Of a DNA stretch of 64,000 nt, positions 1 through 64,000 are shown piece after piece (position 1 is the first letter of the stretch; each line of letters begins with the position of its first letter). Origin of the DNA: Antedon mediterranea. Its lineage: Eukaryota > Animalia > Echinodermata. Both the position numbers and the translations under genes were made by a program. The stretch spans positions 243,812-307,811 of the forward strand of contig NC_092675.1 in the NCBI RefSeq assembly GCF_964355755.1, read 5' to 3'. Below the pieces are notes generated by a model. That model was not told where the DNA came from. It was given only the letters and a program-made list of their open reading frames with translations, and did not search any database.

Positions 1-316
1 GTAAGCCGGACTGCTATTGTATACCTTCATTATTATTATTAGTTTTTTTTTTTAACCCTTTTTAACTGGTGGTCACGACTTAAAGTTGTCCGCAACTTAT
101 TTTGACCTCCATCCGCACATTTTTGATTTTTTTTGGTTTATTGTAATTTTCTTATTTGCAATTTGTAATTTTTATCTTTTATTTTAAAATGTGTGGAGAA
201 ACTAATAAAACAAACAAAGAACTGGTACTATATAGAGTAATTTCCATACAGTTTTTTTTTTTTTAATTACCCTGGTTCATATTACTCTTATTTATAAGTA
301 ACCTGAAACATCTTAC

Positions 317-2923
317 CTTCACTACTTTAAGTTTCCTTGTAAGATAAGATGTTTTGGAAGTTTCCTTCAAGAAAGAAACATTTAACTCTCCATATTTGTT
401 TACGTTTTCTGGCCAGTATTGTGTGCATTTATTCTACAAATAAAATTATAAAAACTGACAATTATAAACACAAAAATTGAAATGTATGTCATTTCTATAT
501 TTCAGTAAAAAAGCATTTACTGTATTTAAAATCACATTCTGAATGTGGTAACAAATATAATAGTTTTTTTTTACTTTTTAAGATAATATATAAGTAATAT
601 ATCATAAAACCTTGAAAAGAAGCCTATCTCAAAAAGAAGTGCCCTTTTTAGTTTGCATAAGAAATCTCGAAAAGAAGGCCATCTCGAAAATGTATTTGTG
701 TTTTGAGGCCTATTTAAGAGTCCTATAACCCATGGGCTTCAATTCCCGTGTTACGGTAAACAATATAATTTGTTTGTAATAATCTGCTATTTAAGCAATA
801 GAATTCATGTTCAAGTCTTAGTTGCTGCAGACTTTATTTATTAATTTATTGGTTCTCTCCTTTAAAACAACTCCATTAACAGGAACTCTCTTGAAATGAG
901 ATGTTCACAAACAATATCAATATGCAGGAGAATGCTTAATAGCTTCAATCTAATGACAAGATTTCATTGCAATTGATGCAGTGTAATTTCACTCTTTACT
1001 GATCTAGACAGAAAAAAATAAGTATGCAATAAGGTTAGAATAGTACCTTCCCATCCTCAACTAGGTTTGCTGTCATGATAACAACAGACACATTCTCCTG
1101 CCAAATCATTCTCCAGAAGTCCACAACGGTTGATTTATTTGGTCCTTGTGCCGCAATATATTCATTTTCCTTCACAAAGCCCTATCATTAAATGATTATG
1201 CAAAACACACATTTTTCCAACTAAATATCTATTAATTAATTTAATCTTAATAATGGAGAATGTATAGGCAAAACTGCCCATTTTAGGTACCACCCAAGTA
1301 TTTTTCTTCTCAAAGCTATAGCTTATTTAAAAGCTTATAAAGATATAGATTTAATACACAGCAGGCACATGAGGCCGTGGAAGAACAAACACCGGATGGA
1401 GGAATTAGATTGTTGCACTTATGCAGAAAAGGATGAGCTCAGTCTGAGGAGACCTTTCTCTTTCATGATGATGATGAATACACTCAAACACCCAAAAATG
1501 TTTCATTGAATTGACATACCTTAATAAAGCAAGCATTGATGTAATCAGAATATGGATTGTCATATATCACATCAAGGACAACACGATGCTCATCATCTAA
1601 ATAAGAAATATTTTTATTTTACATTCATAAAAATAATCTATATATAAATTTACGTAAGGACAAAATTCGGTAAATCGCGCGTTATTTCTAGAATGTTTAC
1701 TCGATGGTATATACAGTTGGTTAGAATCTCGGTACTGATTTAAACCACCCGATGTAACCCTGTTTACTAATTAAATTGAGTTAGATAATTAGCTATTGAC
1801 AATTAAAACGAATTTAGCTTGAATGATTTGCCCCTAATAGGGGTGTATTCCGACCGTAGTATACACTGTCTAATGGATGTCCTCTTAAAAAATACCTGCA
1901 CACAATAATACGAGGATGCTTCGCATTTTCCTATCTCCTCCTACGATAATTGTTTTTAATAGCTGAAAACCGGTTGAACAGCTCGAGTACAGTATCATAA
2001 TGTTGAAGACAGGCCGATTTTCTTTAAAAAAAACTATTTTGATAGATTTAATATACGTTTATACAAATGTATTGATTTGCGATGAATGGAACATTCCAAT
2101 CTATCAGACACCCAGTTTGTAGGTAAATTCATGAGCCCTCCATGGTTTAACACAAGTAGGTAAATTTATGGGCCCTTTGAGAATGAACTTAAAACTGAGA
2201 TATAGCATTGCAACACTTTGACAATATTGTAAATACTGTACGTAATAATCATTTTTGGTCGCCATTTGAATCAAAATTTTCTTACTGTAAATGTGGTTAC
2301 TGTTTATTGTATTAATTAGTAATTATAAAAAATATAAACGTCGTAGTGGTGTATCGTTAGATGTACTTTACTATTTTAATCGACTATACAGGCACAGTTT
2401 TGTTTTTTGGACTCATTTTAAGACAAGTTTCTCCTTCGGAAGTAGGCCTAATTCTCAGTGTGCTAATTTTAGCTGACTACATAAATCATCGTGTCTATTT
2501 ATTCGTTTCTGTAAACGACAATGTATTTATAGTCCTGCAGTACGTACATTTGAAATCGCCAGTTATGTTACGCTGAAATGACTGTATATTCGAGAACCAT
2601 CTAGTTATTATAATTCATGATATTTGATTATCATTGTTAAGTTATATGTTGAATTTTTCACATTTTTAGTGTAAAGGCAGTGTTTTATTTCTCAAACAAC
2701 TGACAATCATTGGAATATAACTGTCTAAATACATTTTCTATATGTTCTGCATAATTAATATATTCATCAAGAATCTCACAGGATAAAAATACAGAGGGCT
2801 AGAATTTTCCCAGAGTTGCAAAAACTTACATGGAATAACATTGCGATAACGATTCTTGATTGCATTATTTGATTCCAGACCAACAGACTTACGAGCATCG
2901 GTTTTAATACCTTCAGGAAGAGA
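317..2923 (-). CDS. N-terminal half of classical PTP catalytic domain (4 exons of gene 1)
   Basis: Exons 2923-2830 (KNRYRNVIP), 1596-1520 (DEHRVVL...DYINACFI), 1181-1047 (YIAAQGP...[14 protein letters not shown]), 433-317 (KCTQYWP) follow the standard PTP motif order. Confidence 0.95.
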
Positions 2924-5900
2924 CTAAAAACAAAACCAAATTTTAAAGTTCTGCTAAATTCTTACACAATATCCTATTTTATACCAAACATCCATGACTT
3001 TATATTAAACAGGTCAAACACAATACAAATCAAAATCTATATTGGCAAAAATCCAATAGAAACTGTGCCAGTTATGAATATTATTTTTAGCAAATGCATT
3101 TTGACTGTGACACTTACTTGACTGTGGCAGTCTATAACTTCAGTATGTAGAGTAGGGTAAATTATAATATTAAAAATTAATGTTGGTGTTTCTAAAATAA
3201 ATTCAATGTAATCTGTGCACACATCATTAACATTGGCTCTCATGTGAGCATACATTCATGCTAGTACGTTTTTTTATACAAACTGTGTGACATTTAAATT
3301 ACTTCAGTGATTATTAACTAAAATTAGATTTCTTTCAATAGTTTACCTCCCATTCTTGCGTAAGTTGTTCATTTGCCTTCTTCTCCTCAATATACTCTGC
3401 TAGTTTGTGTATTGGTATCGCAGGTTGTATGAACTCTTGGATTACATATGGATCAGGATCAGGTGTATAGTTGGAATAATCCTCTGTAACAAAAACCATA
3501 AAACACATGATGCAATAATCTATTAGAAGTTTACAAGTTTACCTTATACCATGGTACCCATTGATTTACAACATGATACCTACACTGGGACATCCACCTA
3601 CACTTATCCATTTGCTTCACCACAACATTGTTACATATTTATATGTATACAGTTTACCTTGATTGTTAGTGGCCCCTAGAGCAAGTAGCTCATTATTGGT
3701 CTGCTCAGGTTCCTTGCCAGATCTTAGCCCATTTGGTGCTGACATGGGGATAACTCCTGGTCTCTTTAAGATCTGTCTTTTTGCTCGTCTATGTACAAAA
3801 AGTTTAGTGACAATTAATCTTCCACAATTGTTGGAAACATAGTTTATACAGAGTTACAGTAAGAATTTACTTAGAAATGATGCATTGGTGTACAGATGTA
3901 ATTTCAATGTATGATAAAGTTTAAAAACAAGGAAGATTTGAATTTTTAAAACCAAAGATTTTAATTGAATATTCAACACTTCAATTCAACACTATTTTAT
4001 ATTTTTTAACATGGGTATTGTGGACATGGACATTTCTACACATACAAACATACTTATGTGGTGTTAAGAAATGTATGAGTCAAGAAAATAAATTTTTTAA
4101 AAAGCAGCGTTTCTGTATAATCTAATTAAAGAAATATGTTTTGATGGAATTTACTTACATTTTCCATGCCAGTACAACAGCAAAAACCAAGAGAAGAAGA
4201 ACAGCAATCAGAACAATTACAATTACTGTTGTATCAATACCACCACCACCATCATCATCATCTGTATTTGGAGAATTATCTGTAGCCTCTACAAAATGAA
4301 TTCTTATTTATTTCTACTTCTACTGTAATAAACTACTGTATAAGCTTACTCTGTCAAACAAATAGATATTAAAAATTGAAGGGGGATGGGAGGTACAGAG
4401 AATAATTATAATTAATAGCAATGTGATTTTTTTTAGAAAACGTGTATTTGCATTTAAGGTAATGAGATCCAAAGTTTGGGACCTATTGCTGAGAATAGTA
4501 ACAGTTTTATGATGGGGTATGTAAATATCAAATCTATTTTGTGTGTTCTGATTGTGTATTGAGTGATTACATTTGTCAGGGTAGAAGAGAATTTAAGGAA
4601 GCATAAAGCAACAATCATTGTTGAACAGAGTTAATGTTTGAGGACATTAAGTTTGGCAAAAGGCAAGATGAATGAGAGAGTGCGAGATATTATATATTAT
4701 CCTGATAAGCTTTTTAAAAATAATCTTGTTTGTTTAGGATGGAAATGTAAAGTGATACCCAAAACAATGTTGCAGTTGCTCAGATAAGGAACAATAAAGT
4801 ATAAATAGTATAATTATAAAGAAAATATGAAGACAATCTAAAAATGATACTAAAACTCTTGCAAACTTTACTTTAAATATCAAGAATGTGTTTTTTCCAG
4901 AATAAAGAATGATATAATTAGAAATAAAGTTGATTGTTCTGTTTTTTTTTATGGTTGGGATTGTTAATTTACATTATAAAATAAACACTAATTGTTACAA
5001 AACAAATCCTTTATATTTTAAGACCTAGTATTTTGGATCATGATGAAGGGCTAGTGTTTTCCAAACGCTCTACTAATTTTTCTGGCTGTTTTAATTTATC
5101 ATTTTGATTTAGCTTTTTGCTTTTTTTGTATCTCCATTGAGATCCAGCCACTGATACCCACAGCATTGTCATTTTTTCAGTAATTTGCCTTTGGATTTAT
5201 ATATATATATAAATATTTTGTATATACTGTAATAATTAAACAAAATAAAATAAAAAATGTGTTTTAGCAGCTAGATGTAATGTAAAAGATTACCTTTGAC
5301 AGTAACTGTAAATACGCAGCTGCCCACATTATTAACGGTATCCATAGCAGTACAAGTAACATTAGTTGAACCAATATTAAATGATGAACCAGAAGGTGGA
5401 GTACAAGTAGCTGACAGATCAGTATCAGCATTGTCACTGACTGTGGGGTCATCCCAGGTCACTAGTGTGCCTGTATCTTCTTCAACATATTCAACAGGAC
5501 AGCTTACAGTCGGACTATCATTATCTAAAATAAATATCAGGGCCGTAGCTACCAGTAAGGTAGTGTGTGAAGACACACTATTTATAAATCTCTTTACTAT
5601 TCCCAAATAAAAATATCACTCAAAATGCATTTTAAAAATGTTTTACCATAAATAACATCCCCTTTCAGTCAGGAGGTGCTTGCTTGTTTCCCTCTCCCAA
5701 CTGGACTGTATGAAATGTCTTTGTTTTCTAAATTTTTGTTTCTAATAAACTTACCATTGACAGTAACTTTAAACACACAGATTCCTGTATTACCAGCAGT
5801 ATCCATTGCATTACAAGTAACATCAGTTGAACCAATATTAAATAATGAACCAGAAGGTGGATTACAAGTAGCTGACAGACCAGTATCAACATTGTCAATG

Positions 5901-8900
5901 ACTATAGGATCATCCCAGGTAACAGACGGTTCACCTGTTTCAATGTCTGGGCAGGTCAAAATGGGAACACCAACATCTACAAAAAAGTGAACTCCAGTGG
6001 TTTATAAACCACTTTCATACAATACCTTGTGAAATTATAATCAATCTTTGCCTTGATATAATGTCTCTAAATTTATTAAAACTGGAAGTCTCTTGTTTGC
6101 TACTTTTGATTTTTCTTCAGTTACCCCATTCCACATATAAAACAATTGTTTTTAAATGCCCACTGTTATTTAGAGCTTTTACTGTGCAATAGTATACAAA
6201 TATTGGCTGGGATGAGGGGCATGGTTCATAGTCCGCTTTACTGTAGCTGCACGTTTAAACTGGTTGTTTTATATGTAGGCCTTGCGCACCTAGATCGATT
6301 AAATCCAGAAATGTGCAATCTAGAAAAGGTTATACCCAGACATGGGGATAGAATTTACCATTTTTTATCAACCAATCTAATGCTGTGAATATAAAAATTA
6401 ATAAAGCATATCATGTGATACTAAATTAAACCAATCAGATAGTAAGGATTTTGTTAAAACTTTGGATGCAGTGTTTAATTACTTACCATTGACTGTAACT
6501 GAAAAATCACAACTTCCTGTATTACCAGCAGTATCAGTAGCATAGCAAGTACCAACCCTTGAACCAATATTAAATGATGAACCAGAAAGTGGATTACAAG
6601 TAGCTGATAGATCAGGATCAACATTGTCACTGACTGTGGGGTCATCCCAGGTCACTGTAGCTTGGTTTGATGTTGATATACTCCTAATAATGTTTCCAGG
6701 ACATTCAACATTTGGTCTTTCTTCATCTATAACAACTGTAATATTTCAATAATATGTATTAAAATATAAAGACAATAAAAATATAATAAATAAATAAATT
6801 AAAGAAAAAGGACATAAAAATCAAGCATATTTAAGTAATATCATACAATACTCGAGTAAAATAATGAAATTACTCAAGTAAAATAATGAAATTTTACTGG
6901 ATAATTGAAGGTTCACCCAATTGTGTCATTATGATCTGTATGTACAATTTGAACTATTAGTAGTACAGTAAAAAACAGAGAAATTAGTGTTTCATTAAAC
7001 TTACTATTGACAGAGTCTGTAACTGTGAATGTGCACACTCCAATATTACCAGCAGTTAAAAAAGTCTAAAACATCATAGTTTACAAACAAAACTAACAAG
7101 TTGTACATAGTAAACATGCATACAAGGAGAAGAAGAGAAATACTGTATTTGTTTCATACTTACCATTGACAGTAACTGTAAATACACAGATTCCTGTATT
7201 ACTAGCAGTATCAGTAGCATAGCAAGTAACATCAGTTGAACCAATATTAAATGATGAACCAGAAGATGGAATACAAGCAGCGGATAGATCAGTATCAACA
7301 TTGTCACTCACTGTGGGGTCATTCCAGGTCACTGTAACTTGACTAAAGGTTGATATGCTTCTAGCAATGTTGTCAGGACATTCAACAATGGGTTTTTCTG
7401 CATCTAGAAAAATATCAAAATGTATTTCAAATTATAAAATATGAGTATGCAAAATTAATTAATATTATAATACCTAGTGCTTAATATAAGTTGATTGAAT
7501 GACATTGGGGCAAGATCCATGAAAGATATATTTTAAAGTATTTGTGCCATCTGAAGTTATTCTGTAAAACTACTGTAAAGCACTATTTAATATTTTTGTT
7601 TCAAAATGTGATAATAAAGATTATACTGAATTAACCTCTTCATATCTTCATTAACATTCATTACTGTTTGGAATGACTGCCAACACAGTAAATTAAATAG
7701 ACAACATGATGTTAGAATTTATAATTTGACATTGGCAAGTGCAGTATTTCTTATATATAATTGTAAAAGTACACCGTAACATGCAGTAACAAACATAATT
7801 AGGATAAATTGTACTTGTACAATTAAAATTATTTCAAACTATTTAATGACATACCTAAAATAACATCAAAACTACAGGATCTAGTATTACCATGGCTATC
7901 AGTTGCAGTACATGTTACCATAGTAGAGCCTGGAGGAAATGATGAATCAGATGGTGGAGTACAAATGGCAACAAGGCCAGTGTCAACATCATCAGTTACT
8001 ATTGGTGCATCCCAATCTAAAGTTAGCGGTGATGATGTTTTTAATATTTTATCAGCAGGACAGGTTACAACTGGTACTTTACTTATATGAACTAATAATG
8101 AAAAAAAGCCAAAATAATTATAATAAAAGGCATTGAAAACCATTTATATTATAGAATTTAAATGCTACTGTAAGCATACTCATCAATAATTACTAACTTA
8201 TAGTAATCTAATTCGATCTTTCGCAAATTATGAGCTGTGGCCCAAAATCGAGCCATGAATAATCTTTGGACACAGGACGGCTTGAGAAATTGAAAAACAA
8301 ACAACAAATTATTGTAGTAAGTGCCTTTATTTTACAGCAATACACAGCTTACAAGGGAGCAGTGTCAAGATGATGAATGGTCATATTTATTTGTATATTC
8401 ATCTTCAAATTGAGAAAATTCAGATTAGGTCTTCTACAGACACAATTTTGGTCAATGTGGCCAACACTAACATTTTTGGAAGCTTTAACAGCATAATTTT
8501 TGTGTATATATACATTGCAAAACGTTAATTAAATTAATGAATCAACTGACACTCACATGATGATATGGAAAACAAAATTACATGCATTCCTCGTGTAAAA
8601 TCCATTTTATAATGAATACTGTAAAATCCTAATAACACATCAGTGTTTTTTTAGGACTCTTTGATTGAGTTTTTTTTCCGATATTTTGGGAATCTAAAGA
8701 ACTCGCTTAAAGTCAACATGAAGGTGGTACTGTATGTTAATCCTAACAATGAATCAATGTAAATGTTAATTACCTCCATAAACATCAACTTCACAAACAG
8801 TGATCTCATTATTATTACTTTTGTATAAAGAAACATAACGTCCAATCAAAGATGGATTGCAGTCTACCAAGTGATGACCAGATGTTTGGGAAGGGATAGA

Positions 8901-11900
8901 TCCACAGATGTTAGTGGAAGTCAAGAGTAAACTAGTATCAATATCAACACGGATCTCAATGCCAGTAAGTGTTCCTGGAATTTAAAAAAAGAAAAAACAT
9001 TATCTAAAAAATCCCTTGCAGGTAATTCAAAATGTTAGCTTAATACTTTGATATGGGTGTATGAAAGGATGCTCTACATCCCACTATCTGATTGACATGC
9101 TCAACCTTCTTTATAAAGGAACTGACAAGCCGCGCAAAACAGGACGCTTGGTTATAACAGATTTCGCTAAAGCATTTGATGTTGTTGACCATACAGTTGC
9201 AGCAAGTGATAGTGCCAAATCCTTGATTGTTGATTGGATATGTAACTTTTTCTCTGGAAGGCGCCAAAGAGTCAAGTACCAATCGACTTTGTCAGACTGG
9301 AAAACCTTATCCCGTGGTGTGCCACAAGGTACTAAGCTTGGAGAAATTGTGTTCCGTGCCGCCATCAACGATGCTGTGAAAGAAGCAATCTGTAAAAAGT
9401 GGAAGTTCGTTGATGATCTTTCACTGGGCGAGGTAGTTAACTCTAATGCAACGTCTACACTACAACATGATGTTGATGATTTGGTCGAATGGGCAACCAT
9501 GAACAAATTTCAATTGAACCCATCAAAATGCAAACAACTTAAATTTTGTTTCATGAAGTCGCCACCCTATATGACACCTATCAACATAAATGGCCGTGAA
9601 TTAGAAACAGTTAACTATGCAAAAATACTCGGTGTTTACATCCAGGATGATTTAAAATGTTATGTCCAGGTTGACCATATCCTTAGTAATGGAGGAAGAC
9701 GTCTACACATGCTTAGCCTTTTAAAACAGTTTGGGATTCCTTTTGAAGACCTTGTCCAAGTTTACACCACATATGTTAGACCAATTTTCGAGTATGCAAT
9801 ACCAGTATGGCACTCTAGTCTTACTGTTGCGCAGACAAATGCCATAGAGTCCATGCAAAAACGTGCATGTAAGATAATGTTGGGTAAAGATTACTAAGAC
9901 TACAACACTTCCCTTAAAATTTTGAAAATCAAACGACTAGATGAACGCCGCGAAAATATATGTCGTAAATTTGCTTCAGATTGTATTACGTCTAATAAAT
10001 TTAAAATGGACCTGAAATGGATTTTCGATTTTTTTCATTTTAGAATGATGTTTTGGGGGCTATTAGGTGTTGCTAGAATGTATATTGTTACAAAATATAA
10101 ATTGGCCCTTTTGGGGAAAGCCCCATTTGAAAATCAAAAAAATTCGCGGGTGACGTCACTTTGCGAATATATTCCTATCCCTCCAATGGACAATTTGCAG
10201 TTTTTTGGCTATAACTCTTGAAATCTATGGAGTATTTTCTAAAAAATGCTTGTGCATTTGCAGAAACGTATTTAGAATTTTTTTAGATAAAATTATTACC
10301 GTATAAACGGTTATTCATCGAGTAAATGACGATTTAAAATCTTAAAATCAACGGGTTTTTTCTGGCAATACCGAAGTTGGCCTGGCAACGTTGTCCGGGA
10401 TACAGCTCCGTGCGCAATGATGCGTATCCATATTTTCCGTTCGTCGTGTATTTTGTATCGTTCGTAATTTATACTGCTAAAATGTGATAGTTTCTTTAGT
10501 TTTTAGTTTAGCGGAATTAAATTAGTAATATGAGATGATAATTTATTTGTCACGAATCAGGCAGTTCGAAAACGAATTTTATTCATATTTTACTTTGGCT
10601 TGACAATGAGCGCAGCAAGTTGTTGATATCGCTTTGGTCCTTGGATGCACATGAAACGGAGCCTCGCCGCATGATGTGGGTGGTGGATCGACTCCGCGCA
10701 CTGGATTGGGGGCCTAGCTAGGCCTAGCTAGTAAAGGTTTGGGAGGTAGGCCTTCTAAATTCGGGTTTTAGAACAAACGAAGTACATTTTAGGGACCTAT
10801 ATTTCAACAACATTAGATATTGAATAAATTAGTATTAGTGTCAACGCTTCGCGTATCTTTCCAGGCCGTCGATCATTCACTGACTATCGGGCGGCATACA
10901 CGCTCTCGATATCATCGTGTGTATATGTGACGTCGTGAATATAGAGGCTTCCGACGGCCGTTGAAATAGAATATTGCAATGGCATGAGTAATTTTCGCTA
11001 ATTTACCATGGTATCTTAAAATTTCGTTTTTACTCAAAATACTATATATTTTGTTTTTATTTGTATGGGTTTGTGTTAATTTGATACATTTAAATAACAT
11101 GTGTGAATTTCTTGAAAATCGAAATTCCATTTCAGGTCCATTTTAAGGATTGGTTTATTAGAAACCTTGAGCTTTCTGTTAGACTTAGGAAAAGAAAAGA
11201 ATTTGTTGAGCCCCTATGTAAAACAAACTGATACTATAATAGCCCTATGCTTTATCTTACATGCCTCCTTAATGAGAGACAGACTTTAATTCAGTAAAAC
11301 TAAAGAAATTTTGTGAAGATGTATTTAATAAATTTAACATAATATCTGAATATGTACAAATAAATATAATATTACTGTAAATCACTTTTAATAGGGAGTT
11401 TCCGCAACCTCACGAATACGATAACGAAAACGGATACGTCACACATTTGTGAAACTTTTGAGCTGATCCCCATTTCCTATTCGTAAAGCGTATTCGTGTT
11501 GACGAATATCACCAGTCATATTCGTAACTACAAAACGAGTATAGTTTTTGATCTATTTTGCACATTTTGCATTTGAATCAGGAATGATTCATGATTATAA
11601 TATAATTATACTTTTATTGAAAGTAATTTTTACTAAAGTAATTTACTAAAATGCCAGGTCAATTTTGATAAATAGCAGTTTTTAAAGTCCTCGCTCGCTT
11701 TGATGTTACGCTAGGCCTAGGCAGCCAAGCACCAAGCAACACGTACCTGCGCTTTGCTCAAATTTACCGCAGTCATATTTTGACGGCGCCCTCAATATTT
11801 CGTTGCCATGCGAAACAGATTTTTACTGGCTTACGAAAAAGGAATACGTGTGCGTGACGTATCCGTTTTCGTTATTGTATTCGTAAGATTGCGAAACCTC

Positions 11901-14900
11901 CCTATTAACTCCATAATTTCCACATTTTCTAATTATATCAAATTTCATAATCTTGTAAATAAATTATCAATTTCCTTATTTCCCTTACTTATTTAATTGA
12001 ATTTTTAAATTTGTAGATAAATTTTAGCTAAATTTGCAATATGATTCCACTTTTATTGTTCTTTGATTTGTACGTGTACTTTTTATACTGTTTTATGCCT
12101 GTTTGAAATGTTTTTATATTTGTAAGTATCATGTAATTCAGCCATTTGCGATTTTGATGCAATAAAATGAAATGAAAATATGAAACACTTACTCAAAACT
12201 AATTATTGTGAATTTTAATGGATGGTGAATTGAGATTTCAAAATTAATATTCACATTAAAACTTCAGAGAGAATGGTATTTTTAAGAATTCCTATAATGA
12301 ATCAGAATGACATGAACGGCAAAGGAAAACCTGTTTTTACAGTATTTAGTATTTCCAATATTTTACAATGAAATATGTCGCTTTTTGTCACCAAAGTTTG
12401 ACAACATATGAATGTACATACTGGAACATACATTGGAAATTTCAGAAATCTCAGGTAAAGGTCATATGTATGCTGTATTACAATATGGAACTTGAGCCTT
12501 GTGGATAAGTGGTTGCTGTTGGCATGTTGGAAGTCTGTCAACAGGGTATTGTTTTTGTTTTTAGATAATTGTGCTTAAAGACCTGAAGAACACAGCCTTG
12601 CAACATTAAAACAACAGGGTCATACCATCACAGGATATCTAGATGATATGTTAATAATTGCAAAGACAGAAACAAAGCTTAATCAATCCTTAGAGACAGT
12701 AATCGCTTTATTGTCAAAATTGGGTTTTATTACTATTTGGAAAAAATCAATAACACATCCATGCCACAGAATACAACATTTAGGCTTTATTATTGATTCA
12801 ATAAAGCATGAAGGTTACATTAGTCAAAGAAAAAGAAGACAACATAAACGTTTATGTTTAGATACTCTTAACAAAAAAAGAGGATACCATTAGAGGGGTA
12901 GCAAAAGTCATCGGAAGTGTTGTGGCAAGCTTTCCAGCAGTAAATATGGGGCCTTTGCATTAAAAAGACATTTTTGTAATTACCGAAAGTTGGTTGAAAG
13001 GTGATGCAAGTGACAACCACTTTATTGCGGACGTGAGTAACACCCTCCCAAATTTCGTGGTGTCACATGAGCCACGCCCTACAGGTGGACGCGGAGGTGG
13101 AATATGCATCATTTCGCACCGTGGACTCCAAATAACACCAAATGTTTCAACAAGTTTCCGGTCTTTCGAACATATGGATATCAAGATCACTTCCAATTCA
13201 TCTGTAATTAACTTGATTTCAATTTACAGACCACCACCATCGACCAAAAACAAACTTACCTTTGACTTGTTCATCACTGAATTCTCATCACTTCTTGAAT
13301 CAGTCTCTTGCACCAAAAACCTTCTGATAGTTGGTGATTTCAATATTCACACAGATGACCTCTTGGACAACAACACCAAGCGATTTGATGAACTGCTTTA
13401 CACGAGTTGTCTTCATCAACACGTCCAAGGCCCCACTCACGTTAGCGGGCACACACTGGACCTTCTAATCTCTCGAAAAAACGACAACATAATAAAACAA
13501 ACCACTGTCAAACAAGGACTACCATCCGACCATATGGCTGTCATCAGCTTTGTGGATTTATCACATCCTAAACAACCAACGCGGACAACCTCTTACCGCA
13601 AACTTCGTAACATTGATCTAAATTGTTTTGTGGAAGATATAATGAATTCCCCGCTCGTCTGCGCACCGGAAGATAATGTCTCCGATCTCGCTGACCAATA
13701 CAATAATGTATTGCAGTACATCCTTGACCAACATGCTCCGTTAACAACTAAACTGGTCACCATTAGACCACGGGCACCATGGTACACGAATGAACTCCGT
13801 GAAGCGAAGTGCGTCAAACGGAGATCAGAACGCAGAATGTTGAAATCTGGTTTGGATATCGACAAACAGAGGTACAAGTTGGAATGCAAAGCATATAAAG
13901 ATATGCTAGATCTAGCAAAATGCAATTATCATCGCAATGAAATCGCTAATGCGGATGACAAGAACCTTTTCCGCATCATAAGTAAACTGTACTCGGTCGA
14001 TTCTTCTCCTGTTCTGCCAAAACACACATCTTCAATGGATCTCGCAAACCAGTTTGGCTGTTTCTTTAATGAAAAGATTCTGAAAATTTGCAAGAAACTT
14101 AACTCCATAAACACTCCACTAATAACTGTCAACGTCGACGAGTCATGTAATAGTAGTTTCGCTGAATTTGAGCAAATATCAGAAGATACGGTACGCAAAG
14201 TCATCGCTGAAAGCGCATCTAAGTCCAGTAGACTTGACCCAATTCCAACACGGTTACTAAAAAACTGCATTGACGCTCTACTACCGCATATCACTAAAAT
14301 CGTCAACATGTCGCTGTCATCAGGTACTGTACCATCTGCATTTAAATTGTCCCTCGTTATGCCACTGTTGAAAAAGCAAAATCTCGACTCCAACGTCCTA
14401 CAAAATTATAGACCAATAGCAAATCTTCCCTTCCTTTTCAAAGTCTTGGAAAGAATTGCAACTGCTCAGATAAAAGCATATATGGATGAACATTTCCTGT
14501 TTTCAAAAGTCCAATCAGCCTACCGCCGCTTCCACTCAACTGAAACCGCTTTATTACGTGTTACAAACGATCTACTACTTGCTTTAGACAAAGGTAATGA
14601 AGCGGTACTTATTCTACTCGACTACTCCGCAGCATTTGACACTATCAATCATGATTTATTATTTCAACGTCTTCATAAAAGATACGGCATAAGCGGAACC
14701 GCATTGAAATGGTTTATTTCATATTTTGAGAATCGTAGACAAGCAATCATTGTGGGTGATTCGATGTCTGATGAGTTCGCTCTACCCTGGGGTGTACCAC
14801 AGGGATCCGTAAAAGGTCCACTCGATTTCATCTTATACACTGGACCACTCAGCAACATCATTGATTCCCACCCGGAAGTTCGTCATATGATCTATGCAGA

Positions 14901-17900
14901 TGACACTCAACTATATTTAATCATGAAACCTACACATCACTCTGAATCTGTTAACAGCCTTGAATCATGCATTGCAGATGTTCGCTCATGGGCCATTCAA
15001 AATAAACTCATGCTCAACGACTCCAAGACTGAAATGATCCATTTTCATTCAAAGTTCCGTGAGGCATCATCATTTCCTTTGGTCCATATCGGAGATACTA
15101 GTGTCTCTACCTCCAGCTCAGCCAGAAATCTAGGCGTCCAACTAGACAACAGCCTCGGTTTAAAAGAACACATTCGTAATGTTTGCCGTGGTGCTTCCTT
15201 TGGAATTTACCAGATCGGCCAGATTCGTAAGTACCTTGACAAAACATCAACTGAACGTCTTGTTCATGCTTTTGTTTCATCTCGTCTGGACTGTAATAAC
15301 TCGCTTCTGTACGGCCTACCAACTTCTTATCTGTCTCCTCTTCAACGAATCCAAAATTCCGCCGCAAGACTTATCACTGGCACTAAACGACATGAACATA
15401 TTTCTCCCGTTTTACGTGACTTACACTGGTTGCCTGTTGATCAGCGCATTCGTTTTAAAATCCTGTTGCTGACATATAAGGCCATCAACGGATGTGCTCC
15501 AGCCTACATATGTGACATCATTACTCCGTCAACCAACTCTTCGCTTCGTTCATCCAGCAGACTTCTTCTAAAACCTGGACCCCGTTCCAGAACTCGGTTT
15601 TACGGTGATCGTGCTTTCGCTGTCGCAGCCCCAAAACTCTGGAACACTCTACCACTCGAAATACGCTCATCAAAATCTGTTATCACATTTAAAACTAAAC
15701 TCAAAACTCATCTCTTCAGAGAAGCATAATCGCACGCTACTACTTGCACTGATCTTGGAAAACACAGCGCTTTGAAACCTTTGTCTCTTGCGCTTTATAA
15801 ATGTTATTTATTATTATTATTATTAAAAGAAACAAGGGCAATTTTGATGCTATGATGTGTATCACAAACAATTTGAGGAAGGAATTAAGCTGGTGGACAA
15901 CAGAAATTAATACCCAATGGAAAAATATAATTGAGTTCCCCTAAATATTATAATCTCATTGGACAACTCAAATGAAGGCTGGGGTGGTGCATTAGGAAGT
16001 GAGAAAGTTGGGGGGAGATGGCTTGAGGTAGAAAAGGCATGGCATATAGCCATCTGGAATTACAAGGAGCTTTCCTAGTTTTAAAGAGAGGATTAAAGAT
16101 AAAAGAGTTGGAATTTGGCTAGATAACACTACTAACGTTGGAGTATTGTTTTGGAATTTTATAAACATAATCTCTTGATTGTCTTTCAACTCTAAGCATA
16201 AGTATAAGCATTATATAGGTTCCAAACGTCAGTGACAGTCATCTGTATGCAAAGGCAATTTTGTTTTTAAGAGTCATGGTACCTTGATAAGAAGCCTTAT
16301 AAATAATAGTGTACTATTACCTTCATATCCAGTTGCTGGGTATACATTAACATAGTCAATGCTGTATGTATCTCCTAAATCAACATACCAATAAGCATTT
16401 TCACCTGCAGAATATAAACAACAACATTTTAATTTATATTGTTGTTGAAAAATCCCAAAAAACTAGTAATATTTATTCAATAAAAAGTAAATGAAATAGA
16501 GTATGGTAATAATTACTTAATTAGTACATATACATTTAGGATACTAAAAAACTACTAAAGAAAAATGTTGTTGGATTGTATATATTTTCTAAATTGTTAA
16601 TTTAAGTTTAGGGCGACAAATATTGGTAGGCAAATTTAAATTTGTGAAAAAAAGAATAAATTATATTAAATTGATATAATAATCTTACCAACAGTACGTG
16701 AACATGAACCACTGGTAAAGTCCATATCAGTGTTATCATCAACAGCTAAACCAGCATTATATACACCACCCGATGTATCTGTACTCTGGTAAGCCATCTT
16801 GCCAGTTGATAAAACAGCTGAAGAGAAAACAAAAATTACAATATTAACCACCTTCACCACCACAAACTGGGTTTTGAGTCCAAAAAGTGAAAATTGTGAT
16901 CTAGATTCAATCCAAATTAAATGGAATATAAGTAACATAAATTTCCCAATCTCTCTCTCTTGCACTCCCACTATCTTATATTAATCAACATTTACCAACA
17001 TTTAGATGTGCCTAAATCATATGTAAGATGTTTGTATATAGATTTTTCTAGTGCTTTTAATACCGTTGAACCTGGTTCATTAGTACGCAAACTTAAAGAA
17101 ATGAACGTAAACGACACATTGACTTCATGGATATATAATTTCTTAACAAAAAGGTTCCAGTATGTTAAACTAAACGGTATTTTATCTGATAAAAGAACTG
17201 TTAGCATTGGCACGCCACAAGGGTCTGTTATCTCCCCAATGTTGTTTTCACTGTTCACCAGCAGTTTCAGAGCCAATTCAAATGAATGTTGTATAGTAAA
17301 ATATGCAGATGACACAGTCATCACTGGATACATTACTGGCAATGATGAAACAAGCTATAGACAACTAGGATTTGATTTTTATCACTGGTGCTGCAATAAC
17401 AACCTGAAACTAAACATAAAGAAAACAAAAGAAATGCAAATTGATTTTAGGAAAATTAAAGAACCCTTAGAACCTCTGATTATAAATGAAAATGAGATTG
17501 AAGTAGTAAATGAGTACAAATATCTGGGTTGTATAATTGACAATAAGCTAAATTGGATAAATAATGTAAATAAAGCCACATGCAAAGCCAACCAAAGGAT
17601 GTTTATTTTAAGAAAAATGAAGTACCTACAAATTGACAAAACTATACTTAAATTGTTTTATAACTCTGTAATTCTCAGTGTAATACTTTTTTGTAATGTT
17701 TGTTTTTATGGTAATACAATGCAAAAAGATAAAATTAAACTTAATCGAATAGGAAATAGAGCAATTAGACTAGTAGGAGAGCACTTACCTGATGTTGAAT
17801 CCTTGTATAAAGAAAATGTGTTAAAAAAAGTAAAAAGTATCATTGATGATGAAACACATCCTCTTCACAAACAATTTGCTCTCATGAATTCTGGCATAAG

Positions 17901-19527
17901 ACTACGTGCACTTAATACCAAAACAAAACGGTTTAGGTGCTCGTTTGTACCTAATGCTATACACTTATATAACTCCAGAGTACAAAGGTAAAATGTAATT
18001 GTAACCGATAATTTTTATCTAATTTTAACAATTTTTAGCCTCTTAACTTTTTGTGTGTGTTTTTGTAAATTGTATTTTATATTTTTGTATTTTGCCAGTT
18101 TTCAAATCACATTTCTGTTTTTTAAATGGACAATAAAGTATATATGACTATGACTATGACTATGACTAATCTGCCTCAAACTCAGACAGGGATACAAGGT
18201 ACAGTATGAATAGATACGAGTAGGGCAGAATTAGTCAATTTGATTATTTTTTTATTAAAATTAAGCAAATCGGTCCAAATAAATAGATTGTAAATAATTG
18301 AACTTAAGACAGTAAAACATCTTTTTTTATCGCTGTTGTTAGAGCGGAATGCAATTGATTGGTCAATTAAAAATTGCTCAAACATGCACATTTTAAAAAT
18401 TCATGGTATAAAGATTTGACTGGTTGTAGTGGTGATTTGGTACGTATTGCGGCTAGATATCATTGAGTACAGTACCTTAATTTGGTTTGATTCTCGGACA
18501 ATTTCTTTTTATTTTTAATTAATTGTTGTCTTTTAGTCGTCTTTACCCACCATTTGACTAGAGATATGTTGTCGTAAATCTAAATCAAATTGTAACCCTG
18601 GGTTATTAGTCTTTTGTTGTTTTTTAGGGTATTAGAGGAGGGGTTACTATTAGAGTAGTGGGTTACTATTAGAGTAGTGGGTTACTATAATAAACAAATT
18701 TGGTTGAACTATAACTTTATTTTATAAACTTAAAATCCCCCACTCCCGAGATCACGGACCGCTGTTTGTATGTGTTTTTACTGATTATTACATTATAACA
18801 TTTTATTGTACGGACTGTACGGAAATAAACACTGATAACTTGCATCTTGAATGAGGTGTTTACGTATACACAAACTATCGGCGCCGAAAACAGGAAATGG
18901 TAAAACTATAGTAGGCCTATATATTTTGGAATATATTATTCATTCATTCATTCATCTTTTATTTCAGAAAAAAATTCTCCATAGTTCAGTAACAAATTAG
19001 TGTACATTATTGCAAATATAACAAATACATATATATATATATGTAGATATATAAAAAAAAAAAAAACCTACGCTACATAGTCACGTGGTTAGAACAATAC
19101 AGTAGCTTCATCCATCTACTATGTAGATTGGATGAAGGAAAAGCAAATTATATTATATTATAAGTAGGCCTAGCCTAGGCCTCATGAATATTTTTATTAT
19201 TTTTCAAGAATATTATTGATTGATTGATATTGATTACTTACGGGCCATAATTCATATTAAGAGAATAATATTCTAGGCTAGTAAGATCTTTGTCTTTATC
19301 AGGTCCTACTTTACCCAACGGCATACCACTATGGAGAGGGGAAATCCATAGACTGAGTGAGTAGTCTATGCCGGAGCCATAAAATAGAGAAGAAGCCTCC
19401 TACACACTACTCAGTAGTAGTCTAGGCCTACGGATTTTACACACGGATACTTACTGTTTTGAGATGAACTGATGAAGCAATGTTTAAGTAGAAGTAAAAA
19501 AAATAGTGTCAACCTTTTATCAAACAT
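317..19527 (-). CDS. Gene 1: receptor-type protein tyrosine phosphatase (signal peptide, F-type-lectin-like domain, 5 HYR domains, TM, PTP domain); 3' end lies beyond the left edge
   Basis: 16 GT-AG exons join in frame (826 codons in window): 19527-19455, 16817-16689, 16404-16321, 8974-8774, 8091-7855, 7403-7164, 6726-6487, 5976-5755, 5524-5294, 4288-4159, 3788-3658, 3483-3347, 2923-2830, 1596-1520, 1181-1047, 433-317. Signal [24 protein letters not shown]; [23 protein letters not shown]; PTP motifs [35 protein letters not shown]. The catalytic HCxxGxxR motif is outside the window. Confidence 0.92.
1637..2604 (+). mobile_element. Non-autonomous Helitron-like element, copy 1
   Basis: Starts A|TCTATATATA, ends CTAG|T, no TSD; second copy at ~20219-23364 and 3'-end fragment at ~35505-35592. 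Confidence 0.7.
5040..5210 (+). mobile_element. Solo Penelope pseudo-LTR fragment with degenerate hammerhead motif
   Basis: Closely matches 61182-61340 and the reverse complement of 58640-58800. Confidence 0.75.
5294..8091 (-). CDS. Five HYR (hyalin repeat) exons of gene 1
   Basis: Phase 1-1 exons of 222-240 nt, each matching P-x-V-x-CP...VTWxxPxVxDxVD...CxPxSGSxF..G...CxAxDxxGNxGxCxFxVxV. Confidence 0.92.
7005..7057 (-). pseudogene. Truncated remnant of a further HYR exon (3' end only)
   Basis: Reads [17 protein letters not shown] followed by a gtaagt donor; the 5' part of the domain is missing. Confidence 0.7.
10005..11142. mobile_element. Non-autonomous TTAA-flanked DNA transposon (Kolobok-like)
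   Basis: TIR aatggacctgaaatgg / ccatttcaggtccatt; TTAA at 10001-10004 and 11143-11146; removing it restores the LINE frame. Confidence 0.85.
11392..11904. mobile_element. MITE with ~50-bp imperfect TIRs
   Basis: tagggagtttccgcaacctcacgaatacgataacgaaaacggatacgtcac pairs with gtgacgtatccgttttcgttattgtattcgtaagattgcgaaacctcccta; flanked by ttaa on both sides. Confidence 0.85.
12968..15825 (+). mobile_element. L2-clade LINE, 5'-truncated at the start of ORF2
   Basis: 3' end agcgc...gcgctttataaat plus (TTA)n tail, typical of L2; carries an uninterrupted APE-RT ORF. Confidence 0.88.
12994..15729 (+). CDS. LINE ORF2 (APE endonuclease plus reverse transcriptase), 911 aa, open
   Basis: IYRPP, GDFNIH, HTLDL, SDH endonuclease motifs; NYRPI, DYSAAFD, GVPQGS, YADDTQ RT motifs. 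Confidence 0.92.
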   Translation: MKGDASDNHFIADVSNTLPNFVVSHEPRPTGGRGGGICIISHRGLQITPNVSTSFRSFEHMDIKITSNSSVINLISIYRPPPSTKNKLTFDLFITEFSSLLESVSCTKNLLIVGDFNIHTDDLLDNNTKRFDELLYTSCLHQHVQGPTHVSGHTLDLLISRKNDNIIKQTTVKQGLPSDHMAVISFVDLSHPKQPTRTTSYRKLRNIDLNCFVEDIMNSPLVCAPEDNVSDLADQYNNVLQYILDQHAPLTTKLVTIRPRAPWYTNELREAKCVKRRSERRMLKSGLDIDKQRYKLECKAYKDMLDLAKCNYHRNEIANADDKNLFRIISKLYSVDSSPVLPKHTSSMDLANQFGCFFNEKILKICKKLNSINTPLITVNVDESCNSSFAEFEQISEDTVRKVIAESASKSSRLDPIPTRLLKNCIDALLPHITKIVNMSLSSGTVPSAFKLSLVMPLLKKQNLDSNVLQNYRPIANLPFLFKVLERIATAQIKAYMDEHFLFSKVQSAYRRFHSTETALLRVTNDLLLALDKGNEAVLILLDYSAAFDTINHDLLFQRLHKRYGISGTALKWFISYFENRRQAIIVGDSMSDEFALPWGVPQGSVKGPLDFILYTGPLSNIIDSHPEVRHMIYADDTQLYLIMKPTHHSESVNSLESCIADVRSWAIQNKLMLNDSKTEMIHFHSKFREASSFPLVHIGDTSVSTSSSARNLGVQLDNSLGLKEHIRNVCRGASFGIYQIGQIRKYLDKTSTERLVHAFVSSRLDCNNSLLYGLPTSYLSPLQRIQNSAARLITGTKRHEHISPVLRDLHWLPVDQRIRFKILLLTYKAINGCAPAYICDIITPSTNSSLRSSSRLLLKPGPRSRTRFYGDRAFAVAAPKLWNTLPLEIRSSKSVITFKTKLKTHLFREA
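16978..18167 (+). mobile_element. 5'-truncated Rex1/Babar-like LINE (RT)
   Basis: ORF 16960-17991 with [21 protein letters not shown]; (TATGAC)n tail at 18143-18167; empty site ctatcctttaatctgcctc in the paralogous intron at ~52961-52979. Confidence 0.88.
18641..18690. repeat. 20-bp tandem repeat, about 2.5 copies
   Basis: gggttactattagagtagtg units. Confidence 0.8.
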
Positions 19528-19638
19528 TTTGGTTTAAATTAACACTGGTAGAACGCTCACCAAAATCAATATTTTCATATTTTTCGTGATTATTATTTAC
19601 AAATACAGTACTACTGTAAAGCCATGAATAACTTCTTT

Positions 19639-19668
19639 ATTATTTCCGGTTGTTATAGCGCCATCACT
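19639..19668 (-). promoter_or_regulatory. Conserved proximal upstream element of gene 1 (ETS-like CCGGAAAT plus GCGCC box)
   Basis: Same block recurs upstream of gene 2 (39992-40022) and gene 3 (54462-54492). Confidence 0.55.
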
Positions 19669-20218
19669 TCAGGGCTAGGACCGTATTCTTGAAACTGAAC
19701 TTTAATTTTAATTTCATTTATCCGTCTAAAAAAATAGGAGAGTAGGCCTACAAACGTGCACAAATAATAAAAACAAAGTGAGAAACATGAGACAGGAAAA
19801 ACCATTTAAGGTTGTATGCTCAATTTCCTAAATTATAAATTCCATTACTTACCAAGAAATATTTCTCTATATACAGTATTATTACTTTTATCAGAGCTCT
19901 GCAACAAATGTAAAGTTCCCTTTTCACTAACTACAATGATCAATTGTAGGCCTACTTTCATTTTATTTTACAATTATATTTCATGTTGTACAAAAAGTTT
20001 TATGGAAAAAAATGAAATAAAAAAATGTAATTTTTTATGTTTAAGGTTTCCCACTCGACAGTGATTTAGTAATAATAATACATTCAAACCAAATATCTGC
20101 CTGTACCTGAGCTTTAACAACAAAGATCTAATGATGTAAAGAAATCAATTAAGATAAATTATTATTATACAATTCAATTTGTAATAGACTTTAGTTATGG
20201 AAAAAATAAAAAATATTA

Positions 20219-23200
20219 CATATATAAATTTACGTAAGAATGTGTACTCGATGGTATATTAAATAAAGTTGGTTAGCATCTCGGTACTGATTTTAACCTG
20301 CTTACTAATTAAATTTAGTTAGATAATTAGTTATTGACAATTAAAACAAATTTAGGTTCAATGATTTGCCCCAAATAGGGTGTTTTCCGATCGTGGTATA
20401 CACTGTCTAATGGATCATGTTCTCTTGAAAAATACCTACACACAATATTACGAGGATGCTTCGCATTTTCCTATTTCCTTCTACGATAATTATTTTTAAT
20501 AGCTGAAAACGGTTGAACAGCTCGAGTACAGTATCATAATGTTGAAGACAGGCCGATTTTCTTCAAAAAATACTATTTTGATAGATTCAATATACGCTTA
20601 TACAAATGTATTGATTTGCGATGAATCGAACATTCCAATCAGACTCCCAGTTTGTAGGTAAATTTATGAGCCCTTGGTTTAACACAAGTAGGTAAATTTA
20701 TGGGCCCTTGGAGAATAAACTTACAACTGAGATATAGTATTGTAATACTTTGACAATATTGTAAATACGTAATTATCATTTTTGGTCGCCTTACTGTGAA
20801 TGTGGTTACTGTTAGATATATAAACACATATACAAAGAAAGAAAATAAAAATTGGGAAAGCAAGGAGTAGATGGAATCTTCAAGCCCTACAAAATAACAA
20901 CAATGTACAGGAACTATTTAGAGATCAAATAGATATAGATATAGTTAATAAAGAAGATGCGGATGTTGAAAAAAGATGGTTACAGATAAAGAAAGTGATT
21001 GATGCAAACAAACATGTCAAAAATAGAAGGGGGAAAGACCAAAAAAACCATGGATCACAGATGAGATGATAACACAAATGGAACAAAGAAGGAAATGGAA
21101 AATTATAAATACAGAAGAAGGAAGAAAGGAATACAGAAGACTAAATAATCAACTAAGAAGAACAACAGATAAGGCAAAAGAAGAGTGGATTAGTAATAAA
21201 TGTAAGGAAATAGATAATCTACAGAAGGCTGGACGGAGTGACATATCATATAAAGTAATACAGGAACTATCAGGAATTAACACTAAAAGACGTAAGGGTA
21301 CACAAGCAGTATTAAATAAAGAAGATAAATTACTAACTGATAATAATGAAATAAGACAAAATGGAAAGAATATCTGGAAGAGTTATATGCTGCAGATCTA
21401 AAGCCAATATAGTGTGTCCGCTTGAAGATGAACAAAATGTAAATGAAGAAAGTCTGGGACCAATATTTCTGAAAGATGAAATTACAAAAGGAATTAAAAT
21501 ACTACATGAAAGAAAAGCTGAAGGCATAGATGGGACAGAGATGTTAAAACAACTAGGAGAAGTAGCAACCTTGGAACTTACCAAACTTTCTAACAAAATC
21601 TACACACAAGGAAAATGGCCAGCGGATTTCACTATATCTGTAGTAATACAATTGGAGAAGAAAGTAAACACCCAACGATGTGATGAACACCGAACGATAA
21701 GTCTCATAACGCATACATCTAAGATAACACTTAAGGCATTAAATGAAAGATTGGCATCAAAACTTGCAGAGTATATCGGAAAGAATCAATTTGGTTTTGT
21801 AAAAGGAAGAAGCACCAGAGATGCGATTGCTGTGCTGAGAGTGATGGGAGTAAAATCCCTAGAATATGGTAACGAATTGTATATATGCTTTGTGGATTAT
21901 GAAAAAGCATTCGACAGGATTAATTGGATCAAATTGATGGACATCTTGTATAGAATTGGCGTTGACTATCGGGACAGACAGTTAATATGGGAGCTGTATA
22001 TCAATCAATCTGCATCAATTATAATAGACGGGCAGTTATCTGAACCAGCACAGATAGGTAGAGGTGTCAGACAAGGAGGAATACTGTCAACTAACTTCTA
22101 CAGCATTTATGAAGAATTTCTACTTTCAGAAGCACTTACAAACAGTAGTAATGGAGTAAAAGTTGGTGGTCATAGAATCTCAACTGTACGGTTTGCTGAT
22201 GATAAGGCTGTGATGGATAACTCTAATGTCGGTCTCCAAAGAATATTAACGAAAATTAATGAAGCGGGGAAAGAATATGGAATGAAGATAAACACCAGAA
22301 AAACTAAAGTAATGTGCATTACAAAAAGAGCAAATGTACAAATGGAAATATATGTTGATGGGGAAATTATGGAACAAGTTGATTCCTTTTGCTACCTGGG
22401 AAAAATAACAACAGATGGCAGAGTGAGATTCTAAGGAGAATAGGAATGGCAAAGGGGAAATTCCTAACAAACAGAAAATTCTTAACAAGTAAAGCAAGTA
22501 TTGAAACAAGAAAAGAAATGGTTAAAGCATTAGTATGGAGTGTTGCATTATACGGATGCGAAACATGGACATTAAAAAAAGAGGAAATAAACAGAATAGA
22601 TGCATTTGAAATGTGGTGTTGGAGAAAAATGCTAAAAATTTAATACACAGAGCACAGAAGGAATGATGACATTTTGAATGAAATAAGAGAAGAAAGACAA
22701 CTAATGAAACGCATTAATGAACAGCAGAAGAAATGGATTGGTCACAGTATTAGAAATGGAGGATTATTGAAAATAGTGATGGAGGGTAGATACGATGGAA
22801 AAGCAGGTAGAGGAAGGAAGAGAAAAATGCTACTGGATAGACATAAAAATGGAAACAAATATTACCAACTAAAGGACAAAGCATTAAATAGAAAAGAGTG
22901 GAAGAAAATGACTGTCATGGACCTGCCAATTGGCAGATGACAAGGTAGGTATACAAAGAAAACTGTGACTGTGGGTAGGCTCTACTGCTGGATATATAAA
23001 CACATATAAATATACATATACAAAAAACTTTCTTACTGACAATTGCTTCTTTATAAAGAATATATTTAAAAATTGTTCTTCCCATCCTCTTACCCATCCA
23101 TCAACTCTAATGTTATATACAACTAACACAAATTGAGTTTGTTTAAATGATTTCAAATAAAAAATTTGGACTCATTTTTAAGACAAGTTTCTCCTTCAGA

Positions 23201-23364
23201 AGTAGGCCTAATTCCCAGAGTGCTAATTTTAGTTGACTACATTAATCACCGTGTCTATTTATTCGGTTCTGAATACGACAATGTATTTATAGTCCTGCGG
23301 TACGTACATTTGAAATCGCCAGTTTTTTTACGCTGAAATTACTGTGTATTCGAGAACCATCTAG
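20219..23364 (+). mobile_element. Non-autonomous Helitron-like element, copy 2, interrupted by an RTE LINE
   Basis: 20221-20813 and 23167-23364 align to 1640-2604; ends CTAG|T; absent from the paralogous intergenic region near 55370. Confidence 0.7.
20841..22949 (+). mobile_element. 5'-truncated, frameshifted RTE-clade LINE
   Basis: ORF pieces 21066-22940 with FVDYEKAFD, GVRQG, RFADD, LYGCETW, FEMWCWRKML; 12-bp TSD tatacaaagaaa at 20829-20840 and 22950-22961. Confidence 0.9.
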
Positions 23365-26339
23365 TTATTTAAATTATTTATTTACAAAAATGAAAAACTG
23401 TTTGGGCCAATTTAACATTTAGTACATCGCATTTGTAATCATGACTCCAGAGTTGTACATCTGATACTTGATAACATACTATGTTTCGTTCTGAATTCAT
23501 GGTATCTGATAACAGAATGCTTCATGGAAATTTGCTCAACTAGTAGAGGGTCTGGTTCGTACCAAATAATGTTCTTCTTCGCAACATTTCCATTGCCTTT
23601 TGTTTATTTTATTGATTTCCCATAACCTCTCATATATAAATAATTAAATACTCAATTTACTTATTTTATTCTAAATAAACAGAAAAGTAGATTTTATATA
23701 GACTTGTTGATATTGCAGATACAATAGCTATTTGTATTGGAAATGCATGAGCTGCTAAGAAAAAAAATATACACTTCAAATACACAAAAGATTAAACAAC
23801 ATTGTTTCATATACAGTACTTATAGTAGACAAATGCATACAGTGTATAAACGAAAGGTTGAAATAATGTTGGTGTAATAATTTTTTTTATATATGACCCT
23901 AATGTTGCTCTATAAAACTTATATATCATTAATATATTTGAATTCCTTTAAATCTGAATATTATTAATATATTTATTTTCTATTTAATAATTATGATTTA
24001 TATCAAATGAATTACTACAATTAAAGTTGTATTGTCCCCCAAAACATGAAAAATAAAGATGAAAAAAATCAAATTTTGAATAGACCATTTTGTAGTTATA
24101 ATAAAGTTATTCACTTTCGCCGAAAAAAAATCCGGAAAAAATATTGATTTCGCTTATAAAAAATCAAAATAAGTTTACCATTTTTTCGAACTCATAAGTT
24201 CAGAAATTCCAAAATAACGATGGTTAGCTAACAGCTCATAAATATGCATGATATGTTAATGAGTATCCAAACAGGGGAGATCCGATCTGTTCACCACGTA
24301 AACAAACATGTGCGAAGAACAGAAGAAAGTGCTGGGGTTTCCCTGATCGTATGATGTAAAAAGCTCTGCCGTTAATTTGCTGGTAAGTAGAATTCTATTT
24401 TAGATGAATGACACATCCTCCTATAATAGTTTTTGGCGTATAGTTATAGGCTTAGCTATCTAGGCTAGGGCTATAATATAAGCCTACTTCTACTAATCTA
24501 TCTAGTAGGGCCTAGGCCTGGTTAGTACTGTAGTTTACTACTGTGTAGTGTAGTGTAGCAGCAGCTGTAGGCAGGCAGATAATCGGGTCAGAAAAGTAGA
24601 CGGGAACCCACTTTGAGGCCTAGCTAGGTCCTATATATCGTACTCACCTAACTGATGACAAAAAACGAACATTTGGAAAATGATCAGCATACAGTACCAA
24701 AGAAGTTGACGGTAGAATAGATTGTTGTTGATAGCAACCAAAACGAAAACACTAGTAATTAGACTAGGCCTTTTTTAGGGAGGAGATGCACTTTTCAGGG
24801 ATTCCTTACTGTACATTAGTACCCCAAATTGAAAACTTCAGATTCATGTACAGAAATAATAATTATATGTATGCAATAAATTGTGAAATATTTAACTTTT
24901 CTATTTGACTTTTGTATTTATACATCATTGTTTTTCAATTTATAGACTTAAGCTAATGAAGACTGGAACAGAAGTTACACCCATACAGCATTTTAAAGGC
25001 AACTGGCAGTAGACTTGGTAGTGGAACACAAGATAAATATTGGATGACTATCATAAAGCATTAGGCAAATGTGTTGGTTGTTTTCCAGCTTTTAAAATGT
25101 TGTATAGTTTTCATAATTCGAGCAATAACATTTGTATACAGCAATAAATAAATAAAAAATACTACTACAGTACATGAGATAAAATCACCATAATTTTAAT
25201 GTGTGAAGATTTACAGTACAGTACAGTAAAAAATGAGTTAATTACTAGTATATTTCATTGAATTTCTGCATTATTGTTGACAATTTATTTTCAACTATTA
25301 ATTGATGTGTTGATTGTGGCATTACAGCAATAGCTTGTCTTCTGTGATTGTTCATCCATTTTAAAGTGTCATAGTAAGAAACGTTCAAATAAATATTGTG
25401 AATGTTGCTACCACATTTTGTGTTGATTTCTTCACCATTTTCCACTACTTGCTCATATTGTTCATTCAAGTGTGTTAATACCTATTAAAAGAAAGACATT
25501 ATTTATTAAAATATGTACATAAAAAGTTTAATTGTGTGAATGTTGGTTTGAACGTTATTGCTTTGGAAGAATTTTCAACATAACGGTACTAAGTACTGTA
25601 AAGTACACATTCCAAAAAATATTTAACTTAGATTATTTGGTCATTTTCTCTAAAATAATTACATTATTGGATGTACAGTATAGGCCTAGTTACAATTTTC
25701 ACAAATTTATATTAGCATTAACATCTAATTAATCATGAAGGAAAAACCAAGCACCATAATCTCTCCTGGCCCTGGTGGTGACCTTATTTTCTATTTTTGG
25801 CAGCCATTCACAAGTTTTCGCTTTTTGAGTTTTGCTGCTCTTATGTATAATTTTTTTTAATCACAAACTCTACATAGAAAAGAAAATTAAATGTTTTAAA
25901 ATGAATGAAAAGTGATATGAATAATGATAAATTAAAGACTATTAATTACTATTATTAATATTATAGTATTATACTAAAAATAAGACGAGTTGGTGGTGTC
26001 GAAATTCACACAAGTCACAATAAAACCATGGAGGTATAAAATATTTTATTTTTATACCTCCATGCTAAAACCTTATTCCTTACTCCATGCTCACAGATGA
26101 ATGTTATAGGCCTAATCCTATTTAAAGCTAGGTTGGCAATAACTATTAATAAGGCTTACAAGTTGTATCTATTAGTATTAGCTAGGCCTGCTACTCACTC
26201 AGGGTGAACCCTCACTCAGGCCTACAACTAGGCCTAGTACTACTACTACTACTAGACTAGCTACTACTCTAGGCCTAGCTAGCCAATAGATAGGGGATAG
26301 TACACTAGATAGCCAGTACAGCTGTAATGGGCTAGCTAG

Positions 26340-29300
26340 TGTAATGTAGTTGCCGCCCTCTAGGTAAGGAAAAGCGTGTGCAACATGGACGATGTGAATA
26401 AAGTATAATATAGAAGAGTGATAAAACATTACAATTTGGCGACGAGGATAAACGTGAATAAATGAGGATAGATAAATTAGATAAATGAGAATCGTAACTA
26501 TACCGTCTTATATAAGTTAAATATCGTTTGAATAACCACCATGGCTACGGCGAATAGTAATATGCCTAGCCTGCCTGCATTTGATGTGCACGCCGATCTC
26601 GCCAGCAGAGCGACGAGGTGGACCAAGTGGCTGAAGCGTTTTGAGCGAGCCATGGTAGGCTTTGGAATTACAAATGATGCCCGAAAGAGAGCACTGTTGT
26701 TATTCTATGGAGGGTTAGAGTTACAAGATGAATTTGACACCCTGCCAGATCAAGATACTGGTGGTGATGATGGTACTTACACATCCCCTTACACACAGGC
26801 CAAAGAAGCCTTGACAACACATTTAACCCCAAAAGGTAACATTGATTATGAAACGATAATTTTTCGGAGAATGAATCAGGAGCCTAGTGAGAAAATAGAC
26901 CAGTACTGTAGTAGACTGCGTCTACAGGCTGTTAAGTGTAATTTCAATGACATTACCAGAGAAATTAAAACACAGATAATTTCAGGATGCAAAGACAGCC
27001 GATTTAGAAGGCGTATCCTAGAAAAGGAAAGAACATTGACACAAATTCTTGATTTAGCACGGTCTGTTGAGTTGTCAGAAAAAAGGGCAACAGAGGTTGA
27101 AGGAAATTCATCCCAATCAGCTGTAAATGCGACAACAGAATCTGTGAATGCGATGAAGTTTACAAATCGTAGCCGTTCAAAGAAATATAATGGTACAAAG
27201 AATCAAAGTCAATATAATAAATCCACTTACAAACAAAAGTCAAAACCAGCAGGAAAATCATCAACATGTAGAAAATGCGGTTTGGCATACCCACATGAGG
27301 CTGAGTGTCCAGCAAAAGGTAAAATTTGTAATTCATGTGGTAAACAAGATCATTATGCACGAGTTTGTTTCACGAAAGGCAAACAACAAGTTAGCAGAGT
27401 GGAAGAACAGGTGTGCAGTAGTGGTGCAACAGGAGATACAGATTATGCAACAGATCCAGAATATGCTTTTGTTCTCCCAGGACCATCAAAAAAGTTACCA
27501 ACATGTGATATGATAGTCCACTGTAATAACAAGGTACAGATGCGAGCACTTGTAGACACAGGAGCGTCAGTGAACGTGATGGATAGTGTTTCATTTGATA
27601 AGATAGTACCCAAGCCAACAATTGACAAACACAAAACAGAAATCTTTGCATATGGAAAAGCAAATCCACTGAAAGTAGTAGGAATTGTTAAACTCAAAAT
27701 ATCCATTGAATCCACACAGAAGTGTATAGAGACTGAGTTTTATATAGTACATGGTAATACAGGAAATTTGTTATCATGGAAAACATCTCAAGAACTAGAG
27801 CTTGTCAAACTAGCGTGTGGAATTGGTAAGAGTGAAGATAGTGTTCCTCAATGTATCAATGACTACTCAGAACTTTTTAGAGGTATTGGTAAAATCAAAG
27901 ATGTAGAGATCAAGTTACACATCGACACAACAGTACCAACAAAGGAACAAAAACACAGGAGAATACCATTTCATGTTCGTGCTGATGTTGATCGAGAGCT
28001 GAAGCGATTATTAGAACTTGACATCATAGAGAAAATTGAAGGACCAACACCGTGGGTCAGTCCAATCGTTGTAGTACCGAAGAAAAATGGAGTTCGTTTA
28101 TGCGTTGATATGCGTGAAGCGAACCAAGCTATCAAGAGAGAAAAACACCCAATACCAACGTTAGATGAAATTGTATCTGATTTGAATGGTGCATCAGTGT
28201 TTAGCACATTAGATTTGTCATCGGGATATCATCAATTTTCACTCCATCCTGAAAGCAGATATATTACAACGTTTAGCACACACGTCGGTTTGTTTCGTTA
28301 CAAACGGTTGATGTTTGGCGTGAATTCTGCCCCTGAATTATTTGCAGCTGCAGTAAGAAATTTATTGAGCGGGTTAAATGGATGCAGAAACATATCTGAT
28401 GACATAATTATTTTTGGAAGGACAAAACAAGAACATGACATAAACCTTAAAGCAGTTCTTGAAAGATTGAAGCAATGTGGAGCAACTTTAAATAAAGAGA
28501 AATGTTGTTTTGCTCAACCAAAGGTTAAGTTTTACGGACATACATTCAGTAGTGACGGATTAGCTGCTGATACACAGAAGATAGAAAGTCTCAAGAATGC
28601 TCCACGACCACAGTCGGCAAGTGAAGTAAAGTCCTTGTTAGGTATGGCTCAGTACTTGTCACGGTTCATCTACAATTACGCTTCGATTACAACACCATTG
28701 CGAGAGCTTACTCATCAAAATAGCCAATGGAAATGGACAGGTGTTGAAGAACAATCATTTAAAGATCTAAAGAAAGCTTTAATTAGTTCTGATGTAATAA
28801 CTTACTTTGACATTAACAAGAGAACAAATATTCTAGTAGATGCAAGCCCTGTAGGCCTGTCAGCTATTATGTGCCAAGATGGTAAAGTGATAGGATATGG
28901 AAGCAGAGCATTATCCGATGTTGAAACGAGATACTCACAAACCGAGAGGGAAATGCTAGCTGTTGTATACGGTGCTGAACATTTTCATTTGTACGTATAT
29001 GGTGCAAAGTTCAAGATAACAACGGATCACAAGCCATTACTAGGAATCTTCAAAAGTCAAAAACAGATGTCCGCAAGGATTGAGAGATGGCGATTGCGAC
29101 TAATGCCATATGATTGTGAAGTGATCTATAGACCAGGTATTGACAACCCTGCAGATTACTTGAGCAGACATCCTACTTCAACAGATACACAGACAGAAGT
29201 TAGTCAAGATGTTAATATGATAGGAAGTTATGTAAACTATGTTGTACAGAACAGTGTTCCAAAGGCAATGACCAAACAAGAAATTGAAATAGAGAGTGAT

Positions 29301-31051
29301 CGTGATGAAACATTCAAGAAGTTGAGGAAAGCTGTTGAAAGTGGAAAGGATAAAGATTGGAAACATCCTTTGTTGGAACCATTTAAAAATGTGAAAGATG
29401 AAATAGCAGTAGTAGATAAAATCATATTACGAAGACATCAGATAGTTTTACCAGAGACATTGAGAGGAAAAGCTGTAGAATTGGCTCATGTAGGACACCA
29501 AGGGATCGTAAAGACTAAAGCATTGATACGTGAAAAAGTGTGGTTCCCTGGAATAGATAAAATGGTAGAACGACAGGTTAGAAAATGCCTAGCATGTCAA
29601 GCGACTGTATCTACGAATGCAGAGAAACCAGAACCATTGAAGATGACAGAATTACCAACATTACCATGGACTGAAGTGGCAGTTGATTTTAAAGGACCAA
29701 TGCCAAATGGAAAATATTTGCTTGTTGTATATGATATGTATAGCAGATTTCCAGAAGTCGAGATAGTTCAGTCGACATCAGCGAAAGCAACTATTCCGAA
29801 ATTAGATGCGATATTCGCAAGACATGGCATACCTAATATACTGTAGTATTGTCAGATAATGGACCTCCATTTAACAGTCATGAGTTCGAGCAATTTGCAA
29901 CATACCAAGGGTTTAAACATCGAAGAACGACTCCATTATGGCCGAGAGCAAATGGGGAAGTTGAAAGATTCAATCGGACATTAACCAAAGTTCTTCAAAC
30001 TGCAAGTGTTGAGGGAAGAAATCCGCATCAAGCGTTATATGAATTCCTCAGGCAGTATCGAGCAACCCCACATTCAACCACAGGGAAAAGTCCAGCTGAA
30101 CTATTATATGGAAGAAAAATAAAAATATGTTTTCCATCACTGACTAAAGTAGACGAGAAGAATGATGTAGAAGTTGCAAACAAAGATAAAGAACAGAAGA
30201 AGAAAATGAAAGATAGCGGAGATATGTATTTGCATACAAAAGAAAGCGATTTGAAAGTTGGAGACAAAGTGCTTGTAAAGCAACAAAAGAAGAATATGTT
30301 AACAACCCCGTTTGACCCAGATCCGTATATTGTAAGTTGGAGAAAAGGAAATGCTATAATTGCAGATAGGAATGGTATAAAAATTAGAAGGAACATTTCT
30401 CATTTCAAGAAAATAAACATTTTTAATGATTATGAGTCAGACGTCGATGATGATGTAGTAGAAAGACCCCAAGATGTAAATGATCAACAAGAACCAAGAC
30501 GACCGCAAAGGAATCGACGAATGCCCGCAAGATATAATGATTTTGTGTTGGACCAATAAGTTCGAAAATAATGGAAACAAAGGATATGGACATTGTTGAG
30601 TTGATTCACATTTTGATGAACATTTAAATTTGATTTTGAGCAAAGTTATTGATTTCGAATTATTGGATAAGAACATTGATTATATTTGTGACAAGAGACA
30701 TTGATAAACAGTAAAAGACAATTTGAACATTTCTGAGAATTTAATTAGTAAACAATAATATATCTTGATAATTGACACTATGCAAGTGATGGAGAATTAC
30801 TTATAAAAAAAATATATACACTAATATGAAGCATAACAATCAGAGTATTAATAATTAAATAAGCTAGTCAATATGATAAAAGTTAATAGTTAAAATGTTA
30901 GTTAATATTCAGTGTTGTATTTGATAGTTGTAGAACTTATCTAAAGTAAGGAGGGAATGTAATGTAGTTGCCGCCCTCTAGGTAAGGAAAAGCGTGTGCA
31001 ACATGGACGATGTGAATAAAGTATAATATAGAAGAGTGATAAAACATTACA
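26340..31051 (+). mobile_element. Full-length Gypsy (Mag-like) LTR retrotransposon
   Basis: Identical 94-bp TG...CA LTRs at 26340-26433 and 30958-31051; 5-bp TSD gctag; PBS tggcgacgaggat at 26437 (complementary to tRNA-Ser(GCU) 3' end); polypurine tract aaggagggaa. Confidence 0.97.
26541..30559 (+). CDS. gag-pol polyprotein (zinc knuckles, protease, RT, RNase H, integrase), frameshifted at ~29841
   Basis: CRKCG..H...C and CNSCGKQDHYARVC knuckles, LVDTGA, ISDDII, VDAS..G, H-x-GH...C-x-x-C, VDFKGP; second piece 29849-30559 (SDNGPPF...NGEVER) is in another frame. Confidence 0.93.
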
Positions 31052-31786
31052 GCTAGGCTTCCTATACTAACTAACAAAGCTGCACCATAGAAACTACATT
31101 TCTTACTTACCAATCTGCTAGGGCCTAGCCATAGTCTTTTCTTCAAGTAGGAGTTGTTTTTGTTGTTGTTAAACTACAGAACTTTCCCACCGTCGTCTCG
31201 CCATATCACGTCGTATTTTTTTTCTGATGACCTAGAGGTCACATACACGCACAAGAATCATACAATATGCATAATTCATAAGCTAATTCAGGTCAAGGGT
31301 TAAATTAAACCGGAAGCCAGCTGGCTGCCAGCCAACCGACTTCCGGTTGACTATTTTTTACTTTAAATTACGATTTTCTAAGGTAAATAATTTTTTTTTT
31401 GATCCAAATTTTTTTCAAAGTGAATAACTTTTATGTATCATTAAAATGGCCTTTAAAAAAAAAAAAATTTTTGTTCAGGGGGACAATACATCTTTAACAT
31501 ATCTTTATTGATATGTATAATATGAACATAGCAAGTAGACTAACAAGTAGGCCTACAGTAGACAGACAGAGTTATAAACATTATCAGTAAGATTTAAAGA
31601 TATATGGATAATAATAGTGCACAAATTAGATTATATAGACAGTACCAGTCCATCATTTCTTGTACAAATAGGTTTCGCAACAGCTTCTATCCAACTGCTA
31701 TTAGGGCACCAAACAAACAAGTGTGACTTTGTTTTGTCGAGAGAATGTTATGTATTTGTGTCTCACAGAAACACAATCTCTATGTA

Positions 31787-32185
31787 AAAGGTAAATGTAA
31801 AGGTATTTATATTTGTCCTCAAGGAAATTCGGATTAGGCCCTCCACGGACCCACGGCAGCCAGCAGTGCAGCGCCTACCATATCAGCACACCGGGAGACG
31901 ATCCCCTAGTCTTTTCGAATAGTGTACCAAGTTCTTTAACGTGCACTGTTAAGTACACGGGACCAACGGCTTTACATCCCATCCGAAGGATGAGGCAATG
32001 AGAGTATTAAAGCATCTTGCGTAAGGATGCAATTAGTATGGTACAGATAACCTCGAAACCATGCCTATCACATGCTAGTCCGATATTACCATTACACCAT
32101 CACTCTCCAGTATATACAGCACCCGTTGCGATTTCTAGACGGTCTCCCATCCAGAACGCAACCGGGCCCAACGTTGCTTAACTTA
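31787..32185 (-). mobile_element. SINE with 5S-rRNA-derived plus tRNA-like head and Deu/Nin-type core
   Basis: Minus strand: aagttaagcaacgttgggcccggtt..ctggatgggagaccg..cgggtgctgta (5S-like), then tggtgtaatggt (A-box-like), then ccttcggatgggatgtaaagccg..ggtcccgtg..gtgcacgttaaagaac..cactattcgaaaagactaggg, then simple-repeat tail. Confidence 0.75.
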
Positions 32186-32725
32186 ATGTATATTGTATTA
32201 TATGCAAATGACATTAATAAATGGAAATAATGTTTCAATGAATGAATTATGCAAAATGACAGTTGGGAAGCAAAATTGTATCTATCTATGTAAAAAAGTT
32301 TGATAAAAATGGTTTAGACAATGTGACTTCACAATAATCAATCATAGCAGATAAGTAGACAATACAATGATGATACAATTTAAAAGCATATCCTAATATA
32401 AAATTGATAAATTATGTTTGTATCTTTAAATAGAGTAAAGTCATGAAATATTAAAATGTCATGACTGGTAACAATTCTCTAGATTTAAACTTGTGACTTC
32501 ACAATAAGCACCAATCAAGACCACAGAATACCAGCTGAGTAGTTCAATAATTGATGGATTATACAGCGTGAAGAAGTTCAATCAACATATCCACTAACAT
32601 CATCATTAACTTGTTGAAGTCATACTTCTTCTGCAATTCAATGTTAAAAAAAATAATGATAAAAAAATGGTTAAATAAACATGAGTTGTGTATGAATGTA
32701 TACATTATGTAAAAAGTTAAAAAAA

Positions 32726-32895
32726 AAAGTTATTGTCCCCCAAAACATAAAAAATGAAGATTAAAATCAGACTTTGAATAGGTTATTTTGTAGTGTTAAT
32801 AAAGTTATTTTCGTAATTTTTTCAGCTAAATCAATATTTTTTTATCCAAGTTTTGGTCAAGGTGGATAATTAATATGTGGCATTAAAATGGCATA
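32726..32895. mobile_element. Short deletion derivative of the Kolobok-like element at 24025
   Basis: tattgtcccccaaaacat..aaaatgaagat..aataaagttatt matches the left end at 24030-24110; cattaaaatggc matches the right end. Confidence 0.65.
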
Positions 32896-33225
32896 TACTA
32901 CAAACAAAAACAAAAAAAAATTTAATAAAGCAGCCAGTCTGTCCAACTATTTCTCTTGTTGATGATCCTGTTTAGGGTACCTGTATGCAATTATTGGTGT
33001 CAAAATAAAAAAATAACGTAACAGGCACACTGCATCATAAAAATGTTATATTGTATTACACATTGACATGAGTTTAGAAGAACCTGTTTATTCCTGATTG
33101 GCATTTAGTGAAGGGTTTATTTCTCATTGCTGATGTTGAATGTGTGATATAAATAGATTAACTTTTTAATGACTACATGACAAATGCTTCATACCTATTT
33201 GAATAATCTAATATTCACCTCATGA

Positions 33226-36200
33226 TTACTGTTTCAAATCAGTATATGTTGGCTCCATTGATGAGTATGTGTGTAGATCTTGATATCCAGATTCTGGCCT
33301 AGGTAGTGGTGCTGTAACACTGCCAGGTGTTGGCAGGTTTATCTCATATTCTGTAGCAGCTGGTTTCATTGCAACATCATCATACGTAGGCATGTTCATC
33401 GCTGTGGTATCATCCTTTCTCTTGTTCTTCTGAGAATAATAGAACCTAAGATAATGCATTAGTGCTAGGTCATTTTAAGTATTGTTTAAACAAATCTTCA
33501 ATATTAATGATTGTCCTTTATTTTCATTGCAGATTTGTTGGTACTTTTGAAAGGAGGTATTTTCAAGCAAAGTGCACATACACTCTACTATGAAGTATTA
33601 GTAAAATATTAAGCATCCCGCATAATTTAAATTTAATATTTTGAAGTATTATTAAATGTGTATACATGTATATTTCTTTTTAAGTACAAATAGCACAAGA
33701 AATAACACAGAATACAAGATTTTGATTAGAACGGAGAATTTAAATGAATTATATAATTTATTGAAATACACAGTTAAATTAAATAAAAGTAAATATTAGA
33801 TTTTACCTATCGAATTAAATAAGCTGTAAAAAAAGAAGAAATAACTTAAATATTTAGATATCAGATTTCATGTGCTGCTTCTAGTAGATCATAACAGGAT
33901 TTAGTAAACAGTTTTGAAACCAGAGAAAAAATTGTCTACAGTATAAGCAAATTATACAACCATTTTAAAAGGAACTTCCTGTGCATTTGTATTGTAGAAT
34001 CCAGCTAAACTTTCTAAAAGTTTGTAAAATAAACAAGTATTTGCTACTGAAAGTTTTATAAATGCATTTAGGCCAAGAGAGGCTCAAATCACCGCATATT
34101 TTAAAGCAGAAAAGTAATGAAGTTGAGCATAATTTCTAAAGAAAATCTACCATTAAAATATGATTTAAAACATACAATTCTACATAATAAAACTACTGCT
34201 ACATTATGAAGCTTCTAAATTGAATTGAGAAAGAAATAATCAATCAACCAATAGTTCAATAGAAATAATTTAGAATGTGAGAGCCTGGAAAACAAATAGA
34301 AACAACACCTGCAATAAAAGATCAAAACTGGAAACATCACCAAAATGATGACAACAAGAACAATTATTACTGCTATCAGGTAACCTGGTACTGTGTTACT
34401 TGATGTGTCTTCACTGCCTTCAAAAGTAACATACTTTAACTGTTCAAATGCATGTTACGGGAAAAACGTTATTCTTTTACTTTCTGATCAGCCCAGTACA
34501 ACATTACCACGCCATTAGTAAAGCAAACCGGTCTTAAATGTTTGAACAGGCACATCACAGGGTCAAGGGGTGCAAAGATAATATTTTTGTCAGTTAGCTT
34601 AACGAAATATATATAGTCTTCAGGACCTCATTCTCAGGTTTTGGAAAATTGCACTTCGAAAAGGTAGTAACAGTAAAAATTGCTGTCGGACTACGGCTAT
34701 ATTCCTACACTTTATCAGTGGTTTACATTATTTTATTCACTGATCTCTTCTGGGAATTCCCCTATTAAAAGCACAAGGGTGTAAACAGTTTCAAAGGAGA
34801 TGCAATGAATAGTAGGTAATGCTTAGACTGATGAACCCAGCAGAGTTTAACTAACCTACAAACATGTGTTTTAAGCAGTAAAAACAATTACACTGTATTC
34901 CTTGTAGTGATCTAATTCATTGTGAAAATGGTTTAGTTCAGTATAGATGTTTTCAAAATTGAACATTTTTTTTCATTAAACAATAATAAGCAGTTGGGTG
35001 GGACAACAGTATACAATTCTTAAATACATGGCTGGGGTACTAATTTGAACAGCTTTAAAGAGGCTGAGCTTTAAGCACTAACATTGTATATTGCATATTA
35101 TAGTATATAGAGAGTGATTCATTGGTTGGGGAGACATGGTAACAAGACTAGTCTGAGTACTAGGACAACTAATTCTAGATAATCAAAATAAGATACTGTA
35201 CTATATTTTTATAATAATTATACTCATCAAAAATATTTTTAATTTTACTTAAATACCCCATAAATTCAAATAAAGAATCGTCATCTTTTTCATACGGCAT
35301 ATAAATATTAATCATCAAGGTACTTTCCCTATCGTCCCTACTATATTAAATCGCAAATGTTTTATTAGTGGTATATTATATATAAAACATGAAACAAATA
35401 TTTCAATACTGAGTAGATAAAAGAATAAAAGATAAAATAAAATGTTAAAATGTAATTTTACATACAAAACACAAATTGGATTTGTCTCATTTTGTGACAA
35501 GAATCGCCAGTTTTTTTTACCCTGATATTACTATGTGAATTCGAGAAGCATCTGTGGGCACGACCTAGATGGTACGCAAACGAACCATCTAGTTATAAAA
35601 ATTCATTACTGAATGACTACAACGATCACAGGATAAATGTCTGAAAGTAAAAATAATGTAATTTATACCTCCATAAACCAGTACTTCACACAAAGTGATC
35701 TCGTTACTGTTCTGTTGATATAAAGCGACATAATCTCCAATCAAGGGTGGATTGCAGTATACAATGTAAACACCTGGAGTAGATGTTGTTGAAGTTATGG
35801 ATCCACATATGCCATTAGGATCAAAGGACAAACTTCCACTACTAACATAGACCTCAATACCAACAACATTTTCTGAAACACAATAACACATAAAGGTGTT
35901 GCTAATCAGTCATTTGCGACATACTTTCAAAGTACTACATGGGTTAGGCTTTTGTATACCATGTACCGTAGAAGAGACAGTTTGAATTTCTGTTGAGAGA
36001 AATTTTTTTCAATCTCAGATTTTCATATCTTTACCATTTTATAAATTATTTATTCGGTGAGAGATGTACAGTAAGCTTGTTTTCGAGTCAAAGTTGTATT
36101 TTAAAATCGTTAAAGTTGAAAATAAATATCAGAAATGATGATCAAGCCGGCCTGTAAATATTTACCAAAAGATCTTTGGAAATCGTTTCAAATTGGTTTA

Positions 36201-39200
36201 GCACTTCTGACTTTAAGTGTTGCTGGGACAAACCACGCACGGTCACTTACAGGACATGTTTTCAAGAAGGATCAGTGCTTACATATTTTGTTCACAAACT
36301 ACACAATAACCATTTGATTGATCAGTTTTAACAATCGATCAACTGCAATCATTCAATTGTTTTAAATTTCTTGTGGTGATTATACTGTACCCTGTCAATT
36401 GTTAACATTTCAGTGATTCTAACTTTCAACATAATGCTTTATTACCCCTCTTCCTATAAAATCGTTCAATCTGATGTACTCAACGCAATTCAATGCAACT
36501 CAACGTTGACTGGAAAATACGTTTTGGCTTCTTTCATTAAAAGACCAAAAAAAAAAGTTTCTAATCTAGAACATGGAAAAATACAAATCAATTGAAAAAC
36601 AAAGAGTACAGTAAAGCAGTGATAGCAACATCTAATATAATCAACCTATTTTAATTTAACTGTGGAACACTGTAACAAATAGCTACATAACTATACCTTC
36701 ATATTGAGTTACTGAATATACTAAAATATAGTCAATGCTGTACATATCTCCTAAATTAACATACCAATACGGGGTTGTGTTTTCAGAAACTGAAAAATAT
36801 TAAAAATAAATAATATTTAGTCAATTGTGTGTCACAAATAACTTATTATTTCTTTATTATACTCTGTATAGACCATCAATATTAGTATACTGTTTTTAGT
36901 GGTACAGTTTACATAAAAGTAAACAAAATTACCAAAATTGCAAATAAATAATAACAAATATATATATAAATTTACAAAATTACAGATAAAAATAAATAAA
37001 AATCTAAAAAGTATTTCTAGGTAAATAAAAAATTAAGAGCATAAAATAAACAAAAAATTAATGATAAATAGTAGGATCTCAAGTATAAAAAACTATTATA
37101 TCTCAAACTTTTGTTGAAATGTTAATTTTAAATAAGCAATTTGTTTAGTCACCAATTTGGTTCATTACTTACCAAATGTACGTGAACAAGAACCAGCTAA
37201 GAAGTCCATATTATTGTTACCATCAACAGCTAAACCAGCATTATAGGATGTATCACCAGAGACGTAAGTTGTAGTCTGAAAAGCAGGCTTGCCAAATGAC
37301 AAAACTGTGGTAAAGAAGATATGTGTTAGACACTGCAATAAACATTACTTTATACATCAGGTCATTCGTTGTCTGAAATGTATGTTCTATGGTATAAATG
37401 ATAAAAATTACATTGTACAGTACTGTACCCTAATTTCTTTGCGTTGTTTTTGTTAGAATCAACTTTATTTTCAAATATAGGATTTAAATATTTACAATAA
37501 ATGTAGTTTTATTTGTGTCTTCAAAATAGACCAAAAATATAGGGAAAATGTCTAAACATTTTCTAACTGAGAATATAATATTAAGGCATTCAAAGATATT
37601 GTATTGTTGTACACAAAAAGCTTAACAATTAGTACTGATTATTGATTAGTTGCATCTAATTAATAATTTAATATTTTAAACAACAGGCTGAATTTGTAAT
37701 ATTTTAACAAATAAAACGGCTATATAATGGCTATTTTATTATGGCATTTTTTTAATGATATATATTATAAGACTGGACCTACCGCCCGGACCAATTGTTT
37801 CCAAGCCGGACTGTAGGTCATCGTCTATTATATAGGGGGGTTAACCATTATGACTAAAAATAATTTCCACAATTATTGATTACATTTTTTAACCAAAGAA
37901 ATTAAAATGACATAAACTAGTATTATATGAACATTTCCAGACTTTGTAATAATTACCATCTATTCATTAAACAGGTCACAGAAAAATAAACATAACCATT
38001 AACCGAGTGATAAATGGTAGATCCCAGCTCGCTGGCATTCAAACATAGGTATCTTAATTTGGCAATTGTGAATATAAAACACAACATATAGAACTAAATA
38101 ACACCTATTAATAATTGTTCCTTATATATCAAACATTAGAATGATATAAACATTAAAATGCTACTTACAATTATGTAATGAAAAATTAACCCCAAACTTA
38201 GCTACAATCCAAGTGAAGGCTTGATAACACAGGCAACCCCTATTTGAATTTTGCTGCGTTTTTTAGGATTTTTTAGATTTTTTCAAAATAGATTTTGCTA
38301 TTTTGACACAGTTTATTTTAAGCCATTGCTCATAAGAAAAGTATGAAAGGAATCTATGAATATTCAGAATGATTGATGAAATACTGTACAAGTGATCTTA
38401 AATTGAAAATAAAATACTGTGGGGCTTTAGAAAAAAGGTAAAAAATTGACCTCACATTGACAGTGGGCAATGGATGGTGAGTTATAAAACGTAAAATGAC
38501 ACATACTTTTTGTAATATTACAATTTCAAACATATATCATAATGTTCAGTATTGTCTACAGTTTATTTTGAGCTACTATCCAAAAGAATCCGATTTATAA
38601 TAGCCGAGATATTTAGGTGGGAACATGAAAATCAAGTGTTTTGTAGAATATCACGATGCGAAATCAGTGGTATTTATGTGTTGAGGCAATTTAGCTATTT
38701 CGTTGCTCAAGAGATTCATGAATATGTTTTTTTCAATAAAAAACATACAATAAGATATCACAATAACAATGTTAGCATATATTATTATAAAAAACCCTGT
38801 CGTAGATATAGTAGCCTATGACTCGTATTTAAAGTATTACATTTTTATAAACTATACTGTAAAATTTGACATTTGTCCCAAAAAAGACTTGATTGAATTT
38901 TTTAAAGCCCCCTTCCCTACGTTTTTTAGATCTAATTTAAGATCACAAACTATATTTAATGTAAAAATAATACTATATGGTCCTATTGCGATAACTTTTT
39001 TCGTCTTTAAACGGTTAAAAATGTGAAAAATAAGTCGATTCTAATAATTATAGCGGCCCGCTACAAATCCCAAAATGCATTTCGCGCGGATTGATATTTT
39101 TGTTTTTCTCCTGTAATTCGCTTTTCGCCCACTTTTCGATCGATCGTGAGGCCAAAGCAAATGGAAGACTGCTAACTTTTCCGCGAAAATACCGGGTTTT

Positions 39201-39893
39201 CCCCAATTTGTATCAACGAAGTCTGGCAAAAATAGAAAGACAATTAATGCAGCAACTATACAACGTCAGGCTAGGTATATAGCTAGCGTACGATGTTCGT
39301 ACGTTACCGATGTTTACCAGCTAGGCCTACAAAACTAAGCCTAGCTATAGGCTAAGCCTAAGACCGTCCACGAGAGGTCGATCACCGCAAGCTACTTAGG
39401 TAGTGCATTGTTTCTCACTTTTTATCATAATTTACCATAAAACGTACATTTAAGACAAGGAATGACATGGTTTAATGTTTTTGAAGTGATATATATGTAT
39501 TATTTTCCAAAAAACGTCCAAAATTGCAGGTGGTAAGGGGTCTTTAAACATACAAAAATCAAAACCTTATCAGTTAAACCTTTGGCAATGACAATATATA
39601 TTTTGCACTATTCTAGCTATGCAAACAGAGCTATGTCTAGGCCTACCTATTATTAGTAGGCCTGGCTACTTCATATTATAGAGCATGACTCTCAGATGCC
39701 AGTGTAGTAAAGGTGAATTAATTACAATAGCTACTCCCCTAGGCCTACACTAGGCTATAATAATAGTACAGAATTAGAGTAATAGTAGGCCTATTTAGTA
39801 ATACTCACTACTGGTGCTTTGTTGAGATAAACAAATGAAGCAATGCCTACTAAGTAGAAGTAATAAAAACAGCCTCACTTCGTTATCAAACAT
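33226..39893 (-). CDS. Gene 2: ~280-aa type I membrane receptor (signal, F-type-lectin-like domain, TM, tyrosine-motif tail)
   Basis: In-frame exons 39893-39809, 37304-37173, 36789-36697, 35872-35669, 34417-34309, 33445-33226. Lectin-fold motifs GKPAFQ, AVDG, CSRT, YWYVNLG, CG..., LCEVLVY; TM LIAVIIVLVVIILVMFPVLIFY; tail ...TYDDV...SGYQDLHTYSSMEPTYTDLKQ*. Confidence 0.85.
38906..39543. mobile_element. TTAA-flanked non-autonomous DNA transposon (Kolobok-like)
   Basis: ttaa|agcccccttccc ... ggtaaggggtct|ttaa (10/12 TIR match), GC/CpG-richer interior. Confidence 0.55.
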
Positions 39894-39991
39894 GGTGCTT
39901 ATACAAATATTTAAAAAAGCAATGTTTACATATTTTTTTTCTTGATTGTTTTATATACCACGTAGCCTATTCTTTTTTGCATGGTATCAAG

Positions 39992-40022
39992 TATTATTTC
40001 CGGGTTTAATAGCGCCCTCACT
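39992..40022 (-). promoter_or_regulatory. Conserved proximal upstream element of gene 2
   Basis: tattatttccgggtttaatagcgccctcact, ~100 bp upstream of the ATG; shared with genes 1 and 3. Confidence 0.55.
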
Positions 40023-41199
40023 GTCTACATGATACCAATTCTTCTTGGAGACTCTTCTATGATACCACCCAGTACAAAAACATTGATATTAAATTAAACA
40101 TGATTATATAGTAAATATATTAACTAATATATATTATATATATATATCACTATTATAAAATACATTATTATTAAATCAAAATACTGGCATTAATTTCTCA
40201 GATGCGTGGTAACAGAAAAAAACTTTAAAAGTCAATCAAATTAAAAATTATATTCGAAAAGATTACAGAGAAACTTAGAAACAGGAATAATAATTTTGGT
40301 TGTGAGATTCATATGACCAACTATGAACATCTCTTTTGAGGGTTTTGCCCGGAGTGTCTTCATTAAAAAAAATTAATTGTCTCAACTGTTATGTTGTGCA
40401 TCTTTCTTGAATCCTAGTGTATTCCTCATATATTTATTTATTTATTTATTTCTTCTTTTACAACAAAATGAGACAATCCTATATTTACTCATAGTTATGT
40501 TATTTTAAATCAACATATTTTAAGTACACAATGCTATGAAACAATAATCATCAGTATATGGAGATAATCTGAACATAAAGTTTCTGTCAGATTAATTTTT
40601 TTTTCATTGGAACTTGAATATCATATTCCCACACTAAAATTAAAATATTTTTCCGATCATTAATTTAATGTTGTTGCAGTTTAGTTTCCTTCTTAAAATT
40701 ATTCATTTTAATAATCAAAGGACTTTTATTTATATTATTTACTTTTATTAAATATTCCTGTAATTAATCTTATTATTTCACAAAATGGGGTTATAAGAAC
40801 TGCGCTGTATATGCCCAAGGAGGTTGCTATGAAACAGTATCAAAATTGTTTGCAACACCAATACTAATTTCTTTATAAAAAATGTATTTATTATACAAAA
40901 TAAGTACTATTCAAAAATTATTCAAATATATTGTATTTTCTGACAAAGATCTTCTGCATTTGAATTCACATAAAGTCTACCATCAATTAACAAGTGAGTT
41001 ATTCATGTGTGACCATGTCACTTCACAATAAGCATCAGTCATATATAGGATAAGTACACAAAATAAAATTAACTGTTCTGCTTTATTTAACAATTTATTT
41101 TATTGTTTACTTGTTTCCCGTACACTTTCGTCTACGGGATCGAGGCGAAGCACTCAGTGCTTAAAAGCCCCTCTTAGCAATAAAATCATATTCTATATA

Positions 41200-44035
41200 G
41201 GGTGAAAACTTCAGCGGGTGGTTAGACCATGCGACGTTAAGTTTTGCTTTGAACAAGTTCACCGTAGCACATGAAACTACATCCGTAGGCAGAGCATTCC
41301 ATAAGAGAATAACTCTCCTGGAGAACGTGTCCCTCCTAATATTAAGACGAGAGCTTTTAAACTTGAGTTTATATGGGTGTCCACGGGTCTGAGATTCTAG
41401 ATCAAATTCAAAAAATGTGTTGATCGAAATACGATCGAAACCTTTAACTATCCTAAAAACTTGGATAATATCCGCTCTCTGCCTTCGTTATCTCATGGTA
41501 GGAAGACCAAGAATTCTCAAACGTTGTTCATAAGGAATATTACGGTACCTAGGAATCAATCTTGTTGCTCTTTGCTGGACCTTCTCTATTTCATCCTGAT
41601 CTCGTTTTCTAATAGGATTATAAACAGTGTTACAATATTCAAGCGTTGGCCTGACAATAGACTTATACAGCTTCAAAAATCCATCTTTATTCAAGAATTT
41701 AAAAGATCTATAAATCATTCCTAGTTTCTTATTAGCTCTTTTACAAATATCCGCTACATGCAAATTAAAGATTAAACTAGGATCAAAGGTAACACCTAGA
41801 TCTTTCTCCTGCTTTACCTCATGTAGTAAATTACCAGCCATTGAATACAAGAAATTGGGATTATCACGACCATAATGAAATACCTTACACTTAGTGTCAT
41901 TAAATGGCAATTGCCAAACATTAGACCAATGGAAAGCACTGTCAATGTCTCTTTGAAATAAATCCGCATCATCAATGTTATTGACCACTCTATACAACTT
42001 GGTGTCGTCTGCAAATAAACGTATACTAGATTCGACAACATCAGGTAAATCGTTAATGAAGATTGAAAATAAGATTGGGCCCACAACGCTACCCTGTGGA
42101 ATTCCACTTAATACTGGAGCCTGTGATGACAATTGACCATTGACACTAACTCGTTGTGTTCTATTTGACAAATAATTAGAGAACCATCCTAGTAGATTTC
42201 CCGTAATACCAAAACATTTCAATTTGACTAGAAGCCTTTGGTGTGGCACACTATCAAAGGCCTTTTTATAGTCTAAATAGACACAATCAAAGCTATCATG
42301 GTTATTCAGGTTAGTAGTCCAACTCTCCAGGACATCAAGTAGTTGTAATGCACATGATCTACCTTGTCTGAATCCAAATTGCTCATTGCACAAAAGACCA
42401 TTACTCTCAAGATACATTACAAGTTTATCCCTAATAATCCTTTCCATCATTTTCCCTATGACCGACGTTAAACTAACCGGTCTGTAGTTAGCCGGGTCCT
42501 CCTTTTTGCCTTTCTTAAATATAGGTATTACAATTGCCTCCTTCCACGATAGAGGGACCTTCTGATCATTGAATAATCTAGTGAATATTAGACTGAGAGG
42601 GTAAGCAATTTGATCCTTTAATTCAATCAAAACCCGTGGGTGAAAGCCATCAGGGCCAGCTGACTTATCTATAACTAAGTTAGACAACAGCTTATGAATA
42701 TCTTCTACATTAAACTCAATATCTGACAAGGAAGCCTCAATCTTTTTTATCAAGATTCGGAACATTCGATAAGTTCTCCTTACAAAAGACACTGCTAAAA
42801 AAAGAATTAAAAGACTCGGCTTTATCTTGGTCATCTACAACAAGTTTACCTTCAACATTTCTAAGAGTAGGAATACCAGATCTGGTGTTTAACTGAGAAT
42901 TTACATAGCGCCAAAAAGACTTTTCATTGACTTTAACCTCATTTGCAATCTTATTTTCGAAGATGATTTTAGAACTCTTAATCAAATTGACAGTATCATT
43001 CCTTACTCTAATGAACGTGTTCCATTTGACACTAGCAGTCATGCCCTTTACGTTTTGCTTTGATATACTGTTTCCAGCATTTATTCTTCTGTTTAATAGA
43101 CTTATCAACCTCCTTAGTATACCACAAAGGTCTCTTAACATTTCCAGACAAGTGTTTCTTACACTTTGGAACAAACTGTTCCATACCTCTAGATAAGATC
43201 TCATCAAAAGAACCGTGCGAGTGTAACCCGTCCTTATCCAATAACTCAGTTTCCCAATCGACACCATCAAGAAAACCACGAAACTTATCATAATCAGCAT
43301 GGAAATAATTTCTGACCTCTTCCACCTCTTCTTTGATTAAATTAACTGGAATTTTAAATCAAAGTACCATATGATCACTCTTACCTAATGGTGGAGCTTG
43401 AAGGACCTCACTAATAGAATCCTCATTAGATGTAAGCACCAGGTCCAGAACATTGGCCTGTTCTCCTATTCTGTAACGGGTTGGGTCTCGTACATGCTGA
43501 GCTAAAAATAAGTCATTAATGGTGTCAAAAAAATTATGACTATTTTTACCATCTTCACCAGTCACATATCCTAGCTCCCAATTAATACTCCTATAATTGA
43601 AATCTCCAACTATAATAAAATCAGAACAAGAAAAGGATGCCACTTTTCTAAACAGAGAAGACAAAGCAGAATTATTGACACTAGATCCGGCGTCACTTCT
43701 ATACACACATCCAATTAAAAAGGTGCGATCCTTGACTTTAATCTCAACAAACATGGATCCCTCAAACAAAATATCTTTAAACAAAACCGGAGTGGCAGAC
43801 ATCCCATTTCGAACATAAATAACAACTCCTCTACCAGATGAAAGCTTTTCATTTGCCGGGCAAAAACATCTGAAAACCAGGGATATGAAACTCTTCTATA
43901 GACAATTCAAAAAAGTACTTCTTTGGTAGAATCTCAGTCAAAGCAATGATATCAACTTTCTCTGAAGATAAACGCAACAGAAGCTCATTCTTCTTATTTA
44001 GAAGGGAATCACAATTTGTATAAAATACATTAAAA
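41200..44035 (-). pseudogene. CR1 ORF2 (endonuclease-RT) broken by several frameshifts
   Basis: Consecutive ORF-track pieces 43359-43802, 43032-43325, 42737-43300, 41488-42834 in different frames. Confidence 0.88.
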
Positions 44036-44074
44036 AAATCATTAACATCTTCTGACTGCGTAGAACTTACATTG

Positions 44075-44959
44075 TTAGGCAGTGTTCTCTTCCGATTGGG
44101 TAGTGCTTTGGGAACGAAACCGAGTTATTTTCCCCCTTCTAATTACCAAGTCTTTTTCCCCTTTGCTTTGCCTATCCCTCAATATGTCCCTAAGTTTATT
44201 ATACTCATCACGTTCCTTTATTGTTCTATCATTACTTACTGCGCACTTTTTTTGTATAGCAATTTCAAAGGCATCTCTTTTGATACATTCCTCCTTGAAA
44301 ACTACCTTTATAGGGCGGCACCCATCTTCTCCGTGTTTACCCACCCGGAAAAATGTCCTCATTTCGACCTCTAGGTCAATATCCTCGAAAATACCTGTCA
44401 ATTTACTGAGGTCATCATTTTTTCTTGTATCCGAGTCATTACTCTTGGACTCATCTATTCTATATAGCATCAAATTAGATTTTCTTTTCAATCTCTCATT
44501 TTCATCCTTAAGTCTATTTTCAATTATTGTCTTAACCTCCTCATTATTAACAACACTAGATGACCGGGATAACTTTTTAATATCCTCTTTATTGATCTCT
44601 ACCTCAGATTTAATTGCTTCAATTGTTTTAATCATGGTTTTTTGTGTCTCATTAACATTATTAATAAGACCCATGAAATTGCCTACTGAGACTGAGCAGC
44701 TCCTACAGTACCAAAAAATGGATGAGTCATCTTTGGATAGCCACTTATATTTGGCTTCATTAATTTTCTGACAATCTATGTGGAACCATAGCTTACAAAG
44801 ACCGCATAAAACCGATTTGCCACCAGACATAAAATGGCCACCACATGAACCACATTCGTCTTCACCCTCGATATCTAATACCGTTTTATCAACTGTGCCT
44901 CCTGCATTACGTGATCTAGGCTTTGGCCTGGCACCTTCATCTTTGCTTTTGGAAGCCAT
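44075..44959 (-). CDS. CR1 ORF1 protein with PHD finger and coiled coil
   Basis: CGSC...CGLCKLWFHIDC...WYCRSC, then NLMLYRIDES and RPIKVVF motifs; 294 aa, open. Confidence 0.88.
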   Translation of the reverse strand: MASKSKDEGARPKPRSRNAGGTVDKTVLDIEGEDECGSCGGHFMSGGKSVLCGLCKLWFHIDCQKINEAKYKWLSKDDSSIFWYCRSCSVSVGNFMGLINNVNETQKTMIKTIEAIKSEVEINKEDIKKLSRSSSVVNNEEVKTIIENRLKDENERLKRKSNLMLYRIDESKSNDSDTRKNDDLSKLTGIFEDIDLEVEMRTFFRVGKHGEDGCRPIKVVFKEECIKRDAFEIAIQKKCAVSNDRTIKERDEYNKLRDILRDRQSKGEKDLVIRRGKITRFRSQSTTQSEENTA

Positions 44960-46229
44960 GCCCTAACTGCTTACACAACCCTAGGCCTAGCGAAAGACAA
45001 TCTAAAAAAAGAAAAATCTCACCAGTCCTTAGAATACACTAAGAGCTCAAGCAGAAATTTGAAGCAATAAGAATAGGAATAATGATATGAAAGTAAAAGA
45101 TCGTAAAAAAAACAACTTACAAACCCCGCCAGCAATAATAAAGAAATTTCCGACTTCAGAAACACGTCCCACTACCATAAAGCGCGCACAACAAATTTAA
45201 GGGCCTAAGCCTAGCCTATTCCTTAGCGTATGGAGAGGCTAAAGGCCTGGTATAATCAACAGCTAAGGCAAGTAAAATAAGAGCACAAGCAACAATTGAA
45301 TAAAAGATGAGCAAAGGGAGTTTTATATTATTTAAGAAATACCAAATCTATAAAAAAAACTAGCAAACAAGATTCAAAGACTTTCCGATTACAGATTCGT
45401 CCAACCACAAACCCAGGCCTAGCAAAGACAATCTCAAAAAATCTCTCCAATCGAAAGACAAATCGAATAATACAAGGGCTTAAGCTACATTTGTAGCAAT
45501 AAGAAGAGTAATGGAGACTTTATGTAAGTAAAAATCGTGAAAAAACTATACAAAACCAGCAAACAAGATTCAAAACTTTTACAACTTCAGAAACACGTCC
45601 AACCACCATGAAGCGCCCTCTGTCAGACATTGCGAGTACTACTGTATAAAATGGTCTATTGAAATAAAATGTCATCCTGTACCATAACAGATACTGGTAA
45701 CAATTTAGTAGATTTAAACTTGTGACTTCACAATAAGCACCAACCAAGACCACAGAATCTCAGTTGAGTAGTAGATTGTACAGAGTGAAGAAGTTCAATC
45801 AACATATCCACTACAATATCATCATTAGCTTGTTGAATGAAAAACCTCTTCAAAAGGTTCTGCTCTGCACTTTACTAAAGAGAAAATATCAAAAAGAATG
45901 TAGTATTGTTTATGAATTATGTATGAATGTATATACTATACACATATCAAGCATTACTTATTTCAACTTAACAAAGCTATAAGTGGTTCATTCTTCTTAA
46001 TTAACTTATTTGTGTCAAAATAAAAAAAACAAGCGTATTACAGAATGCCCTTTGTAAGTTGACATAAATAATGCACAAATGTTCAATGTTTATATTCCTA
46101 ATTGACATTTTAATTAGTGCTGTTGGTGTATGGAAATAAAACTAAGAACTATGGATATATTGGAGTTTTAATGACTACATGATAAAGTTGTTTATACCAT
46201 TTTTTATAAATCTCAGTGGCCTCTCATGA

Positions 46230-49200
46230 TTACCGTTTCAAATCAATATATGTTGGTTCCAGTGATGAGTATGTGTGCAGATCTTTAAATGTCTCTCTAG
46301 AATCTGGCAGAGGTGGTGGCGCTACAGCATTTTCACTATCAGCAGTTGGCAAACTGATCTCATATACTGTATTAGATGGTTTTATTGGCATTGCAACATT
46401 ATCATAATCAGTCATGTTCGTCTCTGAGGAAACACCCACTTCCTTGTTCTTCTGAGAGTAGTGGGACCTAAGATAAATGAATTAATCTTCAACAAACAAC
46501 ATTTTTATTATTTGAAAAAAAGGAAAAAAAATGAATAAATGTGCATTCACTATTATACTGTGGTAAACTATCGTCACTTTTGAACACAATTAGTTATCGG
46601 GTCAGACTAGGAACCCACAACCTTCAGATCCTCTCTAGACAGCAGAGCTTGAGCTGATGGTTAGGGTTGGAATCGAGCAGCAGGTACAGCACAGGGTGAT
46701 AATCATATGCTGTGGAGTATGTCAGAGTAGGGCAAGAGATTTGACCAAATACATACCTCACTGCACAGTAGCCTTAAAATGGTAACAACATTGATTTAAA
46801 TAATCTATGAATTATTAAGGTAAAATTAATATACCATATTTAAATAAACCTTAAATAAGTTATTTAAATGTAATATTAAGAAATATAATCTTTATATAAA
46901 TTTATATGAAAAAGAGGTTATCTCAACAGATTTGAAACAGATTGGAGAAATTGTATGATTCGTTTTAATATATAGAAAAATATACACAGTAAAAACAAAA
47001 ATATAGGTTATTAGGCAACTGATGATTAAATGTACCGGTGTTAGTACTGCAATTTACACATGTTAAAACAAACAAGGTATAAATAATTTGTTTTAATTTA
47101 AATTTAATCGTTATAAGTGATCAAAGACAATTATTCAAGCTAAGTTTTCAAATCCCCAGATTAAATTGCAAGCAGAATGAATACAGTATTTAAAAGCGAT
47201 TATTATATGCTAAACTTGTTGAATTACAACAGAAGTCTGTAATATATCAAAAACTACTGTTAGGCTGAGACGTCACCTAAAGAGAAGCAATAATAGCCCA
47301 AATAAAAATAATTGTTTAAGTACAAAACCTGCAATAAAAAACCAAAGTTGGAGACATCATCAAAATAATGATGGCCTGAACAATTATTATTGCTATCAGG
47401 TAAACTGGTACTGTGTTACAGGATGTGTCACATTTACCTTCAAAAGTAAATACAACATTTAAACTGTTCAAAAGCATGTTATAGAAAACACTTTTTATAA
47501 GTGATACATGAATATGTAATGCTGTAGGATAGTAGAGAAAACACAACATTGCTATATGTCATTAGTGCATGGTTATAGACCAGTATTTTCAATCAGCATC
47601 AAAAGTAACTTTTGGAAGGTAAACAAATATACTTAATATTCATCACAAATTTGTTGAAATTTTTGAAAATAGTCTTCCTTGATATTGATAATAAAATACA
47701 TTTAAATTCTTTTATAACACACCTGGTTGTATTCTTGTAATTTGATTTGTTAATTACCCATCACGTGTCATTTGGAATTAGCCCTACTTAACGGAAAAGT
47801 GATATCTATGTTATAAACATTTTGAGATTTGTTTCCACAAGACATTGTTGACTGATCCTGTTCGAAAATCAACTTGTCATTGGATCATTGCAGCAGCAAC
47901 AGCATTGCGTTTTTGGCTGTTGATCAAGCTCCCTCCCAAAGCTTGATCGAGCTCCCTCTCAAAGTTGATCAAGCTCGATCTTCTCAAAACTTGAAATGAT
48001 CTCCCTCTCAAAGCTTGAATGAGCTACCTCCCGAAACTTGATCAAGCTCCCTCTCAAAGCTTGATCAAGCTCCATCTCAAAGCTTGATCAAGCTCCCTCT
48101 CAAAGCTTGAACGAGCTCTCTTACTTACAAATTTTAACCATCAGCTCAGGAAAAAATTGATTATAAAAACTATGAAGTGCTTTCAAGGTTTATTATACTG
48201 TTATAGAATGAATACGTAAATTACGTATATTCATTACGGTAATGAATTATGTACTTAAGTTAATGAATTATGTACTTAAGTTAATGAATTATGTACTTAA
48301 GTTAATGAATTATGTACTTAAGTTAATGAATTATCTACTTAAGTTAATGAATTATGTACTTAAGTAAATGAACTATGTACTTAAGTTAATGAATTATATA
48401 CTTAAGTTAATGAATTATGTACTTAAGTTAAATTGTACTTTAAATTTAAGCAAATTTAATTACCTGCAATGAAATTCCTTTAGGTAAGGCATAGTAAACA
48501 TTTATAAAGCAAAGCTTATTAAATTGTGCTTGGGCAACAGATTTGTTTTTTAAATGGATAAGACAAGTGAAGACCTATTGCTGGCAGAGAAGATTGATTG
48601 GGTTTTAGAACATAACATTGTTGGTTTATATGCTGTTTTCTTTGTGAATTTCTGATTTTTTATTGAGCAGTTAAGTTTTTTTAAAGTTGGACAAATGCTG
48701 AATTTAATTGTTTTACCTCCAAATGAAACTGTAAATTCACAGCTTCCCATATTTCCAGCAATATCTGTAGATGTGCAAGTTACATCAGTTGAATCGGCAT
48801 CAAATAATGAACCAGAAGGTGGAGTACAAGTAGCTGACAGACCAGTATCAACATTGTCACTCACTGAGGGGTCATCCCAGGTCACTTTGAACTGATGTAC
48901 AACACTGTCAGGACATGTTACAACTGGAGTTATACTATCTGGCATTTTGTCATCTGAAATTATATTATGTAAGATGTGTTTTAAATAACTTCTCTGGCAT
49001 TTATTAAAATTAAGAGATTATTTCAAAATCATAGAAAAACAAAATGCATTGAGAAAGGACAACATTTGCCTTATCTGATTTATCTAAGTATAGTGTTAAT
49101 ATGTAATGAGGAGACCCTACTACCTAAAACACAGAACTGAAATGATTGGCAGACAAAAGATTGTAACAGAAACTAAGATACATATACACATTAATGGTAG

Positions 49201-52200
49201 TACAGAAGTAACACTTACCATTGACAGTTACTTCAAATAAACAGATTCCTACATTACCAGCCATATCCACAGCAAAACATGTAACATTAGTTGAACCAAT
49301 ATTAAATGATGAACCAGAAGGTGGAGAACAAGTAGCTGATAGACCAGTATCAACATTGTCACTGACTGTGGGGTCATTCCAGGTCACTGTAGTTTGGCCC
49401 AAGGAGGTATGTTCTTTAATATTACCAGGACATGTTACAATTGGATTCTCACGTTCTATGAAAAGATTTTATTACTGCATATTAGATTATATTTTGGTTA
49501 ATCAATAATTTAAATAATAAAATGACTTAGATATATCCTTTTGTGTCAGTTGCAAAGAGATCACCACATTTCTAAAAGTAGTTGCATGTGGGTGGAAAAA
49601 AGTGGACATCTCTTGACAACAAGAAAAATCGTACATTTATTCCCAACAAACATTAAACTGAGCTATTGTTTAAAAATGTATAATTTCCATTTTGTAGAAG
49701 TAGATTTACCAGTTTCACATCTGGTTCCAGTATAGAGGCTTGGACATGTACATGAGTAAGATATACCAAAATCATTACAAGCTCCACCATTATGACATGG
49801 AGAACTGGCACATGCACCAATTCCTGAAAAAAGAGTTGATTTTTAAAGATATCATAACACAACTAAACAAACTCATTAAATTTCAATACATGAAACTACA
49901 CAATTGTTACAAATAAAAAATAAATCATATAGTATCCTTGTATTTATTTTGTAGACTTACTAGTTTCACATCTGGTTCCAGTATAGAGGCTTGGACATGT
50001 ACATGTGTAAGATGTACCAAAATCATTACAAGTACCACCATTGACACATGGAGAACTGGCACACGGATTGTTTGCTAAAAAAAAGCAGGTTGAATTGAAG
50101 AGCCAAGTTAAATAGAAAAGTAAATCTTTCATTGATTGAATAAAAAGTACAAAAGAATACAATCAGGTGTGTAATAACAATTAATTAGATATTAAAACAT
50201 AGCGATTTTTTCCTTTGTGTATGTAAAATGTTTCAGTATACTTTAATGTAACCTCAGTTATATTCAATCAGAAATACTGTATCATTATCATTAATGTATA
50301 GGGATCCATGTACAGTAGCATAATTGTTGCAGAGTACAAGATCATTTGAAACACATTACTGTATAAAAGAGGAAAAACATACCTTCTGTTACTAAAACTG
50401 TAAAAGTGCAATCACCATAATTAGTGGCACTGCATGTTACAGTATAAGAGCCAACAGTAAATGATGAACCAGAAGATGGAGAGCAAGTGGCAACCACGGC
50501 AGGGTCAACATCAAGTATTGTTGGTGTATCCCATGTCACAACTTTAGTTGTTGAAGTCATAATATCACTAGGGCATGTCAAATCTGGTACAGGCACTTTA
50601 AGTAAGAAAAAGACTAACTGTTTAGTTTGCCAATTGTCACAAAAAGCATTGGCTTAAAATGGCTGGCTTATGCTGGACCGACTCTCAAATTCGGGTACAT
50701 TACCGTAAGTAATCTGCATATTTCACATACAGTACACATTCAGTGGTATGCAAATTTTAATTTGATTTAGTTAATAATTTACATTTTTTCTTGTTCACAT
50801 AGATTAACAATAACAATCATGTGAGAATTACTGAGTGATAAAAGCTCTGTTTAAAAGTGTTTAAAAATCAACATGAAATGATGGTGGTACCTTATCAAAT
50901 GTTAATTACCTCCATAAACATATACTTCACAAACAATGATCTCATTAATATTACTGTTGTATAAAGAAACATATTGCCCAATCTTGGATGAATTGCAGTC
51001 TACAAAGTAATAACCTTCGGTTGTTGAGGAAGGAATAGATCCACAGATGTTAGTTGAAGTAAGGAGTGAACTGGTATCACTAGCAACACGGATCTCAAGG
51101 CCAGTAAGTGTACCTGAAATAAAAATGCCACAGAATTAATTTTATAATAGAAAATCTCTCTGAGAAACTGCAGTCAGAAGTAGAATAGATTTTCAAGTTT
51201 AAATTGATTGATTTACATATGAAAGACTAATCTAAATAATTTGAGCTCAAAACTTGAGGTAGATCGTTGGGGGAGTCCTAAAAATCCATAATGCAAGGTT
51301 AATTTTTTAAAGATTTTAAAAGTTGCTATCTTTGTAACTTGTGGCAAAAATTTTTAAAATGTTTACAGTTCAAGCTGAACGTGCATTAGAACCATTCATT
51401 ATCACCATTAGATATCACTTTTCCATGAGATAGAGCGAATTCCAACAGATGTGTAAGTTAACCAATCAAATTGCAAGGATACAATCAGATGTGTTTTATA
51501 TTCGTGGACAGAATATCTCATTTGTTGTTGAAAACGGTTCTAAATACAGGGTAGTCTAAAGAGATTTTAATACAAAATATACATTCCTTCTTTCTAGAAA
51601 TTATGCTAATTTAGATAAACAGGACAGCCTAGCTATTTTAGTCTGCCATGTATATCTAGGTATTGTGCATACACATTTTTGGAACTTTTAAGCCTAATAG
51701 AATACTAGATTTGAATTCATCACTTTATCCTCACGACAAACGCCACGTGCACGTACGTTAGAAAATGCGCAAAGAAAAAGATTACATCATTATGACATAT
51801 GGTATATGTATGCATTTTATTTGAAGCCTCATGGTACCACCATGATGCAACGTAAGTAATTAAAATAAATAATATTACGAACCTAAAGATGCTGGGTATA
51901 CATAAACATCATCAATGCTGTATGTATCTCCTAAATCAACATACCAAAAAGCAGCCCCTGTAGAAACTTTAAATATAAACAGAAATATATTATTCTTCAA
52001 TCTTCTTTGAAAAAAATACTAGTAATATGTTTTTATATTTTATTTATTCATACTTAACAAGTAAATCCAAATAGAATGATAATATTATTACTTTTTAAAA
52101 ATAAACATTTATACTACTATACTAGTATAAGAAAAATATTGGTCTGTGTTTTTCCCTTTTTCTATAATTTTTGGTTAATGTCAAGATACAGTATAGTAGG

Positions 52201-54326
52201 TAAGTTTATATATTAAAAAAATAATAAATAAGTAATAAGTTATTTTTTTAAAAAGCCTGGAATAACAATCTCACCAACAGTACGTGAACATGAACTACTG
52301 TCACCATCAACAGCTAAACCAGCATGATATGATATACCGTCAGAGGAATAAGTTGTACTCTGGTATGCAGGCTTGCTAGTTGCCAACTCCGCTGTAAAGA
52401 AAACAATCATTAGTTGAGTTTATTTTTTCCCTATTTCACAAACAAGTGTAATAAGAGCAATTAGAGAGTTGTGACATCCAGCCACCAGGGGTAATCGCTG
52501 AAACGTATTCTAATTTCATCGAAAATAAATTTTGACAATTTTGACCATTTTATGCGCGCGTACGCAAACGTTATACATGTGCTATGCACATAATTGTATT
52601 GCCATGATGAAATATGACCTGAAATTTATGAGTACCACATTTTGTTTAATTGCGATTTATGCTTGTGAATATATGATTACAAACGTGATTTCGTTAAATC
52701 GAGCATAGACTGGTATTTTTTTATTGCGCACAATGAAAACATAACCCCATTGATTCCTGCCATAAGGAATATACTCTGAACAATTGACTTAGCTAGTTGA
52801 AACTGATATCAAGATAATTGACTAGGACAAAATACTGCTAAAGAAAGAATAAATAAAGATCCTGACAGAATCAATAGGTTATGTGCATGATAATGCATAT
52901 AACCTAATTAGATAGAGTCTAAGTTTACATATATTTTCCAGCCTCTCTTTTGCACTCCCACTATCCTTTAATCTGCCTCAAACTCAGACAGATACAAGGT
53001 ACAGTATGAATAGATATGAGTAGGGTAGAATTAATTAGTCAAATTGATTATTTTTTTATTCAAATTGTGCAAATCGGTCTAAACAAATAGATTGTAAAGA
53101 ATTTTTTCATGCTGTCAGTGGAATGTAATAATTGATTGGTAAATTAAAAATTGCTCATGCACATTTTCAAAACCTCATGTATAATATATAACACCGATTG
53201 ATTTGACTGGTTCGTTGGAGTATTGTGGTATGTATTTCAGATTGAAATCAAGTAACTTTATTGGTTTGATTAGGTTCAATTCTTGGACAATTTCTTTTTC
53301 TTTTTAATTCATTATTGTCTTTTAGTTGTCTTTACCCACCATTTGATATGTTATTTTAGGTTATAGAGAGTCTGCCGGAACTGTACCAATTACATTCATT
53401 TCTTTTCCCGATTGTTTTGTGTAGAACTACTGTATAACAATAAAATAAATGTTATTATCTATGTTAATTTAATGATATTCTCATATATGAAATACAGCAA
53501 CAATGTTTTGGATAATCGATTAATAATACTGCAGTAACTTTGATTGTAAATTGTTTGTTAGAAATGTGTAATGAATCTGAGGTATGAGAATAAATGAAAA
53601 TACTATATAATATGAGTTTAAATTACTGCATAGATCTATATGTATAATCAGATATAAATAATTGTTAATTTTCATTACATTCAAGCAAACCTCTGTCTGT
53701 GTGATGTACAAAATGATATCATTACAATGTTATTGTCATGTTGGATTATATTTTTAAGAGCTACTTCATCTGCTTCCTTTTTGTATGCGTTTTTGATCAA
53801 AGTTCAATAAAACGTTATAATGTATGGACTCAAAAAATAAATACTGATAATTTGCATCTTTATCGAGCCAAGTTGTGTATAGTAAGTAACTGTATACACA
53901 AACTTTTTGCCGAAAACAGGAATTGGTAAATCTATTACGAACTGGCTGCCTCCTCTACGCCTAACTAGTCTTAAATGCTGGGCAGTTGAGTTCCGGTGCC
54001 GGAATCCTAACCACGGCGATATTCATATTAAGAGAATAATATTCTAGTAAGATCTTTGTCTTCACCAGGTCCTACTTTACGCCATGGCATACCACTGCAG
54101 AGGGATCCATAGGCTGAGAGAGTAGTCTAGGCCGGGGCCCAGAGAAGAAGCCTACAGAACAGTTACACACAGTAGTACAGCATTAGTTGGGCCTAGCTAG
54201 CTTGGCTAATTACTTAGCCTATATTTGTCTACGGATTTTACACGGATACTTACTGTTTTGAGATGAACTGATGAAGCAATGCTTAAGTAGAAGTAACAAA
54301 AATAGTGTGAACCTTTTATCAAACAT
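46230..54326 (-). CDS. Gene 3: ~576-aa type I membrane receptor (signal, F-type-lectin-like, HYR, EGF, EGF, HYR, HYR, TM, tyrosine-motif tail)
   Basis: In-frame exons 54326-54254, 52391-52275, 51957(or 51966)-51883, 51113-50910, 50595-50383, 50074-49961, 49823-49710, 49455-49219, 48953-48717, 47437-47329, 46467-46230. EGF: [33 protein letters not shown]; tail has TDYDNV, TYSSL, TYIDL. The TM exon donor (gttttg) is weak. Confidence 0.85.
47920..48120. repeat. ~23-bp minisatellite with palindromic core
   Basis: About 8-9 diverged units of aagcttgatcaagctccctctca. Confidence 0.85.
48240..48430. repeat. 21-bp minisatellite, about 9 copies
   Basis: ttaatgaattatgtacttaag units, nearly identical. 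Confidence 0.95.
52450..52910 (+). mobile_element. Probable non-autonomous Helentron/Helitron-like repeat
   Basis: 3' hairpin taggttatgtgcat-gata-atgcatataaccta; segment absent from the paralogous gene 1 intron (~16830-16940). Confidence 0.45.
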
Positions 54327-54461
54327 TTTGACATAAATTAACACTGGTAAAACGTTCACTAAAATCAATATTTTCATATTTTTCGTGATTATTATTTACA
54401 AATACAGTACTGTACTGTACTGTACTGTACTGTGTATATACACAGGCATGTACAACCGCTT

Positions 54462-54492
54462 TATTATTTCCGGGTGTTATAGCGCCCTCACT
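54462..54492 (-). promoter_or_regulatory. Conserved proximal upstream element of gene 3
   Basis: tattatttccgggtgttatagcgccctcact, ~135 bp upstream of the ATG. Confidence 0.55.
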
Positions 54493-56976
54493 TTCTCTAA
54501 ACTTCAGGGCTAGTTCTTGAAACAAAACTAAAGTAATTAAATGCCATTTCATAAATCATCAATCCATAGTTTCCCATGTTTCATAACTTTTTTTTAAAAT
54601 ATCACATTCTTATCAGTGATTAGACAGGCTATTTCAAATTACCCACAGTAACAGTCCTATTCTTTTTGTACATGTTATCAGTGTACAGTCAGTGTAATTT
54701 TATGTCTTTTATTTACAGATTTTTATTTACGAGTTATATCAAAAATCATCCACCGCTATTGGTATACCCACCAACTTTTTTACATTTTCTGGAGAGTATC
54801 CGGTTCAAATACTTTAACATCTGACAGAGTTTTGCCCAATTAATCTATTGGATTTCATTTATTCGTCTCAAAAAACAGGGAGAGTACAATTAACATACAA
54901 TAATAATAAAAAAGAGAAAAATGAGACAGAGAAAACCAAAAGTGAACCACTTAAATACATAAAGGTCGTATTATGCTCCTCAATTTCCTAAATTATAAAT
55001 TCCATTGTTGTTATTTATTTTACTAGGAAATATTTCTCTATATTACTTTTATCAGAGCTCCGCAACAGATTCAAAGTTTCCTTTTCACTGACTACAATGA
55101 TTGTACTTTCATTTTATTTTGCAATTATATTTCATGTTGTACAAAAATGAAATAAAAAAATATATTATTATTTACTAAATCACTGTTGAGTGGAAACCAT
55201 AAAACATACAAAAATTACAATATAACATTTGACCATTAAAGTATCAAATATCTGCCTGAGCTTTATTCCCTTTAACAACAAAAGATCTTATGTAAAGAAA
55301 TAAAATTAAAATATTATAATATAATTCAATTTGTAAACAATTAGTATTTAGTTATTTTTAATTATTATTACATATATTTAAATTATTTATTTGGTTTTAT
55401 TCATTTACAAAATTTATATTTGTTTTGGCCATTATCGTATTCGTAGTCATTTGACTTCAGAGTTGTACAAAAAAACACCTGATGTTTGTGGTATCTGATA
55501 ACAGAATGCATCAAGGTGAATTGCAGTATATGGTTCAATACCAATGATGCTCTTAACATTATTATTTCCTAAGGATTCAATTTACGACAGAAAATGATTA
55601 TTATTATCTTTTTTTTCTCATTAACAATATGGTAAAGCAAAGCCAATTAAATAAGAACACAATTTATTTCAAAACATATTTTTATAAAATATGGTCAAAT
55701 TGCTGGATATTGCCAAATTGCCTTAATATGCAATCAAATCTACTTTAAACTCTAAATAACCAAACAATACATTGATTACATTTTCCGTATGATGATTGTA
55801 AGTCATCAAAATTTAGTTTAGTAAAGTTATTGCTTATCTTCAGTAGTAGTAGGCCTGTTATACTGTAATTTGAAACATATTTTACTTCAGTGGCAGCTAT
55901 GACAATTTCGCTGTAGTTGATCATTTAAATTGAGCAAATTAATTTTAGTAAATTTCAACTATCTTTTCTCTACTCTACTCCTGTTGCTGATTTGTCATAA
56001 CCTGTCAGTTATATAAAGTTGATTGAATATACAATTTATATTATTTTAAATAAACATAAATTAAATTTTATATAGACCTGTTCATATTGCAGATACAATA
56101 GTAATATGTATTGGAAATTCATGAGAAATTTAAACAAAACCATTAAAAAATAAGAAAAGATAATTACATATGTTCAGGAGAGAGTGAAAAAATGATATAT
56201 TATAGTATCATAAATATTAACTGGTGGGATAAAAATTGTTTGACTATTATCTATATGTTAATGTTTCTCTTAAAAATTATATATCATTAATTATTCCTAT
56301 ATTAATATATTTTATATTATTATTATGTTTTATCAAATGTACTACAATTAATTAATATCTTTATTGCTTTACAAAACATGCACATAGACAGACAGGAATT
56401 ACAAACATTCCTTTGTTTACCCAGTTACATGAATATAATATATAGTATACAAATTAAATTATATAGATGGTACCATTCCATCATTTCTTGTGCAATTAGG
56501 TTCTGCAACAGCTTCCATCCAGTGCTTCTAATAGAGCACTGAACGTTGTTGAACAACATACAAGAATTATGAGACTTTAAATTTGTTTTGTTGAGAACAT
56601 TGTAATTGATGGCCAGATGTACACTGTGAAGAAGCTCGATCAACATATCTCCTACAACATCAATTTGTTAAATGATAGTCCACTTTCTTTTTCTAAAAAT
56701 ATAGAGCATACATATTTTTAAAAACTGTTTATAATTATGAATTATGTAGAAATAATATATACACAAGCATTAATCATTTAAGGTATTAAATTATTTGTCC
56801 CAAAATACAAAAATAAATAACAATCACACTGTAAAATAAACATGTTGTATTAATACATAATGCTGGTTGACATGAGTAGAAGATTGAAATTGGGGTTTTC
56901 ATCTCTAAACCTGAGAATAGCGCTATTTATATATGACTACATGAGTTGTTCATAACATAATTAGCCTCATACTGTT

Positions 56977-57202
56977 TTAAATCACTACTGGTCCCACCGA
57001 CGAATATGTGTGCAGATCTTGATATCCAGAATTAAGCCTTTCTCTAGATTCTGGCTGAGGTGGTGGTGCTGTAACATTGCCAGGTGTTGGCAGGTTTATC
57101 TCATATTCTGTAGCAGCTGGTTTCATTGCAATAGCATCATACGTAGGCATGTTCATCGCTGTGCTATCATCCTTTCTCTTGTTCTTCTGAGAATAGTGGG
57201 AC
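56977..57202 (-). CDS. Gene 4: terminal cytoplasmic-tail exon of a paralog of gene 2 (upstream exons presumably beyond the right edge)
   Basis: Acceptor ttatcttag at 57203; translates [41 protein letters not shown]...SGYQDLHTYSSVGPVVI*, highly similar to the gene 2 tail at 33445-33226. Confidence 0.75.
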
Positions 57203-57249
57203 CTAAGATAAATGCATAAGTTTTTTCATTCTTAATTCAAATTTTCTGA

Positions 57250-58215
57250 TATTAGACCGGCAGCCCAGAGACATTTGGTTAGATGAGCTAGGTACCAATA
57301 TCTGACTATTTGAGTGTGTTGGGGGTCACTTGAAGTGAATGAAAATGGGAGTCTGCCGGGTACCCCCTGCTGCGTCTAGACCGGGGGGACCCCGAAACGT
57401 GCAAAAAAATCGACACAGGTTAGATGAGAGAGATACCACCTAATTTTACTACCATGGGATGCCCATTGGCATCCTTATAACAGTATCACAAACGACAGAC
57501 TTTTTCTCTGCTGCAAAAGGCCCGCCAGACCCCCCGAGGGAGGGCCTAAAATGGGGTTAGCATAGATGAGTGAGGTACCACTCAAAATAAATTCCAAACG
57601 AACAAGTTGTGTTCATACAATACTAAATGGATAACAACAGACTAATTGTCTGCTGCACCGCAAGTGCCAGACACCCTAAAGTTAGACTAAAGGCCCCCCT
57701 TCCCCCAACTAACACAGCTTAGATATTGTAGATACCACCAGCAACCAATGTTATATGATTTAGCACATTGTAAGCAATACCATATGACCTACTGTATTAC
57801 AGACTATCTGAACACTGCCCTGGCAGACCCCTCTAAAGTTAGACTAGAGACCCCTCTTTCCCCAACTAGCCCAGCTTAGATATTGTAGATACCACCAGCA
57901 ACCAATGTTATATGATTTAGCACATTGTAAGCAATCACCAAATGACCTATTACAAACTATCTGTACACTGCCTTGGCCCTGGCAGACCCCTCTAAAGTTC
58001 GACTAGAGACTCCATTCCCCCAACTGGCCTAGCTTAGATATTGTAGATACCACCAGCAACCAATGTTATAATTATGATTTAGCACATTGTAAGCAATACC
58101 AAATGACCTATAACAGACTATCTGTACACTGCCTTGGCACTGGCAGACCCCTCTAAAGTTCCCCCATTTACCCCAAGTATATAGCCTACCTTAGATATTG
58201 TAGATACCACCAGCA
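57250..58215. repeat. Tandem array of ~141-158-bp units in the left arm of a foldback
   Basis: cttagatattgtagataccaccagca at 57718, 57875, 58033, 58190; diverged tagatgag...tacca at ~57278, 57419, 57562. Confidence 0.85.
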
Positions 58216-58944
58216 GCAAAAAAAAAACCACCCAAAACAACATATTTAATTGAATAAAGTTTAACTTTAATCGAACTAACACAAAACAATTGAAAATATA
58301 TCACATCAATGACGATAAAATGACCATTACCATTTTAAAGGGAAAAATAGTTTAAGAGTTTCACTTCAAACTTATATAAGCCAAATATAAACAAGTACGG
58401 ATTCGAGTAAATTTAGCATTCCTGCTAAGAATTGTGAGGATCTGGAATTCCTTGCCTTTGAATGTCAAAGATACATTCGTCTGTAACTCTTGCAACCTAT
58501 TTTAAGAGAAAGCTTAGTAATCACCTTAATCAAATTCAGGATTGTAGTAACTTAATCAAAAGTGATTTGATAAATTAATAGTTGGTAATTTTAAATGCTG
58601 TATATTATAATCTTAATCCTCTATATATATTTATATATATAAATCCAAAGGCAAATAACTGAAAAAATGACAATGCTGTGGGTATCAGTGGCTGAATCTC
58701 AATGGAGATACAAAAAAAAAGTGAAAAGCTAAATCAAAAGGATAAAGTAAAACAGCCAGAAAGTTAGCAGAGCTTTCGGGCAACACTAGCCCTTCATCAT
58801 TGCAAGTGAAGGATAAGAGCTGGCAAGTGCTGCCTGGGTGGACAGGAATAAAAGAAATACAACAAAAGGAGACAGGGTGGAGTCTGAATAAGAGTAGAAA
58901 ACAAAGAAGGTAGCTTGGTAGAGATACAGTATAAACAATTTTGG

Positions 58945-59078
58945 AATGAAACTAAACACGGCCAACAGTCATAAGTCGCGTGCTAAAACGCATAGTAATA
59001 CCGGATCGACAGACAGACCGACAGACCGACCGACCGCCGACATAGTGAACTATAGAGTCGCGTCCACGCGACTAAAAA
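58945..59078 (+). mobile_element. Short Helentron/DINE-like repeat inserted in Penelope
   Basis: (GACA/GACC)n microsatellite followed by hairpin agtcgcg-tcca-cgcgact and an A run. Confidence 0.55.
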
Positions 59079-61174
59079 CAGTTTAAATGGTGGTTAATAT
59101 TGAAACTTAAATTTAGGTAGACAATGGAATAATTTTACCAACCTGGGAGTATGTTTCTAATGTTAAGTACAAAAGGTTTTGTGGTTTTAAGTTGTAATTC
59201 CCAGTGGTTTTCCTTGTCTTTGCAAGTTTTGTCGCTCCATTTGACACATTAATGGAATATTGCAATAACGCTGAAATTTGTTATCGAGTGACCAGATGAA
59301 TTAAAATGTTCGGCTACAGGTTGAACAAGCTTTAATGTGTTGATAGCTGATCTGTGTTGTGTCATTCTCATACGAAGAGTGTTTTTTGTTTCTCCGACGT
59401 ACTGTTTGCCACAAATATTACAGTATATGAGATAAATGACGTTTTTGGTTAGACAATTAATTGATTGTCTTATCCGAAAAATGCGGCCAGTTTGGTTACT
59501 CTTAAATTTTTCAGTAGAATCAACCAATGAACAAGTTTTGCAAGATTTGCCGCAAAGGTGACTGCCCAAATTTTGACTGTCATGAGAGTTAATTTCACTC
59601 TTACATTTGGATCTGACTAATATATCACGAAGGTTGGGAGGTCTACGAAATGCAATAATGGGTGGTTCCGGAAAAACAGTCCTGAGACGTTCTGTGGACT
59701 GTAGAATGGGCATATGTTTCTCAATAAATTAATAGCCCCGTAATGGAGGCAACCTAGGTTGATAGGTTTGTAATTTCTATTCCGGAGATGTCCGGTTAGT
59801 TCTTCGGTACGATTCTGAAAATCTAAATCTGAAGAACAGATACGTCTGATAGGTAATGCTTTACTGTTCGGTATGTTTTTAGTACAATGTTGGAGATGAC
59901 AACTGCTAGGGAGCAGGTACATATTTTTATCAGTGGGTTTACGGAATAGGTCAGTTTTGAGAGTACCATTTTCTATGGTTACTATAGTGTCCACAAAATC
60001 AACGCTACTAGTGGATTTGGTAACTGTAAATCTTAGGATCGATGGAGTGTTTTTTTTTACCATCACAGAAACAGATTTTGCCACCTTATCCGCAATTTCC
60101 GGGGTGGGTTCCGTTGTCAGTTTACGATATATAATGAAGCTGTCTTAAGGATTCCTCTTAATAAAATTTGATGTCCATAGCAACAGTGGCAGAACCTTTA
60201 TCAGCGGGTTTAATGATGATATCATTACGCTGACGCAATTTGGCAATGGCCTGCCTCTCCTGTTTTGAGATTGTCACGTTTATCTGGACTCGGGACGTAG
60301 TTTTGTACATCCTCCTCAATAGCCTGGATAAATGTTTCTAAAGCTGGACAACGATTTTTAGGTGGATTCCAGGAACTTTTTGGTTTAAATTTGTTAACGT
60401 TGCCTTCGTTTTGCGTGGTGCTGCTGTCTGAATCAGCAAAATATTCACGTAATCGTAATCTTCTAGAAAAAGACTCTATATCCAAAGATAGTTGTTGTGC
60501 GCCGAACTGCCTTGGTTTTGGGCAGAATTTAAGTCCTCGGGAAGGAAGTTTTCTCTCTCCTTCGGAAAGTCGACAATTAATTTCAACAACTGAATCAGAG
60601 GTGTTGCTCTGATTCTTGTTATATGTCCCAACGAACCTTCTGCAGGGTTTCCTAAAAGCCCTGAAGTCATCCGAAGGTAGAGTCATTTGTGTTGAAATGA
60701 CCAAGTCTGCATGGTAGACCAAATTTGTGATGTTCCCTTCGGGCCATTACCGTTGATTGTTTACGGCAGTCATTGGCGATAATCCTGAGTTTGTTTTGAA
60801 ACTAGGATGCAGGAAGTTCTCTTTTCAACTTCTTAGTTCTAGAGTGAATTTCAACGTCAAACTCAGTGAGGATTTTGCGGCAATTGTCAATTTGGATCTC
60901 ATTGAGATCTCTAATTTTGTTCAAATATCTTTTTTAATAGATACAGTACTACATATCTACATAAATAAAGTACATAAAAAAAAATTATATATATTTATAA
61001 TTTTTTTTTTTATATTTTTTTCGATCGAGATACGGTATTGTTCAGTCTATCTGAAGATCGTTTAACGTGAAACACCGTGTAATAGACGTCCGTGTTCCAT
61101 CTACTTTATAAAAATATATATTCGCTCTTGATTCCAATTGAGCACGTTTGCAGCCTCAACGCATCTATATAAGA

Positions 61175-61218
61175 CTTGCACTGATGAAGGGCTAGTGTTG
61201 CGCGAAAGCTCTGCTAAC
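61175..61218 (+). ncRNA. Minimal type I hammerhead ribozyme motif in Penelope pLTR
   Basis: ttgca-CTGATGA-a-gggc-tagtgtt-gcgc-GAAA-gctc-tgc; palindromic AGCT stem III; the copy at 58760-58806 (-) has a perfect gggc/gccc stem II but ATGATGA. Confidence 0.7.
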
Positions 61219-61507
61219 TTTTCTGGCTGTTTACTTTTTCGTTTTGATTTAGCTTTTCGCTTTTTTTTGTATCTCCATTGAGATCCAGCCACTGATACCC
61301 ACAGCATTGTCATTTTTCAGTAATTTGCCTTTGGATTTATAAATATATATATATACATATGAATACAAGATTAAGATTATAATATACAGCATTTAAAATT
61401 ACCCACTATTAATTAATCAAATCACTTTAGATTAAGTTACTACAATCCTGAATTTGATTAGGGTGATTACTAAGCTTTCTCTCAAAATATGTCCAAGAGT
61501 TACAGAC

Positions 61508-63660
61508 TCAATTCAATTCAATTCAATTAAAACTTTATTATCCCCATGGGGAAACTCTGTTGGCCTTTTCAAAAGTACAGTACTTACAAATATAAAATGG
61601 ATACAGTACATAAAATATAAAATACGATAAAAAAAGCCATACAAAATATACATATAAAATCCTAAAAAGTCGATTTAAAATACTACAAAAAATAAAACTA
61701 GCGCATAAAATACGATTATACGATTATATAATGAATGATATTATCTTTCATTATATAATCGTATAGCGGCAGGGACGAATGAATTGCCATATCTATTTGT
61801 TTTAATTTTTCTTTGAAGGAGTCTGTCACAACGTTGACTTTTGTTAAATTTATAGTGCAGAGGATGAGCGTGGTCTTTTAAAATAATTTTCAATTTTTTT
61901 ATTACTAATTCCTTATATAAAACTTCAGGTTGAATTTGTTCAGAGCCTACTATTCTACTGCCTTGTTTAACTATTTTATTAAGTAAAAGTCTATCTTTAA
62001 AACGTGAATTACCATAATAACATATTAGGCAAAAACTAAGTACACTGTTTAAGATAGAAGTATAAAAAAGTTGTAAAATAGTACGGTCAATCTTAAAAGA
62101 GTTTAATTTGCGTAGAAAGAAGAGACGTTTTTGTAATTTATTGTATATGCACCTACTATTTGCATCAAATTTAAGTTTATTATCAATTTCAACCCCTAAA
62201 TATTTGTAAGTTTTAACTTCCGGAATGGTCTCACCATTGATTTTGATCTTGGGAAGGTAGTTTATCTTCTTCCGAAAATCAAAAACCATCTCTTTAGTTT
62301 TATTTATATTTAGATCTAAAAAATTATCTTTACACCATTTGTGAAAAATATTAATACTGTCTAAGAAGCCTGTCATTGAATCATCTTTTGAATCCAGATA
62401 ACCAATCAGAGCAGTGTCGTCTGCATATTTAATAATCTCAGTTTTTGTATTATTTGACTTACAATCATTTGTGTATATTTTATACAATAAAGGTGATAAC
62501 ACACAACCTTGTGGAACACCCGTGTTAACTTTCAACAACGAGGACAACGTGTGATTAAGCTTAACACGCTGTTCTCTATCTTTTAAAAAATTAAGTAGCC
62601 ATTTTATAATCAGTGGGTTAACTTCTAAATCGATAAGCTTATTAGCCAGAACATATGGTTGAATATTATTGAATGCACTAGAGAAATCAACAAAAAGAAT
62701 TCTCGCAAAGCAACCTTTTTTCTCTAGGTGCTCAGAAACATTATTAAGGAGCAGAAGCACTGCATCATCAACACACCTGTTTGGACGATATGCAAATTGA
62801 TTTATATCTAGCAGATTCTCCACTGAGGCAACTAGCTTACTTTTAACAATTTTTTCTAAACACTTCATTGGTACACATGTAAGGGCCACAGGTCTAAGGT
62901 CATTCATTTCCTTGGGATTTGGTTTTTTGGGAATGGGCATGATTGTTGATTTTTTCCACAACATTGGAACTATTGAGTCATTTACAGAGGATTGAAAAAG
63001 TTTACAAAAAGGAATGGCCAACTGATCGGCACACAACTAATATTATCGGGACCTTTTGCCTTACGTGGGTTAAGTTTTTTAAATAATAAGTTCACTTCGT
63101 CCACAGTGATTTGAAAATGTTCCGGGGGTACCGGCAGTTCATCAACGCGTTTTGTTGTTTCCCTCATGTTCAAGTCAACGTCCACTTTATCAAATCTGTT
63201 GTAGAAGGCATTTAAATCATTTGCATATTTCTTTTCACCAACACCCTTTGCCTTCGGTTTATAACCAGTAATATTCTGCAAACCTTGCCAAACCTTAGAT
63301 GAGTCACGATTTCGGAAGGACCTTTCAATTTTATTTTTATATTCCTTTTTGCATTCAATAATTTTCCGCTTGATTTGCTTCTGTATATCTTTTCGCTTCT
63401 CTTTCTCTCCGTCATAAAAACATTTCTTTTTCTTATTAAGGAGTTCTTTGAGTTCTTTGGACACCCAAGGTTTATTATTAGAAAAAACTTTAATTCTTGA
63501 TACAGGTATAATCATTTCTTCACAGAATCTTACGTATTCGGTTACAACGAGGGTCGCTTCGCTCAAATTTTCTGCATTTTCCGTTAATGCATCCCAGTTT
63601 GTGCATTCAAAACACCCTTTAAGGGTCTCGCTGGCTTCCTCAGTCCAACGTTTTACCTTT
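61508..63660 (-). mobile_element. 5'-truncated Rex1/Babar-like LINE inserted in the right arm of the foldback
   Basis: ORFs 62982-63566 and 61741-63036 (DLRPVALT, FVDFSSAFN, GVPQG, KYADD), one frameshift; (TTGAA)n tail at 61508-61527. Confidence 0.9.
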
Positions 63661-64000
63661 ATGTATCTTTGACATCCAAAGGCAAGGAATGCTAAATTTA
63701 CCCGAATCCATACTTGTTATATATATTTGGCTTATAATATATAAGTTTTAATTGAAACTCTTAAACTATTTTCCCCTTTAGAATGGTAATGGTCATTTTA
63801 TCGTCATTGATGTGATATATTTTCAATTGTTTTGTGTTAGTTCGATTAAAGTTAAACTTTATTCAATTAAACATGTTGTTTTGGGTGGTTATTTTTTTGC
63901 TGCTGGTGGTATCTACAATATCTAAGGTAGGCTATATACTTGGGGTAAATGGGGGAACTTTAGAGGGGTCTGCCAGTGCCAAGGCAGTGTACAGATAGTC

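Follow-up and report, generated by a model that had tools for sequence, protein, structure and literature searches.

The window analysed here, a stretch of 64,000 nt from the crinoid Antedon mediterranea with positions counted from its first letter, contains 34 exons, which models built from coordinates assemble into four genes. As the original prediction had it, the four are co-oriented paralogs, all on the minus strand at the expected positions. In these models, 30 of 30 introns follow GT-AG, no internal stop occurs and the reading frame is open in all 34 exons; within the window, gene 1 has 16 exons, gene 2 six, gene 3 eleven, and gene 4 its tail exon only. The ectodomain introns are all of phase 1, and every internal ectodomain exon has a length that is a multiple of 3. 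Genes 1, 2 and 4 have A. mediterranea protein matches in RefSeq, while a database protein for gene 3 was looked for and none was found. Many retroelements lie inside and between the genes. Contig depths, which are not copy numbers, hint that tail and HYR sequences exist in further copies and that some stretches are specific to one haplotype.

The 5' part of gene 1 (317..19527; RefSeq XP_071953150.1) encodes a signal, a head of F-type-lectin fold, five HYR domains, a transmembrane (TM) segment, a juxtamembrane region and the first half of the phosphatase domain PTP D1. Its signal exon (19455..19527), 96% identical to that of gene 3, is missing in the RefSeq model, and is followed by the head exons F1 (16689..16817), F2 (16321..16404) and F3 (8774..8974). 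Five HYR exons then span 5294..8091 (8091-7855, 7403-7164, 6726-6487, 5976-5755 and 5524-5294; Pfam HYR E 1e-11 to 1e-16), the third of which starts 9 nt earlier in RefSeq than in our model. The TM exon (4159..4288) precedes juxtamembrane exons at 3347..3788 (3788-3658, 3483-3347) and D1 exons at 317..2923 (2923-2830, 1596-1520, 1181-1047, 433-317).

Gene 2 (33226..39893; RefSeq XP_071953904.1 and XP_071953905.1, both without TM) is stalkless, with the signal at 39893-39809, F1 at 37304-37173, F2 at 36789-36697, F3 at 35872-35669, TM at 34417-34309 and the tail exon at 33226..33445. Gene 3 (46230..54326) has its signal at 54326-54254 and head exons at 52391-52275, 51957-51883 and 51113-50910, then a stalk of one HYR (50595-50383), two EGF (50074-49961, 49823-49710) and two further HYR exons (49455-49219, 48953-48717), and finally the TM (47437-47329) and tail (46230..46467) exons. 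The tail exon of gene 4 lies at 56977..57202 (RefSeq XP_071953876.1), and its head, five HYR and TM lie to the right of the window (P0005). The signal exon and three-exon head predicted to be common to genes 1–3 were indeed recovered, at nucleotide identities of 78–96% (96% for genes 1 and 3, 78% for genes 1 and 2 and for genes 2 and 3) and 70–88%, respectively. The earlier anatomy thus stands, although it had overlooked the HYR/EGF stalks, the remainder of gene 4 and the isoforms lacking the TM. At the protein level, heads are 52–76% and HYR domains 44–79% identical, and the gene 1 head is 57–73% identical to those of the tailed genes 2–4.

By phmmer, the head matches FBP32 and eel agglutinin (E=6e-20 and 4e-11), which identifies it as an F-type lectin domain. 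An AF2 model of the gene 2 head (pLDDT 89.8) gave bass FBP32 (3cqo, E 6e-11) and eel AAA (1k12, E 7e-11) as top Foldseek matches, and its target-normalised TM of 0.79 in Foldseek corresponds to the F-type jelly-roll fold. The crinoid heads have in common with these lectins the fold, both structural disulfides, with the four cysteines retained in 4/4 heads, and the cation motif h2DGx, which is present in genes 2, 3 and 4 and has Asp for Gly in gene 1. In contrast, all four lack the vicinal cysteines and the triad of His52, Arg79 and Arg86; the fucose motif HX24RXDX4[RK] was found in none of the four heads, its His being replaced by Arg and both Arg lost. Oyster and fly already provide examples of triad-less domains of this type (PMC5712786). 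Within hand-set loop limits, 6 of 47 binding-face loop columns are invariant, against 48 of 98 elsewhere, whereas the contrast with the bottom loops (8/26) is modest. Canonically bound fucose is probably not the ligand, and a common ligand for gene 1 and the tailed genes is doubtful, since the gene 1 head is diverged from theirs to the extent given above and the binding-face loops differ. Head word-index searches returned three and two matches, all from Antedon, and a related head occurs in Anneissia japonica (P0090).

Gene 1 was predicted to end in a classical PTP domain, and this proved correct. The portion inside the window covers Pfam Y_phosphatase positions 14-123 of 234, and the exons of P0001 (XP_071953150.1) match the window letter for letter. 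Past the window edge, P0001 contains WPD, HCSAGAGRTG and the Q loop of D1 and then a D2 domain; since it carries HCSAGAGRTG, the idea that gene 1 might lack a downstream HCxxGxxR motif fails. The D1 KNRY, WPD, HCxxGxxR and Q loop elements are all intact (positions 680, 813, 846 and 891). Gene 1 therefore has the classical receptor PTP layout of signal, ectodomain, single TM and tandem D1–D2, in which the signal exon comes from our model only, whereas the end of D1 and all of D2 are seen in the RefSeq protein alone. Among mostly human structures, the best phmmer matches were RPTP alpha (486 bits) and epsilon (485 bits), ahead of the next family at 394 bits. With these R4 enzymes the phosphatase has in common the tandem D1–D2, the intact D1 and C-terminal YxN motifs (two in P0001, at 1207 and 1217), and by phmmer score it is RPTP-alpha/epsilon-like, a candidate member of R4; the R4 ectodomain is short and glycosylated, whereas that of gene 1 is a large lectin–HYR array. 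None of 157 proteins from a representative search and its clusters bore a PTP domain, which says little about other lectin RPTPs because the list favours multi-lectin proteins.

Genes 2–4 instead have homologous TM segments and tails of 72, 78 and 74 aa past the membrane, close to the roughly 75 aa foreseen, with four, three and three YxxL/I/V/M motifs, respectively. As proposed, related ectodomains are thus joined to two kinds of end, an intact receptor PTP in gene 1 and tyrosine tails in the others. The motifs exceed shuffled tails (p 0.006, 0.04 and 0.03 for genes 2, 3 and 4), p values that are not independent because the tails are paralogs, and their frequency per tyrosine is already 0.29–0.41 elsewhere in these proteins. 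The gene 2 tail fits a published ITAM definition (x6-9; p 0.007) but not the x6-8 rule; its ITAM has a 9-residue spacer and overlaps an ITIM-type motif, although ITIM-type matches in the tails are no more frequent than expected by chance (p 0.10, 0.14). Among the five TM-plus-tail cassettes (genes 2, 3 and 4, P0047 and P0154), the full ITAM occurs in gene 2 only: gene 3 has Phe in place of the first ITAM tyrosine, and a 4-nt deletion in gene 4 loses the second. The first motif, Y[DE]x[VI], is kept in all five, at 32–85% identity, and four of five tail indels preserve the frame. The gene 4 tail has a frameshift at its end. No charged residue for an activating adaptor was found in the TMs of genes 2–4. 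A tail-alignment search gave no match at E<=0.01 among 1033 candidates, a weak negative because the tailed isoform of gene 4 exists and yet is not a cluster representative.

The TM and cytoplasmic part of gene 1 are unrelated to those of the tailed genes, and its TM exon has no detectable homology to those of genes 2 and 3. In the head tree, however, gene 1 falls within the tailed heads, grouping with genes 3 and 4 at 95/93. Furthermore, the DNA upstream of gene 1 (19528..20198) is shared with that of gene 3 (54327-55355), with ~570 nt upstream of the ATG alike at 69% identity (score 270 against 43 for the best shuffle). Since the head nests among the tailed heads and the upstream DNA is common with gene 3, gene 1 is probably a chimera of a family front half and an RPTP-alpha/epsilon-type phosphatase. 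Its direction of formation is suggested at most, because a tree that unites all tailed heads in one clade is not rejected by an AU test (p 0.0515). The idea that the tailed genes arose from gene 1 by truncation was rejected, since the tails are unlike the gene 1 cytoplasm (in all nine comparisons, at least 62 of 300 shuffles score no worse). dN/dS is 0.7–0.9 for heads and most tail and TM pairs and near 1 in several pairs, and it does not distinguish the tail reading frame from the other two frames. Gene 3 has deletions in F1 and F2.

Secreted forms, which arise when the TM exon is skipped, are also annotated for genes 2 and 4; the TM exons of genes 2 and 3 have weak splice sites. For gene 2, RefSeq lists only two isoforms, both TM-less, and it lists one tailed and two TM-less isoforms for gene 4; for P0080/P0154, one of the two isoforms seen is TM-less. 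Nevertheless, in RNA contigs from another individual the 863-nt TM–tail intron is missing exactly as predicted (two contigs; shorter side, 225 letters), and contigs from the same individual also join signal to F1, F1 to F2, F2 to F3 and HYR to TM, while DNA contigs continue into the introns that the RNA contigs skip; run X1 was treated as RNA on the strength of the exon joints alone. These RNA contigs are ~94% like gene 2 and could also derive from other paralogs or alleles, so that they are not assignable to genes 2–3. Spliced TM–tail RNA thus exists for members of the family. The concern that the tailed genes might be spliced differently holds for gene 2 as annotated, secreted only, but not for the family members spliced from TM to tail.

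Taken together, the four genes likely constitute a recognition system that evolves fast and carries its own brake. More specifically, we tentatively favour, at somewhat less than an even chance, a tandem, fast-changing family with heads of F-type-lectin fold and variable HYR/EGF stalks, whose tyrosine tails in three members would be phosphorylated on ligand binding and in which the chimeric gene 1 would damp that phosphorylation. Ligand clustering would lead a Src-family kinase to phosphorylate the tails, whereupon the gene 2 ITAM could recruit a Syk/Shark-type kinase and the leftover single motifs of genes 3 and 4 single-SH2 partners. Gene 1, with upstream DNA like that of gene 3 and a stalk as long as that of gene 4, would be present in the cells and contacts of the tailed genes and would raise the threshold there; the stalkless gene 2 may signal where contacts are too close for the tall phosphatase to enter, and the TM-less forms may be soluble binders or decoys. 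It is unlikely, in our view, that the scheme extends to a general route by which animals have repeatedly made paired receptors, joining a receptor phosphatase to the promoter and ectodomain of a lectin receptor with a tyrosine tail. In this unlikely version the graft would be recent in the crinoid, a point change and a deletion of 4 nt would have split the tails into the ITAM form of gene 2 and two forms with a single motif, stalk length would sort partners by size and TM skipping would supply soluble decoys, altogether a one-locus on/off/decoy kit that would need no recruited SHP phosphatase.

A somewhat unlikely alternative is that no functional pair exists: the tailed genes would serve in uptake or adhesion or mainly as secreted binders, YxxL/I/V would be an endocytic sorting signal, and gene 1 would be an independent phosphatase that acquired a neighbour's ectodomain by exon shuffling. 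The annotated TM-less isoforms (gene 2, 2/2; gene 4, 2/3; P0080/P0154, 1/2 seen), the weak TM splice sites of genes 2 and 3 and the full ITAM in only one of five tails are all compatible with this; YxxPhi is also an AP-2 sorting signal, and exon shuffling is made easier by the uniform phase 1 of the ectodomain introns. However, each tail carries multiple tyrosine motifs, one of them kept in 5/5 at 32–85% identity, RNA shows TM–tail splicing, and genes 1 and 3 have upstream DNA in common. Alternatively, gene 1 may cooperate with the tails as RPTP alpha or CD45 would, by removing from a Src-family kinase the phosphate that inhibits it, so that this kinase phosphorylates the tails, which we consider distinctly unlikely. 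RPTP alpha and epsilon are its closest structural-database relatives, and RPTP alpha activates Src, dephosphorylating Src Y527 and recruiting Grb2 and Src via a C-terminal tyrosine (PMC7959691), an activity that would reverse the sign of the gene 1 effect on the tails. P0001 has its C-terminal YxN motifs, but the subfamily assignment consists of phmmer scores against mostly human structures. Finally, birth-and-death debris, with most tailed copies being decaying duplicates, is improbable: dN/dS close to 1 in several pairs, the frameshift ending the gene 4 tail, the gene 3 F1 and F2 deletions, the failure to find a gene 3 protein in databases and the abundant retroelements fit it, but 34 exons without a stop, internal ectodomain exons all in multiples of 3, frame kept in 4/5 tail indels, four cysteines in four heads, spliced RNA from several members and the related head in Anneissia japonica (P0090) argue against it.

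Vertebrate paired receptors such as KIR, LILR and Siglec-5/14 are tandem paralogs with related ectodomains, different signalling ends, a mosaic sequence history and soluble isoforms. The crinoid genes are alike in all these respects, being linked in tandem with similar ectodomains, whereas their phosphatase is built in, their TMs carry no charged residue and their fold is unrelated; ectodomain identity in vertebrate pairs is also higher than the 52–76% of the crinoid heads. Among echinoderms, Byrum et al. reportedly described in 2006 the sea urchin PTPRLec, receptor PTPs with lectin ectodomains for which a role in immune defence was proposed, and we know of no tailed paralogs of them. Botryllus FcoR (PMC12065747) and Hydractinia Alr (10.1101/2022.03.04.482883), with Ig-superfamily ectodomains and genetic ties to allorecognition, are likewise invertebrate multigene receptors with alternative splicing and tails of varying ITAM, ITIM or single tyrosine motifs; the accessible parts of these reports describe no PTP-domain member, whereas the crinoid family has one.

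The suggestion that the architecture might be undescribed has to be withdrawn, as the layout is in print for the "scavenger class F-like" LG5R receptors of Biomphalaria glabrata, subgroups 1B and 1C (PMC13712769); SudRes1 of B. sudanica likewise comprises GBD-MEGF RPTPs (PMC12297450), and parasite resistance has been mapped to comparable clusters in snails (PMC13712769, PMC12297450). The 1B and 1C receptors lie in one cluster, cross the membrane once and bear a galactose-binding/fucolectin head, 1B with a small cytosolic part and 1C with two PTP domains, and the crinoid locus likewise combines fucolectin-type heads with and without a tandem PTP in one cluster. The design is alike and the family different: the snail stalk is EGF/Tie2-like (MEGF), whereas that of the crinoid is HYR with at most two EGF (gene 3); the snail clusters contain several PTP genes, whereas one was found here; and the snail loci, unlike the crinoid one, have genetic links to infection. 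Neither ITAM nor ITIM occurs as a word in PMC13712769, and neither a description of the crinoid family nor a PTP-versus-ITAM reading of such clusters was found in the open-access literature searched.

While the cluster layout is already published, the loss of the fucose triad in all heads, the secreted forms, the TM–tail RNA, the ITAM confined to gene 2 and the probable chimera are new. If the pairing is functional, it would be an inhibitory design outside the vertebrate paired-receptor canon, with the phosphatase fused rather than recruited, and this fused-phosphatase design would have been arrived at separately in snails and crinoids. The crinoid genes would then offer a small, tractable locus in which to test the signalling of the parasite-resistance receptor clusters of Biomphalaria.

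Six-frame reading and self-comparison of the window revealed repeated exons on the minus strand, lying between retroelements, and we placed gene models at canonical splice sites. Gene 1 (19527 to 317, minus strand) has 16 exons and is interrupted by the window edge; genes 2 (6 exons, 280 aa), 3 (11 exons, 576 aa) and 4 lie on the same strand. The ~75-aa tails originally predicted for genes 2-4 indeed measure 72-78 aa, with 5-7 tyrosines, gene 4 being represented in the window by its tail exon alone. All 30 introns of the modelled genes are GT-AG, every modelled exon is free of internal stops, and the ectodomain introns are all in phase 1. Furthermore, a Pfam scan of 31 single exons detected HYR in all eight stalk exons, EGF in 2/2, and Y_phosphatase positions 14-123 spread over three gene 1 exons.

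The introns of gene 1 contain a LINE with a 921-aa open endonuclease and reverse transcriptase (RT) frame (12964-15726, plus strand) and three RT fragments (9052-9894, 12579-12890 and 16936-17988); a broken LINE with RT (20800-22937, plus) lies upstream of gene 1, in DNA that has patches in common with gene 3. Between genes 1 and 2 lies an LTR retroelement (26340-31051, plus) whose 1104-aa frame encodes RT, RNase H and an integrase zinc finger before its coding sequence shifts to a different frame. Its two 94-bp terminal repeats are identical, which suggests that it inserted recently. A LINE between genes 2 and 3 (41164-44962, minus) carries a PHD-finger ORF1, endonuclease and RT. The TM-tail intron of gene 4 exceeds 6.8 kb, whereas that of genes 2 and 3 measures 0.86 kb, and it harbors a GIY-YIG (Penelope-like) remnant and a LINE (59252-60746 and 61744-63716, both minus). 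In the gene 3 HYR-TM intron there is a pair of short tandem arrays, of which one is partly palindromic (47920-48431). In two runs of one sample, the DNA contigs that cover gene 2 (35550-37890) and gene 3 (45784-48269) were roughly half as deep as those in the tail intron of gene 2, hinting that the second haplotypes are strongly diverged or missing.

The third head exon (F3), used as a query, retrieved three Antedon mediterranea protein clusters. Gene 1 is the RefSeq protein XP_071953150.1, with exons identical to the window, and the protein continues to a full first phosphatase domain (KNRY, WPD, HCSAGAGRTG, Q loop) and then a second, confirming that gene 1 ends in a classical PTP. Our signal exon at 19527-19455 is left out of the RefSeq model. 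For gene 2, RefSeq gives two TM-less isoforms: one reads on into the intron after F3, and in the other F3 is joined to the tail exon in the wrong frame. Gene 4 has a full-length protein (head, five HYR, TM, and tail at 57202) and two more isoforms without TM, in which the tail exon is read out of frame. Residues 1-182 of this full-length model, three EGF and a TM before the head, probably belong to an adjacent receptor gene that the annotation has merged with gene 4. A gene 3 protein was not found by head-exon protein searches or among the best 150 of 1727 representative matches.

None of the sequencing runs is registered as RNA; run X1, from another individual, was taken as such, since its contigs skip introns. 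DNA contigs continue into the same introns. Among the 15 joints listed of 69, nine join coding exons and six lie in repeats or non-coding DNA; one 2753-letter contig spans most of the LINE at 41164-44962. Joint 33443/34307, present in two contigs and anchored by 225 letters on its shorter side, removes exactly the modelled 863-nt TM-tail intron of gene 2, and the listed joints also connect signal-F1, F1-F2, F2-F3 and HYR-TM. A weak joint, 46465/48715, with 26 letters on one side, removes exactly 2249 nt between the last HYR and the tail of gene 3, i.e. TM skipping. The F1-F2 joints comprise three distinct in-frame loop sequences, none matching genes 1-4, and the longest TM-tail contig differs from the gene 2 tail at 14/225 letters and is neither gene 3 nor gene 4. 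Thus, TM-to-tail splicing is proven at the level of the family, not as expression of these exact genes; the refuting possibility that the tailed genes are spliced differently holds in part, gene 2 itself being annotated only in TM-less forms.

Sequence search, an AF2 model and Foldseek all identified the head as an F-type lectin fold. In alignment with eel agglutinin, His52 becomes Arg, and Arg79, Asp81 and Arg86 are all replaced. By the definitions in PMC5712786, the fucose motif occurs in none of the four heads, so the locus is not classed as a fucose lectin, and the cation motif occurs in three; all four heads retain four cysteines. Pairwise head identity is 52-76%, and 6/47 columns are invariant in the binding-face loops (limits set by hand) versus 48/98 elsewhere. 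Judging from these sequences, the ligands have probably diversified and are probably not fucose.

The TM segments of genes 2-4 have no charged residue. The tails were said to be rich in YxxL/V/M, and the YxxL/I/V/M counts of 4, 3 and 3 in genes 2, 3 and 4 do exceed shuffles (p 0.006, 0.04 and 0.03), but the rate per tyrosine is already 0.29-0.41 in other parts of these proteins. Under the ITAM rule Yxx[I/L]x6-9Yxx[L/I], as applied to Hydractinia Alr, the gene 2 tail has one ITAM (p 0.007), which does not satisfy the narrower x6-8 spacing. In gene 3 the first ITAM tyrosine is replaced by Phe, whereas in gene 4 a 4-nt deletion removed the second one; gene 4 retains an ITIM-type motif, a match not above chance.

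Matches listed in the representative search included XP_071961244.1 on another chromosome (CUB-EGF-head-6 HYR-TM-tail), XP_071953859/60 on the same chromosome (EGF-head-6 HYR, one isoform tailed and one TM-less) and, with 43% identity, a head from Anneissia japonica. Five TM-tail cassettes align at 32-85% identity, with the first Y[DE]x[VI] motif in all five; likeness between this cassette and the gene 1 TM and cytoplasm was not found. A tree of 12 head rows placed gene 1 with genes 3 and 4 (95/93), nested within tailed heads, although constraining the tailed heads together was not rejected (p-AU 0.0515). Genes 1 and 3 have roughly 570 nt ahead of the ATG in common, at 69% identity (score 270 versus 43, the best of 50 shuffles), a stretch not shared by gene 2. 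The genes are mosaics: heads group genes 1, 3 and 4, and tails group genes 2 and 4 (85% versus 59-60%). We infer from these comparisons that the tailed form may be ancestral, gene 1 being a duplicated front half joined to a receptor PTP. The abalone protein XP_067653475.1 (Haliotis asinina) has F-type lectin heads, a TM and a short tail with an ITAM pattern, so tailed receptors of this design also occur outside the crinoids.

The architecture is real, and it is a variant of an already known receptor kind. Sea urchin PTPRLec is reportedly among the comparable kinds. PMC13712769 describes one snail cluster of fucolectin-head receptors in which the cytosolic part is either small (subgroup 1B) or made up of two PTP domains (1C), and PMC12297450 the same arrangement in B. 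sudanica; ITAM/ITIM tail families exist in Botryllus (PMC12065747) and Hydractinia. The crinoid locus would operate along similar lines, but its HYR stalk, triad-less head and apparently separate origin set it apart from these kinds. Neither is it classed as a paired receptor, a label that calls for a shared ligand, co-expression and a defined sign of signalling.

We tentatively favor, at somewhat short of an even chance, a model in which ligand clustering would let a Src-family kinase phosphorylate the tails, which would then recruit SH2 proteins. Gene 1, putatively co-regulated with gene 3 and equal in height to gene 4, would damp this signal; stalkless gene 2 could escape damping at close contact sites, an idea modelled on size-based segregation (PMC11399299), and TM-less forms, with a stop in the last exon, would act as soluble binders. 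It is rather unlikely that there is no functional pair and that the receptors have endocytic or secreted roles instead. Less probable still, gene 1 might prime Src, as RPTP alpha does (PMC7959691); RPTP alpha and epsilon are the best PDB relatives of its protein. Decay of the tailed copies is highly doubtful, with 4/5 tail indels frame-preserving, although dN/dS lies at 0.41-0.91 for the tails and at 0.72-0.81 for the heads. Beyond the favored damping model, it is conceivable, if improbable, that animals have repeatedly grafted a receptor PTP onto a tyrosine-tailed lectin receptor; here a recent graft, ITAM or single-motif tails, stalk-size sorting and soluble decoys would together form an on/off/decoy kit without a recruited SHP.
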